Part shown: positions 1-37,574 of the stretch, one piece after another
Position numbering within the stretch: position 1 is the stretch's first letter
Layout of the letters: each line of letters starts with the position of its first letter
DNA from: a virus
IMG/VR virus record: IMGVR_UViG_3300045988_043612
Location: 1-37,574 of that record
Strand: one strand, 5' to 3'
Length of the DNA: 37,574 bases
The notes under the pieces: model-generated
What the model was told of the DNA's origin: nothing
The model's database searches: none
Seen by the model: only the letters and a program-made list of their open reading frames with translations
Translations under genes and position numbers: made by a program

Positions 1-119
1 CGGACCACAAAGAACGTCCATTGATACCCCGATGAACGAATCTTTGACAAACATGTTGTTCTTGGTATCTGCTGCGAAGCACCGGATACTTACGCTTCCG
101 GGTATCAACGTGTTACCGC
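1..119. repeat. Left copy of the 119-bp terminal overlap (identical to 37456-37574)
   Basis: Read directly: cggaccacaaagaacgtccattgat...caacgtgttaccgc is present at both ends. Confidence 0.97.
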
Positions 120-378
120 TAAACTCCGTTACACCATCCGTGTGAACGGGATTCTCGCCTCTAAAGAATCCTCCTATGAATGCGTTATCCTTGATACGCA
201 CATCCGGTCTTGTGCTTATGTCTCCGCTATCCAGCCAGCATTCGCCTTCCTGCGATAACTGCGTTTCGTCTGCGATAAAACCTCCCAGTCTTCCCTTAGG
301 TATAAAGCCACCGAGAGAGTAAATGTCTCTCTCGGCTACTATTCTACCAGCACTATTTATACTGTATTTCAATCCCAT
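1..378 (-). CDS. 5' end (N-terminal 90 codons) of tail fibre/receptor-binding protein 2; the gene crosses the circular junction and continues at 37455 down to 35101
   Basis: ATG at 378-376, one nt after the stop of the upstream fibre gene (TAA at 382-380). Hand translation gives MGLKYSINSAGRIVAERDIYSLGGFIPKGRLGGFIADETQLSQEGECWLDSGDISTRPDVRIKDNAFIGGFFRGENPVHTDGVTEFSGNT. It runs in frame into LIPGSVSIRC..., the start of the track ORF 35101-37563, whose 'M' is a TTG at 37563 (equivalent to 108). Bases 1-119 duplicate 37456-37574. Confidence 0.85.
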   Translation of the reverse strand, partial: MGLKYSINSAGRIVAERDIYSLGGFIPKGRLGGFIADETQLSQEGECWLDSGDISTRPDVRIKDNAFIGGFFRGENPVHTDGVTEFSGNTLIPGSVSIRCFAADTKNNMFVKDSFIGVSMDVLCGP

Positions 379-379
379 G

Positions 380-2380
380 TTACCAAGTTGCTTTTGTTGG
401 CGGTAGCTCCGGTCTGTTCACGTCATCCGGGCTAGCGATCACGTGTTTACCGTAAATCGTTCTGCTACCAGCACTTAAGTTAAAACCTCCTACTAACTCC
501 ACATGCCCGTGTGAGATCACTTGTCCTGTTCCGGTGATCTTTGCGTTGTCCTTCATGAAGATAACGCCATCTGCGGTCAATGATGCGACATCATCGTCGC
601 GGGTGATCTCGGCATTGCCAGCCATCGCAAGGAACTGAGCAACCACGACTGCACCGATTACGGCATTGTCTCCCATCTCGATGTTGATCGTTGCTCCTGC
701 TGCGTTCGCTTGCTTGGTGATCTGCGCATTGTCCAACATCACCAATCTGCGGATCGACGGCTTATTAGCCACGGTTTCCGGGATGAACTTCGCATTGTCA
801 GCCATGTAGACATAGCCTTCCACGTTCCCGTTCTTCAGCTTGGCATTGTCACCAATGTACCCTGTACCCTTGAGAGGTGTGTCTTCGATCTGAGCGTTTC
901 CCTCAACACGGAAGTTACCGTTGATCTCTACGGGATCAAGGCTGGTCGAATGCACCTTGCTAGCACCGCCAAGCGTTCCACCGAATACGTTGCATCCGAT
1001 GATGTTGAATACACCGTCCAGCACGCAGTCAGCGTACACCACGGAGTCGTATGAACTCTCCAATGCACCGTATCCCATATGCTCAACAGAAGCGTAGTCC
1101 TGCACCAGCATCCCGAATACCTTGTCATCAGCGTTGCGATAGAGGCGATACATCCCTTCTACGTTGGAAGATACAAGAATCGTCTGTTCCTGTTCAAGCA
1201 GGGTCTTTCCGAGATGCTCAGAAGCCTTAGTGAAGTCGATGTTATCCCATACGTTCACCTTCGGGTCGTAGTAGTGAATCGCTGAACCTACGGGCATGTT
1301 ACACTGCTTGAAGTAGAACGTCTTACCGGATGCATTCATAGCGGTTAGGTCCGGAAACACTACCTTAGAATATTCGAAGTTCGGGCAATCCGAGACATCA
1401 AACATTTCTTTTCTTGCCACTGGTACGTCTACGCTAGCGGGAGTATTCATGTTCGTGTTACGGAATACTCCCGATACATAATTATAAGTGCCCGCCGTCA
1501 TTACCATGTTGTAATTAATTTTAGTAAAATCGGCGTTTACGGCGAATGTATTTCGCCCGTTGAACACACATTCCGAACGAAGATACGAATTCTCTACGTT
1601 TACAGAAGTAGCCGCATTGGTTGCCTTCACTACTAAGAACCGGAAAATATTGCCGGCGTCCACCACCGAACCATTATACGCGGGAACAATGGACGAATTA
1701 AATATGCGTACCGTGGCTTCCCTTGCCTGTGTTATCGTGATACCCGCTGCTGTCACGTCCGCCGGAGAAATCGCCTTTTCCCCTACTTTGCGGACATCCA
1801 CAAGGATATACGGTGCTGTCGAAGTCAAGGTAACAGCAGGACCGCCAACAGTCCAAGCAGTTGCCGATGTTATGATTCCGGCTTCGTTCAATGAAATTAA
1901 CCTAGCTTCGTAGGCGGTGCTTGTGATAGCCACCTTTCCCACTGTTCCGGCAAACAACGGCACCGGAATTCTCACACGGACAGATCCGGCGTTCTTAACA
2001 GGGACGCTTCCTACCGATGCGGTGTACCCACCTTGTTCAAACATCGCAGGAGTCTGCGCCACATCGAACGATTGCGTTTCAAACGAGATAGCTCCCATGA
2101 TGCGGGAATTACCGGAAATGATAGTAGCTTTAGGTCTAGCGTTAGCTTTTGGTAGATTGCTACCCATGTCCACAATAGCCTCATCCATAACACGTACACC
2201 GGGATATTCCAGTGACCCGCTAAATATCCAACAGTTACCGTCCTGTGATAACGTATTAGCATCGTAGACGTATCCGCCTAGTTCCATAGGACAAACGTCC
2301 CGCCCTTGTACCGTGAAGTGGCGTAACGCTCTTACACGTTTACGCCCGTCTTCATCGATAATGTCATACTTACAACTCAT
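380..2380 (-). CDS. Tail fibre / receptor-binding protein 1 (666 aa)
   Basis: The N-terminal segment LSQDGNCWIFSG is paralogous to LSQEGECWLDSG in the next gene. It has one FEQGGY-type module (about aa 111-215) and a central WDNIDFTKASEHLG motif shared with fibre 2. The C-terminal third (about nt 461-868) is a run of DNAxI/GNAxI repeats (GDNAKLKNG, MADNAKF, MLDNAQI, MGDNAVI, MAGNAEI, MKDNAKI) typical of beta-helix fibres. Confidence 0.65.
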   Translation of the reverse strand: MSCKYDIIDEDGRKRVRALRHFTVQGRDVCPMELGGYVYDANTLSQDGNCWIFSGSLEYPGVRVMDEAIVDMGSNLPKANARPKATIISGNSRIMGAISFETQSFDVAQTPAMFEQGGYTASVGSVPVKNAGSVRVRIPVPLFAGTVGKVAITSTAYEARLISLNEAGIITSATAWTVGGPAVTLTSTAPYILVDVRKVGEKAISPADVTAAGITITQAREATVRIFNSSIVPAYNGSVVDAGNIFRFLVVKATNAATSVNVENSYLRSECVFNGRNTFAVNADFTKINYNMVMTAGTYNYVSGVFRNTNMNTPASVDVPVARKEMFDVSDCPNFEYSKVVFPDLTAMNASGKTFYFKQCNMPVGSAIHYYDPKVNVWDNIDFTKASEHLGKTLLEQEQTILVSSNVEGMYRLYRNADDKVFGMLVQDYASVEHMGYGALESSYDSVVYADCVLDGVFNIIGCNVFGGTLGGASKVHSTSLDPVEINGNFRVEGNAQIEDTPLKGTGYIGDNAKLKNGNVEGYVYMADNAKFIPETVANKPSIRRLVMLDNAQITKQANAAGATINIEMGDNAVIGAVVVAQFLAMAGNAEITRDDDVASLTADGVIFMKDNAKITGTGQVISHGHVELVGGFNLSAGSRTIYGKHVIASPDDVNRPELPPTKATW

Positions 2381-2382
2381 AA

Positions 2383-3021
2383 TTACTTGAATTTAGATTT
2401 CTGCCTCTCTACTTCCTCGTGCCTTGCGCTAATCGCCAATATCACATCGGAGTAGTTTATCAATTTAGCCTCCTCGAAGGAGCACGACATCAACTCAGAC
2501 GCCAGTTGCACCATACCAAGAATACTTTTAGCCTCGCTAATCGGATTACTCTCTACGGAACCACTGCCGCCCGGTAACAACATCCTTTCGAACTGGTCCG
2601 CTTTCTCGACTTCTTCAGCGATGTACTTCGTTAGCTTAATCATATCCGCCACTGTTTCGGGTACGTACCCGGCTGTCCATGCACGGATTCGCTCAAGCGC
2701 GGTCTCCGCGCGTCTCGTCTCAAGCATCTGCCACAACGTGATGTCTTCCAAAGACGGACAAGTGAAGTCGATCCGACCATTTCGAGTAATCCACCGCGAA
2801 GGTAGCAAATATTCAGACATAACCTGCAGTAACCGCGCATCATCTTCGCTTAACGCCGCCATTTCGTCAGGGGACAGGTTGGCGATAATCAGTAAAGCGG
2901 CTAATCTCTGTTTCCGGCTGATGCGCCGAATCGTCCACTTGTACGCCTCCTTGATAGGGCGGAGCAACGGTTTCACATGGAACATCCAAACGTAGTTCCT
3001 ATAACTCTTGAATTTATTCAT
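2383..3021 (-). CDS. Hypothetical protein (212 aa) between terL and the fibre genes
   Basis: Long minus-strand ORF in the gene array; helical, with no motif I recognise. Confidence 0.7.
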   Translation of the reverse strand: MNKFKSYRNYVWMFHVKPLLRPIKEAYKWTIRRISRKQRLAALLIIANLSPDEMAALSEDDARLLQVMSEYLLPSRWITRNGRIDFTCPSLEDITLWQMLETRRAETALERIRAWTAGYVPETVADMIKLTKYIAEEVEKADQFERMLLPGGSGSVESNPISEAKSILGMVQLASELMSCSFEEAKLINYSDVILAISARHEEVERQKSKFK

Positions 3022-3094
3022 AATGCGTATTCTCTATCGGTCCACGGATTGAAATCTTCCTCTATCGGCGGACCCGGTTCAACTTGATACTGTC

Positions 3095-4261
3095 TCATTC
3101 TTGGTTGCGGGCTTTACCCGGTTTATACTTGGTTATCAGAAAGTCAACGGCGTAGCGGGTAGCGTCCATTGCATGGTTGTGGTCGTCTATCGCCTCTGTG
3201 GTGTCATACAAGCCCGTCATTCGGTCTAACACGTAGGAGTAGGTATCCAGTTCATCCGTGATGCCTCGGCTTCCCACAACCACGCAAATCTTCTTGAACT
3301 GCTTGATCTGTGCGATTCCCGCCATGATAGATCCTCTACCTTTGATACAGGGAATCACCCTACAACCTAATCGGCTAATCTCGGCGATACTCTTCTGCTC
3401 CGCTATATCGGCAACAGTGATCACCTTGTGAAGCCCTTTCGACTTCAGCAGGTTCGCGATATCCCAATTCAGAAGTCCCGGTGTGTATGCGATTTCTTGC
3501 AGGTACAGGACATCGCCCACGAATCCCACCTTAATGATAGCCGTAGGGTCTCCGGTGAATCCGAAGTCCATGCCGAGGCAATACTTCGCGTCTGCCGGGA
3601 AATCCTGCACCAGTTCGTATTCCGGGAATATCAGACCCTCCGTACCACCCGTTTCGCCTTCACCGAACACCCGCCACCAGTTAGCGTCGGATTTGTTGGA
3701 TTCGATTTCCTCCACCTGTTCGGGTGTCAGATACGGATTATCACGATACGTGGATACTATCTCTACCATGTTGTCACCAGTGAAGTAGTCGTGTGCCCAA
3801 AACTTCTTCACTGGATTGAAGTCTACGAACAGCATGAGACGGGTACGCACCGCCATCTGACGGAACACTTCCTTCGGGACTCTTTGCGCCTCGTTTACGA
3901 AGAGTATGTCACGTGCTGGACCGAATACCTTAGCGGAGTTCTCGCAGCCGAAAAACTCGATCTGAGACCCATTCTCCGTGGTGTAGATCATCTCGGTGTA
4001 CTGCATCCGCTTTTCCTCCCATACCCCTTCGTCCTGCAACATTCGTTTGAAGTCACGGAACATACCACGCTTCACTCCAGGCAGCGTATCGGTGACACAC
4101 GAGATAAGAAGCGGTGTCTCCGATTGAGTCGCCATCAGGTAGATCAGTTGTAGCATGCTCCACGTCTTCGAAGAACGCGTTCCGCCTCTGCTAGAGACCC
4201 CGCGAACGTTCGGGTCTACTGCTGCTGCTAACAGCTTGTCGAATACGTAGGTGGTCTTCAT
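3095..4261 (-). CDS. terL: Terminase large subunit (388 aa)
   Basis: N-terminal Walker-A-like SSRGGTRSSKT, Walker-B-like ILFVNEA, and C-terminal nuclease-type acidic motifs GMDFGFTGDPTA and DDHNHAMDATRY. Overlaps the upstream small-subunit gene by 4 nt. Confidence 0.9.
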   Translation of the reverse strand: MKTTYVFDKLLAAAVDPNVRGVSSRGGTRSSKTWSMLQLIYLMATQSETPLLISCVTDTLPGVKRGMFRDFKRMLQDEGVWEEKRMQYTEMIYTTENGSQIEFFGCENSAKVFGPARDILFVNEAQRVPKEVFRQMAVRTRLMLFVDFNPVKKFWAHDYFTGDNMVEIVSTYRDNPYLTPEQVEEIESNKSDANWWRVFGEGETGGTEGLIFPEYELVQDFPADAKYCLGMDFGFTGDPTAIIKVGFVGDVLYLQEIAYTPGLLNWDIANLLKSKGLHKVITVADIAEQKSIAEISRLGCRVIPCIKGRGSIMAGIAQIKQFKKICVVVGSRGITDELDTYSYVLDRMTGLYDTTEAIDDHNHAMDATRYAVDFLITKYKPGKARNQE

Positions 4262-4884
4262 TCGTCCTCCTTCCGGTCCTTAAGATTCTCAATCCCTTTC
4301 GCCTTCCATTCCCGCTTCTTCGCGATCCCCTTAAGCGCGTTGATGTGCCCTGCGGCTTCCGCACTGAGCACTTCCACCTTCAGAGAACCTTCCACCTTCT
4401 CGCCGCCGCTTGTCACGTCCCTGTATTCTCGCAGACCCCTCAGCTTCGAAATGTAGGAAGCGTCGAATTGCCCGACGGTCGCGGACTTGTCCATATCATC
4501 CCGAATCCATTCCCGGATGTTATCGATCTCCTGCATGAACTTCAATGATTCCAAGTCATTGAACTTCTCGTGCATCTCCTTGTACCTTTTCATCCGGTCA
4601 CCGAGATAGCTTCCGTAGGCGCCGATGAATTGCGTGAATCCGAATTCGGTCACCAGTAGCTTCATTTTCTTCGTGTATTCCCGTCCAGCCTGCATCCCTG
4701 ACTTCACATAGTCGAGAATCTCTAGGGGGTGATTCCGGCACCACTGGACGTAGATGTCGAAGACCTCCCGTAGCTGTCCCGGTTCGTCGAATAGTGGTGT
4801 CTTGCCGAAACGTGCGGTATACAGGCTCCACAGTTCATCTCCGGTGTACGGGTCATATAAGTCGTTTAATAATTTATTCGCCAT
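4258..4884 (-). CDS. terS: Putative terminase small subunit (208 aa)
   Basis: Sits immediately upstream of terL and is translationally coupled to it. It is the first gene after the 866-bp non-coding region. The helical N-terminal half is followed by a basic/acidic tail. The assignment rests mainly on position. Confidence 0.6.
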   Translation of the reverse strand: MANKLLNDLYDPYTGDELWSLYTARFGKTPLFDEPGQLREVFDIYVQWCRNHPLEILDYVKSGMQAGREYTKKMKLLVTEFGFTQFIGAYGSYLGDRMKRYKEMHEKFNDLESLKFMQEIDNIREWIRDDMDKSATVGQFDASYISKLRGLREYRDVTSGGEKVEGSLKVEVLSAEAAGHINALKGIAKKREWKAKGIENLKDRKEDE

Positions 4885-4913
4885 AATAGGTTTACGCGTG
4901 GTTAATTAAGCCA

Positions 4914-4921
4914 CAAAGGTA
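4914..4921 (-). promoter_or_regulatory. Candidate -7 box TACCTTTG (TAnnTTTG) upstream of terS
   Basis: The minus strand reads ctcctacctttgtggc about 30 nt upstream of the terS ATG (4884). No good TTTG lies at the expected -33 position. Confidence 0.4.
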
Positions 4922-4963
4922 GGAGAAACAAACGAATATTCCTAGTTCCATCGAACCGAATTA

Positions 4964-5007
4964 GGGGGGTCGCGATTCGCGAGGTCCCGCACCGAAAAGC
5001 ACCCCCC
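4964..5007. other. GC-rich nested hairpin (GGGGGGT ... ACCCCCC enclosing CGCG-att-CGCG) in an AT-rich leader
   Basis: G6 at 4964-4969 pairs with C6 at 5002-5007. An inner 4-5 bp hairpin lies at 4970-4982. No U tract follows on either strand. Confidence 0.5.
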
Positions 5008-5323
5008 ATTTCCTTGCTAGGCTAAGTAAGCATCTGATTCTCAGACACTTGCAAAAATGGCTAGATACAAGATTTTTTACTGCACCCGGTAACTGCCTAT
5101 CGTGCAGACAGTTACAACGATTTGGATAGATAGATGGGGTAGTTCCCTATAACTTAGAGAGAAAACACTGTTTGGTATACATTTTTTACTTCCTTTTCTT
5201 CCTTTTCTTCTGTTTTTTCAGTAATATTCCATCTCAAAGTCTTTGCAAAATAGCATTTTATCTATCCATTCTTAGCTAACTACCTATCAATCAACTACTT
5301 ATATAGGATAGATATAAATATAT

Positions 5324-5372
5324 GATCTATCCTAATTAATGTTAATCAACTAGAAATGAGCGATTTACACAG
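5324..5372. repeat. 49-bp module copy A1 (ATCTATCC-N5-AATGTTAATC.ACT..AAATGAGC.A.TTACA.AG)
   Basis: Hand alignment to 21727-21775 gives 38 of 49 identical positions without gaps. Confidence 0.85.
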
Positions 5373-5389
5373 GATTGTTAAAATACCTT

Positions 5390-5438
5390 CATCTATCTTA
5401 ACTGATATGAAATGACTGATTTTCAGCAAGTTACATAG
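5390..5438. repeat. 49-bp module copy A2 (diverged)
   Basis: Same length. About 32 of 49 positions are identical to 21727-21775. Both are preceded by CCTT and end in TTACATAG. Confidence 0.7.
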
Positions 5439-5670
5439 CCTTATTACCCTTTTCGCTCCCAAGTCATTCTATCCACTATTTCGTGGATTCTCATATACAA
5501 TTTATTCAAAACCTTTGGCATGCCTCCGTATTCTCCGGAACTTGAACAGTTTTGCATAGAATTGTTTTATTAAAATTTTCGCAGCCAAAAATAATTACAG
5601 GCTCAAAAAATAAGCAACCTCTTTTCTCTAGTTTTGAGAAATTCCCGAAGAAACCTCAACGTACACGGAA

Positions 5671-5712
5671 AACTGAAAACGCGAATCCAGTTTTTTAGGC
5701 TGAATCCGCGTT
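5671..5712 (-). terminator. Candidate intrinsic terminator after the 204-aa gene
   Basis: The minus strand reads AACGCG-gatt-CAG-cctaaaaaa-CTG-gatt-CGCGTT followed by TTCAGTTTTCC. The stem is interrupted by a 4x4 internal loop. Confidence 0.45.
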
Positions 5713-5751
5713 AAATGACCCCTTTCGGGCAAACACAATTTAGAAATTATC

Positions 5752-6366
5752 TTACAACATTATCGCACATTCTTTGGCTACCCTATTAAGAAATTCATCT
5801 TTCAGCAGCGGATTTCTTTCGCCATCCAAGAATACCCATGCGTCACCGTCCCATCCGAACAACGATATGCTGCCATCAGTGTAATGCCTCAACTCATAAA
5901 TCTGTGGCATTTCCGACCCTTTCGTTCTCTCCCTGCTGACGCGTAGCACCCGCTTCGTCCGTGATTCCTTCGCTGCTAGTTTTTCCTCGAACTGGGCGGC
6001 TTCGTACCGGTCTGTGGACAGACAGGCGTTCACCATCTTCTTTCTCTCTTCGCTGACGGACAGCGGGCTTCTCCGGCCAAACAGATTCTTGCAGTAGGTA
6101 TGAAACTCGATGCTGTTATCCTCTATTACATGTGCCGGGCAAAGGTATCGCGGGTTCCCCCGCTTTCGTATGTCCAGTTTCGGAACGTACCCGCGTTCCC
6201 TCACGAAGTTAAGGAACACGAATGTCCGTACATTAAATATCTTAGCGATCACCCGCGCGTCTACATAGCGGTCAGCGCTGCTACGGCTAGTGTCATTATC
6301 GTTCCGGCTACGCATCCCACGAGCATCGCCATTATTACCGAAATTATGATTGATTTCATTATCCAT
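5752..6366 (-). CDS. Putative DNA-binding protein with an HTH_17/excisionase-like motif (204 aa)
   Basis: A disordered Asn/Arg/Ser-rich N-terminus is followed by ARVIAKIFNVRTFVFLNFVRERGYVPKLDIRKRGNPRY. This fits the pattern 'helix, turn, recognition helix, G-x-hydrophobic-P, beta wing'. It is the last gene before non-coding region A. Confidence 0.5.
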   Translation of the reverse strand: MDNEINHNFGNNGDARGMRSRNDNDTSRSSADRYVDARVIAKIFNVRTFVFLNFVRERGYVPKLDIRKRGNPRYLCPAHVIEDNSIEFHTYCKNLFGRRSPLSVSEERKKMVNACLSTDRYEAAQFEEKLAAKESRTKRVLRVSRERTKGSEMPQIYELRHYTDGSISLFGWDGDAWVFLDGERNPLLKDEFLNRVAKECAIML

Positions 6367-6376
6367 GGTTATTTAA

Positions 6377-6553
6377 TTAAAGCGTTATACCTATGATAAC
6401 CCCGATAGCGATTCCCAATGAGACCCCCACTATTGTTCCTATCCCCATACCCCACGTACACAATCGTCCCGTGTCTACTCTCAATTCCTCATGCACAGCT
6501 TGCGGACGTTCAAGTTCTTTCCTGCATTCTCTCAATTCTTGTTCAGTACTCAT
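6377..6553 (-). CDS. Small tail-anchored membrane protein (58 aa), below the ORF-track cutoff
   Basis: Hand translation: MSTEQELRECRKELERPQAVHEELRVDTGRLCTWGMGIGTIVGVSLGIAIGVIIGITL. The ATG is at 6553-6551. It fills the gap between two called genes and has a C-terminal Gly/Ile-rich TM helix. Confidence 0.6.
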   Translation of the reverse strand: MSTEQELRECRKELERPQAVHEELRVDTGRLCTWGMGIGTIVGVSLGIAIGVIIGITL

Positions 6554-6565
6554 AATTTTATATAT

Positions 6566-7138
6566 TTATTTATAGATTAAGAAAGTCATTATAACACCGA
6601 TTGAAACTCCCGCCATTACCGCGATCCAGTTATAAAAAACTACACCCGTCTTGTATCGGTCGTACTCGTTTGCCAGGTCTTTTAAGCGTGACCTCAGCCT
6701 GTTGTTCTCGATTGATAGGTCAGCGATGTGTATCTGCATATCCTCTTCCGCTTTCTCCAGCTTGTACTTCTTTAGGCAATCCGGACAAAGTTTATCCGGT
6801 AAGCCTCCGTACTTCCCTTGTACCCTAGTTAGCAGGGAAGGGTGGACGGCTTTCCCACACATGATACATTGTTCCCGTAAAGACTCGTGCGTGCCAGGCG
6901 CAAACTTAATCGCCGCCTCTGCTACCTTCGACTCATCCCCGAATTCCCGTAACCGCGCGGCGGCTAGCCGGTCTTGCTTCGCTTTACCAGCATCCTTTAG
7001 CTTCTTCTCGGCGTGCGTCTTGATGAAGGCGTGAGCGGCGATTTCATTGCACCTTCTACACAGGCACACACCGTAGTTGTACATTAGCAACTCACCTACT
7101 CTTGTCTCTCCGCATACTGCGCAAATCGGGTCGTTCAT
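6566..7138 (-). CDS. Double zinc-ribbon, coiled-coil, C-terminal TM-anchored protein (190 aa)
   Basis: Cys pairs CAVCGE...CLCRRC and CIMCGK...CPDC; a coiled-coil segment ADLSIENNRLRSRLKDLANEY; and a terminal TM helix VVFYNWIAVMAGVSIGVIMTFLIY. Confidence 0.7.
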   Translation of the reverse strand: MNDPICAVCGETRVGELLMYNYGVCLCRRCNEIAAHAFIKTHAEKKLKDAGKAKQDRLAAARLREFGDESKVAEAAIKFAPGTHESLREQCIMCGKAVHPSLLTRVQGKYGGLPDKLCPDCLKKYKLEKAEEDMQIHIADLSIENNRLRSRLKDLANEYDRYKTGVVFYNWIAVMAGVSIGVIMTFLIYK

Positions 7139-7332
7139 CTGTCGCCTCCTTTCTTTACGTCTGCGATAGCCCTAGCGAAACTATCTAGCCCATACTTGGC
7201 ACGTATCAGCGAGGCATCTTTAAACTTTTGGTCTTTCTTTTCCCAATATCTCGGGCAGTAAGAACCTACGATGGTGACGTAGCGGGTACCGCCGTCTATT
7301 ATTTCTTTCCAGCATTCAACACATTTAATCAT
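7135..7332 (-). CDS. Small zinc-ribbon-like protein (65 aa)
   Basis: CVEC ... C (CPRY) cysteine pattern; 4-nt overlaps with both neighbouring genes. Confidence 0.6.
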   Translation of the reverse strand: MIKCVECWKEIIDGGTRYVTIVGSYCPRYWEKKDQKFKDASLIRAKYGLDSFARAIADVKKGGDR

Positions 7333-7760
7333 GATCTTTTCTTTTTAGGATTCGTTAAACTTAAAATCTGCGCGGCTAGCAGCCTAGCCTCTAACACTGT
7401 CATATCTACCAACGGAAGCCCGGTGCACCCTTTCCTCACTTTGATCTTTCCATCCTCGGTGTATGCTTTCGCCCATTGGTTCGCTATCTCGTCCCGGCGT
7501 GCCCGCATTCTCTTTTGGGCTTCTTCCATCCGGTCCAGTTGTTCCTTCATTGAAGTGACATCGATAGGATTCCTCCGGTACGCTTGCCATTCATTGTATG
7601 CTTTCCGGTTATCCTCCAGCAGCGTGTACATTACTTTCCTCGTTATACTTCCGTTCCAAAAAGAGTTGATTATATTCTCCTCCTCCTTCTTATATTCCAG
7701 GAACGTCATTCCCGTTTCCGCGAAATCTCTGAAATCTTTTGTATTATCCATTATCTCCAA
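7329..7760 (-). CDS. Hypothetical protein (143 aa)
   Basis: Minus-strand ORF coupled to both neighbours; helical and charged. Confidence 0.7.
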   Translation of the reverse strand: MEIMDNTKDFRDFAETGMTFLEYKKEEENIINSFWNGSITRKVMYTLLEDNRKAYNEWQAYRRNPIDVTSMKEQLDRMEEAQKRMRARRDEIANQWAKAYTEDGKIKVRKGCTGLPLVDMTVLEARLLAAQILSLTNPKKKRS

Positions 7761-8200
7761 AATGTTAGGAACTCGATACCGAGTAAGTTACCAATCGTGA
7801 GTCGTATCGCTGAACCTGCAAGTCCTCCGGCAATCGTCAGACCGAAGTCTATCCAGTCCCATTTCCCGCCGTGCAAGCGGTCTTTAAATTCCATACCCGC
7901 CGCACATCCTAGTGTGAAGTTCAGCCCGGCGATGATGGATACCAAGAAACCGTAGAGTAAATGCTTCCATCTGTTAGACTGCTTGAACCAGTTGATAATC
8001 CTGAATTTAGGTTTGCGGAAAGCAATGTGGTGGCTGTCAAATTTCCTTCCATACACGTGGGTGACATCTACCGTTAGCGGATACTTCGCATTTGCCTGCC
8101 CGTCTACGGAGACCTGACTCGTAGGTGACAACAGTGATTCAGTGTACTCGTATAATTCCGTCTTTGTTCTGAAAATCAAAACTTCTTTTTCTAATTTCAT
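7751..8200 (-). CDS. Membrane protein (149 aa) with a KD-x-GG-x-W-D-x-D...GG motif between two TM helices
   Basis: TM segments LLYGFLVSIIAGLNFTLGCAAGM and IDFGLTIAGGLAGSAIRLTIGNLLG. The intervening EFKDRLHGGKWDW loosely recalls VanZ/DUF2279-like membrane proteins (weak). Confidence 0.65.
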   Translation of the reverse strand: MKLEKEVLIFRTKTELYEYTESLLSPTSQVSVDGQANAKYPLTVDVTHVYGRKFDSHHIAFRKPKFRIINWFKQSNRWKHLLYGFLVSIIAGLNFTLGCAAGMEFKDRLHGGKWDWIDFGLTIAGGLAGSAIRLTIGNLLGIEFLTFWR

Positions 8201-8622
8201 GGCTGCTCGGTTATTACTTTGATCATCTTCTTAATCTCTCCCTTACTCATCTGAATGGTGGCGGCGTACATCTCGGTTCTGCCTACTTCCCAACCTCCCA
8301 TCATTGACCCCATCCACCGGGCTACGTTATCTGTGGGATTGTTAAGGGCTACGGATTCACCACCCTTGCCGGAGTAGTCCACCATTGATTGGAGGATCGC
8401 CGTTGCCTGTTCCTTGTCTCCTAGAGAGACCGTGAGTATCTGAGATACATCTTGCTTGACTAGACCGCGAACCTCGAAGGTATCTCCTGTCTTGTAGAGT
8501 TTGAGAACACCCATGCGGTAGGAACCGATTTGCTCAGGCCCCGCGGATTCTTTGATTTGAGCGATTGACTGTGCCGCGAATGCGGCGATTAAAACGATAA
8601 ATGCTAATGTAAACTTTTTCAT
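8197..8622 (-). CDS. Secreted/periplasmic protein (141 aa)
   Basis: Classical signal peptide MKKFTLAFIVLIAAFAAQSIAQ with an AQ/I cleavage-type site and no lipobox Cys. Confidence 0.7.
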   Translation of the reverse strand: MKKFTLAFIVLIAAFAAQSIAQIKESAGPEQIGSYRMGVLKLYKTGDTFEVRGLVKQDVSQILTVSLGDKEQATAILQSMVDYSGKGGESVALNNPTDNVARWMGSMMGGWEVGRTEMYAATIQMSKGEIKKMIKVITEQP

Positions 8623-8642
8623 GATTCTTTGTTTTTAAATGA

Positions 8643-8948
8643 TTATAAAATTCTTATTTCTGTTACTTTAACTAAAGCCTTCGCACCGTATCCTAGATTG
8701 TTTCCTACGTTCCATTCCGGGAACCGGGCTATGACTGTTTCTATTTCCAATTCACACGGGAATGTCTCTATAAGGTCTACCGAGCTGTCTAGGAAGTTGT
8801 ATATTCCATCCGGAGATTCGTATTCATGAACTGACATCTTCCACATAAACAGCTCCTTTGGTCCTTCGATTCGTACTGTTGTTTGATTCCTGCTGTATGG
8901 TATGACGTTAGGAGTATCAACGTTATCCAGTTCTAGTACTATGTTCAT
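8643..8948 (-). CDS. Hypothetical protein (101 aa)
   Basis: Minus-strand ORF in the array. Confidence 0.65.
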   Translation of the reverse strand: MNIVLELDNVDTPNVIPYSRNQTTVRIEGPKELFMWKMSVHEYESPDGIYNFLDSSVDLIETFPCELEIETVIARFPEWNVGNNLGYGAKALVKVTEIRIL

Positions 8949-8966
8949 ATCTTTATTATTTAATTG

Positions 8967-9146
8967 TTAGTAGCTCAATGATATCAAGGTCATTCCGCCT
9001 TGCTCCTTCATATACTTTCTAGCCTGTTGGTATGCGGCGTTCCTAGACGTTGCATATATGCACAGACTTTCGATATCGTAATGTCCGTTAATCAATTCTC
9101 TTCTCATGGTTGCCACGAATACGGGTTTCAAAACGTTAGTTCTCAT
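8967..9146 (-). CDS. Small hypothetical protein (59 aa), just below the ORF-track cutoff
   Basis: Hand translation: MRTNVLKPVFVATMRRELINGHYDIESLCIYATSRNAAYQQARKYMKEQGGMTLISLSY. Its ATG (9146) is a similar distance from promoter-cassette copy 1 (TATATTTG box to ATG about 46 nt) as the 100-aa gene is from copy 2 (also about 46 nt). Confidence 0.6.
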   Translation of the reverse strand: MRTNVLKPVFVATMRRELINGHYDIESLCIYATSRNAAYQQARKYMKEQGGMTLISLSY

Positions 9147-9250
9147 AATCCTATGTTTTTAATTGTTACTACTTGTTTAACTTTGATGTGACAAATATAG
9201 GGCAAACTTCCGAATCTTCCAAATTTTGACAAAAGTATTAACGTTGATTA
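9147..9250 (-). promoter_or_regulatory. Promoter cassette copy 1 (-7 TATATTTG, -33 TTTG, palindrome TTTTGTCAAAA, TTAACG-N5-TTAACG)
   Basis: The minus strand reads cgttaatcaacgttaatacTTTTGTCAAAAtTTGgaagattcggaagtttgcccTATATTTGtcacatcaaagttaaacaagtagtaacaattaaa. The -7 box is at 9192-9199 and the palindrome at 9224-9234. The distal TTAAC overlaps the SNF2 stop codon. Confidence 0.75.
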
Positions 9251-10648
9251 ACGAATATACATGGAAACGATCTCTTTGATAGCATCTATTAACTTATTCT
9301 GTGTATCGGACTTCCCTTGTACGGCGGATATCACCCGCTCGTCTATTGTACCCTTAGCGCAAAGATGGTGGATGAACACGGGCTTTGTCTGTCCCTGCCG
9401 CCACAGACGGGCGTTGAACTGTTGGTATAGCTCTAGGTTCCACGTTACACCGAACCAAATGATATTGTTCCCGCCCTTCTGCAAGTTCAAGCCGTGACCC
9501 ACGGAAGCGGGGTGGGCGATGAGCACCTTTATCTTTCCGGCGTTCCAGTCACGCATGATCTGTGTGCCGTCCCCTTTCGAGTCGCCGCCTATGCGAACGG
9601 GCTTCAACTTGGCCAGGGCTTTCTCGATACGCACAGCCTCGTGGCGGAAGTTGTAGGCGATAAGGACCGGAGCACCATTAAGGGATTCCACCATCTCGCA
9701 CAGGGATTCAATCTTTGCCTCGCTTACCTGATGGATGTTACGCTCAGCGTCGTACACCGCACCGCCGGCGAATTGCAGCAGTTTGTTCGACAGTGCAGCA
9801 GCAGACAGCGCCGTGATCTCGGTTTCATCCCCATCGGCGAACATGGAATGTATCTGCTCCTTCTCGAATTCCTTGTACATAGCCGCCTCCTTCGGCGACA
9901 GCGTAACCTTGTCATATATGTAATTCACTTCCGGCATATCCAAGTAGTCAACCGCTTTCATCGAAAGAGTGATGTCGGCGATCTTATCGGATAATACTTG
10001 CTCGGTGTTCTCGCGTGGCTTGTAGTTAAATACTATCCCGCCATTCTGAGCACCCGGTTTAAAGTAGTTAGCCCGGTAGTCCGTGATAGACTTCCCTAGG
10101 CGCGCGCCACCGTCTATGACGAACATCTGTGCCCACAGGTCTATAAGACCATTAGGCGCGGGCGTACCTGTCAGACCGATAATGCGGTTGGCATGGCGGC
10201 GTATCTTCTTCATGGCTTTAAAGCGTTCAGAGGCGTGGTTCTTGAATGATGATAGTTCATCCACCACGATGCAGTCGTAAGGGACCTTAACGCCTCCGAA
10301 GTGTTCCAGTAGCCATACTAGGTTATCCCTTCCTATTGTGTAGATATCCGCGTCCGCGTGGGCTGCGGCTACTCTCTGCTTCGGCGTCCCGGCTATCACT
10401 GAGATGCGAAGGTTACGGAGGTGAGACCAGTTTTCGATTTCGTCTCCCCACGTCACTTCCGATACTCGTTTAGGCGCAACGATGAGCACCTTTGTTACTT
10501 CGAAGTACTCGATAAGATCGGCAACCGCCGTTAAGGTGGTCACCGTCTTTCCCAGTCCCATATCGAGGAATAGAGCGCATTCCGGATTATTCTTGATGTG
10601 CTCTACCCCTTGAATTTGGTATTTATGTAATTGATTCCTGTTTAGCAT
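9248..10648 (-). CDS. SNF2/DEAD-like helicase (466 aa)
   Basis: Motif I LDMGLGKTVTT, motif II VVDELSSFKN, and C-terminal helicase motifs HPASVGHGLNLQ and ARLWRQGQ. Confidence 0.9.
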   Translation of the reverse strand: MLNRNQLHKYQIQGVEHIKNNPECALFLDMGLGKTVTTLTAVADLIEYFEVTKVLIVAPKRVSEVTWGDEIENWSHLRNLRISVIAGTPKQRVAAAHADADIYTIGRDNLVWLLEHFGGVKVPYDCIVVDELSSFKNHASERFKAMKKIRRHANRIIGLTGTPAPNGLIDLWAQMFVIDGGARLGKSITDYRANYFKPGAQNGGIVFNYKPRENTEQVLSDKIADITLSMKAVDYLDMPEVNYIYDKVTLSPKEAAMYKEFEKEQIHSMFADGDETEITALSAAALSNKLLQFAGGAVYDAERNIHQVSEAKIESLCEMVESLNGAPVLIAYNFRHEAVRIEKALAKLKPVRIGGDSKGDGTQIMRDWNAGKIKVLIAHPASVGHGLNLQKGGNNIIWFGVTWNLELYQQFNARLWRQGQTKPVFIHHLCAKGTIDERVISAVQGKSDTQNKLIDAIKEIVSMYIR

Positions 10649-10658
10649 TCCTTAAATA

Positions 10659-11093
10659 TTAAATACCCCAATGCCTATCCTGTAACTTCTCGAACAGGTC
10701 GTCCAGTGTCCAGCGTTCCGGAAACAACTTTATCAACGCCTCTACGGTTTCTAACATGTCCGGTCTCAGGCTGTCCGTTCCAAGAAGGTCGGCGATAGCG
10801 TGGTGCTCGTTACCTTTGTAAATCTCTGCCCGGTAGGTTTCCTTTAGTTCACCCCTGCCTTGCGTCAGACAAGCGTCTTCCAGGTTTCCCAAGCCGCGGC
10901 GGGAATACTCAGCGCGGACGATCTTGTCGGGTATCTCGGTGAGAAGGAATTGTTTCAGATTGTCGGGAAGCGCGCATACCGCTTCCCCTATCATGTACCC
11001 GTCCGCCGGAGTATTGTTCGCCATCTTGGTGACGTTATCCACGAACAACTTTATCCGGTCTTCCCTTAGTTTCTTTCTAAAATCTACTGCCAT
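10659..11093 (-). CDS. Hypothetical protein (144 aa)
   Basis: Minus-strand ORF in the array. Confidence 0.7.
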   Translation of the reverse strand: MAVDFRKKLREDRIKLFVDNVTKMANNTPADGYMIGEAVCALPDNLKQFLLTEIPDKIVRAEYSRRGLGNLEDACLTQGRGELKETYRAEIYKGNEHHAIADLLGTDSLRPDMLETVEALIKLFPERWTLDDLFEKLQDRHWGI

Positions 11094-11095
11094 GA

Positions 11096-11350
11096 TTACT
11101 CACATTCTAAAGTTATTGTACCTATGAACGGCTCAAAGTTTTTTGCGGCAAAATCGAACCCAAATTCGTTTACTTCGTGGTCAACATAGTTACCCTTATC
11201 TAAAACCACCCCATCGAAGAATTTACCCTCTTCGGTTGGTCTTACCACTAGGACAATCCCGTCATGTTTAATACTCTTAACTACGTCTCCCGGATTTACT
11301 GTTTCTAAACCTTTTTCGATCTCTGTTGATACTTTAATTTTTGTTGCCAT
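11096..11350 (-). CDS. Hypothetical protein (84 aa)
   Basis: Minus-strand ORF; 2-nt spacing to its neighbours. Confidence 0.65.
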   Translation of the reverse strand: MATKIKVSTEIEKGLETVNPGDVVKSIKHDGIVLVVRPTEEGKFFDGVVLDKGNYVDHEVNEFGFDFAAKNFEPFIGTITLECE

Positions 11351-11352
11351 AA

Positions 11353-11613
11353 TTATAATTTTTTAAATTCTTGATTCTGTTTTCTTAAAACTTGGTTCAC
11401 CCGGCGGCGGGCATACTCTACGATGTCTCTTCCCTTGTCTCCTTCGAGGAATACCCTTTCGGTGCGGTGTTCTCCCTCTCCGTTTACAAAGTACATTGTC
11501 GCCCCTTCGAAGCATCCACTCTCTAGCCAAGAAGTTAATTCGTCTACAAGGCTTTCGTTATACTCGATCTCCTTGTTCAGCTGTGAGGCGCGAAGATATT
11601 GATCCTTTTCCAT
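11353..11613 (-). CDS. Hypothetical protein (86 aa)
   Basis: Minus-strand ORF in the array. Confidence 0.65.
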   Translation of the reverse strand: MEKDQYLRASQLNKEIEYNESLVDELTSWLESGCFEGATMYFVNGEGEHRTERVFLEGDKGRDIVEYARRRVNQVLRKQNQEFKKL

Positions 11614-11614
11614 A

Positions 11615-11899
11615 CTACAAAATTTCTTTTAATCTTTTATCAATTGAACTAACCATCTCTCTGTGAACAATTATCCGGAGCGCATTGTATGCGGTCGGCG
11701 CATCCTTAAACTGGTCGTACCGTAGACTGAACTTCATCACGTCTTTGTCTATCGTCACCATCACTAAGAAGTCTTCCGGATTAAAGTAAATGTTTACCCG
11801 GTCCCAACCGTTAGCCTGTTTCTTTCTCAGATTCCACGGGCTGACTTTTATAAAGCCAAGCGCGATAAAATGCTGCATAAATTCGAATCTACCTTCCAT
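11615..11899 (-). CDS. Hypothetical protein (94 aa)
   Basis: Minus-strand ORF in the array. Confidence 0.65.
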   Translation of the reverse strand: MEGRFEFMQHFIALGFIKVSPWNLRKKQANGWDRVNIYFNPEDFLVMVTIDKDVMKFSLRYDQFKDAPTAYNALRIIVHREMVSSIDKRLKEIL

Positions 11900-12212
11900 A
11901 TATTTCTCTCATTTTAATTAAATGGTCTATAATCTTTTTAGCCTCCTCATAGGTTTCTACACTGTCCACCACGAAAACCGGAAAGCCCAAAGCCTGTATC
12001 TTTGCATGAATGTAGCTCTGAATCTTTGTAGGCTTCTTTCCCGTGCTTTTGAATTCTACGAAAAGCACAATACTACCGTGCAAAAGATACATCCTGTCGG
12101 GCAATCCCTTGATGAATTGGGACAGCAGCTTAACCGCCATCCCCCCGCTTTCCTCTACGAACTTTGACAGTTCGCGTTCAAATACCTTCTCGCTAGTCTC
12201 GTTCGCTTTCAT
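11889..12212 (-). CDS. VRR-NUC family nuclease (107 aa)
   Basis: PD-(D/E)xK-type core GLPDRMYLL ... VLFVEFKSTGKKPTKIQ. The size and its pairing with an SNF2 helicase are typical of this replication module. Confidence 0.8.
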   Translation of the reverse strand: MKANETSEKVFERELSKFVEESGGMAVKLLSQFIKGLPDRMYLLHGSIVLFVEFKSTGKKPTKIQSYIHAKIQALGFPVFVVDSVETYEEAKKIIDHLIKMREIYGR

Positions 12213-12460
12213 GACTTTTGTTCTTTTTGGTAATCAACAGGCATTGTTAAGGTTTGATGTTGGAAACGTTTGTTGAACGCTGCTACGTCTCTGCCTACTT
12301 TCTTGTATCGGGCACGCACTTTGTCCGCATCCTCTTTCGAGTAACATACGCCGCCCACAATGGTACGGAACATTCCGTCATTCCCCAGCTCCTGAACTAA
12401 GTACCCTGTTACCTCGGAACAATTAACTAAGGCCTTACCCTTCTTGATTCTCGTCTTCAT
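12209..12460 (-). CDS. Hypothetical protein (83 aa)
   Basis: Minus-strand ORF; overlaps the upstream ORF by 26 nt. Confidence 0.6.
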   Translation of the reverse strand: MKTRIKKGKALVNCSEVTGYLVQELGNDGMFRTIVGGVCYSKEDADKVRARYKKVGRDVAAFNKRFQHQTLTMPVDYQKEQKS

Positions 12461-12623
12461 CTTCTTTTACTGTATAAGTTAATAACACCCGGTCACACCG
12501 GAATAATTGTTTCACATTAGCCCTAAATTCCTCGGCGGTTATCCATTCCACCTCTATGGGTGTCCGAGTAAGAGCTTCCTTTGAATCCCCCTTGACGAGG
12601 GTAATTTTCTCTACTATTAGCAT
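12435..12623 (-). CDS. Hypothetical protein (62 aa)
   Basis: Minus-strand ORF. Its ATG overlaps the stop of the 25-codon micro-ORF. Confidence 0.55.
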   Translation of the reverse strand: MLIVEKITLVKGDSKEALTRTPIEVEWITAEEFRANVKQLFRCDRVLLTYTVKEDEDENQEG

Positions 12624-12694
12624 AAGAATAATATATAAGCGGTTATTAATACACAGATTCCGATAAACCCCAAAACATTTAATACTTGTTTCAT
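12617..12694 (-). CDS. Candidate 25-aa hydrophobic micropeptide
   Basis: Hand translation: MKQVLNVLGFIGICVLITAYILFLC. The stop TAA overlaps the next gene's ATG (ttATGCTAAta). It consists of a single TM-length hydrophobic stretch. Confidence 0.4.
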   Translation of the reverse strand: MKQVLNVLGFIGICVLITAYILFLC

Positions 12695-12739
12695 ATTCTT
12701 TGATTTTGTGGGCGGTCTCCCGCCCGATTAATAATTATT

Positions 12740-12952
12740 TTAATAGTTAATACCTGTTGACCCGTAAACTCCGCCATTATAACATCTACTAAGTTTGCCA
12801 TAGTATCCGTACTTTCGATAATTATCGGTGTCTTTTTTGAATTCGATCATAGCTTCTTTCTTGTTAGAAGCGTAATAGTGTATTCCGGTATCATTGCCAT
12901 TGCAATCTAAGATTCGGTAAGCGTTCATCTGTTTCTTTTCATTTGTCTTCAT
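12740..12952 (-). CDS. Hypothetical protein (70 aa)
   Basis: Minus-strand ORF; Tyr/Gly/Asn-rich. Confidence 0.6.
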   Translation of the reverse strand: MKTNEKKQMNAYRILDCNGNDTGIHYYASNKKEAMIEFKKDTDNYRKYGYYGKLSRCYNGGVYGSTGINY

Positions 12953-12987
12953 AATCTTATATTTTTAATTGGTTTATTGATTAATAA

Positions 12988-13290
12988 TTATTTAGCATTA
13001 AGAATTTGATTTGCTTTTTCTTTTCCAAAGTAATTAACCGCTTTTGCGTAGTTACTTACATGACCTTTAGAGATTTGAGGATAATTACGCATTACCCCGC
13101 TCAGCACTGACTGTATTTCTTTTTCTCCGATGTTTTTTCTTCTAGCCCAAGACAGGGTAGCTTCGTTTAAAACTCTTATCATGAACCATCTTAAGGTATA
13201 AAAGTTATCAACTTTCACATTCTCGTTGAAAAAAGAGATAACCATTTCTCTATTGCTACTTAATACGGTATTTACTTCCTCTGCGGTCAT
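12988..13290 (-). CDS. Hypothetical protein (100 aa), first gene after promoter cassette 2
   Basis: Minus-strand ORF starting directly after the conserved leader. Confidence 0.7.
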   Translation of the reverse strand: MTAEEVNTVLSSNREMVISFFNENVKVDNFYTLRWFMIRVLNEATLSWARRKNIGEKEIQSVLSGVMRNYPQISKGHVSNYAKAVNYFGKEKANQILNAK

Positions 13291-13400
13291 GGCTTTTATT
13301 ATTTAATTGTTACTACTTGTTTAACTTTGATGTGACAAATATACGGCGAATTTCCGAAACTTCCAAATTTTGACAAAAGTATTAACGTTGTTTAACGATA
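13291..13400 (-). promoter_or_regulatory. Promoter cassette copy 2
   Basis: Near-identical to copy 1 over about 95 bp. The -7 box TATATTTG is at 13336-13343 and the palindrome TTTTGTCAAAA at 13368-13378. Confidence 0.75.
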
Positions 13401-13403
13401 CAA

Positions 13404-13453
13404 TAAAAAACCACCCTAGCAGAACCTTCTCGGCGGTGCTAGGGTGGAAAAAA
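13404..13453 (-). terminator. Strong bidirectional intrinsic terminator
   Basis: A perfect 11-bp stem CCACCCTAGCA / TGCTAGGGTGG (13411-13447) is flanked by A6 on the left and A6 on the right, giving a T6 run after the hairpin on either strand. Confidence 0.85.
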
Positions 13454-13589
13454 TATGAAAAAGGCATTCGACAAAATTAGTTTCATGCCGGGAACCGCTG
13501 TCCCCCTTGTTGTATGAAGTGAACTTACATAACTAAAAGTCTTTTAAATGATTACAATTATATCTCAATGGTGATGCAAAGATAACCCT

Positions 13590-15968
13590 TTATTCGAAAT
13601 CTGCCTCACAGTCGCGCACGAATGTTGTTTGTTTCCCATAACATTTCACATACCTCTGTCCCACGGGCTTGAATCCCAACCGTTTCAGAATGTTCGACAT
13701 TTGGCGGGCACGCGCCGAATTGAAATCGGTACGCTTGTTTCCGAGGCAGTCTACCCATATCTCGAACGTGCAGAATGAATCCCTTATCTCCGTTCCTTCC
13801 GCATATACTCCGGTACGGTCTGCAAAATCCCTACGATCCGCGTAGCAGAGATCAAACCAGTCAGCCGGGAACTTCCGGTTAACGTAGTCATAGACTAAAC
13901 CTTCCATTGGGTCACGTTCGGTGTATTCTTCGCGCTTTCCCACGGCAATGGCTTCCGCTTCCGGAGATAAGATAAGCGATTCGCCTGAACGATACAGTTC
14001 CACGGCTTCCGCCCACAACTGATCCACAATCTCAGCGAATTCGTCTTCCCGTTTCGGATTCGTTATGATGTCTGCGGCGGGAGTCCATTCGACCGCCACG
14101 GGAAAGAAACGGCGGTTTCCTGTTGGGTCTTTTAGGAAGTCGTCTTGGTTCGTAGACCCGAAGAACACACATTGCCTTTTGTGTGTTTTGATGCGCTTGG
14201 CGTATGCAGCCCGATACGTATCCTCAGTCTTTGAGATGAAGTTCTTCATCACCTCGATGTCGGTTTTCTTAAGGGCGGATAGCTCAGCAAGCTCCACCAG
14301 CCACGACTTTTGGATAGCCTCGTACGCGTTTTTCCCCTCCATCGATACGAGTGAGTCATTGAACCATCCTTTAGATAGTTTCTGAATCAGCGTTGACTTT
14401 CCCGCGCCCTGCTGCGATACCATAATAAACGCCGTATCGAATTTGGTTCCCGGCCTAAACATGCGGGCAACCGCGGCAACCATCATTTTCCGGAACGCCT
14501 CGCTGACATAGATGTTATCCTCCGACCCCATATAGGTAGTCATAAATTTATCCAGTCTAGGTTCGAAATCCCATTCCAGTGAGTTAAGATAATCCTTTAT
14601 CGGATGAAATGCATTATCAAGCGCCACCTTCTCGATAACGGCGTTCATCTTGTCCTTGTTATATATTTTATGCAGCCTTTCGATACGGGTGGATATGATG
14701 GCTACGCCGGTATCGTCTAGCAGGTCGCCGCGCTTTTTAGTCTTATCGAAGTACGGTGTGCGGGTATAAACCACCACGTCTTGAAAAAGGTCGTAGGCTA
14801 TCAACTTGTTAAGCAGCGGGTCTGATTTAAACGCATTCTCAAAGTTAACCGTCGTAACGGTCTTGTTGCCTTTCGAATCTATGTCCCATTCTATTTCCTC
14901 TTCATCCGCCACCTCAGCTTTTGCCTCATCCGGAATCTCTTCGAAGTCGCTGAGGTAGTCTTCTACCTTCACCATCTCGTGTACTACGTCCTCGTCTGCT
15001 TGCATTAACTTCACCATCTCAGCCTCACTCTCCTTCTTTCCGAGATGCCCATACAGGTGAACGCGCACCAAGTCATAAGCGTTGTATGTGTGTCCGTCTC
15101 CTATCGGGTCGGTGGAATGGTGGGAATACGCAAACATGTTATCATACACTACCATCCCGGCGGCGGATGTTCCACCTTTATATGTGTAGCGGTCGTTACC
15201 TTCATCCTCGTAAACATCGGACAAGTATTTTTCAATAGCTCCCTGAATGGTGTAGACGCGGCAAAACGCACCGATCATTCCCGGTTTAGTCGTGGGGTCT
15301 GCCGAAGCCTTCACCTGTCCACGCACTTCCGCATCTTCGGAGTCAGCGAAAGCCCACAGGCGCACATCTTGCCACGCTTCACCGTCTCCGTAGAGGCTGA
15401 GAATATAGTCAACGTCCAAAGGTTCTCCCTTCTGAGTCTCAAAGTAGAAAGGTTGGTCAGACGAAAGGGTAGCCCAAAACATTAGACGTTCCGCCTGGAA
15501 TGTGGTAGTATCAAAAAGTTCGATGCCCATCACCTCGGCGACTTTACGGGAAGCGGCTTCATACTCCTCGCGCGATTTGATTTCCCTGTTTAACGGGATG
15601 GTAAGACGGTAACGGCGTTTTCCCGGTCTGTCCGAACGTGTGCCATAGATAGCAGCCGCACAATCGAACTTCATCGAGAAATCGAAGAAGAAATCGTCTG
15701 TACCGAAGTCTACGTCTAAAGTGATCAGCGAACGGGAAGTAACGGCATTCTTGGTGCGGCGACCTCCGGAAAGCGTTCCGCCTACGAAGCCACCCTTGTC
15801 TTTGCGGATAGCCTTTTCTGTCTTTGCCAGTAGGTCGTACTCCCGCGTGGTCTCGGAGTCGCGTTTAGGCGTTCCGAGAATCTCCACAAGTTCGTCCCAC
15901 GTATATGACTTCCTTTTCCAATTCGTTGAACGAGCACCACCACCTACTGAGATATTGTATTTTTCCAT
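13590..15968 (-). CDS. Bifunctional primase-polymerase (AEP) / SF3 (VirE/D5-like) helicase (792 aa)
   Basis: The N-terminal part has AEP-like motifs LITLDVDF (DxD), YSHHSTD (sxH) and AYDLVRV. The C-terminal part has a P-loop VSQQGAGKSTL and Walker-B-like WLVELAE. Confidence 0.85.
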   Translation of the reverse strand: MEKYNISVGGGARSTNWKRKSYTWDELVEILGTPKRDSETTREYDLLAKTEKAIRKDKGGFVGGTLSGGRRTKNAVTSRSLITLDVDFGTDDFFFDFSMKFDCAAAIYGTRSDRPGKRRYRLTIPLNREIKSREEYEAASRKVAEVMGIELFDTTTFQAERLMFWATLSSDQPFYFETQKGEPLDVDYILSLYGDGEAWQDVRLWAFADSEDAEVRGQVKASADPTTKPGMIGAFCRVYTIQGAIEKYLSDVYEDEGNDRYTYKGGTSAAGMVVYDNMFAYSHHSTDPIGDGHTYNAYDLVRVHLYGHLGKKESEAEMVKLMQADEDVVHEMVKVEDYLSDFEEIPDEAKAEVADEEEIEWDIDSKGNKTVTTVNFENAFKSDPLLNKLIAYDLFQDVVVYTRTPYFDKTKKRGDLLDDTGVAIISTRIERLHKIYNKDKMNAVIEKVALDNAFHPIKDYLNSLEWDFEPRLDKFMTTYMGSEDNIYVSEAFRKMMVAAVARMFRPGTKFDTAFIMVSQQGAGKSTLIQKLSKGWFNDSLVSMEGKNAYEAIQKSWLVELAELSALKKTDIEVMKNFISKTEDTYRAAYAKRIKTHKRQCVFFGSTNQDDFLKDPTGNRRFFPVAVEWTPAADIITNPKREDEFAEIVDQLWAEAVELYRSGESLILSPEAEAIAVGKREEYTERDPMEGLVYDYVNRKFPADWFDLCYADRRDFADRTGVYAEGTEIRDSFCTFEIWVDCLGNKRTDFNSARARQMSNILKRLGFKPVGQRYVKCYGKQTTFVRDCEADFE

Positions 15969-15977
15969 TTCTGTAAA

Positions 15978-17987
15978 TTATTTCTTGTAAAAGTAACTTT
16001 CAAATCCTTCCGCGTTCAATGGTATGTCGAAGACCTTTGCCCATTCCGGTAAGATACACATAGCGGTACACACATCATCCAGTGATTCGCCGCCATCTTC
16101 CAATACTTCGTCGATCAATTCATCATGAACGTGCCCCACGATTCCGGAGTCGCCGGGTCGCAAAGATAATACGTTTTTCAATGCGGATGCTAGCAGGTCG
16201 CGCGAAACTGCTTGGATTAAATTCTCCGTCAGCTTTCCGCCGTATGTGTCCAATTCGCACCAAGACCCCGCCGGGCGGCCTTTATCCGCCGTTCCTGCCA
16301 CTCCGTAATAACAGATAGCCTCTACGTCTTTGCTGTCACCATTGGCATACCGGATGGTCTTATGCTTAATCGAGGCGAAAGGGTAGTGCAATGATCTTCC
16401 GGAAGGTAGTCGCATGGCCAACGTGTTGAACTGAGGAATCCAGTAAAAGGTGCAGATGGTTCTTCCGCCGATTACAACCGGAACTTCCCGTTTCGCCATG
16501 ATTGCCCGTTTCGCTGAGTTTTCCAGTTCGCGCCACAACTTCACGATATTTGGTGAAGCGTCCCGCCATCGAAGGATAATACCTTTAATCTCATCCTCCG
16601 GAATAGCTCCTTTCTTGTCCATCGTCTTGATAGCACCCACCCATCCGCCATACCCTAGGGCTAGCTCTGTTACCTTTCCCTGCTGTCGGTATGGTGAGTG
16701 CTTGTCAATGCTAGCCTCGTCCAGTCCGAAGGTACGGGCGGCGGAAGTTATATAGATGTCACCGCCTCGACGGAATGTGTCGATACGCCATTTCTCATCA
16801 GCTAGGCAAGCGATTACGCGGGCTTCGATGGCTGAGAAGTCTGCTACCTTGAACTTGTACCCCTTGCGGGCAATGAATGCGGTACGGAGAAGCTGAGACA
16901 GCAAAGAAGGGATGTTATCATACATTAGAATGAGATCATCCAGTCCTAGGTTCTTCACGTCCTCGCGGGCTGCTTCTAATTCGGCGTCTGTCTCGAAATA
17001 ACTTTTAGTAAGGTTTTGCATCTGCACCATGCGTCCCGCCCAACGTCCGGTACGGTTTGCGCCATAGAAACGGTATAATCCCTTCACTGTGCCATCTTTG
17101 CATACGCAATCTAACATCGCACCGAACTTCGCTACGGATGTCTTGTAGGCGATCTTCCGAGCTGCCAGGACACGTGTAACGTCTTCATTATCGCACTCCT
17201 TGATTATCCCGTCTATCGTATCTTTGTTGATAGAGTCGAACTGCTTTCCGGTCATCGCGAATATGAAATCGTTTATCTGCTTGGATGACTTAAGAGACGC
17301 GATACCGTACTTTTCGCGTACCTTTTCGTTTAAGACATCCATGTAGTTATCAAAGATAGTCTTTGCCTTCGAAGCCAAATGAATGTCTATCCGGCAGCCT
17401 CTATCGTTGATGGCTTGGTCAATAGCATAGTTTTCAACCTCAGAGGCGGGAAACTCGATATGTCTTAGCTTAGCTTCGATTTCACGTTCCGAAAGAATGT
17501 CATATTTCAGATACTTCTTGAAATCTTCCCATTTTTCCGGGTATTCTTCCGGGTAAATGCGCTTTCCACCTTTCTGAGGAATACAGAACAACTTAATAAG
17601 GTTCAGACCTGTATCTAGCTTTCCGTCAGTCAGCTTCATTGCCTGTGACACCTTTCCCAACGATTCGGGAAATCCTGCATACAGGGACAGCGTAGCAGTA
17701 CATCTGAATTTGCTAGCGGGTATATCGTAGCCATATGCACGCAAGCAAAGACGCTCAAACGTAGCGTTGTGGGCATATATAAGGGTATCCGGCTGTTGAA
17801 TGAGGCGGAAGAAGTCGTGGCAATCGTCATATTGCGTTAGGTCTATGCACTGGAACGGTCCATCATCAATTGCGTAACCTATCAGAAGGATTTCGAAATC
17901 CTCTGATTCTACATACCTATACATTCCACCTTTCTTGATGTCCACGTCTGAGTATGTTTCGAAGTCTATAAATATCTTTTTCATCAT
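15978..17987 (-). CDS. Family A DNA polymerase with 3'-5' exonuclease domain (669 aa)
   Basis: Exo I FIDFETYS, Exo II YAHNATFE, Exo III KYLKYDIL. Pol motif A VADFSAIEARV, motif B RQQGKVTELALGYGG, motif C GHVHDELI. Confidence 0.95.
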   Translation of the reverse strand: MMKKIFIDFETYSDVDIKKGGMYRYVESEDFEILLIGYAIDDGPFQCIDLTQYDDCHDFFRLIQQPDTLIYAHNATFERLCLRAYGYDIPASKFRCTATLSLYAGFPESLGKVSQAMKLTDGKLDTGLNLIKLFCIPQKGGKRIYPEEYPEKWEDFKKYLKYDILSEREIEAKLRHIEFPASEVENYAIDQAINDRGCRIDIHLASKAKTIFDNYMDVLNEKVREKYGIASLKSSKQINDFIFAMTGKQFDSINKDTIDGIIKECDNEDVTRVLAARKIAYKTSVAKFGAMLDCVCKDGTVKGLYRFYGANRTGRWAGRMVQMQNLTKSYFETDAELEAAREDVKNLGLDDLILMYDNIPSLLSQLLRTAFIARKGYKFKVADFSAIEARVIACLADEKWRIDTFRRGGDIYITSAARTFGLDEASIDKHSPYRQQGKVTELALGYGGWVGAIKTMDKKGAIPEDEIKGIILRWRDASPNIVKLWRELENSAKRAIMAKREVPVVIGGRTICTFYWIPQFNTLAMRLPSGRSLHYPFASIKHKTIRYANGDSKDVEAICYYGVAGTADKGRPAGSWCELDTYGGKLTENLIQAVSRDLLASALKNVLSLRPGDSGIVGHVHDELIDEVLEDGGESLDDVCTAMCILPEWAKVFDIPLNAEGFESYFYKK

Positions 17988-18001
17988 TCACTTTTTTATT
18001 T

Positions 18002-18039
18002 TATTAAAAATGGCGGCACGCTTCTACTCATGCCGCCAT
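18002..18039 (-). terminator. Hairpin (9-bp stem) with a short T run between the SSB-like gene and the polymerase gene; attenuator or partial terminator
   Basis: ATGGCGGCA (18010-18018) pairs with TGCCGCCAT (18031-18039). The minus strand continues TTTTAATAAAAT. Confidence 0.5.
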
Positions 18040-18132
18040 TTGCACACCTGTTACTTATTGATATAATAAAATGGATTAAATAAAATATGTAGGAATCTTT
18101 GTGTCCGGCGTTCCCTTTTCCGGTTTATTTAG

Positions 18133-18705
18133 TTAGTCGAAGATTGGATCATCGTCCGCACCCGATTCATCATCGAAGTCGTCTTCCACGTTTCCTGCAC
18201 CGCCGCCTCCGAATGCCGTATCATCTTTAACTTTCTGCAAACCATTCAGACCGAATGAAATTCCCTTTCCGCCTGCGTTATCATAGACATAAGCGTCAAT
18301 CGAAGCTACCCCCCATGAACCGGAATAAATATCCTCTTTTCGTGTGATAGGCTGTTTGAACTTGTCAATCACTAGTGGAGCACCTTCTTCTTCTTTGCGG
18401 TAGGCTGAGATTTTAAAGTATCCAAATTCTTCACTGTATTTTGAATCGTCACCGTCAGCGATCGGATTCCATTTCACGCCTGACGCAGTGTTGGGATTCG
18501 GCATAACGAATCTAGGGTGCTCTGCTACGTACTCGTCTTGTAGCTCCTTGATTGTTTTACGAACCTTGTTAATCAGCTCCTTGTCGGTTTTCGGAATCAA
18601 CAAAGTAACTTCGTATCTGTTCTTTCCGGAATTGAATGCGTCTCTCGGTTCGAATACTCTTACCCATGTAAATCTCACATTCTTTAAAACTAATTTTTTT
18701 CCCAT
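18133..18705 (-). CDS. Phage SSB-like protein (DUF2815-type, 190 aa)
   Basis: The N-terminus LKNVRFTWVRVFEP is typical of this family. It has a Gly-rich linker and an acidic tail ending DDDPIFD, like SSB C-terminal tips. Its position next to the nuclease and polymerase also fits. Confidence 0.8.
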   Translation of the reverse strand: MGKKLVLKNVRFTWVRVFEPRDAFNSGKNRYEVTLLIPKTDKELINKVRKTIKELQDEYVAEHPRFVMPNPNTASGVKWNPIADGDDSKYSEEFGYFKISAYRKEEEGAPLVIDKFKQPITRKEDIYSGSWGVASIDAYVYDNAGGKGISFGLNGLQKVKDDTAFGGGGAGNVEDDFDDESGADDDPIFD

Positions 18706-18813
18706 AATCGTAAATTTTTAAATTTGTTGTTATTACTGTTTCTTTAAGACTCTGCAAATATATGACTACTTTCTGAAACTTCCAAATTTTGACAAAAGTC
18801 TTAACATTGATTA
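18706..18813 (-). promoter_or_regulatory. Promoter cassette copy 3 (core conserved, leader diverged)
   Basis: The -7 box TATATTTG is at 18755-18762, the palindrome TTTTGTCAAAA at 18787-18797, and TTAACATTGATTAAC overlaps the stop of the nuclease gene. Confidence 0.7.
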
Positions 18814-19992
18814 ACCTTCTATATCGAAGTCGCTTGCAGTATCCCGCTCGTATTCCTTTCCGGGATGGCTGTCCGGGACTAGTTTAGGCGCTCCGGGCTG
18901 AGATTTCACATACTCGCCTATCTCAGCAGCGAATACTTTCTTTCCCATTAGCTTTTCCAGGTCCGTGATACCTTTCAGTGAGATGTTCAGTACTTCGTCC
19001 TCTAGGTAGGTATTTAGGAGCTTGTCACGCACTTTATCCGGGTCAATGATCTTCCGGGCACTTCGTCCTTCAACTAACTTGTAACCGTCCCATTTCTTGC
19101 CCTTCATGGCTTCGGTGTAGGCGTATTGGTTGATGGATTCAAGCCACGACTTGTATCTGTCGATCTTGCCGATCATCTCAACTATTTCCTCATCCGTCAT
19201 TATCAGCGTATCGGGGTGATCTTCGAAGTCTTTGATAATCTCGTTCTTCTGCGCCCGGCAAGTCGCTTTAACGGGACAAAACTGACACCACGATCCCACT
19301 ACCTGCTCACCCTTTCCTTCGTAGGCTAGCTTAGCTTTCGGTCTTAACACTTTCTCAGCCCAATCGAGTAAATCCCTTGCATCCATCTCGATTGTCTCAA
19401 AATGCTTCAATCTAGGCTGCGCTACGGACATTCGAATACGCTTCACCTTTGGGCCGCCGAACTTGGCTAATACCCCTAAAGCGTACATTTTGAACTGCGG
19501 GCTTTCCGCCGGGACCTTTACACCTTTTCCGTACTTTAGGTCAATGATGTGCACTATGTGTTCGGATATTAAGGAAACGTCAGCGCTTCCGAAAGATTCA
19601 GGTGCGTATTTGGAGATGTCCAACTTTTCCTCTAGGTACGTAGCGACCGAACCACCGAAAGGTCCTTTTTGCATCTCATAAAATTCGCCTGTCACAAAAT
19701 TAACGTAGTGGCTGATAGCCTCCTTCATTTCCTCGGAATAGTACTTGTTTGAGGCGATATTCTCCGGAACGGGTAATTCATCGCATTCGGGGTAGAACGT
19801 TCCGTATATCCAACTTTTCAATGCGTATTCAGCCAATTCGTGGGCTGTTGTGCCTTCTTCCGCGTATTCGCTCGTCTTGCTTCCTGCTGCGTCGGCCAGG
19901 CGGGCAGACGGCGTGCAATTAAGCCATCTTTCAGAAGAGGAAGGGGACAGTATCGCGTGTCCCCTTTCTGAATGGTTTATTACTTTTTGCAT
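18811..19992 (-). CDS. PD-(D/E)XK nuclease, DUF2800/Cas4-like (393 aa)
   Basis: N-terminal HAILSPSSSERWLNCTPS, catalytic-type IIDLKYGKG, and a C-terminal Cys cluster CQFCPVKATC. Confidence 0.85.
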   Translation of the reverse strand: MQKVINHSERGHAILSPSSSERWLNCTPSARLADAAGSKTSEYAEEGTTAHELAEYALKSWIYGTFYPECDELPVPENIASNKYYSEEMKEAISHYVNFVTGEFYEMQKGPFGGSVATYLEEKLDISKYAPESFGSADVSLISEHIVHIIDLKYGKGVKVPAESPQFKMYALGVLAKFGGPKVKRIRMSVAQPRLKHFETIEMDARDLLDWAEKVLRPKAKLAYEGKGEQVVGSWCQFCPVKATCRAQKNEIIKDFEDHPDTLIMTDEEIVEMIGKIDRYKSWLESINQYAYTEAMKGKKWDGYKLVEGRSARKIIDPDKVRDKLLNTYLEDEVLNISLKGITDLEKLMGKKVFAAEIGEYVKSQPGAPKLVPDSHPGKEYERDTASDFDIEG

Positions 19993-20723
19993 AAGTCGTA
20001 GAACTTAGTGTAATCCTGCTTTTTCAGCGTTGAGAAATTAGCGCACCCGCACGCTTCGAAGGCTTCCGCAATCACTTTGCGCTTGTTAGCGGCGATCAAT
20101 TCACGGGCAACGTTACGGAGCATCTCAATCGTGATCTCTTCCTCTTCCGGAGCTTCCTCTTCCGGAGATTCCGGTTCTTCCTGTGGCTTGATGTCTTCTT
20201 GCGGCTTGATATCTTCAGCTTTCTCGGTGGCTTCGTCTTCTTTCTCAGCCTCAGCGATAGCGGATATCAGCAAACCACGTAACTTGGCATTCGTATTCTT
20301 TCCCGGTCTAGTGGTAGGGTCGATCCCAAACGTTTCAAGGGCTTCGAGTAAAACGGTCGTAGGAACGCTCTTCATCTCTTCCTCAGTCATTTTCAAGGCA
20401 TCTTGCACTAATTCAGCGTAATCCTTCGGTCCGTCTTCCGCCTTCTCTTCCTGTGGTTTTTCTATCTCTGCTTTAGCCATTGCGTCAGCGAAATTGGCTA
20501 CCTTCTCAGTCACGATAGGTTCCACCGCGGCGGGCTTACCAATGTTGACCACGCGTCCAGTTTCAAGATCGGTGTACCTCACTCCTGTCCCCAGGGCGGG
20601 TCTGTCGAATGCAGGGATTCCTTCGGCTGCATTATGTTCGTTCGCTAATGCGTGCAGGAAGTCTGATGCACATTTCAATTCACTTCCTCTGCTGTCTCCG
20701 TCAATGCTAATTTCAATTTTCAT
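19980..20723 (-). CDS. Highly acidic hypothetical protein (247 aa) with an EDIKPQ tandem repeat
   Basis: An 18-bp tandem repeat at 20176-20211 encodes EDIKPQEDIKPQ. It is followed by a long Glu/Pro-rich segment. Confidence 0.75.
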   Translation of the reverse strand: MKIEISIDGDSRGSELKCASDFLHALANEHNAAEGIPAFDRPALGTGVRYTDLETGRVVNIGKPAAVEPIVTEKVANFADAMAKAEIEKPQEEKAEDGPKDYAELVQDALKMTEEEMKSVPTTVLLEALETFGIDPTTRPGKNTNAKLRGLLISAIAEAEKEDEATEKAEDIKPQEDIKPQEEPESPEEEAPEEEEITIEMLRNVARELIAANKRKVIAEAFEACGCANFSTLKKQDYTKFYDLCKK

Positions 20724-20727
20724 AATT

Positions 20728-20916
20728 TTACTGTTTTTGATATGTTAAACACTTGTTAATAACTTCGTTTTCGTCTACGCGAATCTTCCCCTGTTGGTTC
20801 TTGTATTCGCTTATGTAACCTTGCCGTATCTTGTAACGGACGGCGTTCTCGGTCAAGCCCATTAGGTGGGCTGCTTCGCTGATTCGTATCAGCTTTGGTT
20901 CTAAATTTCCAGTCAT
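20728..20916 (-). CDS. HTH_17 / excisionase-MerR-like DNA-binding protein (62 aa)
   Basis: LIRISEAAHLMGLTENAVRYKIRQGYISEYKNQQGKIRV fits the winged-HTH pattern of the AlpA/excisionase family. Confidence 0.75.
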   Translation of the reverse strand: MTGNLEPKLIRISEAAHLMGLTENAVRYKIRQGYISEYKNQQGKIRVDENEVINKCLTYQKQ

Positions 20917-20917
20917 A

Positions 20918-21247
20918 TTAAAAATTTTTAGATTTGTGAAACGTACTCAAAAAATCTTTGTACGCCATCTCAACCGCTCCGGCGAATATTGACCTGTACC
21001 GCTCGGCTGTCGGGTAGATGAACTCGCGAATTTTAAATTCAAACTCTTCTCCGCAGTCCTCTAGCGCTAGCTTCTCACGAAACAGTTCCTCAGTTGTCAG
21101 GCGGAGCGGTGAACTAAACAGGTTATACACGTCTGTTGCCTTTAGCTGCGTATTGATATGCAAGCGGGCTTCTTCGTAGTAGAACCGTTCAAGCGCACAA
21201 AGATTAATTTTCTTCTCTCTCATTGCTTCTCGGTTTAATCGTCTCAA
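20918..21247 (-). CDS. Hypothetical protein; start uncertain (TTG at 21247 in the track, first ATG at 21223)
   Basis: This is the first gene downstream of non-coding region B. The frame stays open to 21337 without any ATG. Confidence 0.6.
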   Translation of the reverse strand: MRRLNREAMREKKINLCALERFYYEEARLHINTQLKATDVYNLFSSPLRLTTEELFREKLALEDCGEEFEFKIREFIYPTAERYRSIFAGAVEMAYKDFLSTFHKSKNF

Positions 21248-21323
21248 TCCGTAGGCTGCTCGTATCAGACCTTTCTTGCCGTCTAGGAGGTCGGCGGCAC
21301 GTTTGATTCGTAATTCGATGTTG

Positions 21324-21331
21324 CAAAGATA
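21324..21331 (-). promoter_or_regulatory. Candidate early promoter -7 box TATCTTTG
   Basis: The minus strand reads attaTTGcagattcaaataaaagccgTATCTTTGcaac. A TTG lies 19 nt upstream. Confidence 0.45.
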
Positions 21332-21417
21332 CGGCTTTTATTTGAATCTGCAATAATTTAGGCAAAAGATTTATGGGGATTAACGTTTATTAGTGAATCG
21401 AATGTAAAAATGGGCTT

Positions 21418-21783
21418 GGATAGATGGAATCCCACGTAACTTGCTGAGTATCAGGGGTGATTTTTGAAAGTGGATAGTTTAAAATCTGTTAAATCACTTG
21501 TAAGTTGCTGCAAACCAGTGAGTTAGCTAAAAAGTGGATAGATAGATAGGTGGTTCTCTATAAGTATGGAGGAAAGTGTGTGTTGCGATTGATAAATTAT
21601 AATTACACCCTTATAATACACTACTAAGATTTTCTCCATGTATTATAGTGAAACATCTATCCATCTATCTATATTAAGCTAAATAGCTATAAATGAGACG
21701 ATTCCATGTGAAAGTTAAAAACCCTTCATCTATCCAACAGAATGTTAATCTACTGTAAATGAGCAACTTACATAGATAGATAC
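21418..21783. repeat. Iteron field B: direct-orientation boxes on the left arm, inverted boxes on the right arm, AT-rich palindromic core
   Basis: Left arm: GGATAGATGG 21418-21427, GGATAGTT 21472-21479, GGATAGATAGATAGG 21536-21550. Right arm: ATCTATCCATCTATCTAT 21655-21672, ATCTATCC 21728-21735. Nested inverted repeat 21556-21571 / 21634-21648. AATTATAATT at 21595-21604. Box 2: GTAACTTGCTGA 21436-21447 and GTAAGTTGCTG 21500-21510. Box 3: CTGAGTATCAG 21444-21454. Confidence 0.85.
21727..21775. repeat. 49-bp module copy B1
   Basis: 38 of 49 positions identical to 5324-5372 by hand alignment. Confidence 0.85.
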
Positions 21784-21828
21784 TTGGATACATGAAAGGT
21801 TTGTTAACATGAATTGCTATCTCAGAGA

Positions 21829-22395
21829 TTACAATTCAGTACTAAATTGAACATGAATCGTGCTTTTCGGATTCTGATTGGTGACCGTAGTTCTTATTTT
21901 CGGCTTCCCAATTCTAAAAAAGAGGAACCGTTTCTGCTTAACATGCGAAATAACATCGAGCGTATCCGTAGAACTAAATTCTAATTTAGTGGAATCCGGA
22001 GAAACTACGCCGCTTATTTTGTTCCAGTTATCGTCGTAACTGAATTTATACTGGTTCGGTACGTCCGTTTTCTCTGTTACCACCACCGTATCAACGCGGG
22101 TAACCGTTTCTATAGTGTGTGCCGCCTTAACGTCTCTTAACTTTATACGTAGATCATCTACCTGTTTTGTTAAACGACTGTTAAACAATTCTAGCTCGTC
22201 ACGCTTCAGAGATAATGCTTGGACTGTCTCCGCATCCTTCCCTGCCTTCGTCTTGAACCGTACCGCCTCACTGTTGATAGCCTCGATGTTAGTATCCAGT
22301 CGCTCAATCTCTGCCTTCTGTCGCTCTACCTTATTATATAAGAAGCCTGTTACCGAGATGAGTAACAGGCACGCGATAATTAGATACTTGTTCAT
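21829..22395 (-). CDS. N-terminally anchored coiled-coil protein, spanin-like lysis accessory (188 aa)
   Basis: TM helix YLIIACLLLISVTGFLY is followed by a coiled coil (ERQKAEIERLDTNIEAINSE...). It is the last gene of the holin-amidase cassette and overlaps the amidase gene by 4 nt. Confidence 0.45.
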   Translation of the reverse strand: MNKYLIIACLLLISVTGFLYNKVERQKAEIERLDTNIEAINSEAVRFKTKAGKDAETVQALSLKRDELELFNSRLTKQVDDLRIKLRDVKAAHTIETVTRVDTVVVTEKTDVPNQYKFSYDDNWNKISGVVSPDSTKLEFSSTDTLDVISHVKQKRFLFFRIGKPKIRTTVTNQNPKSTIHVQFSTEL

Positions 22396-22901
22396 GGTGT
22401 TATCACTACGTTTTTAGTGAATGTGCCGTATTCGGCGCGTACATCATAGCAGGGGCACATCTTAATGAATTCGAATGGTTCGACTTCGCCGCTTCCATTC
22501 TTGTCCGGTGACGTATCCCTGTGACCCAGTAGCTCCACGATCGGGTAGCGTTTACATATGTCGTTAATCAATTCGATAAGAGCCGCCTTTTGTTCCGGTG
22601 TGCGGGTATCCTTTGCTTTCCCCGCCCTGTCAAGCCCTCCTACGTAGCAGATACCGATAGAGTGACGGTTATATGACTCCTTGCTGAACCCTTTCGTATT
22701 GCAGTGAGCGCCTACCGCCGTTTCGTTCCTGCCCTTCTCGATTGTTCCATCCAGGCGAATGACATAGTGGTAGCCTATTCCGTTGAATCCGCGCTGTTTG
22801 TGCATCGCGTCAATCTCTTTAGCTCCGATATCCTGCCCTTCTCTAGTGGCGCTACAATGGATAATTATAGCGTCCACCTTGTTACTGTTGTTTACCATCA
22901 C
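22392..22901 (-). CDS. N-acetylmuramoyl-L-alanine amidase (Amidase_2/PGRP-type endolysin, 169 aa)
   Basis: IIIHCSATREG ... GYHYVIRLDGTIEKGR ... GAHC ... ELLGHRD ... CPCYDV: zinc-amidase signature residues in the canonical order. Confidence 0.9.
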   Translation of the reverse strand: MMVNNSNKVDAIIIHCSATREGQDIGAKEIDAMHKQRGFNGIGYHYVIRLDGTIEKGRNETAVGAHCNTKGFSKESYNRHSIGICYVGGLDRAGKAKDTRTPEQKAALIELINDICKRYPIVELLGHRDTSPDKNGSGEVEPFEFIKMCPCYDVRAEYGTFTKNVVITP

Positions 22902-23163
22902 CTTCCTCCCTAGGTTTAAAGTTAGTAATTGCTTTATTGACCTTGCTTGTCACGTAAATAGATACGCCGAAAATCGATCCCGCATAAATCAGGCATTGTG
23001 CGAAAAACCACAATACCGAATCCTGGATAGCGCCTACCGGTGCCACGAAGAACCCCGCTGTCGACAAGCCAACGCCTGCCATGAGCATTCCCACCGCCGT
23101 CCAAACCTGGATATCCTCCTTAGTTTCCCTTTTCATTCTCTTGTAAGTTAAGTTATAAAGCAC
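22882..23163 (-). CDS. Putative holin (93 aa)
   Basis: Two long hydrophobic helices (VWTAVGMLMAGVGLSTAGFFVAPVGAI and VLWFFAQCLIYAGSIFGVSIYV) and a charged C-terminus. It lies directly upstream of the endolysin and overlaps it. Confidence 0.65.
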   Translation of the reverse strand: MLYNLTYKRMKRETKEDIQVWTAVGMLMAGVGLSTAGFFVAPVGAIQDSVLWFFAQCLIYAGSIFGVSIYVTSKVNKAITNFKPREEGDGKQQ

Positions 23164-23687
23164 ACTCTATAAGGTTTCACAGGATTACAACAGTCATTTT
23201 CGGAAGGTGCTTGAGAGTTTCGATATAGCTCGTATACGGCTTGGAAATCCTCTATAAAGGCGTCCGCTTTCCCGCGTTCCTCCTCCCATCTTTTGTTCTT
23301 GTTATAATCGGGTAGTATTACAGAGTTGCCGTATTGTTGAATTTTCAATCCCGTTGATGTACTTTTCTGATCCGCCGATTTAAGGTATCGGACGAACGCG
23401 TAGTAACATAGGATAGTGGAAAGGGGTACGATATCGTAGATTTTTCCGCCTATATCAACATCCAACGAGTAGTCAGAATCAGTATCAGTCCCGGCGGGTA
23501 TATCGGTCAGACCCTTTCCGCCTCCTAGTTCCATCGGAACAGAGCTAAACGTATCACCGCAAAGAGCTACCTTTATATCGAGCTTGTCTGCCTCTTGGAT
23601 ACACTTGTTTAGTTCTGTGTCCTTCACGTCCGCAGCGATATCGAATATCTCGCGGAACTTCTTAAGTACTGGTACAAAATTACTCAT
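23148..23687 (-). CDS. Hypothetical virion-module protein (179 aa), possible head-tail adaptor
   Basis: Lies immediately after the portal gene. No diagnostic motif. Confidence 0.6.
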   Translation of the reverse strand: MSNFVPVLKKFREIFDIAADVKDTELNKCIQEADKLDIKVALCGDTFSSVPMELGGGKGLTDIPAGTDTDSDYSLDVDIGGKIYDIVPLSTILCYYAFVRYLKSADQKSTSTGLKIQQYGNSVILPDYNKNKRWEEERGKADAFIEDFQAVYELYRNSQAPSENDCCNPVKPYRVCFIT

Positions 23688-24837
23688 TTCCTGTTGTATT
23701 TAAAGTGGCTTCCGAACCGGATTCCTCCAATTCGTTGTAAATCTCGCATAATTCCGTCGGAACGTCCAGTGCGCGGGCTATTTCGCGGCTTAACTTGCTA
23801 CGTAACTTCGCCACGGAACGGCGGTAAACCTTCTGCATCTCCTTAACAACTTCACCCGAAGCATTCGAAAACGAGATAAGGGAAGAATCCACCAAAGGGA
23901 TAGGTATATTGTACGCCTGTGAGGCGATGTCCTTCTTCAAAGGTTCGTTGTAAGCCTTATACAGATTAGCGTCTATCGGCGTACCTAACTGGTCTACCTT
24001 GATAAACGGGCGTGACTGAGGCAACATAGTGCTATCATCGCGTACAAGCAATGCCGACCCTGCACCCTGCGCACCCATTATCTCCTTAAGACCTTTGACG
24101 AAGTTGTCCTGATCTTCCTGTTCCGCGAAATCTCCGTGGGAAATGATGGAACACATATGGAATCCTCGTGTCAGCGTGCGTTCCACGTAGGTGGAATTCA
24201 TCGCTTCGGCTTGCATCTCGGACTGGACCGCGTGGAACGGAGAAAGCGGATATGGCTTCGTGGTGAAGAAATTCATGTAAAGGATTTGTCCAGGATGGTT
24301 TTCGATACCTCCGTACTCGATTACTTCGTTTGCAAAGTTATCCGGATTAAAAGCGGGATACGTTACCGCCGTCTTATCGAGCACTGTTGACTTGATATTC
24401 TGTCTGTCCCAGTTGTTGAACACCACATATTTGTGGATAACCGGATTAGTCAGGTAATCTTTATTAAGTCCGGCACGAACGTATTCGAAAGGAACCGGGT
24501 ATATCATTTTAGGACGATAATCACCGCCATACTGAACGATTACGGCGCATCCTCTGAAACGTGCAATGTCATATGCAAGCATGTTCAGAATGTCGTCCAT
24601 ATTGTCGCCGTGTGCGTTCTTTATCTCGCCAAAGGTGCGGTCTTTGAATCCTTCGCACTCTATCGCCTCGCTCAGACGTTCCACGCTAAGCGATGCCGTT
24701 TTACTCGCGTAGATAAGCTCCGATATAATTTGGGGATACAGGTTGCCATCCCCATATCCCACAATTTTCTCGGAAACCTTAGCGTTAACTTTGAGCGCTC
24801 TATCTACTATTACATTTACTTTCTTGTGAGCTATCAT
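23680..24837 (-). CDS. Portal protein (385 aa)
   Basis: The size and pattern resemble HK97-family portals, including the ...IMGAQGAGSALLV... segment analogous to the conserved G-x-x-N-A-G-K loop. The context is the head module. Confidence 0.75.
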   Translation of the reverse strand: MIAHKKVNVIVDRALKVNAKVSEKIVGYGDGNLYPQIISELIYASKTASLSVERLSEAIECEGFKDRTFGEIKNAHGDNMDDILNMLAYDIARFRGCAVIVQYGGDYRPKMIYPVPFEYVRAGLNKDYLTNPVIHKYVVFNNWDRQNIKSTVLDKTAVTYPAFNPDNFANEVIEYGGIENHPGQILYMNFFTTKPYPLSPFHAVQSEMQAEAMNSTYVERTLTRGFHMCSIISHGDFAEQEDQDNFVKGLKEIMGAQGAGSALLVRDDSTMLPQSRPFIKVDQLGTPIDANLYKAYNEPLKKDIASQAYNIPIPLVDSSLISFSNASGEVVKEMQKVYRRSVAKLRSKLSREIARALDVPTELCEIYNELEESGSEATLNTTGNE

Positions 24838-24857
24838 CTTAACGTTTCTTTAAAAGT

Positions 24858-25349
24858 TTATCCTAATTCTGCTAATTCCTCGTCTACCGACTTTTCCGGA
24901 TTTTCAACTGGTGCTTCCGGTTCCGGATTTTCAACGGGTGCCTCCGGTTCCGGTTCCGGTTCCGGTTCAGGTTCCGGCGATTCCGGTATCGTGGTAGGTT
25001 CATCCTCTACGCCGATAGGTCCGAGATCATCGAAGTAAGGAATGTAATCGGGATTCTCGCGCATGATTCGTTCCGCAACTTCATCGGTGCAGTTGAATGC
25101 ACGATAAACTACGCCGTCCGCCACGTGATTGATTGACATTCCCGGCTTCATCACGTAACGAACGTGAACGCCTGTAAGGTAGTGGCTTTCGTACCATTTC
25201 TTCGCGAATGCGCGGTCCATGTGGCACGTAGGATCTAATTTCAGATGGGTGATACTCTTGCAGAGATTCAAGATCTCCACTTCGTCTGTGAGCATTACAA
25301 GCTGTCTGCCCACCGGTTCTGCTATTTTAGCTGCTTTCTGTCTAGCCAT
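24858..25349 (-). CDS. Hypothetical protein (163 aa) with a C-terminal (EP)n / EAPVENPEP repeat tail
   Basis: C-terminus PESPEPEPEPEPEPEAPVENPEPEAPVENPEKS, encoded by the tandem DNA repeats at 24896-24979. Confidence 0.75.
   Translation of the reverse strand: MARQKAAKIAEPVGRQLVMLTDEVEILNLCKSITHLKLDPTCHMDRAFAKKWYESHYLTGVHVRYVMKPGMSINHVADGVVYRAFNCTDEVAERIMRENPDYIPYFDDLGPIGVEDEPTTIPESPEPEPEPEPEPEAPVENPEPEAPVENPEKSVDEELAELG
24896..24979. repeat. Tandem repeats: 27-bp unit x2 (24896-24922, 24923-24949), then CCGGTT hexamer x4 perfect plus 2 imperfect (24944-24979)
   Basis: Read directly from the sequence. Confidence 0.9.
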
Positions 25350-25354
25350 GATTG

Positions 25355-25885
25355 TTATACTGTTTTAAAAGCGTTATACTGTGCCGCGGTGATAGCGTAG
25401 CGGAAATCGCCACATGATCCGTCCGGCGTTTTTAAAGTCGCGGTCGAAACACCGTCCGTCGCACTGTCAGTCGCGAAATCGGATACCTCCAAAGGAGCAC
25501 CGCACCCCAAGATAAAGTACTGATTGTTTTTCGTTTTCACCGCTACGAGGAACGAACCGGACAGCAGCCCGATGATGTACGTAACGACAGGCAAAGACGA
25601 AAGTAACTTCATTACTACCGATATCTCCATCATCGTAGGCGCGTTATCGTTGGCGCGAGCCGCCTCTGTAACTTGGATGGAGTTTTTCACCGCCTGAACG
25701 GTGTAGCCTCTAGTTCCTGCCTTCTTTGTTACGACAGCATTACCAGTAGTAGGAGAAGCCGAGATACTGGAAATATCTTCGTAGTTCAAAATTACGGCTT
25801 CTTCAATTCCGGTGATGCCGGAGATTAAGCCCGGATTCGCGCAATCGAACGCTAAATCCTGTGAGATTCTTTTCAAACAAGCCAT
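25355..25885 (-). CDS. Structural-module paralog 3 (176 aa)
   Basis: MACLKRISQDLAFDC...ILNYEDIS...NAP...FLVAVK...TATLKTPDGS aligns with the two upstream genes. Confidence 0.75.
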   Translation of the reverse strand: MACLKRISQDLAFDCANPGLISGITGIEEAVILNYEDISSISASPTTGNAVVTKKAGTRGYTVQAVKNSIQVTEAARANDNAPTMMEISVVMKLLSSLPVVTYIIGLLSGSFLVAVKTKNNQYFILGCGAPLEVSDFATDSATDGVSTATLKTPDGSCGDFRYAITAAQYNAFKTV

Positions 25886-25889
25886 TTCG

Positions 25890-26414
25890 TTATGATACTT
25901 TAGCCAAAAGCGCCGTCCATGTAGCTTCTGTCACGCTCGCACGTGCTTCGCCTAGAACCGCTTCCGGTGTAGTTAATGTAATAGCGGTGTACCCGCCATT
26001 TTCGTTTGCGGACTCCTCCAAACCGGAGATTTCCAAACCATAGTTACATCCATAGATTCGATAAACGCCTGTTTCCACCATCTTAGCAACCGCCACGAGG
26101 CGGGAATTAAGAATTGTGTTGATGAACACGTTTTCGGCGGTAGTCTTTTTGTAAACGGTGAAGTTTACTGACTGCGCCAAAGCGTTCGGAGCATTTTCGT
26201 TGATTCTCGGTTCCTCTGTAGCGTTCGCACCCTTACGGATAGAAGCGACTCGGATAGTCTTCCCTGTGCTCGTTAGGGCAACCGTAGCCACACCCGCCGC
26301 AATGGAGATAGATTGAATGTCTGAGTAGTTGATAAGCAACAAATCAGCTATTCCAACCGCACCGCCTAAGCAGTCATAGGTGATAGCACCTGTTATATTA
26401 CTGATACATCCCAT
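25890..26414 (-). CDS. Structural-module paralog 2 (174 aa)
   Basis: MGCISNITGAITYDC...LLINYSDIQ...NAP...LVAVAK...TAITLTTPEA. Confidence 0.75.
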   Translation of the reverse strand: MGCISNITGAITYDCLGGAVGIADLLLINYSDIQSISIAAGVATVALTSTGKTIRVASIRKGANATEEPRINENAPNALAQSVNFTVYKKTTAENVFINTILNSRLVAVAKMVETGVYRIYGCNYGLEISGLEESANENGGYTAITLTTPEAVLGEARASVTEATWTALLAKVS

Positions 26415-26418
26415 GTTG

Positions 26419-26949
26419 TTAAGTTAATTTGTTAGCTTCCAAATATGTCCATACTGCGGGTAGAGCAACCATGTTGCGGTCTCCGCGTGAGTTATCCGGC
26501 GTTTTCAAGGTTACGGTTACGAATCCACCTGCTGCGGATGTGTCACCGTCCATGCTTGCCGCTTCTAATCCTGCATAAAGTCCTGAGACCTTAATGCTGC
26601 CACCGTCTTTGAGTTTTGCAAAGGCTACGAAATTTCCCGATAATAAGGCTTCTTGAATCGCCATACCGTCAGAGGACTTATCGTAGACCGTTAACGTTAC
26701 TGTCTGTTCCATTCCCGCCGCGCCGTCTAGGGTGCGCATTGCATCCGCTATTTTCGCGCCATTCTTGTAACAGTCAACCGGAATAGCCTTCGCGCCGGGT
26801 AATAGCTTAATAGCGTTAAGAGTAACACCGTCCGCCGCAACCGTCTGAGAAGCCAAATCCGCCTTGTTAACAAGGTACAGCCCTGCCAAACCGACAGAGC
26901 CGCCCGTGCACCCAAACGAGATAGCCTTATTTAATTTAATACACGCCAT
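26419..26949 (-). CDS. Structural-module paralog 1 (176 aa); possible major tail/tube or capsid-accessory protein
   Basis: MACIKLNKAISFGC...LYLVNKADL...FVAFAK...VTVTLKTPDNS. Lies directly after the capsid gene. Confidence 0.75.
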   Translation of the reverse strand: MACIKLNKAISFGCTGGSVGLAGLYLVNKADLASQTVAADGVTLNAIKLLPGAKAIPVDCYKNGAKIADAMRTLDGAAGMEQTVTLTVYDKSSDGMAIQEALLSGNFVAFAKLKDGGSIKVSGLYAGLEAASMDGDTSAAGGFVTVTLKTPDNSRGDRNMVALPAVWTYLEANKLT

Positions 26950-26967
26950 AGTTTAGGGTATTTATTG

Positions 26968-27918
26968 TTATTTCGCTGTTGTAGCGAGTTTAAGAATTTT
27001 TGGAATAGCTACCATCGCGTCGGCAGCGAACACTGTAGTACTGTAATACTTGCGGTCCTTAGCATCTTGGATGAACGGCTTAATGTTCACGCTTGAATCC
27101 TCCAAAGCGATTTGGATGTTTGTCTTCGGAGTAAACGCGATAAACGCTTTCTGATCTGTTTCATCCGCAATCATGGAAGCCGATACGTGAGGAAGTTCGT
27201 TGATCTTGTAGCCTTCCAGTGTGTAAACTGGTTTACCTTCTTCGAAGTGCTGCTGAGCAGTTGTATTGTCCTTCTTCTGAACCAAGTTCTTAAACAAACG
27301 CATAACGTTTGAAGTCACAAAGAATTCAGAATTTTCCTTTTGGTCCGGACGTTGGTTGTCGATAAGCTTCTTCATCGTAGCCTCTACACCCGTTGTTGCG
27401 TCGTCGTCCAAAGTCAAAGTAAGGATAGTCTCAGAACTTGATACCATCTGTTTCAAGAAACCACCGTTCTTAAAGATGCTGTACGCAGTGTCCCCTGTCT
27501 TTGTTCCATCCAACCAAGCCAAGCGCAGCAAGTCAGCTTCCAATACTTTCAGTACTTCCGCAGCCATGAAGCCCGCTAACTGAGTAGAATCGAAATCGTC
27601 TGACAGGTGGATACCTTTTGCCACCATCTTACCCCACAAGTCCTGCAAACAAACCACGATAGGTAGTTCGATAGGTTGGAAGTCGTAGTACTTAACGTTA
27701 TCCACCAAGCGGTTATACTCGTATGTTCCAGCACACCCTGCGGATTTACGAAGTGCCTTGTCAGCAGCCGTGAAAGTGACGATAGGCGTTTTATTGTCCA
27801 GTCCTGCAAGAACTGTCGCGCCGCGTTCCATCTCGCCCACTAAACCGACGGTCAAAGAGATAACGTCAGATAGTGAGTTAATATTCAAATTGTTTAAGTC
27901 TGTAAAAGTCATTGCCAT
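26968..27918 (-). CDS. Major capsid protein (316 aa, HK97-fold inferred)
   Basis: Lies directly after the protease/scaffold gene, with a typical size. It is the only gene with a strong SD (AGGAGG 9 nt upstream of the ATG). No direct family match is possible by eye. Confidence 0.75.
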   Translation of the reverse strand: MAMTFTDLNNLNINSLSDVISLTVGLVGEMERGATVLAGLDNKTPIVTFTAADKALRKSAGCAGTYEYNRLVDNVKYYDFQPIELPIVVCLQDLWGKMVAKGIHLSDDFDSTQLAGFMAAEVLKVLEADLLRLAWLDGTKTGDTAYSIFKNGGFLKQMVSSSETILTLTLDDDATTGVEATMKKLIDNQRPDQKENSEFFVTSNVMRLFKNLVQKKDNTTAQQHFEEGKPVYTLEGYKINELPHVSASMIADETDQKAFIAFTPKTNIQIALEDSSVNIKPFIQDAKDRKYYSTTVFAADAMVAIPKILKLATTAK

Positions 27919-27947
27919 AATTTTAGCCTCCTATAATTTAAAAGTGA

Positions 27948-28976
27948 TTACTTCTGTTTAGCGAATTTGATCATCGCTTCTTTGGCTCTAGCTCTCGCCT
28001 CGTCATTCGATAGCTGAGTTTTCTCCGCCGCGCTTGTCTTGTCCCCCACGGTGCGGCTAGCTACACTAGGTGTTTTGGTCTGCTTGGAAAGCATAGTTTT
28101 GATCTCTCCCAAAGACGTTTCCAACGCGGTAAGACGTTTCGAAAATTCGTCCGGCGTTTTCGTGCCCTTCTTCTTGTCTTCGTCTTCTTTGGCCTCATCG
28201 TCCGCCATTTCTTCTACGTCCTCCTTGGCTTCCTCCTCAGCCTCTTTAAAGGATTCGATCATACCGTCTTTTACCACGAGTATGAGTTGCCCTTCCTCTG
28301 TGGTTACCGTGATCTCCCCATCCTCTACGGGCGTACCGTCCGCTTTAACAACAGCGTCACCGATGGCGACTTCCTCGCCCGCGGATTTAATCGTAATCTT
28401 TTCACCGTTAACGGCGTCTACGATTGTCTCGGCTAATTTCGTCTTAGCCGAAAACATACTGAAAATACTTGAAAACATTCCCATCTTGTTACTTGATTTT
28501 TGGTTATTGAATAGTGAACTTGTGGCTGCGGGTAACCCCACTAAGTCACAAGTATAAAGTTCTAAAAATTCGATTACGTCCCACGTTTGGTTTTCCTCAT
28601 TCCAAACCTTCATATCGTCATCAACGACAGACACGCCTAGCATCTCCGGTTCCTTCTCAATCATGGCACGCATGAACTTCACCTCATTCGGGTAGGCTTC
28701 CGCCGTTGCCTCGGAAAAATCGAAATCAGCGTACACGATGTTATCTTCTACCACGAAATTAGAGAACTTGCCGATATATGCATCCAACAGGTCGTTCCCG
28801 TTGTGAGTTTTGCGGGAGTGGATGGGACGAAGGTTACCGCATGCCGCCAAGGATGCAAGTGATTCGGGGGTAATTACAATAGTTCCCATTACGGGTTCCT
28901 CGTCCGGTCCCATGTCCTCCCACTTATTAGCGGTCGGACCCGCCTCTATGATTCGTACTTTGTTAAAATCAGCCAT
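27948..28976 (-). CDS. Putative prohead protease fused to an acidic scaffold-like C-terminal domain (342 aa)
   Basis: The N-terminal roughly 170 aa contains ...RPIHSRKTHNG...IGKFSNFVVEDNIVYADFDF, which resembles the HK97-type protease layout. The C-terminal half is Glu/Lys-rich and coiled (EEEAKEDVEEMADDEAKEDEDKKK). Confidence 0.55.
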   Translation of the reverse strand: MADFNKVRIIEAGPTANKWEDMGPDEEPVMGTIVITPESLASLAACGNLRPIHSRKTHNGNDLLDAYIGKFSNFVVEDNIVYADFDFSEATAEAYPNEVKFMRAMIEKEPEMLGVSVVDDDMKVWNEENQTWDVIEFLELYTCDLVGLPAATSSLFNNQKSSNKMGMFSSIFSMFSAKTKLAETIVDAVNGEKITIKSAGEEVAIGDAVVKADGTPVEDGEITVTTEEGQLILVVKDGMIESFKEAEEEAKEDVEEMADDEAKEDEDKKKGTKTPDEFSKRLTALETSLGEIKTMLSKQTKTPSVASRTVGDKTSAAEKTQLSNDEARARAKEAMIKFAKQK

Positions 28977-28995
28977 ATGATATCATTAATTTGTG

Positions 28996-29003
28996 CAAAT
29001 ATA
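28996..29003 (-). promoter_or_regulatory. Fourth TATATTTG -7 box, upstream of the head-gene block
   Basis: The minus strand reads cTTGggtagacgttgatttaactagTATATTTGcacaaattaatgatatcATATG. A TTG lies 21 nt upstream. ACGTTGATTTAAC resembles the TTAAC boxes of the cassette. Confidence 0.55.
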
Positions 29004-29041
29004 CTAGTTAAATCAACGTCTACCCAAGACTGCCGCACTAA

Positions 29042-31588
29042 TTAAAGTGCGGATTCCCGGATAAACACCATATTCTGAGATACCTCGTTAATTTCCTGTA
29101 CGGAAACAACCGGATTTGGAGCATTTTCCATCCCTTCCACGAACGCTGCGGCGATGGCATTTATCGTTTTATCGGATAAATCCACCTTGTTTTGCGACAT
29201 TTGGCGGTTGATAGTAGTAAATGAGCTAGTACTGAGCACATCAAAACCTCCTCCCTGCGCATATTTGTATGCATTCGAACGTCCGAATGACCTTCCCCCA
29301 TACTGCTGATTCAACGCAGACAGCGCGTTAATAGCCCGTGAAGCCGATTTGTTGAGTATATACATATTCTCGCCACCTTCCGCCTCGAACTGTTGCCCGT
29401 TGGACCCGGTAAATGTCACGCCGCCCTGCGAATGCGGTGCGCCCATCACCGTACCACCCTTAGCGAATTTACGAACGTTCGTGCTAGTCTTTGGAACGTC
29501 ATCTTTTACCTTCATAATAGATGCCACCTGTTTCAGACCCGCGGCGATTACGATCGCAGCCTGCGCAACACCCCAAATACCACCCTGTGCGATAGCCTTC
29601 GAAGCACCGAGGTACGTGTTGATCGTAGCCTGCGCAACTGCGAATATCTTTCCGGCTTCTGATTCCTGTCCCAGCAGGTTTGACATTTGCCCGGCGGTAT
29701 CCGCTGCCATACCCAGTTCAGCGTTGTAACGGGCTGCGGTGTTCTTCCGCTTCAATTCGTTATACTTCTGATCGATCAGTGTTGTATCCGCGCCGATCTT
29801 CTGAGCGTTCGCTATTTCCTGCGCGTATTGAGCGTCTAGTTGCATCTGCCGAAGTTCGTACTCATTGGTGATCTTTTGTTCCTGTATCGTACGGCGGTTC
29901 TCTGCGTCCATTGCTTCGGCTTCCTTCTTCTGCGCCGCCTTTTCCTGCTCGAGCGCGTATATCTTTTCTTGCAAGGACACTTGCATCTCGTACTTGGTAT
30001 TGTCAAATTCCCGCTGAGTTATCAGGCCTTCCTGTAAACGGAAACGTTCCTTCTCCAAGATGGCTTGGTTTATCTCGTTTTGGTCTTCGATCGCCTTCTG
30101 CTTGTCAATGATGCCGATGTTCCTCTCTCGGATTTGCAACTGCAATTCCGTGATACCCTGTTCGTAGCTTTTCAGTACTTCGGCTTGGATAGCCTTCGCC
30201 TTCGCTGCTGCCGCCTTCTCTGCGTCCTCCTTTGCCTTCTTAGCGTCTTCGGCTGCTTTCCTGTCGGCTGCTGCCCGCTTCTCCGCTGCGGCTTTATTCG
30301 CAGCATCTCGCTTGTCGTTCTCGGATTTTATGAATCCGGTAAACTGCCCTTCTAGCTCTTTTCTCTGAGAAGCGTATTGAGCGCGTTTTTCCTCCATAGC
30401 CGCCTCATGTTCTACCTGCTGTCTTCTTTGTTCATCCATCGTGTATGACAGGCCGTTTTCGAAAGCTATCTGTTTGTATTTCGCCTCTGCTAGTCCTACC
30501 TCTACCTCTTCCATCTCCTTAGAAATTCGTAGGGCATCCTGTAAAGCTGCCTTCCGTTCTTCCACACTTTTCGTTTGATCCGCCGCTAGGAGCTTCGCTT
30601 GTTCCAGCTCTTTCTTCTGCTTAGCTAATACTAAAATACTGTCCGTCTCGGCGTTATATAGGTCACGCTGCGCCTGTGCCACGCCCTTTATAGCTTCCCT
30701 TGCTTTCGCAAAACCATCCGGTAACAGACCTAGCATATCGAGGACTTTTACCTGCGCATCGTAAAGCCAGTTTATTCCCTTCACGAGTTGAGCAAGGAAC
30801 GCGGCTACCGCATCCGCTATCTGAGTAACCAAGAACTGAACCGGAGCAAACAATGTTTTCAGTCCCGTAGCCAATTCCTCGTTCTTTTCTTTTAGCTTTC
30901 CGAGATGTCCGATGATGAGCAAGATAACCGAAGCAATGGCGATAAACGGATTCGCCATCAACGCGGCGTTGAACGCCTTCACCGAAGTGATGCCACTCGA
31001 CATCCCCTTCACCATCATTCCTGTGGCACCTGTCAGACCTCCGAGGCTTCCGGTCGTTTTCTCGATGTCCTCGGCGTAGTTACCCACGTTACGTCGCGTA
31101 TCACCCACTCCTTTCTCCAGGTCTTTCAACTGGTCGGATAACGCTTTAGTTTGGGCTACCAATTCCTTTCCGGCAGTTCCGGTCGTTCGCTCGGCAACCG
31201 ACATTTTGTTTAGCTCGATGGTGTTCTTAGCAACCTTCGCGCGCAAAGTTTCCACCGTCTCGGCCTGACTATTCATTATAGTGGTCGTAGCCTTGATCGT
31301 TCCGTTAGTCGCCTTTAATGCGGCGTTCGTCCCGTCTAGGTCTTTCTGAAAGCCGGAGATCGTAGAGGCGGATTTAGCAAGGGCTTTCTCATATACCGTT
31401 TGGTCTATGAGATTGTCCTTGTAGTTCTGCCGTACCCCAGCAAGGGCGTTCTTCTCGGCGGCTATCTGTTTAGTGAGTTGTGCCTTCTTGTCGGATAGTT
31501 CTAGCGACTTCGCGATGAGCTTATCCAGTCCGTCCACGGCATCTGCCGTGTTGAAGGATAGGTCTAGTAATGTAACATTATCTGCCAT
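29042..31588 (-). CDS. Tape-measure-like protein (848 aa)
   Basis: Long coiled-coil regions, a central hydrophobic block ALMANPFIAIASVILLIIGHL, an Ala/Lys/Glu low-complexity segment, and a Gly-rich C-terminal motif GGTVMGAPHSQGGVTF...EAEGGE. Confidence 0.65.
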   Translation of the reverse strand: MADNVTLLDLSFNTADAVDGLDKLIAKSLELSDKKAQLTKQIAAEKNALAGVRQNYKDNLIDQTVYEKALAKSASTISGFQKDLDGTNAALKATNGTIKATTTIMNSQAETVETLRAKVAKNTIELNKMSVAERTTGTAGKELVAQTKALSDQLKDLEKGVGDTRRNVGNYAEDIEKTTGSLGGLTGATGMMVKGMSSGITSVKAFNAALMANPFIAIASVILLIIGHLGKLKEKNEELATGLKTLFAPVQFLVTQIADAVAAFLAQLVKGINWLYDAQVKVLDMLGLLPDGFAKAREAIKGVAQAQRDLYNAETDSILVLAKQKKELEQAKLLAADQTKSVEERKAALQDALRISKEMEEVEVGLAEAKYKQIAFENGLSYTMDEQRRQQVEHEAAMEEKRAQYASQRKELEGQFTGFIKSENDKRDAANKAAAEKRAAADRKAAEDAKKAKEDAEKAAAAKAKAIQAEVLKSYEQGITELQLQIRERNIGIIDKQKAIEDQNEINQAILEKERFRLQEGLITQREFDNTKYEMQVSLQEKIYALEQEKAAQKKEAEAMDAENRRTIQEQKITNEYELRQMQLDAQYAQEIANAQKIGADTTLIDQKYNELKRKNTAARYNAELGMAADTAGQMSNLLGQESEAGKIFAVAQATINTYLGASKAIAQGGIWGVAQAAIVIAAGLKQVASIMKVKDDVPKTSTNVRKFAKGGTVMGAPHSQGGVTFTGSNGQQFEAEGGENMYILNKSASRAINALSALNQQYGGRSFGRSNAYKYAQGGGFDVLSTSSFTTINRQMSQNKVDLSDKTINAIAAAFVEGMENAPNPVVSVQEINEVSQNMVFIRESAL

Positions 31589-31589
31589 A

Positions 31590-33287
31590 TTATTTGAGAT
31601 TAAGTTTTGTTAGCTTCATCTTACAGTCGCCTGTTGAGATGGAAAAATCAGTCACCGAGCGAACGTAGAACCAGCATTTGAACTGGTCTAGCCACACCGC
31701 GCCATCCGGTCTGTATAGTTTCTTAAACTGGAAAAACGGAATGTTGGCGTTTATGGTTACGTCTACCCCATCGCTGAACAAGTCATAATAGGGACGGAAC
31801 GTATTATACAAGTAGTTGTTCGAGTAGTAATAGTCTGACGCCACGTTGGTGCTCGTGTTCGAGAACATGAGACGCGGCAAAGTCATGTCCATTTTATATG
31901 GAACGGCTGCGGTGAATACCTCCTGTTTCGTTTTGAACATCCCCTGCGCCACCGTGTACCAAACGCTTTTTTCTCCGATCTTTCCGCTAATTGAATTCGC
32001 GAATCCGCTAGAATCCTCTATCTTTTCGGTGCTCACGTAGTAAGCGCTCCAATCTTGCAAGGTCGATCCGTTCACGGCCTTCCGAAAACCCGCCGTAGTA
32101 ATGTCCGCATGAAGGATCGGACGTATGTTCAATACTACCTTGTTGTTTGTGCTCAGCGTGAAGGTGTATGTCCACATCATTGACTTGCAGATACCGTCCA
32201 GCAATTCGCGTGCATTCTCAGTTCCTAACCCGGCGTTTACCGTAGTGGTTCCGCCACCCGATACGTTGATTACCTTAAGGTTGATCTTGAACGCGGCTTC
32301 TGAATCCATATCGCTAGGCGGGTGAACGTCCAGTGCGATAGTGTTAGTCAGCGTTGTTAGGTACATCCCGGTGAAGCCTAGCGAACCACTTATGCGGATG
32401 GATGAATTCACACTATTCATCATGTACCGAACATGTGTCTTGTCCGTCAAGTCTCCGATAGGGGACAGGGATACGACTACGACCTTATGTGACTTGTCAC
32501 GTATCGCCAAACTCGGAGGCGCGCCCGCGTAACTGGACACATCTAAGATTACCTCCTGCAAGTTCGTAGCCTCGCAAAACAGTGTGTCGTAGTTACCTAG
32601 TGTATACTGGGAAGCTGGGTCCCGTATCGCGTACTCCATGATGTCGATATCATTGTTCAGATACGTTGTACCCGCGTCCGAATCAAGTGCGAACCGGAAA
32701 GCCAGCGTAACGTTCTGTCCTACGTAGGCATCCGTCATGGTCTTGCTTTCGAAGGTCGTGCGGATCACGGGCTGCATGTTCTCGGCGTAGTATGGGAAAT
32801 AGATGTTATTTCCCTGAGCGTTGAACGCATCCGCTAGCACCCGGTTCAGATTCACGTTATACGCGCCCGCCGAGCTAGCTCCGCGAATATCCACGTGATT
32901 CAGAATCTTCGCCGGAAGTTGCTCCGCCGTTATCGCCGTCTCGGATAACGCTAGGTCGTAGCCCGTAGGTTTGCAGGTCACAGAAGCCCGGAAGTTTCCC
33001 TGAACGGGCATGCCTCCGATGAATAGCTCCACTTTGTACCCGCCGGGTCCTCTCATAGCACCGGGATATTCCCAACCTTGTGCTGAAACGGCGCGTGTAC
33101 GCATTCCGAAGTGACGCATAGCTCCGAAAGCTAGGTCGTTGGTAGCAGAGCGGGGAACTGATATCGTTCCGGAGTACGCTCGTGTCGGCTGTGACATAGT
33201 GTAGGGGTCGGCGGACACTACGGATAACTTCAAGTCACCCGTAACACCGTCCAAAAATCGTCCATTTACCTTAATTCCTAGTTCCAT
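31590..33287 (-). CDS. Virion structural protein (565 aa), putative tail/baseplate component
   Basis: Large beta-rich ORF between the 326-aa protein and the tape-measure-like gene. Confidence 0.6.
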   Translation of the reverse strand: MELGIKVNGRFLDGVTGDLKLSVVSADPYTMSQPTRAYSGTISVPRSATNDLAFGAMRHFGMRTRAVSAQGWEYPGAMRGPGGYKVELFIGGMPVQGNFRASVTCKPTGYDLALSETAITAEQLPAKILNHVDIRGASSAGAYNVNLNRVLADAFNAQGNNIYFPYYAENMQPVIRTTFESKTMTDAYVGQNVTLAFRFALDSDAGTTYLNNDIDIMEYAIRDPASQYTLGNYDTLFCEATNLQEVILDVSSYAGAPPSLAIRDKSHKVVVVSLSPIGDLTDKTHVRYMMNSVNSSIRISGSLGFTGMYLTTLTNTIALDVHPPSDMDSEAAFKINLKVINVSGGGTTTVNAGLGTENARELLDGICKSMMWTYTFTLSTNNKVVLNIRPILHADITTAGFRKAVNGSTLQDWSAYYVSTEKIEDSSGFANSISGKIGEKSVWYTVAQGMFKTKQEVFTAAVPYKMDMTLPRLMFSNTSTNVASDYYYSNNYLYNTFRPYYDLFSDGVDVTINANIPFFQFKKLYRPDGAVWLDQFKCWFYVRSVTDFSISTGDCKMKLTKLNLK

Positions 33288-34267
33288 TAGTAAACAAATT
33301 TAAGCGTTATCGTTTTAGCAAGACCCGAAGCGGTCATTTTCACGCCGGATGTGGTAGAACCTATCACCCGGATAGCATTACCATTCGGTAAAATGCCCTT
33401 AACTTGAATGTCCGGGCTGACGGAAAGGCGCGTTAAAGCGTCAATATTGTCGTTATTTACCGCGAAAATAGCCTGTATTTCGTTCTTTGTGACCGTCCCG
33501 CCTAGCGAATCCCTGCGGATGGTAGGCGTAACTGTCCAGTTTTGGCACGAAATGTAGTCCATAGACCCCACGGTATTAAGCCATCTGAACGTAATCGCGC
33601 AATCACTGGGCACCAAAGGAGCGTAGTACTTCGTTAGAAGCAAGTCGGATGTTGAATCGTTTCTGACCTGCATCTTACTGTAGGTCCCGTGGATGTCGGG
33701 GATAGTGTTATCCCCTTGTTTCGCGTAAAATAGCCCTTCACCGTTGTCCAATTCGTACTCCATTATAGTAGAAACGAGACGAGGCATTAACCAAAACTGG
33801 TCATTGAACGCGTGCGCCACTGGAACGCGTATCCCTTCATTGTTCTTGAAGTCCGTCCCGCCTAGAACGTTCGCGTTGATCACGTTCGGAGAGTCTATGT
33901 TCATTACGTAGATGCGGAAATAGTAGTACTTCAATCCGCCGTTGGGATTTACGGTGAAGAGCAGTGTCACCGTTCTCCACACACCACCTGATTCCATATC
34001 TTTTTGAAATGTTGGAAGGTACGAGGACATGACGCTCAGGTCAACGATGTTGTTATCCAATATTGGCAAGGCGAGTGCGGCACCCGGTAAATTGTCAACT
34101 ATCGCGGCTGCCGCTTCAACGTAGGAATTCGATGGTTCATCGTCCAGTATGTTAATTTTAACATAACACGGCTTATTGTAGTGAATCACTTGGAATCCCG
34201 GAACTTCTATGTAGGTCCTGTTTGTCCCGGTTATCGTCTGATTAGTATCTAAAAACTGTATTTTCAT
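33287..34267 (-). CDS. Virion structural protein (326 aa), putative tail component
   Basis: Minus-strand ORF whose stop and start are coupled to its neighbours. Confidence 0.6.
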   Translation of the reverse strand: MKIQFLDTNQTITGTNRTYIEVPGFQVIHYNKPCYVKINILDDEPSNSYVEAAAAIVDNLPGAALALPILDNNIVDLSVMSSYLPTFQKDMESGGVWRTVTLLFTVNPNGGLKYYYFRIYVMNIDSPNVINANVLGGTDFKNNEGIRVPVAHAFNDQFWLMPRLVSTIMEYELDNGEGLFYAKQGDNTIPDIHGTYSKMQVRNDSTSDLLLTKYYAPLVPSDCAITFRWLNTVGSMDYISCQNWTVTPTIRRDSLGGTVTKNEIQAIFAVNNDNIDALTRLSVSPDIQVKGILPNGNAIRVIGSTTSGVKMTASGLAKTITLKFVY

Positions 34268-34698
34268 TTCAGTAAGATGTTTGAAATTTTAGCTCTTAAT
34301 ATCGCGTAGAAATCCGTAGTCAGGCGCTTCACCCGCTGCTCGTTGAGAACATCCGAAACGACTGTTCCGGAATTGAACTTGTTAGGAACCTTGATGCCGT
34401 CCCGCTTGATCACGTAGGCGATAGCGAATGCGGCTTCCTCCGGGATGTTCGTGCCCGCTGTCCGGTTCTTGTCCCGTATCCATTTCTTAATAGCAGAAAC
34501 AGGCGGGAAAGCTCCTGCCTTCCTGCCTTGTTCCATCTGAATAGTATGTTTCGGTGCGGTTATAGTCACCCGGTTGCCTAAGTCGTTAACCTTTAGTTCC
34601 CGTCCAAATTCGCCGGATGCGACTAGGCCTTTCGAAATGTAGCTTTCGAAAATCTCCTTCTTAATCTGCTCTACCGCCGCTAGTATATCCTTATCCAT
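34264..34698 (-). CDS. Putative head-tail joining / tail-completion protein (144 aa)
   Basis: The size and pattern loosely resemble HK97 gp10-like proteins (weak). Position also supports this. Confidence 0.45.
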   Translation of the reverse strand: MDKDILAAVEQIKKEIFESYISKGLVASGEFGRELKVNDLGNRVTITAPKHTIQMEQGRKAGAFPPVSAIKKWIRDKNRTAGTNIPEEAAFAIAYVIKRDGIKVPNKFNSGTVVSDVLNEQRVKRLTTDFYAILRAKISNILLK

Positions 34699-35101
34699 AG
34701 TTTAACAAATCATCTGATACCGAGAACGTTACCTGCCACCCCGACTTTTTCGAATCGTAAATGTTCTGAACCTTTCGGAATATCAGACCGTCCACCTCGA
34801 AGTGACAGACAAAAGTACTCATTAGTTTGTTTAAAGCCAAGTCGGTACGAACCAATGTATCAAGTTCCTCTGCGTCACTCTCCATATAATATGATTTGTC
34901 CAAGCACTGCAACACTACGTTGTACTTCCGGGTAGCGGGCGGCAGCTTCGCCATCCCACCATCGGGTACATCGAACGTGAGGAACATTCCGGAGATGTCA
35001 TTCACCATTTCATTCACGGTGTAGTTGTCTCCGAAATAGATAGGCAAGCCGAGTTTAACGGCTTGCTCATCCATAAAGTTTAGTATATCACTGAATATCA
35101 T
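34691..35101 (-). CDS. Hypothetical virion-module protein (136 aa)
   Basis: Minus-strand ORF coupled to its neighbours. Confidence 0.6.
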   Translation of the reverse strand: MIFSDILNFMDEQAVKLGLPIYFGDNYTVNEMVNDISGMFLTFDVPDGGMAKLPPATRKYNVVLQCLDKSYYMESDAEELDTLVRTDLALNKLMSTFVCHFEVDGLIFRKVQNIYDSKKSGWQVTFSVSDDLLNYG

Positions 35102-37574
35102 TACTTATTGATTATTGCGTCGCCGTGACCGTTAGAACACATACATACGTCACCTGTGAATACACTCCCCATCACCGCGTCACCTTTCAGAATAACGCCC
35201 GCGCCTTTAGTAATCGTTCTAGATATTACAGAATTGTCGTACATCCGAACCTTCGTACCTTCTATCCAAACATTAGACACGCCGTAGGGAGCTATGATTC
35301 TCGGCTGTGGTACGAATTCCAGTACCAGCCTAGAATTGGCTATCTCCGATGGAGTAATCGCAGCCGATGGGTCTTTCTGAATAATAGCAGCAAGTAAAGC
35401 CATCTTAGCACTGGCAAGTGATTCTCCTAAATGGAATTTAGTTGCTGCGTCTAGCACCCTAATATACCTTGAAAATCCCGATGCCGATGATATACTAGAT
35501 GTTGGGGAAACATTTATAGGACGTTTAAGTCTTATAGTGCTTCCGGATGTTGCTTTAATTTCCTCGTAGGTTTTACCTGCGTCTGCTTGTCCGCCTCCGG
35601 CTGTTCCCTGTTCCCAATAATCCACGCTTAACAGAATGTCTTCCGGGCTAGTACGGTCTAGTTCGTTAACTATGTATCTACGCTTCTTGAATGCTCGAAC
35701 GTACTTAACGTTTGCTAACGGGATGTAGGACTCATCTATGAGCGCCCCCGCAGCCTCTGCACTGGCGGCCTTTTTCAGCACCAAACCCACATATTTAGCA
35801 TGCGCAGGAACCGTGAAAGACGTCGCCCATACACCGCTAGTACTTAATATTCGCTTGTTCTCATCCATCCACCCGGCATATATGAAATGCCCGGATGCAA
35901 CCGATAACGTTCCTCCGGCTTCTACCGGAATGGCTTCCTTAAATTCAAAGTGTCTTTCTTGGTTAGTTAAGTTCTTCCCGGCTTCCCAAGTTTGTTGAGG
36001 TACCATTGTATTTTCACCACGTTCCCACACATTAACATCCAACAGTCTATTAACATAAGGATCACCGATTAGCTGAACATCTCCACGAACCGTGCACCCC
36101 GCACCCACGTAGGCAGATCCTGTGATCTCCGGAACGTTAGAGTAATTATAATAACGCAAAGACAAGCCAAGTGCTATGAAGTCCGAGACGTTTAATCTAG
36201 ACGTATCGGCTCTTCTAAACTGCATCACGGCATACTGGTAGGTGTTTTCGATAGATGCGGGATTTGCCACCGCTCTCCGGACAATGAAGGATTCGTCTAA
36301 ATATACAATCGCGTCTAGTACGTAACCGGACGGCATGGTTGGTAAAGACAAGCTTGCGGTTGAAACGGGCTTATAGCTTCTGACAACTGCCGCAGAAGTT
36401 ACTTTAGTCTCTTCATAGGGCACACCTAAGTTACTTCCCGCCTCATACGCACCTTGCTCCACGATGCTTCCGTCTAAAGGAAGAAAATCAATGCCCGCAC
36501 CCAAGACGGACCCTGCTGCTAGGTTCTCCGGTCTACTGATTAATCCGGCAATCGCCGTGCCCGCACCAATAGCCGCATACTCACCTTGTTTGTGAGAACT
36601 CCACATATCGAAGTTATTCCCAGCTTTCGCTCCTAAGTGGTCGCTAGCGTAGGAGAAATCTATGTCCTCGTACACATTCCCATTATGGATGTTATCCGTG
36701 AATATGGCTTTCGGCACAATGCATCTACGGAGTACAAGGTTTCCCTTAGCAGCCAAAGCATCGTTGTAAGTAGTATTGTCTACCCGTAACAGGGGACAAT
36801 CATAAGCGGAGATATAGGTATCCCTAGTTGCTGCGGTACGGTGCGAATCGGGCAGATACTTAGTATATTCCAGCCGTTCTACATTCCGGAATGTACCATA
36901 AGGTTTATACTCCGGTCTATCCGTCTTTGTGTACATGGTAGTATCGTACATACTACCCGCCAAGAATCGCAACTGTGCGGCATTCAATCCAAAGTTGTCA
37001 GTTTCCGCAATGAAAGACGAATTTACCATCACGTATTCACCCGATGCCGATTCCGGTCTAATGTCCGTTAGTACAGAACCGCTAATATGTCCTAGTATCT
37101 TAGCTCCTGTAGCCAACAAATCAGTCGGGGTCATTGCAGTTCCGTTAATCTTGTTGATATGCAACATAAATTGCTTATATACCGGATGTTCTATTTTAGT
37201 CAGTCCCGAAGGTATCGCTTTAGATTCTCCCGAATACACCGCTGTTTCACCTTCGGTGTATGCCCATAGAATTCTACCGGAGTATCCCGTTGGAAGATAC
37301 ACGTATGTATTCAATCCACATCTTATAACCGCATCCGTACTTCGACAAAGGTTTGTCTCTCCGGTTTGAATTACAGATGATGAAAAAGCTGTTCCTCTCG
37401 GTGCAGTGGATAAGTACCCTCCTTGCTCGAAAGGGAACGCTGTTGCCGTAGTTCTCGGACCACAAAGAACGTCCATTGATACCCCGATGAACGAATCTTT
37501 GACAAACATGTTGTTCTTGGTATCTGCTGCGAAGCACCGGATACTTACGCTTCCGGGTATCAACGTGTTACCGC
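35101..37574 (-). CDS. Tail fibre / receptor-binding protein 2, 3' part; the full gene is 910 aa once joined to 378-120 across the junction
   Basis: It contains four roughly 115-aa modules, each opening with an (F/W)E(Q/R)G motif: FEQGGY, VEQGAY, WERGEN, WEQGTA. They lie at about nt 37437-37069, 36486-36139, 36042-35689 and 35631-35299. The central YEDIDFSYASDHLG motif is shared with fibre 1. The C-terminal DNSVI/GDAVM repeats are beta-helix-like. Confidence 0.7.
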   Translation of the reverse strand, partial: GNTLIPGSVSIRCFAADTKNNMFVKDSFIGVSMDVLCGPRTTATAFPFEQGGYLSTAPRGTAFSSSVIQTGETNLCRSTDAVIRCGLNTYVYLPTGYSGRILWAYTEGETAVYSGESKAIPSGLTKIEHPVYKQFMLHINKINGTAMTPTDLLATGAKILGHISGSVLTDIRPESASGEYVMVNSSFIAETDNFGLNAAQLRFLAGSMYDTTMYTKTDRPEYKPYGTFRNVERLEYTKYLPDSHRTAATRDTYISAYDCPLLRVDNTTYNDALAAKGNLVLRRCIVPKAIFTDNIHNGNVYEDIDFSYASDHLGAKAGNNFDMWSSHKQGEYAAIGAGTAIAGLISRPENLAAGSVLGAGIDFLPLDGSIVEQGAYEAGSNLGVPYEETKVTSAAVVRSYKPVSTASLSLPTMPSGYVLDAIVYLDESFIVRRAVANPASIENTYQYAVMQFRRADTSRLNVSDFIALGLSLRYYNYSNVPEITGSAYVGAGCTVRGDVQLIGDPYVNRLLDVNVWERGENTMVPQQTWEAGKNLTNQERHFEFKEAIPVEAGGTLSVASGHFIYAGWMDENKRILSTSGVWATSFTVPAHAKYVGLVLKKAASAEAAGALIDESYIPLANVKYVRAFKKRRYIVNELDRTSPEDILLSVDYWEQGTAGGGQADAGKTYEEIKATSGSTIRLKRPINVSPTSSISSASGFSRYIRVLDAATKFHLGESLASAKMALLAAIIQKDPSAAITPSEIANSRLVLEFVPQPRIIAPYGVSNVWIEGTKVRMYDNSVISRTITKGAGVILKGDAVMGSVFTGDVCMCSNGHGDAIINK
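37456..37574. repeat. Right copy of the 119-bp terminal overlap (identical to 1-119)
   Basis: Same string as 1-119. It lies inside a coding frame that continues seamlessly at position 120. Confidence 0.97.

Follow-up and report, generated by a model that had tools for sequence, protein, structure and literature searches.

In P4, octamer iterons are found at two separated loci, ori and crr, both of which are needed in cis; the two are separated by about 4.5 kb and do not form long paralogous segments. The origins of lactic-acid-bacteria phages, such as the c2 ori and the 'PER' elements of Sfi21 and phi31, are located in major intergenic regions and are non-coding, AT-rich and repeat-laden, lying at a module boundary near promoters in phages with a P4-alpha/VirE-like primase-helicase. 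The domain order of P4 alpha is primase, SF3 helicase and C-terminal winged helix (PMC2777425). In SaPI origins, at least two iterons are present on each side of an AT-rich centre in opposed orientation and are read by the winged helix of Rep; iterons vary in sequence from one element to another, each matching its cognate element (PMC9371898). For ARB25-like phages, which are the main laboratory models for phage-Bacteroides interaction in the human gut, a literature search (ARB25-type regulatory regions, OP1727xx phages and the box sequence described below) returned nothing relevant, and no published origin, promoter or packaging site was found; in their records, the region studied here is either blank or filled with spurious small ORFs.

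The window analyzed here is the whole 37,574-nucleotide stretch of a virus record (IMGVR_UViG_3300045988_043612). Every gene of this 37.6-kb genome is on the minus strand, and the region of interest, region A (4885-5751), is bounded by terS (4258-4884, phrog_606), which is followed by terL, and by the gene of a 204-aa protein (5752-6366). A preliminary description had presented region A as the largest non-coding stretch of the genome, free of ORFs and built from the same box families as another region, B (21248-21828). It is indeed the largest gap (867 bp vs 605 bp for region B), its longest ORF does not exceed 48 aa, its GC content goes down to 0.31, and all the motif coordinates given in that description proved correct when read against the sequence. 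Its interpretation survived in part: the shared boxes and the parallel to region B held, whereas the reading of one site as a DnaA box did not. Region A may be considered as a composite control region, in which a core at about 5058-5438 would be an iteron array, the terS-proximal 150 bp would form a separate module comprising a -7-only promoter, a 22-bp repeat of variable copy number and a GC-rich palindrome, and the distal 80 bp would be the terminator of the early operon. Together, regions A and B, which are 16 kb apart, might constitute a duplicated replication origin similar to the ori/crr pair of P4, to which we assign a probability of about 0.45.

The 8-mer GGATAGAT occurs eight times in the genome, four times in A, four times in B and nowhere else (1.18 expected; 0 of 100 shuffles reach 8). 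The boxes of region A are oriented + at 5124 and 5128 and, beyond an AT-rich spacer (5138-5259), - at 5260, + at 5306 and - at 5325 and 5391, the right flank being mostly, not uniformly, - oriented. The left-hand tandem boxes (5124-5137, +) consist of GGATAGATAGATGG, with two overlapping GATAGAT, and precede GGTAGTTCCCTATAA, and single sites are present at 5260-5267 (ATCTATCC) and 5391-5398 (ATCTATCT, degenerate in the ARB25 clade). An inverted repeat, GTAACTG-N13-CAGTTAC (5089-5115), has conserved arms and a variable spacer, and a degenerate box GGCTAGATAC (5058-5067, +) is intact as AAAGTGGATAGAT in most relatives, judging from the alignment and the box lists of BF1-8 and ARB25. Conservation was assessed in an alignment of the window with 27 related Bacteroides phage sequences (28 in total), in which the segment 5260-5438 is at least as conserved as the flanking genes (0.90-1.00). 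This conserved core consists of three units of about 65-66 bp, starting with ATCTATC[CT] at 5260, 5325 and 5391, and all 28 sequences carry the boxes at 5260-5267 and 5325-5333 unchanged. The tight inverted pair at 5305-5333, in which AGGATAGAT (5305-5313) and ATCTATCCT (5325-5333) are separated by the 11-bp spacer ATAAATATATG, has an invariant right arm, a left arm conserved at 0.94 and a spacer conserved at 0.69, and is a candidate site for two oppositely oriented protein subunits; equivalent pairs are present in BT2 (GCATAGAT, 22-nt gap) and in group-5 phages (TGTAAAAGAT-N10-ATCTTTTACA).

Several other modules surround these boxes. The two 49-bp modules proposed in the preliminary description (5324-5372 and 5390-5438) are related, with 31 of 49 positions identical vs a mean of 13 for random region pairs (p ~1e-4). 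The module AATGTTAATCAAC...AAATGAGCGATTTACACAG (5334-5372, +) is common to region B (21737-21775) and includes GTTAATCAAC, which has 11 matches with at most one mismatch vs 3.0 expected, including those in A, in B and upstream of three middle promoters; AAATGAGCNANTTACA is found at 5354 and 21757 only. Similarly, CTGATTTTCAGCAAGTTAC (5416-5434, +) has a degenerate second copy at 5034-5053 and a reverse-complement copy in B (21436-21454). The two CTGA-N3-TCAG palindromes lie at 5034-5044 and 5416-5426, CTGANNNTCAG has three copies in the genome, two of them in A and the third in B (0.42 expected), and TCAGCAAGTTAC is exact at 5423 (+) and 21436 (-). The spacer at 5138-5259, which includes a pyrimidine tract (5181-5222, fraction 0.88) whose length varies via TTTCTTCC units, is a candidate DNA-unwinding element. 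By nearest-neighbour free energy, duplex stability in the genome is lowest at 5147-5347 for 200-bp segments and at 5257-5357 for 100-bp segments, and the spacers of A and B are its two least stable 200-bp segments. Between the core and the terminator, a variable spacer (5439-5669) has a mean majority fraction of 0.75-0.76 in the 28-sequence alignment, many indels and no feature conserved across clades.

Region B is the partner array. Its + boxes are at 21418 and 21536/21540 and its - boxes at 21655/21663 and 21728, with 107 bp of AT-rich spacer between the two sets, and it also contains the early promoter TATCTTTG (21324-21331). By alignment, the two regions are paralogous: 5260-5372 of A is colinear with 21663-21775 of B (113 bp, 69% identity, E = 6.5e-16), the tandem boxes at 5124-5137 are homologous to 21535-21563 (30 bp, 87% identity), and a second A-B alignment is shifted by one unit of about 65-66 bp. 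In phage BT2, the two regions match over 133 bp at 89% identity. A layout of tandem + boxes, 105-136 bp of AT-rich DNA and then - boxes is common to A and B and is kept in every lineage, BT2 and group 5 included, and a genome-wide k-mer cluster scan detected no non-coding array besides A and B. The claim that the two regions share box families and architecture is supported by colinear alignment as well as by a box that co-varies.

Five box variants were found in the family (GGATAGAT, GGATAGGT, GCATAGAT, GCATTGAT and TAAAAGAT), and they change in A and B together. The box of BT16 and L004 is GGATAGGT, and BT2 has 12 copies of GCATAGAT, six per region and none elsewhere (1.29 expected). Among the IMG/VR contigs covering both A and B (n=8), five contain ATCTATGC, or ATCAATGC plus ATCTATGC, in both regions, and contig _054174 has GGATAGGT-type boxes in both. 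In the group-2 contigs 3300023504_000019 and _038078, the top 8-mers differ, being GGATAGG-type in A vs ATCTATCC in B, and both fall within GGATAG[AG]T. Group-5 phages, which were missed by terS-based and SNF2-based locus searches and reached by a DNA-pattern scan, carry TAAAAGAT in two clusters per genome, upstream of terS and upstream of the early genes, with box positions that superimpose across about 370 bp. An IMG/VR group with 77% terL proved to belong to another phage type, which lacks such arrays. The co-variation of the box in A and B points to a phage-encoded reader and not to host DnaA, and this coordinated change, with two sites and five variants, may provide a clean natural example of protein-DNA specificity co-evolution. 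In addition, the two-array signature could be recognized in metagenomic phage genomes.

A candidate reader is the phage-encoded fused primase-helicase (792 aa), which matches SaPI1 Rep (7pds; phmmer E = 5e-71). The AlphaFold model of its C-terminal half (pLDDT 92) ends in a beta-alpha-alpha-alpha-beta-beta winged helix, and Foldseek superimposed the modelled half, C-terminal winged helix included, on 7pds (TM 0.77-0.82, about 440 columns). By sequence and model, the protein has the composition of a SaPI-like initiator, namely an SF3 Rep helicase whose C-terminus is a DNA-binding domain of the winged-helix type. The group-3 and group-4 relatives have an identical HTH recognition helix and differ in both the winged-helix recognition helix and the box mix. 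In group 5, loci with 4-9 identical boxes are distinguished from those with two or fewer by the winged-helix sequence (..MRQMKGW.. vs ..MRQ[LI]GGW..), and not by the type of HTH gene that lies physically adjacent. It is suggestive that winged-helix type appears to track box type, a correlation that comes from few independent lineages and is confounded by phylogeny.

If A and B serve replication, opposed copies of GGATAGAT would flank the most easily melted DNA of the genome and would be read by the C-terminal winged-helix domain of this SaPI PriRep homologue, and we infer that such binding leads to the start of replication; the two regions would act as a duplicated origin, or as an origin with a cis-acting partner as in P4. 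An origin-like function, which the preliminary description had raised, gains from the [boxes +]-AT-rich-[boxes -] layout, the lowest duplex stability and the SaPI-Rep-type helicase. Compared with SaPI Rep/PriRep, which are self-loading helicases, the initiator is homologous, combines an SF3 helicase with a C-terminal winged helix and is fused to a primase as in SaPI5; in both systems short opposed iterons lie astride an AT-rich centre, and the boxes of A and B listed above agree with the SaPI pattern of 6-12 iterons with at least two per side. However, the SaPI origin is single and just downstream of rep, whereas here two arrays lie 5 to 8 kb away (5.3 kb for B and 7.8 kb for A, measured from the primase-helicase gene) in a virulent Bacteroides phage, one at the boundary of the early module and one at that of the late module. 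Immediately downstream of the primase-helicase gene (13291-13589), a terminator hairpin and a promoter module were found and no repeats. SaPI iterons are also shorter (5-6-mers vs 8-mers here), and the arrays described here carry extra shared modules (GTTAATC and CTGAnnnTCAG-CAAGTTAC). The primase-helicase has the same domain order as P4 alpha, although the helicase of the latter is of the D5/P4 type and not of the VapE/Rep type, and the genome has two loci with the same co-varying box and a candidate reader. Region A also resembles the origins of lactic-acid-bacteria phages in type and context, but there is no sequence relation, and those origins are experimentally defined and single-copy.

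Some observations argue against an origin. Besides the distance from the initiator gene, both arrays are located upstream of the first gene of two large transcription units, where operators or enhancer-like sites are expected, and low duplex stability is general in intergenic DNA. GC skew is monotonic and gives no origin signature, a result that is uninformative because it is dominated by one-strand coding. The arrays, the candidate reader, the early terminator and the putative late promoter offer concrete sequences for vectors that replicate or can be packaged, for origin-titration (PER-type) resistance and for the engineering of such phages.

The terS-proximal part of region A contains a Bacteroides -7 promoter box, TACCTTTG (4914-4921, -), 30 nt upstream of the terS ATG, where TAnnTTTG is invariant in 20/20 covering sequences, the window included. 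A scan for TAnnTTTG was used in place of an E. coli-type promoter/terminator scan, which gave no enrichment and whose consensus is unsuited to Bacteroides. No TTTG is present at -33 of this box; for comparison, three perfect TTTG-N20-TATATTTG promoters exist elsewhere in the genome. Judging from these elements, it is a candidate activator-dependent late promoter and would probably drive late (packaging and structural) transcription.

The main alternative, possible though rather doubtful, is that the boxes are operator or enhancer arrays of a phage transcription regulator, situated at the start of the early unit (B) and of the late unit (A) and possibly looping, which would time expression; the regulator might be, for example, the early 101-aa protein together with the 62-aa HTH_17/MerR-like protein (a single fusion protein in BT2). 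Such a role would fit the position of A and B exactly at two module boundaries, each upstream of a -7 box (4914-4921 and 21324-21331), the presence of the HTH gene as the second gene downstream of B, and the lack of a -33 element at the late promoter, which is therefore probably activator-dependent. The occurrence of GTTAATCAAC in A, B and three middle promoters points to some transcriptional role at least, and the co-variation of box and lineage fits any phage-encoded reader. However, no conserved box overlaps a core promoter: the boxes are found 90-400 bp upstream of the promoters, and the one nearest to the -7 box precedes it by about 90 bp in B and about 140 bp in A. The early and late units also have the same array in the same orientation and geometry, which would be odd for opposite temporal control, and the HTH recognition helix is nearly unchanged (TENAVRYKIRQGY vs TENAVRYRVKQGY) as the box changes, and stays the same in groups 3 and 4 despite their different box mix. 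A set of opposed tandem boxes with the least stable DNA between them is typical of origins. A parallel would be lambda OL/OR, with its long-range cooperation, in which one short site likewise forms two separate clusters where transcription units begin and the site sequence co-evolves with the phage's own DNA-binding protein; unlike the boxes here, lambda operators overlap their promoters, and in this genome no repressor/lysogeny module is evident and the arrays surround an unwinding-prone spacer. A broader proposal, which we regard as speculative and improbable, is that A and B are coupled copies of a replication-and-transcription hub of about 120-370 bp, kept alike by gene conversion and serving as both two-site origin and temporal switch of a virulent phage, with an iteron specificity that diversifies fast across gut Bacteroides phages.

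It is also unlikely that the region mainly serves headful packaging, in which TerS would recognize repeats just upstream of terS (pac). Two elements within 4938-5007, the 22-bp repeat of variable copy number and the GC-rich palindrome, would be the most plausible pac candidates, rather than the GGATAGAT core. The repeat is a 22-23-bp unit, ATTCCTAGTTCCATCGAACCGA (4938-4959), present once in the window, twice in L001, L015, L016 and L020, about four times in L014 and six to seven times in BT638P3 (period 23 and 6.0 copies by TRF), and adjoins the promoter at the position of a -33 element; from this placement, it is a candidate activator site or TerS (pac) site. The GC-rich island (4964-5007), which includes the palindrome TCGCGATTCGCGA (4970-4982), has one to three extra GGGTC repeats in relatives around a conserved sequence core, GGGGTCGCGATTCGC; RNAalifold gave only a 3-bp stem without compensatory changes, and the island is probably a protein-binding site. 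Packaging would agree with the position directly upstream of terS, the variable-copy repeats beside that gene, the assignment of TerL to the Terminase_3 (PBSX-like) family, and the lack of direct terminal repeats or cohesive ends in this cluster, which fits a headful mechanism (10.1101/2020.03.04.977157). On the other hand, a second copy of the core array lies at B, at a great distance from terS, and would be needless for pac, the 22-bp unit is equally well placed for a promoter-proximal activator site, and two of its sequence alleles coexist within single arrays. The end point that the MT0741xx records have in common within region A was considered as a physical terminus and rejected, because the authors, using PhageTerm on these phages, reported no defined termini (10.1101/2020.03.04.977157).

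The occupation of region A by an ncRNA gene, or by a decayed or small protein gene, is very improbable. Some relatives do have a 71-aa plus-strand ORF and a 52-aa minus-strand ORF annotated there, hypothetical proteins are annotated inside the region in ARB25, BF1-8, HNL05 and others, and the plus-strand frame from 5356 has the lowest pN/pS among the six frames (0.34-0.52). However, real genes in the same alignment have values of 0.04-0.18, indicating that the annotated small ORFs, which are broken in the window, are under weak purifying selection or none. In the window, the 71-aa frame has a TGA at codon 20; nearly every sequence of the window clade has another stop around codon 46 (the window itself lacks the latter, and its frame continues beyond the TGA to a TAG near 5556), and a 10-nt indel shifts the plus-strand ORF between clades. 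In addition, the corresponding ATGAGC module of region B reaches a stop after six codons, and the minus-strand ORF is disrupted in most relatives. A decayed gene, which the preliminary description had named as evidence that would speak against it, is thus unsupported by pN/pS. For ncRNA, an Rfam scan of region A gave nothing at the gathering threshold and only chance-level snoRNA matches up to E = 10, a tRNA scan found none, and RNAalifold detected no covariation in the core (5260-5438) or the GC element, compensatory pairs being confined to the terminator hairpin; no known class of ncRNA could be assigned.

Recruitment or titration of Bacteroides DnaA by boxes resembling TTATCCACA is scarcely credible: some copies extend to AGTGGATAG, a 7/9 DnaA-box match (5469-5477, 21469-21477 and 21533-21541), but the site that had been read as a DnaA box (CTATCCACT, 5469-5477) is missing from the ARB25 clade owing to a 10-nt indel, phages of B. 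thetaiotaomicron have GCATAGAT, GCATTGAT or TAAAAGAT at the same positions, so that the box differs among phages of one host species, and no cluster of TTATCCACA matches conserved irrespective of lineage within a host was found.

Sequence searches of the 247-aa and 204-aa neighbour proteins against PDB, Pfam and PHROGs found no function. Just downstream of the 204-aa gene lies an intrinsic terminator of the early operon (5670-5712, -), in which a hairpin (5678-5712) is followed by a T-tract. The terminator is, together with the -7 box, the 22-bp repeat and the 65-66-bp periodicity of the core, an addition to the features noted in the preliminary description. In the RNAalifold analysis of 22 relatives, it forms a 13-bp stem (-18.6 kcal/mol) followed by TTTT(C/T)AGTTT, and two pairs of the stem are kept through changes on both sides.

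The window belongs to an ARB25-like phage of Bacteroides thetaiotaomicron, all genes of which are carried by the minus strand. Region A (4885-5751) lies between a 204-aa gene whose product is of unknown function (5752-6366) and terS (4258-4884, phrog_606), after which comes terL (Terminase_3/3C). A 1.2-kb query made of region A plus its flanks matched 56 phage records, all from Bacteroides, at 70-92% identity, and 49 of them matched the non-coding region itself, which was unannotated or mis-annotated in all inspected records; no paper describing it was found in a literature search. The complete annotation of the relative BF1-8 places region A after the final early gene and before terS, and its partner, region B (21248-21828 in the window), separates the last late/lysis gene from the first early genes, encoding a 101-aa protein, a 62-aa helix-turn-helix (HTH) protein, a DUF2800 exonuclease, an Enc34-type SSB, PolA and a primase-helicase. 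The genes of the 101-aa and the 62-aa HTH_17/MerR-like proteins are adjacent in the window (20728-21223, minus strand); in phage BT2 (L031 2289-2789) their counterparts form a single fused 166-aa protein, which suggests that the two may act jointly. In IMG/VR contigs L121-L152, terL is 77% identical to that of the window, terS is unrelated and upstream box arrays are missing, suggesting that the terminase module may have been exchanged between otherwise different phages.

The preliminary description had presented region A as an ORF-free, AT-rich stretch and the largest gap of the genome, which was borne out (longest ORF no more than 48 aa, GC down to 0.31), and all of its motif coordinates proved exact when the sequence was read again. 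The boxes, short repeated 8-mers, are far from chance: GGATAGAT has 8 copies against 1.18 expected, four in A, four in B and none in the rest of the genome, and 12 of the 16 matches to the 7-mer GATAGAT (5.7 expected) lie in A or B. Three copies of CTGANNNTCAG are present in the genome (5034, 5416 and 21444), and TCAGCAAGTTAC has one exact match in A and one, in inverted orientation, in B. Two 49-bp modules that had been pointed out are indeed similar (31/49 identical, p about 1e-4) and belong to a pattern in which ATCTATC[CT] recurs every 65-66 bp (5260, 5325 and 5391).

Alignment of the window with 27 relatives defined the parts of region A, here given in the direction of transcription (minus strand). 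A conserved terminator hairpin with a T-tract and two compensatory pairs (5678-5712, minus strand) is followed by a variable stretch with many indels (5439-5669) and by the core (5260-5438), whose conservation (0.90-1.00) equals that of flanking coding DNA; the boxes at 5260-5267 and 5325-5333 do not vary at all, unlike the 11 bp that separate the two arms of the inverted pair. Beyond the core are an AT-rich spacer with an 88% pyrimidine tract (5138-5259), the left-hand boxes together with the inverted repeat GTAACTG-N13-CAGTTAC (5058-5137), a GC-rich island (4964-5007) that contains the palindrome TCGCGATTCGCGA and no conserved RNA fold, and a 22-bp unit (4938-4959), which in relatives is a variable-number tandem repeat of 1 to about 7 copies. 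This unit of 22-23 bp, which directly precedes the terS promoter, is present once in the window and 6-7 times in BT638P3; the loci compared include L013 531-698, L014, L001, L015, L016 and L020. It has two alleles, TAGTTCCATCGAAC and TAAACCTTGCGTAC, at times together in one array.

The proposed sharing of box families and architecture with region B was supported by a colinear alignment of A 5260-5372 with B 21663-21775 (113 bp, 69%, E = 6.5e-16) and by an alignment of the left-hand boxes (30 bp, 87%). In BT2, A and B share 133 bp at 89% identity and do not align with A and B of the window; its box GCATAGAT occurs in 12 copies against 1.29 expected, six per region and none elsewhere. BT16 and one IMG/VR relative carry GGATAGGT beside GGATAGAT in both regions. 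Among eight IMG/VR contigs covering both regions, five have the same variant or mix in A and B (ATCTATGC, or ATCAATGC plus ATCTATGC), one (_054174) has GGATAGGT-type boxes in both, and the two of group 2 differ in their top 8-mers (GGATAGG-type in A, ATCTATCC in B), both within the GGATAG[AG]T family. In a distant group, with terS and terL 39% and 57% identical to those of the window, the box is an unrelated one, TAAAAGAT, found in exactly two clusters, upstream of terS and of the early genes, whose boxes coincide in position and orientation over about 370 bp (loci L210, L215, L222, L228, L232, L233 and L237); some distant relatives with a winged helix of the ..MRQLGGW.. type have degenerate boxes at the same positions. 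Every lineage has the same layout, namely tandem boxes, 105-136 bp of AT-rich DNA, opposed boxes and a tight inverted pair. A and B are paralogous and evolve together, and the pattern of box change points to a phage-encoded sequence-specific reader. Region A is an iteron-type control or origin region, an already known class; what sets it apart is that it is duplicated, with one copy per module boundary, that the copies evolve in concert and that the box sequence turns over fast. A 5260-5372 and B 21663-21775 also form direct repeats at a distance of 16 kb, and the genome encodes an exonuclease plus an annealing protein; recombination between the repeats would remove a whole module; unusually short related records exist (BT401P1, 30.6 kb; BT401P2, 32.3 kb).

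The core is almost certainly an array of binding sites, common to region B, for a phage-encoded protein. The best single reading is a replication origin, duplicated or ori/crr-like, to which we give a probability of roughly 0.45. A and B are the only non-coding iteron arrays in the window genome, with no comparable array downstream of the primase-helicase gene, and their spacers are the genome's two least stable 200-bp segments. In phage P4, the alpha protein recognises octamer iterons at both ori and crr, which are separate loci. The alpha protein has the same domain order as the window's 792-aa primase-helicase (13590-15968) (PMC2777425). The latter also resembles SaPI1 Rep (PDB 7pds) in sequence (E = 5e-71) and in the modelled fold of residues 371-792 (pLDDT 92; TM 0.77-0.82 over about 440 columns, C-terminal winged helix included). 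SaPI Reps are self-loading initiator helicases that bind iterons by the winged helix, and SaPI origins have an AT-rich centre flanked on both sides by at least two iterons, those on one side being inverted relative to those on the other, as in the A/B layout (PMC9371898). Between IMG/VR groups 3 and 4, the HTH recognition helix is identical, and the winged helix and box mix are different; in group 5, loci with 4-9 identical boxes and loci with at most two are told apart by winged-helix type, even though it is the HTH gene that adjoins region B, with the helicase gene 5 kb off. These few independent events hint that the winged helix, not the HTH, may track the boxes.

The main rival to an origin, namely that the array serves a phage regulator as operators or enhancers, is somewhat less likely. 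Origin and operator roles are not mutually exclusive. In favour of the rival, both arrays head large transcription units, GTTAATCAAC is common to the arrays and three middle promoters, and the late promoter looks activator-dependent; its Bacteroides -7 box TACCTTTG (4914-4921, 30 nt before the terS ATG) is invariant in 20/20 aligned sequences covering the position (window included), with no TTTG at -33. Against it, the boxes lie 90-400 bp from promoters, the same array serves early and late units, and the HTH recognition helix is nearly constant while boxes change. The region B promoter (21324-21331) is near-consensus, and perfect TTTG-N20-TATATTTG promoters are found three times in the genome (9199, 13343 and 18762), each within a minus-strand module of ~100 bp (9140-9260, 13285-13405 and 18700-18820) with GTTAATCAACGTTAATAC ahead and an ATG about 45-50 nt downstream; these are probably middle-gene promoters. 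A likely terminator lies downstream of the primase-helicase gene (13411-13447, minus strand): a hairpin with a perfect 11-bp stem, CCACCCTAGCA/TGCTAGGGTGG, and then a T-run, with a middle promoter immediately after them.

Only the terS-proximal repeats and the GC island are plausible candidates for a pac site; a published PhageTerm analysis found no termini (10.1101/2020.03.04.977157), which fits headful packaging.

A decayed or conserved gene is contradicted by the fate of a 71-aa plus-strand ORF of ARB25-type records, whose start lies at window position 5356. In the window, this ORF meets TGA at codon 20 (5412-5414), after which the frame continues to a TAG near 5556; several relatives also have TGA here, others have TGG or CGA, and the ARB25 clade has TCN (TCA/TCG/TCT). 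A second stop is present near codon 46 in nearly all window-clade relatives, not in the window itself, and the clades are out of frame with each other owing to a 10-nt indel. Within one alignment, the pN/pS of the ORF is 0.34-0.52, and that of terS and the 204-aa gene is 0.04-0.18; in region B, the counterpart of the module stays open for six codons before a stop. On these grounds the ORF was judged to be probably non-functional. Region A matched no Rfam family and contains no tRNA, and its core showed no covariation. Host DnaA, raised by a DnaA-box-like site, was excluded as the reader because phages of the same host species carry different boxes. Elsewhere in the window, a tandem GGAACCGGAACC repeat (24915-24981) lies within the coding sequence of a 163-aa ORF (24858-25349).

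Follow-up and report, generated by a model that had tools for sequence, protein, structure and literature searches.

Paralogous origin-like iteron hubs head both operons of an ARB25-like Bacteroides siphophage

The window (the whole stretch of DNA that was analysed, 37,574 nucleotides) comes from an ARB25-like siphophage of Bacteroides thetaiotaomicron from the gut. All genes lie on the minus strand, and GC skew therefore gave no origin signal in this genome. There are two large intergenic regions: A (4885-5751) separates the last early gene from terS, and B (21248-21828) separates the lysis module from the early/replication operon. Each contains an origin-like iteron hub. Hub B (21417-21808), which follows the lysis module and precedes the early promoter, heads the early/replication operon, and hub A (5034-5480), 16.4 kb away between the early-operon terminator and terS, heads the packaging/structural operon. 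A preliminary description had placed the two regions at two early/late operon boundaries sharing one direction of transcription, and this layout was confirmed. The AT content of hubs B and A is 66.9% and 67.4%, compared to 53.1% for the genome, and the hubs are conserved in 55 and 49 phage records, respectively.

Directly downstream of hub B, and outside it, lies a Bacteroides-type early promoter (21324-21354, minus strand; TTG-N19-TATCTTTG), which is invariant in clade 1 of the three ARB25-like clades and kept in clade 3. The early operon opens with two genes (20728-21247, minus strand) for a 101/109-aa protein and a 62-aa protein with an HTH_17 match (E 3e-5), a possible second DNA-binding factor; in clade 2 they form a single fused open reading frame of 166 aa. 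At the other junction, a candidate late promoter -7 box, TACCTTTG (4914-4921, minus strand), starts 37 nt upstream of the terS ATG and is conserved in relatives, with no clear -33 element. The early operon ends in an intrinsic terminator (5666-5712, minus strand), whose 13-bp stem includes G-U pairs and leads into a U-rich tract; it shows compensatory differences among relatives when the alignment is read by eye. A long hairpin of inverted iterons and module sequence followed by U5 (21712-21808, minus strand; -33.8 kcal/mol, z = -5.9) is a possible late-operon terminator, and its T5 run is invariant in clade 1. A GC-rich palindrome near hub A and terS (4964-5007) varies among relatives.

The two regions are paralogous. 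The best local alignment pairs 5260-5372 with 21663-21775 over 113 bp with a score of 59, whereas 300 dinucleotide shuffles, the control called for in the preliminary description, gave a mean of 22.4 (sd 2.5, maximum 35), and random genome segments aligned to region A reached at most 31. The two paralogous segments include the 49-bp modules at 5324-5372 and 21727-21775, which are indeed identical at 38 of 49 positions without gaps; the further copy at 5390-5438 matches the B copy at 32/49 and the 5324 copy at 31/49. The 13 identical bases reported at 5123 and 21535 (TGGATAGATAGAT) were recovered, and the GGTTC.CTATAA beyond them aligns only with a 1-nt gap. A match proposed between 5260 and 21655 stands as part of the 113-bp alignment, with its register corrected to 21663. 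As the pairs 5123/21535, 5260/21663 and 5338/21741 share one offset (16395-16412), the modules are collinear, as had been claimed.

The motif families described as common to both regions proved to be confined to them. The octamer GGATAGAT has eight sites in the genome, four in A, four in B and none elsewhere, against an expectation of 1.18, and none of 100 shuffles reached eight. With up to one mismatch, 17 of 43 sites fall in 1.4 kb of the 37.6-kb genome, such that hub B carries four exact and five one-mismatch sites and hub A four of each. The iteron core is tGGATAGATr, often in tandem at a 4- or 8-bp phase. In both hubs, octamers pointing one way are followed by an AT-rich centre of about 100-120 bp and then by octamers pointing the opposite way.

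On the plus strand, the layout of hub B reads > > >> [centre] << < > >. Its inner left iterons (21536-21551, plus; GGATAGATAGATAGGT) and inner right iterons (21655-21670, minus; the tandem 8-bp pair ATCTATCCATCTATCT) enclose a 101-bp centre (21553-21653, 70.3% AT), a candidate unwinding region with a core, TGTAATTATAATTTATCAATCGCAAC, that is kept within clade 1. A looser counterpart of this core was seen by eye in clade 2 alignments. The outer iteron closest to the early promoter is at 21418-21425 (plus), and further outer iterons lie at 21472-21479 (plus, degenerate), 21728-21735 (minus), 21774-21781 (plus) and 21786-21793 (plus, degenerate). Hub A reads > >> [centre] < > < < <, with overlapping inner left octamers (5124-5135, plus; GGATAGATAGAT), a purine/pyrimidine-skewed 122-bp centre (5137-5258, 68.9% AT) that is likewise a candidate unwinding region, and an inner right iteron (5260-5267, minus) that reads ATCTATCC on the plus strand. 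An outer pair follows at 5306-5332 (5306-5313 plus, 5325-5332 minus), and degenerate outer iterons lie at 5059-5066 (plus), 5391-5398 (minus) and 5467-5474 (minus), the first of which is a perfect site in relatives.

A second motif accompanies the octamers. All four sites matching GTAASTTGCTSA with at most one mismatch lie in A or B, and the palindrome CTGA-N3-TCAG, previously noted in both regions, occurs three times in the window (5034, 5416 and 21444; 0.42 expected), each time inside A or B. In hub B the motif is fused to the palindrome (21436-21454, plus; GTAACTTGCTGA), with other copies at 21500-21511 (plus) and 21760-21771 (minus). In hub A it lies at 5416-5434 (minus; GTAACTTGCTGAAAATCAG), with related sites at 5357-5368 (minus) and in the palindrome at 5034-5044. 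This motif is retained in clades 2 and 3 although the octamer changes, and in both hubs it is probably the site of a further conserved factor, for which the early HTH_17 protein is the best candidate. The stretch TENA(V/I)RY of this protein, putatively its recognition helix as judged from MerR/HTH_17 folds, does not vary across clades 1-3.

Paralogy, motifs and placement of the two regions are kept in every relative that covers both. The question raised earlier, whether relatives carry two copies, was answered by hub-to-hub alignments in 16 of the 18 relatives examined (108-392 bp, scores 48-456), the remaining two being loci whose sequence stops short of hub A. The two hubs of some genomes are near-identical across about 300-370 bp. 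The octamer is GGATAGAT in clade 1, GGATAGGT together with GGATAGAT in BT16, GCATAGAT and GCATTGAT in clade 2, and GTCACAGAT, GTAATAGAT and the GTAAAAGA type in clade 3. Throughout the three clades it always switches in both hubs together and is near absent elsewhere in the genome. Selection maintains both hub copies, and their evolution is concerted. In addition, BT2 carries GCATAGAT (6 + 6 + 0) while ARB25, BT24 and other relatives carry GGATAGAT, and all of these phages infect B. thetaiotaomicron. As the octamer differs between phages of the same host species, the factor that binds it is phage-encoded.

The proposed iteron-binding initiator is a 792-aa primase-helicase (13590-15968, minus strand) with a VapE-like Pfam domain (E 1.4e-75) and matches to PHROG primase and helicase families. 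Residues 371-713 match the SaPI1 Rep protein (PDB 7PDS, E 5e-71). An AlphaFold2 model of the C-terminus, with pLDDT of about 90 over the last 60 residues and a beta-alpha-alpha-alpha-beta-beta order, found 7pds_A as its best hit in a fold search (E 2e-5, probability 1.0), with winged-helix proteins next. The C-terminus is thus predicted to be a winged-helix domain like that of Rep. No octamers were found in the region after the helicase gene (13291-13589).

The link between helicase and array extends to 43 distant loci with helicases only 36-40% identical to that of this phage. In 37 of them, the 650 bp that follow the helicase gene contain four or more copies of a lineage-specific 8-mer, which appears no more than once in the rest of the 10-22 kb; about 25 different strings, or roughly 22 distinct motifs, were seen across the loci. 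These arrays show the same opposed tandem octamers flanking an AT-rich centre as hubs A and B, and the loci retain the same module of DUF2800 exonuclease, Enc34-type SSB, PolA, helicase and SNF2 genes. The array detected in these loci, one per locus, sits immediately behind the helicase gene, unlike the two of this phage. Homologues of the HTH_17, 101-aa, 204-aa, 247-aa and terS proteins were not detected in the distant loci. For distant pairs with helicase cores at least 90% identical, winged-helix identity is 83% when the octamers differ and 99% when they are the same, a comparison that is effectively one lineage split, and the differences between different-octamer pairs fall in the wing. 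The winged helix also varies with octamer class in the ARB25-like clades, where the link is confounded because every protein co-varies with phylogeny.

We infer that the hub iterons are binding sites of the primase-helicase winged-helix domain, and we consider A and B to be paralogous origin-type iteron hubs cognate to this initiator, with a probability of about 0.65. Among the possibilities raised in the preliminary description, twin origins are favoured because of the SaPI Rep-type winged-helix initiator, the SaPI/PICI-type layout and the family-wide link between helicase and array. Several observations count against an origin. The arrays are 5.3 kb (upstream) and 7.8 kb (downstream) away from the helicase gene, whereas SaPIs and the distant homologue loci place the origin directly after the rep/helicase gene. 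The centres are barely AT-richer than the rest of the hubs (69-70% vs 67%), and the hub B module forms a strong hairpin followed by U5. The hubs also share their intergenic space with promoters and terminators, so that a transcriptional role is possible, and the helicase alone leaves the second motif and the palindromes unexplained.

The earlier statement that no described system is comparable was too strong, given SPP1 oriL/oriR, P4 ori/crr and the origin design of SaPIs and PICIs. The SaPI origin comprises 6-12 short iterons and an AT-rich centre, with two or more iterons on either side and the two sides facing opposite ways (PMC9371898), and the same design is described for Gram-negative PICIs (PMC6092414). 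SaPI/PICI elements share with this phage a homologous VapE/SF3-type self-loading helicase with a winged-helix C-terminal domain (fused to a primase in SaPI5 PriRep5, as here), two opposed short-iteron sets around an AT-rich centre, and a lineage-specific iteron sequence. They differ in being satellite islands rather than a virulent 37.6-kb siphophage, in iteron length (5-6 nt, against 8-9 nt here) and in having the array directly after the helicase gene; this phage has two paralogous arrays 16.4 kb apart, each with a second conserved motif. SPP1 oriL and oriR lie about 13 kb apart on the circularised genome, are similarly built from repeats and an AT-rich unwinding element, and are bound by one initiator, one of them occupying a long gap between late genes (PMC6316719). 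SPP1 is also a siphophage with headful packaging and one transcribed strand. However, it initiates with gp38, a separate loader gp39 and the DnaB-type helicase gp40, none of which has a counterpart found in this genome, its oriL lies inside gene 38, and its repeats are boxes in direct orientation, not octamers in opposed sets. In P4, octamer type I iterons occur at two loci several kb apart, ori and crr, both needed in cis and both bound by alpha; crr is a pair of direct repeats of about 120 bp and no full copy of ori. P4 is an 11.6-kb satellite plasmid-phage, unlike this 37.6-kb siphophage, and its alpha protein has a DnaG-like primase domain and gave no sequence match to the phage protein, whose sole PDB sequence match is 7PDS. 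Alpha nonetheless combines primase, SF3 helicase and C-terminal winged helix in one polypeptide (PMC2777425), as does the protein of this phage.

Alternatively, a phage transcription regulator could use the hubs as shared operator or enhancer arrays to set the timing of early and late expression; the candidates are the early 101-aa/HTH_17 pair and the 204-aa protein whose gene comes immediately before hub A. The invariant early promoter and the late -7 box each have a hub directly upstream, HTH_17 is the second gene after hub B, the protein encoded just before hub A has an N-terminus that looks helix-turn-helix-like by eye (with no family match), and the late promoter, having no -33 element, may need an activator. 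Concerted motif change in both hubs is expected of any single trans factor. This option of the preliminary description was nevertheless weakened, and we regard it as unlikely: the closest octamer starts 64 bp upstream of the early promoter -33 and none overlaps either promoter, tandem 8-bp repeats in opposed sets flanking an AT-rich centre are origin architecture, the 37 distant loci with helicase-linked arrays have no homologue of the candidate regulators, and the putative HTH_17 recognition helix is constant between clades while the octamer is not.

It is also improbable that the helicase-initiator binds both hubs with only one of them firing as an origin and the other acting to block forks, to pair with its partner hub by handcuffing or looping, or to enhance replication. 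In P4, crr is bound by the initiator and is a cis element separate from ori. Hub A adjoins terS and the variable GC-rich palindrome, and may form part of the pac region on which the small terminase acts. Phages of this cluster seem to use headful packaging; neither cos ends nor terminal repeats were found in them. For SPP1, a proposal is that gp38 on oriR halts the fork and sets off the synthesis of concatemers (PMC6316719). However, both hubs keep the full layout of opposed sets and AT-rich centre in all three clades, the near-identical hubs of some genomes mean that neither is marked defective by sequence, and, regarding pac, terS is not the variable partner and array-bearing distant loci have no terS homologue.

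That the repeats act as RNA, as terminator hairpins or paired small RNAs from inverted modules, is highly improbable: the hub B module folds stably with a conserved U5 just after the late operon and one stem pair changes from U-A to C-G in 4 of 9 sequences, but the covariation term is just -0.11 kcal/mol, the pairs are inverted octamers, pairing cannot explain tandem direct octamers, no host-type promoter for a small RNA was found between the iterons, and Rfam holds no family for the hubs, the sole weak match being a plant miRNA precursor (23 bits vs a gathering score of 110).

Under the favoured twin-origin reading, and by analogy with SaPI/PICI origins, the primase-helicase would bind to the iterons, open the AT-rich centre and self-load on both sides as hexamers, after which it would prime synthesis. 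One of the two hubs may instead be an accessory site for the initiator, either enhancing replication in the manner of P4 crr or blocking forks to trigger the switch from theta to sigma replication, as proposed for SPP1 oriR.

Gene order in the window was read from the annotated relative BT24 together with Pfam and PHROG scans, and all genes lie on the - strand. The window covers all or nearly all of the genome of an ARB25-like Bacteroides thetaiotaomicron siphophage. It matches 56 records of Bacteroides phages, and the top matches reach 82-92% identity across most of the query. In transcription order, the late arm runs from terS (4258-4884) through terL, structural genes and the amidase to a DUF6549 protein gene (21829-22395). 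Region B (21248-21828), the first of two large intergenic regions, separates the DUF6549 gene from that of a 101/109-aa protein at the start of the early arm, which continues with a 62-aa HTH_17 protein, a 247-aa acidic protein, a DUF2800 exonuclease, an Enc34-type SSB, PolA, a 792-aa VapE-type primase-helicase (13590-15968), small genes, an SNF2 helicase, more small genes and a 204-aa protein (5752-6366). Region A (4885-5751) follows the 204-aa protein gene and precedes terS. On the basis of this gene order, the preliminary description was right to place the two regions at the boundaries separating an early arm from a late arm. A tRNA search found no tRNAs, and GC skew was uninformative as an origin signal; it is monotonic in the window because all genes are on one strand.

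The paralogy of the two regions, as claimed in the preliminary description, is real. The best local alignment between regions A and B pairs 5260-5372 with 21663-21775 at a score of 59, compared with 22.4 ± 2.5 (maximum 35) in the shuffled control that the description had proposed, run here with dinucleotide shuffles, and with a maximum of 31 for region A against random genome segments. The 49-bp module reported in both regions matches without gaps at 38/49 positions, and its third copy matches at 32/49 and 31/49. Three direct matches share a single offset (16395-16412), and the order of modules is therefore collinear, as had been stated. The 8-bp iteron, or octamer, GGATAGAT occurs eight times in the window against 1.18 expected, with four copies per region and none elsewhere. 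All three CTGA-N3-TCAG palindromes of the window (0.42 expected), a motif already noted in both regions, lie within regions A and B, as do all four occurrences of a second conserved motif, GTAASTTGCTSA, at 0-1 mismatch. These motifs are confined to the two iteron clusters, referred to here as hubs A and B.

Both hubs consist of opposed iteron sets around an AT-rich centre. With > and < denoting orientation on the + strand, the left side of hub B carries octamers at 21418 (>), 21472 (>, degenerate) and 21536-21551 (>>>), followed by a centre of 101 bp with 70% AT and a right side with octamers at 21655-21670 (<<), 21728 (<), 21774 (>) and 21786 (>). In hub A, octamers at 5059 (>, degenerate in the window and perfect in relatives) and 5124-5135 (>>) precede a centre of 122 bp with 69% AT, and the right side carries 5260 (<), 5306 (>), 5325 (<), 5391 (<) and 5467 (<). 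At up to one mismatch there are eight sites in hub A and nine in hub B, and the inner sets are opposed. Tandem octamers in 4- or 8-bp phase are common (for example, AGATAGATGGATAGAT), and the flank beside the inner set that starts at 5124 or 21536 is common to both hubs, reading CTTATAGAGAACCACC in hub B and GTTATAGGGAACTACC in hub A on the gene strand. Some records annotate a small reverse-strand ORF in the centre of hub A (5172-5279, + strand; ARB25_44, BF1-3_gp38); it varies in length among records, encodes 35 low-complexity residues (FLFFLFF…) in the window, and is probably not a gene. Between hub A and the -7 box of the late operon lies a GC-rich palindrome (4964-5007; GGGGGG TCGCGATTCGCGA … CCCCCC), which is partly deleted in BT61P1 and whose adjoining 23 nt are duplicated in BT24. 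The reported lack of cos ends and terminal repeats in this phage cluster points to headful packaging, and the palindrome is a candidate pac-related element.

Regions A and B are both conserved in about 50 isolates. In a comparison set of whole genomes and IMG/VR and ENA contigs spanning three ARB25-like clades (helicase identity 100-80%, 66-67% and 55-57%), both hubs are present in every clade, and a change of octamer affects both hubs together. Clade 1 uses GGATAGAT in both hubs, with 0-5 copies elsewhere; BT16 carries GGATAGGT(A) in addition to GGATAGAT, and GGATAGGTA is found there four times in A, twice in B and nowhere else. Clade 2 uses GCATAGAT and GCATTGAT, with three copies of CATCTATGC in A, four in B and none elsewhere in BF1-2, and six, six and zero copies of GCATAGAT in BT2. 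Octamers of the GTCACAGAT, GTAATAGAT and GTAAAAGA type characterise clade 3, where one locus (L026) has three copies in A, five in B and none elsewhere, and also counts of three, three and zero. As BT2 and ARB25/BT24 share one host species but differ in octamer, the factor recognising the octamer is phage-encoded. Hubs of the same genome resemble each other more than hubs from different clades, with hub-to-hub alignments of 108-392 bp, scores of 48-456 and near identity in some clade 3 genomes, which indicates concerted evolution. On the question whether relatives also carry two copies, 16 of the 18 loci examined for both positions show the paralogy, the sequence of the other two being cut before hub A. 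The second motif (GTAACTTGCTGA-like) is unchanged across clades. The distal part of region A in clade 3 additionally contains several inverted copies of TTTTGAGAAGAAAGTTTTTTG (L023 14661-14960, L025 14369-14623, L026 18609-18900), a repeat family absent from the window.

The link between the helicase gene and an octamer array is family-wide. A profile-based scan of IMG/VR yielded 46 distant loci with helicases 36-40% identical, 43 of which had enough downstream sequence to be searched for an 8-mer with four or more copies in the 650 bp that follow the helicase gene and no more than one other copy across 10-22 kb. Such an array was found in 37 of the 43, comprising about 25 8-mer strings and roughly 22 distinct motifs, with the same design as the hubs; in L069, for instance, tandem TGTGAACA pairs and opposed pairs enclose a 92-bp AT-rich centre. 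These loci retain the module of exonuclease, SSB, PolA, helicase and SNF2 genes, and in none of the 46 was a homologue of the HTH_17 or 204-aa protein detected; homologues of the 101-aa protein, the 247-aa protein and terS were likewise not detected in them. In 37 of 43 such loci, from distant phages and prophages that share the replication module (L057-L103), each has its own array directly after the helicase gene, and the corresponding segment of the window (13291-13589) contains no octamers. Where helicase cores are at least 90% identical, winged-helix identity is 83% between loci with different octamers versus 99% between loci with the same octamer, a comparison that represents effectively one lineage split, and the changes in the different-octamer pairs with near-identical cores fall mainly in the wing. 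The groups concerned, with TGGACACA (L074/L093/L094) and GTTGCCGA (L078/L081/L086/L087/L095/L101/L102), look like a natural specificity swap.

The primase-helicase is the proposed initiator, and its helicase is homologous to the Rep of SaPIs, with a Pfam VapE-like domain (E 1.4e-75) and a match of residues 371-713 to PDB 7PDS (SaPI1 Rep1; E 5e-71). The last 146 residues, modelled from a 10-sequence alignment, gave a mean pLDDT of 78.5 and about 90 across the final 60 residues, which follow a beta-alpha-alpha-alpha-beta-beta order. In a Foldseek search of the PDB with this model, 7pds_A was the top match (E 2e-5, probability 1.0, TM 0.55), with winged-helix transcription factors and the winged-helix domains of ORC next, and a C-terminal winged-helix DNA-binding domain (about residues 700-792) is predicted on this basis. 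Its putative recognition helix differs by octamer class in the ARB25-like clades (ARARQMSN, ARAKQVAN, SKAREVAG, AKARELAG, VKARELSN), and octamer class tracks winged-helix sequence in clades 1-3. The split seen among distant helicases with near-identical cores fits this pattern, and both observations are confounded by phylogeny. The putative recognition helix of the HTH_17 protein, TENA(V/I)RY, is unchanged among these clades. Naming the binder by covariation within the clades was uninformative, as the 101-aa, HTH_17, 247-aa, 204-aa, terS and helicase proteins all diverge with phylogeny. Searches of Pfam, PHROGs and PDB sequences gave no hit for the 204-aa protein. The conserved HTH_17 protein is a possible binder of the second motif. 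In the BF1-2/BT2 clade the two genes that open the early arm (101-aa and 62-aa HTH_17; 20728-21247) form one 166-aa ORF (L004 8998-9498; L015 1147-1647), a fusion suggesting that the two proteins work together. The 247-aa acidic protein (19980-20723) is fast-evolving, with 45% identity to BT16 against about 80% for its neighbours; it has an apparent SAP/HeH-like segment as judged by eye, and its presumed positional counterpart in clade 3 contains PEPAKE-type repeats.

The best reading of the octamer arrays takes them as origin iterons cognate to the phage primase-helicase, and has the origin module of the ARB25-like family lying at a distance from the helicase gene and in two copies, one at the head of each of the two long operons. 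The primase-helicase would bind the octamers, the AT-rich centre would melt and the helicase would load there, and both hubs would act as origins. One parallel is satellite phage P4, which has octamer iterons at two loci, ori and crr. Like the P4 initiator, the window protein has a predicted primase-SF3 helicase-winged-helix architecture. The closest mechanistic family is the Rep-iteron origin of SaPIs and PICIs. SaPI Reps are self-loading helicases as well as initiators, whose C-terminal winged helix recognises short iterons, and SaPI origins place 6-12 iterons around an AT-rich centre, two or more per side and in opposed orientation (PMC9371898); the origins of Gram-negative PICIs are described likewise (PMC6092414). 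Four of the defining features are present in the window or consistent with it and one is absent: the proposed initiator belongs to the self-loading SF3/VapE-type helicases and is a homologue of SaPI Rep, it has a predicted C-terminal winged helix, the hubs have eight and nine iterons, opposed inner sets and AT-rich centres, and the octamer data are consistent with iterons cognate to that C-terminal domain, but the arrays do not lie directly downstream of the rep-type gene, as they do in 37 of the 43 distant loci. The closest parallel for the duplication is SPP1: its oriL and oriR, of similar construction and separated by about 13 kb, are both bound by a single initiator, and fork stalling has been proposed for oriR (PMC6316719). 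The window genome similarly has two repeat and AT-rich regions kilobases apart, but the SPP1 initiator system is unrelated, consisting of a gp38-type origin binder, a separate loader and a DnaB-type helicase; Pfam scans of 30 window proteins found PolA, the VapE primase-helicase and SNF2, and no DnaB or loader. No mention of replication origins, cis-regulatory DNA or regions A and B was found in the papers searched on the ARB25-like group.

One active origin accompanied by an auxiliary site would account for the same features, and sequence alone does not separate this arrangement from two active origins. The hubs could instead be an array for a phage transcription regulator, a reading that is weakened and keeps some weight. 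The hubs share their intergenic regions with promoters, which were located with the Bacteroides consensus TTTG-N19-21-TAnnTTTG; a scan for sigma-70 promoters and simple terminators had been dropped, with counts at shuffle level and a consensus wrong for Bacteroides. An invariant early promoter (21324-21354; TTG-N19-TATCTTTG) lies directly downstream of hub B, and a conserved late -7 box, TACCTTTG (4914-4921), starts 37 nt before the terS ATG without a -33 element, so that the late promoter looks activator-dependent. Yet the octamers neither overlap nor abut these promoters, the nearest octamer (21418-21425) starting 64 bp upstream of the early -33 element (21351-21353) and the closest site lying about 135 bp from the late -7 box, and the candidate regulators, the HTH_17 and 204-aa proteins, have homologues in 0 of 46 distant loci, against arrays in 37 of 43.

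Further host-type promoters were seen on the - strand as three near-identical cassettes (18755-18810, 13336-13400 and 9192-9255; TCAAAATTTGGAAGnTTCnGAA ... TATATTTG) with perfect TTTG-N20-TAnnTTTG spacing, situated before the SSB gene, the post-helicase genes and the post-SNF2-helicase genes; two of the three have an extra upstream box, TACTTTTG. A repeat of the early-promoter cassette itself follows the helicase in clade 3, and an apparent third hub at this position was rejected, the similarity being that of the repeated cassette. In relatives the early promoter is followed by a GC-rich leader of about 110 nt (…GCCCCACCGAAACCGGGTTGAGGAAATAACGGGGAAAAGTGAAAGGGATTCCCCACGGAAAC…; L001 21090-21299, with equivalents in L002-L008). 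This leader is conserved among them, has no Rfam match and is tandemly duplicated in four genomes; the window has a different sequence in its place (21248-21320).

The suggestion in the preliminary description that the regions are paired ncRNA loci is not supported. The hub-B module can form a hairpin of -33.8 kcal/mol with U5 behind it (21712-21808), a possible terminator of the late operon, and a good intrinsic terminator is present at the start of region A (5666-5712). The RNAalifold covariation term was -0.11 kcal/mol, giving no support for a conserved structure, and no Rfam family matched the window at gathering score; permissive searches of regions A and B returned only MIR6217 (23 bits; gathering score 110), a spurious match caused by the long inverted repeat. 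Host DnaA boxes were rejected because phages of the same host species use different octamers, even if some sites resemble TTATCCACA (for example, CTATCCACT with two mismatches), and terS binding sites (pac) were rejected as the main explanation, the same array being present at hub B far from terS and distant loci having arrays and no terS homologue.

A broader proposal, which we regard as unlikely, is that the origin moved off the helicase gene and was duplicated onto both operon heads, tying replication to the transcription programme through a single initiator. Under this scheme the late promoter, having no -33 element, would be opened or activated by helicase loading at hub A, and the early promoter would be modulated by the occupancy of hub B; gene conversion would keep the hubs matched as iteron specificity shifts.

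ARB25-like phages are among the best-studied Bacteroides thetaiotaomicron isolates, and their relatives are abundant in human gut metagenomes. The analysis provides base-level origin predictions for them and names a candidate initiator with its predicted binding domain. In phages with a VapE-type primase-helicase, a lineage-specific octamer array marks the predicted origin, a practical rule useful for origin annotation and for designing phage-derived replicons for Bacteroides. The predictions for these model gut phages are specific and testable; they bear on the use of two cognate origins by a virulent phage and on the role that the second would have. The concerted switches of iteron specificity at two loci 16 kb apart would represent a cis element and a trans factor co-evolving, with gene conversion as the keeper of matched hub copies.

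Follow-up and report, generated by a model that had tools for sequence, protein, structure and literature searches.

A putative SaPI/P4-like replication origin in one of two matched iteron fields of an ARB25-like Bacteroides phage

On the genome of an ARB25-like Bacteroides thetaiotaomicron siphophage (37.5 kb; a gut phage), an intergenic gap, here termed region B, separates the late genes from the early genes, and the question raised by this locus is what role such a gap performs. The window analysed was the whole stretch of 37,574 nucleotides. Region B is flanked by the last late gene (stop at 21829), which was identified with Pfam as DUF6549 (21829-22395), and by the first early gene, of 101 aa. 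Its limits were set at 21224 and 21828, since in the annotation of relatives this early gene is a 306-nt frame with its ATG at 21223, and according to the ORF list no frame in the gap reaches 60 aa. A sequence-only reading had described the region as opposed boxes around an A+T-rich core and had suggested either a replication origin or a master regulatory region. Region B was found to be one of two matched, predicted protein-binding iteron fields. Its most likely role, to which we give an even chance, is that of a SaPI/P4-like replication origin, being either one of two origins or an ori with a partner site.

The box strings quoted in that reading, beginning with GGATAGATGG at 21418, were all found in place (Table 1). 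Exact copies of the 8-mer GGATAGAT were identified eight times in the window, all eight inside two intergenic regions (A and B) that amount to 3.9% of the sequence, the naive probability of such confinement being ~5e-12. With up to one mismatch to GGATAGAT, region B was found to contain nine boxes, four forward on the left, three reverse on the right and two forward on the far right, which are spaced 54-65 bp apart and spread over ~380 bp. The outer box at 21786 (GGATACAT) reads GGATAGAT in most relatives. A second type of box, GTAA[CG]TTGCT, is present in four copies in the window, again all within regions A and B. Dyad symmetry was borne out by a repeat search (27-nt arms, 85% complementary) and by reverse-orientation matches in self-BLAST, and both the nested inverted repeat (21556-21571 with 21634-21648) and the palindrome AATTATAATT (21595-21604) were located as described.

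The core between the inner boxes was confirmed as A+T-rich, with 69% A+T over 104 bp compared to 53% for the window. Ranked by duplex stability in 100-bp segments, 21592-21691 is third from the bottom in the window; the lowest (5257-5356) lies in region A, and the second lowest (12936-13035) is without boxes. The core of region B is only moderately A+T-rich, which counts against an origin.

Alignment of region B from 19 sequences showed the boxes and the core motif to be the best-kept parts of the conserved block 21320-21828. At the early end of this block lies TATCTTTG, which we take to be a Bacteroides-type -7 box by the consensus TTTG/TAnnTTTG, with a -33-like ATTG at 21351-21354, 19 nt upstream. 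Positions 21321-21370 are nearly invariant and are the sole part of region B that could be aligned with clade 4 and BK687P4.

Table 1. Location of region B, its twin field and associated features in the window
Feature	Position	Strand	Remarks
Region B, entire intergenic gap	21224..21828	.	605 bp; from ORF list and relatives' annotation
Conserved block	21320..21828	.	found in 53 related phage records at 68-99% identity; length constant at 509-510 nt
Early-promoter -7 box TATCTTTG	21324..21331	-	read from sequence
Conserved motif ATTAACGTTTATTAG	21379..21393	.	upstream of early promoter; present also in BF1-2 and EMB1
Box L1 GGATAGAT	21418..21425	+	left arm, forward
Second box type GTAACTTGCTG	21436..21446	+	GTAA[CG]TTGCT family
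Box L2 GGATAGTT	21472..21479	+	left arm, forward; GGATAG invariant in alignment
Second box type GTAAGTTGCTG	21500..21510	+	
Box L3 GGATAGATAGATAGG	21536..21550	+	inner left; overlapping forward boxes
A+T-rich core, proposed unwinding element	21551..21654	.	holds nested inverted repeat, palindrome and near-invariant motif
Near-invariant core motif AAAGTGTGTGTTGCGATTGATAAATTATAATTACAC	21574-21608		within core
Box R3 ATCTATCCATCTATCTAT	21655..21672	-	inner right; reverse boxes (21655, 21663)
Long hairpin from boxes R2 and 21786	21715..21808	- (sense strand)	z = -4.0
Box R2 ATCTATCC	21728..21735	-	reverse
Second box type, reverse, AGCAACTTAC	21762..21771	-	
Two outer forward boxes	21774..21793	+	AGATAGAT at 21774, GGATACAT at 21786
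62-aa HTH_17 / excisionase-like protein	20728..20916	-	rival candidate for box binding
Primase-helicase, 792 aa, VapE-like	13590..15968	-	proposed initiator; Pfam, PHROG and PDB matches
Primase-helicase C-terminal domain, residues 714-792	13593..13829	-	proposed box reader; predicted winged-helix-like topology
Region A, paralogous twin field	about 5040..5480	.	upstream of terS, 16 kb from B
Region A boxes (8, at most 1 mismatch to GGATAGAT)	5059+, 5124+, 5128+, 5260-, 5306+, 5325-, 5391-, 5467-		
terS promoter -7 box	4914-4921		region A lies upstream of it

The sequence-only reading had overlooked that region B possesses a paralogous twin, region A, and sequence comparison indicates concerted evolution of the pair over the phage family. 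Paired fields were found to recur at the same two positions throughout the family, with a box sequence that differs by lineage: GCATAGAT in BF1-2 (10 of 12 copies in A and B), GCAT[A/T]GAT in an IMG/VR clade, CTGTGCA in EMB1 (10 of 12 copies in the fields), ACTGTTC in BV283P1 (8 of 10) and GGATAGGT in BT16, where seven of nine copies fall in A and B and which is absent from the fields of ARB25 and BT03. For BK687P4, an A+T-rich block is shared between the fields. Of seven genomes in which A was compared to B, five gave E values of 5e-10 to 1e-77, and the other two, ARB25 and BT16, gave about 1e-7. Fields from different lineages do not align, with A being closer to its own B than to its positional counterparts elsewhere. 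Such concerted evolution suggests one trans-acting reader of both fields. Sub-variants within clade 4 were considered as a means of pinning down this reader and were set aside, as GCATAGAT and GCATTGAT are mixed inside single fields and so do not represent a clean specificity switch. Literature searches on ARB25 and on Bacteroides phage origins returned no description of these cis-acting elements.

Some other role of the pair at the DNA level, such as a site for the small terminase (pac), a partition or centromere-like site, a recombination site or the fixed remnant of a mobile inverted repeat, is considered improbable. Region A adjoins terS, genomes of this cluster lack defined ends according to PhageTerm, suggesting headful packaging, and some pac and parS sites consist of repeated boxes in both orientations. 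However, there is no rationale for a further pac site beside the early genes, at a distance of 16 kb, and the annotation is without ParA/ParB, integrase or transposase. The two positions of the pair are also the same in lineages with proteins of only ~40% identity, and a MITE-like origin of the fields was rejected on account of these fixed positions across deep lineages.

Several boxes had been likened in the sequence-only reading to those of bacterial DnaA; on this view, degenerate copies (CTATCCACT compared to TTATCCACA) would recruit the DnaA of the Bacteroides host to open the core. The quoted string AGTGGATAG is indeed present at 21469 and 21533, giving two 7/9 matches (21469-21477 and 21533-21541), but the resemblance is no better than chance. 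Allowing up to two mismatches, the window was found to have 123 matches to TTATCCACA, with 108 +/- 10 being expected, and region B three, with ~2 expected. The extra GTGG (CCAC) bases on which the resemblance depends vary among relatives, with only GGATAG being conserved. The DnaA reading fails on this lack of enrichment and of conservation; moreover, the boxes of sister lineages (GCATWGAT, CTGTGCAG or ACTGTTCC) are not DnaA-like. A DnaA-dependent origin is thus largely refuted and its probability is regarded as marginal. What stands of the earlier origin proposal are the opposed boxes around an A+T-rich centre, which are real, conserved and non-random.

The sequence-only reading had also seen no recognised type of initiator gene accompanying the region. 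This was incorrect, as the primase-helicase is a close homologue of SaPI1 Rep1, which its residues 371-713 match with an E value of 5.2e-71 (PDB 7PDS). The protein further belongs to the VapE-like family of Pfam (E 1.4e-75) and to DNA helicase/primase families of PHROG. Its gene belongs to the early block, which begins close downstream of region B, but is not adjacent to the field: region B lies 5.3 kb upstream and region A 8.1 kb downstream. The gap at the 3' end of the gene (13291-13589) was found to contain no box family, only a terminator hairpin.

The C-terminal domain of this protein is the proposed reader of the boxes. An AF2 model of residues 630-792 showed a beta-alpha-alpha-alpha-beta-beta topology (pLDDT about 90). 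Foldseek comparison of the C-terminal model to the PDB gave no significant match (best E 0.5), the top weak matches being winged-helix proteins. This domain is the fastest-evolving part of the primase-helicase: identities to the window for the primase, helicase and C-terminal domains were 82, 79 and 61 for BT16, 71, 67 and 48 for BF1-2, and 43, 46 and 14 for EMB1, respectively. Fast evolution of C-terminal tails is often trivial in cause. Within the predicted recognition helix (751-763), lineages with GGATAGAT retain R753, Q756 and N759, the lineage with GCATWGAT having K, E and G at these positions. When the C-terminal fragment was used by itself as the query, two proteins were the sole homologues recovered. 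We infer that the primase-helicase may be the reader of the boxes via its C-terminal domain. The 247-aa early protein was also considered as a hidden initiator and rejected; it has no match among Pfam, NCBIfam or PDB sequences and its AF2 model is poor (pLDDT 65), while Foldseek gave nothing significant beyond a faint hint of a helix-extended-helix arrangement. The 101-aa early protein had no match in any search.

In the proposed mechanism, the primase-helicase would recognise the 8-bp GGATAGAT boxes through its variable, winged-helix-like C-terminal domain. Since the boxes face each other across a core of ~100 bp that is A+T-rich, two helicase assemblies could load in opposite orientation and then melt it. 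Priming would be performed by the N-terminal primase domain, followed by bidirectional extension by the phage PolA with a gp2.5-like SSB. Region A, with the same boxes, would serve as a second origin, as with oriL and oriR of SPP1, or as a cis-acting partner site, as with crr of P4. Both the melting of the core and the start of replication at region B are proposals drawn from sequence features. The check on cumulative GC skew suggested in the earlier reading lends no support to an origin; the skew was monotonic due to all genes lying on one strand, and is therefore uninformative.

Iterons of SaPI origins are spaced more tightly than the boxes of region B. These origins consist of 6-12 short iterons with an AT-rich centre and at least two opposed iterons per side (PMC9371898), and their iterons are read by the C-terminal winged helix of Rep, with Pri and Rep being fused in SaPI5 (PMC9371898). 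Similarities to the phage are a homologous helicase core of the Rep (VapE-like) family, the fusion of primase and helicase as in SaPI5, short iterons within the above range (~9 per field; nine boxes in B and eight in A), an A+T-rich centre with at least two opposed iterons per side, and a specificity that varies among relatives. Dissimilarities are that the SaPI field is immediately 3' of its gene while the phage field is 5.3 kb from it, with neither field lying directly downstream of the rep frame, that the phage has two matched fields, and that its 8-bp boxes are more widely spaced. Furthermore, SaPIs are satellites of Gram-positive hosts whereas the element here is a virulent Bacteroidota phage, in which box binding is predicted.

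The gene-adjacent position of the field in SaPIs was also identified in Staphylococcus phage vB_SauS_phi2, whose VirE-family primase-helicase shares 38% identity over 98% of the protein. Boxes of 9-10 bp (TGATGCAAC) in both orientations were found directly 3' of its gene in an intergenic gap of 66% A+T, and all seven exact copies of TGATGCAAC in the 7.3-kb locus around the gene fall in this field. As in the window, genes for VRR-NUC and SNF2 follow the primase-helicase; unlike the window, the 7.3-kb locus has a single field, adjoining the gene.

Two separated fields sharing one iteron, as found here, are the mark of a two-site iteron replicon (P4 ori/crr, SPP1 oriL/oriR). In P4, ori and crr are iteron fields kilobases apart with the same short iteron, bound by the C-terminal domain of the alpha primase-helicase. 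The phage resembles P4 in having two separate fields of the same iteron and a primase-helicase as their (here proposed) reader, although crr consists of direct repeats and the likeness to P4 alpha is one of layout and domain type. In Bacillus phage SPP1, oriL and oriR are served by one initiator, G38P, and iterons lie beside an A+T-rich unwinding element at each (PMC5737612). SPP1 is thus similar in possessing two discrete iteron sites per phage genome, but G38P, an origin-binding protein, is unrelated and recruits a separate helicase, oriL is intragenic, and the boxes there are not arranged as a dyad.

The main rival to the origin is the master regulatory region that had been suggested alongside it, a possible but less probable role. 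The rigid length of the block and the placement of the two fields just upstream of the two major promoters fit a transcriptional role equally well. The boxes would then be sites for a phage DNA-binding protein acting on the early promoter from region B and on the late (terS) promoter from region A. The early promoter lies directly downstream of region B, promoter and field forming one block, and the terS promoter lies downstream of region A. Tentative candidates for the regulator are the 62-aa HTH_17 protein and the 101-aa or 247-aa early proteins, or non-homologous counterparts of these in other lineages. Conceivably, an early product could repress early and activate late transcription, or the arrays could insulate both units. 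Consistent with this, small genes of DNA-binding type (HTH_17) adjoin region B, these early genes are lineage-specific like the boxes, and matched evolution of A and B is to be expected of paired operators. The model for such a system is lambda, where the paralogous operator regions OL and OR have a box specificity in common that varies among related phages; these operators overlap the promoters they control.

Neither of the features of lambda-type operators that were looked for, promoter overlap and a repressor helix that tracks the box (the latter for the HTH_17 candidate only), was found. The box nearest to the -7 box of region B is 87 bp away, with others up to 470 bp upstream and surrounding a meltable core, and the boxes of region A lie 140-550 bp from the terS -7 box. 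The recognition helix of HTH_17 is nearly unchanged where the box differs (TENAVRYKIRQG compared to TENAVRYRVKQG), and no HTH_17 homologue was detectable in EMB1 and BV283P1, both of which have fields. Control of a promoter also does not need a dyad around an easily melted core of 100 bp, and no second promoter consensus was seen within the field on reading the sequence. A sigma-70 scan match in the core, TTGATA-17-TATAAT, was set aside, as the Bacteroides consensus differs and the -10-like hexamer is not conserved.

That region B acts through RNA, as a structured non-coding RNA or as a terminator or regulator at the RNA level, is very unlikely. Both strands were found to fold far better than shuffled sequences (z = -4.6 for minus, -6.4 for plus), this being due to the dyad, and the hairpin at 21715-21808 could end late transcripts on the sense strand, although the extension of its stem is not conserved outside the clade of the window. 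Scans with Rfam (gathering thresholds) and for tRNA/tmRNA were empty. RNAalifold on the 19 sequences gave an energy of only -15.8 kcal/mol, the covariation term being -0.93, and the surviving pairs are invariant boxes pairing with each other. For region B the better fold is that of the plus strand (19 G-U pairs versus 7) and for its paralogue A that of the minus strand (23 versus 5), and the same 8-mer in 8-9 copies per field in both orientations is the pattern of a binding site and not of a helix. An RNA gene is thus unsupported, as the two copies favour opposite strands and the covarying structure by which the sequence-only reading would have recognised an ncRNA gene was looked for and not found. 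A terminator scan of region A identified no terminator. A hairpin with a 9-nt loop, just beyond the criteria of the terminator scan, was picked up by folding.

Both the ARB25-like phages and their relatives occur in abundance in the human gut, and they serve as model Bacteroides phages. It is also conceivable, though rather unlikely, that the fields form an obligate matched pair bridged by the primase-helicase or another lineage-specific reader. Bound in this way, the pair would enclose the late operon and link the onset of replication to the switch from early to late transcription, with combinations of box and reader defining replicon specificity groups (incompatibility or immunity) among gut Bacteroidales phages that circulate together. 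Were the role of the arrays regulatory and not that of origins, the fields would still mark where the early and late programmes are controlled. Should they be origins read by the primase-helicase, a 792-aa product known as a 'hypothetical protein' or 'DNA helicase' would become a replication initiator, and a field with this one gene would be a compact candidate replicon for Bacteroides vectors or phage engineering. The lineage-specific boxes would mark replication specificity, which may bear on co-infection, recombination and cocktail design, and the range of SaPI-type origins would be widened from Gram-positive satellites to virulent phages of Bacteroidota, here in a two-site form undergoing concerted evolution.

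A complete genome, assembled as a circle, makes up the window: its ends (1-119 and 37456-37574) are identical, and this 119-bp terminal overlap gives the circle of 37,455 bp that an earlier sequence-only reading had assumed. PhageTerm showed no defined ends for the published cluster. The phage belongs to the Bacteroides thetaiotaomicron siphophage group ARB25/SJC/BTxxxPx, with BT401P1 as the closest match (95.7%), and every gene lies on the minus strand. Gene order was derived from the annotated relative BT03 and family scans of the window's proteins (see table).

Region B, the intergenic field preceding the early genes, lacks ORFs of at least 60 aa, as noted in that reading, but it extends over 21224-21828 rather than 21248-21828, because an ATG at 21223 starts the first early gene in relatives. 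The motif strings quoted in the same reading were each found at their coordinates. All eight exact copies of the 8-bp box GGATAGAT in 37.5 kb are located inside two intergenic regions, which make up 3.9% of the window sequence and were named A and B; a second box type, GTAA[C/G]TTGCT (four copies), is also confined to them. The core between the inner boxes of region B covers 104 bp with 69% A+T (53% for the window), and among the window's 100-bp duplex segments 21592-21691 has the third-lowest stability.

Positions of genes, promoter elements and boxes in the window
Feature	Position	Strand or orientation	Remarks
terS	4258-4884	minus	then terL and structural genes
Second long gap (region A)	4885-5751		closes circle back to terS
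terS promoter -7 box TACCTTTG	4914-4921	minus	
Region A boxes	5059, 5124, 5128	forward	at most 1 mismatch
Region A boxes	5260, 5325, 5391, 5467	reverse	at most 1 mismatch
Small genes, VRR-NUC, SNF2 helicase, further small genes		minus	beyond primase-helicase
Bacteroides-type -7 box TATATTTG	13336-13343	minus	
Bacteroides-type -7 box TATCTTTG	13577-13584	minus	
VapE-like primase-helicase, 792 aa	13590-15968	minus	downstream of PolA
DUF2800 exonuclease, gp2.5/Enc34-type SSB, PolA		minus	after early trio
Early genes: 101 aa, 62-aa HTH_17, 247 aa		minus	after region B
Early promoter -7 box TATCTTTG	21324-21331	minus	
-33-like ATTG of early promoter		minus	19 nt upstream of -7 box
Region B boxes	21418, 21472, 21536, 21540	forward	at most 1 mismatch
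Region B boxes	21655, 21663, 21728	reverse	at most 1 mismatch
Region B outer boxes	21774, 21786	forward	at most 1 mismatch
DUF6549 protein	21829-22395	minus	follows amidase; region B next
Amidase	22392-22901	minus	after structural genes in transcription direction

Records of 53 related phages contain the block 21320-21828, with 68-99% identity and a nearly constant length (509-510 nt). Alignment of 19 sequences showed an almost invariant early promoter and near-invariant GGATAG boxes, second box type and core motif (21574-21608), separated by variable spacers, with conservation of the leader between promoter and first gene lost between clades. The equivalent gap of BT03 (L001 17051-17895) measures 846 bp, with approximately 240 extra bp in the leader, outside the iteron field. 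Motif ATTAACGTTTATTAG (21379-21393), which precedes the early -7 box by approximately 50 bp, is kept where the iteron fields are unalignable, in BF1-2 and, as ATTAAGGTTTATTAGC (L062 ~3769-3784), in EMB1; it could serve as a host-factor or UP-like site.

Region A (approximately 5040-5480), upstream of terS, was found to share the boxes and overall dyad layout of region B, and comparison of the two in direct orientation gave a local score of 57 (shuffles 20.5 +/- 2.3). Of all 100-bp segments in the window, the one with the lowest stability (5257-5356) is situated here; within it two boxes stand head to head as GGATAGAT-N11-ATCTATCC (5306-5332, boxes 5306/5325). The core of field A carries a long plus-strand pyrimidine tract of CTT/CTTTT repeats (5185-5235) that the region B core lacks. 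Between the field and the terS promoter lies a G/C-rich hairpin-like element (GGGGGGTCGCGATTCGCGAGGTCCCGCACCGAAAAGCACCCCCC, 4955-5010) that could be tied to packaging or transcription. Folding also revealed a terminator-like minus-strand hairpin (5665-5712; 13-bp stem, 9-nt loop, then UUUUCAGUUUUCC), the loop of which exceeds the limit of the terminator scan; as it stands at the end of the early/middle block, field A has a terminator on one side and the late promoter on the other.

BF1-2 and its IMG/VR relatives, with proteins approximately 50-85% identical to those of the window, possess the same architecture at both positions with GCAT[A/T]GAT as the box, and 10 of the 12 copies of GCATAGAT in the BF1-2 genome are within the two fields. 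BT16 has the variant GGATAGGT in both fields (7/9 copies); the fields of ARB25 and BT03 lack it. Among more distant Bacteroidales phages, located via primase-helicase homology, the two-field design was found again with unrelated boxes, namely CTGTGCA in EMB1 (10/12 copies in the two gaps) and ACTGTTC in BV283P1 (8/10), and BK687P4 has an A+T-rich block common to both gaps. A and B were significantly similar inside each of the seven genomes compared (for example, the window, 71% over 114 nt; BF1-2, 89% over 133 nt; BK687P4, 87% over 203 nt; BV283P1, 85% over 256 nt). Between lineages no alignment of the fields was obtained for these seven genomes, the promoter block of region B being the sole alignable part; thus, A and B stay matched while lineages drift. 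Judged from these comparisons, the matched pair is the signature of a putative single trans-acting, lineage-specific reader. In the deposited record of BV283P1, a Phocaeicola phage, an N run lies inside the region-A field (L061 16477-16570), the assembly probably having been broken by repeats.

Two identities for region B were rejected. It folds well on both strands, but any dyad would do so; Rfam and tRNA scans gave zero matches, the 32 pairs kept in the alignment fold (-15.8 kcal/mol, covariation term -0.93) are invariant boxes pairing mutually, and the folding preference is for the plus strand in B and the minus strand in its paralogue A. An RNA gene is consequently very improbable. A cluster of DnaA boxes, proposed previously from a resemblance of several 9-mers, is extremely improbable, as these occur at chance level and the bases creating the resemblance vary among relatives.

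The earlier reading saw no initiator gene of a known type beside the field, but the genome has one: residues 371-713 of the primase-helicase match SaPI1 Rep1 (cryo-EM chain 7PDS, E 5.2e-71). SaPI Reps are self-loading helicases that are also initiators via a C-terminal winged helix, SaPI origins have an AT-rich centre with 6-12 short iterons, at least two per side and oppositely directed, and in SaPI5 the Rep is fused to a primase (PMC9371898). A Rep-type helicase, this origin layout and a fused primase were all found here; the field, however, is placed differently with respect to the helicase gene. No iterons were found in the gap 3' of the primase-helicase gene (13291-13589), which, besides two minus-strand Bacteroides-type -7 boxes, holds only a terminator hairpin (perfect 11-bp stem, 13411-13447, bordered by runs of A and of T) and appears to be a likely early/middle transcription boundary. 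Staphylococcus phage vB_SauS_phi2 encodes a full-length VirE primase-helicase homologue with a box field directly 3' of the gene (L064 4900-5171); its at least nine TGATGCAAC-type boxes, in both orientations, resemble an origin of the SaPI type.

Residues 714-792 of the primase-helicase, past the 7PDS match, form its fastest-evolving domain, with identities to the window (primase, helicase, C-terminal domain) of 92, 95 and 85 for ARB25, 82, 79 and 61 for BT16, 71, 67 and 48 for BF1-2, and 43, 46 and 14 for EMB1. The predicted fold is beta-alpha-alpha-alpha-beta-beta (pLDDT ~90), and Foldseek with this model did not confirm a winged helix. In the predicted third helix (751-763), R753, Q756 and N759 are retained in the three GGATAGAT clades; the GCATWGAT clade has K, E and G instead. 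As a candidate reader the adjacent HTH_17 protein fits less well, because its recognition helix hardly differs between the two box types and homologues were undetectable in EMB1 and BV283P1, both of which have fields. The 101-aa and HTH_17 proteins are encoded by separate genes here (20728-21223) and by one 166-aa fusion in BF1-2 (L020 8998-9498), which suggests that they act together. The 247-aa early protein (19980-20723) has an acidic low-complexity middle, no family assignment and very fast evolution (34-60% identity vs 62-90% for neighbouring genes); its low-confidence model bears a faint helix-extended-helix resemblance.

The most likely explanation, to which we give an even chance, is that the primase-helicase would read the boxes via its C-terminal domain and initiate replication at the melted core; we infer binding, melting and initiation from the sequence features and the homology. 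Box arrays opposed across the core of approximately 100 bp (inner-box spacing, as we read it, is ~96-112 bp in several lineages) would load two mutually facing assemblies, the core would melt, the primase domain would prime, and PolA and SSB would extend. Region A would be a cis partner, like P4 crr, which is such a site, or a second origin, as in SPP1. In that phage, oriL and oriR are both bound by G38P (PMC5737612). Confidence in an origin is limited by the distance of the fields from the helicase gene, the unconfirmed winged helix, an uninformative GC skew of the window and the adjoining main promoters. Each field directly precedes one of the two main promoters, within a block whose length is rigid, and this keeps alive a less likely regulatory role, in which a single early protein would act on both early and late control regions; against this, the boxes all lie outside the promoters, the closest being 87 bp away from the -7 box, and HTH_17, the only recognisable DNA-binding candidate, fails to co-vary with the box. 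A packaging, partition or mobile-element role is improbable and, like the RNA and DnaA readings, weaker than the origin and regulatory ones.

Iteron origins with Rep-type helicase readers are already known, and descriptions of the region A and B elements were not found in the papers searched on these phages. If the fields are such origins, their occurrence in virulent gut Bacteroidota phages and their placement away from the gene would appear to be new, as would, above all, the conserved two-site layout with its concerted evolution and lineage-specific boxes.
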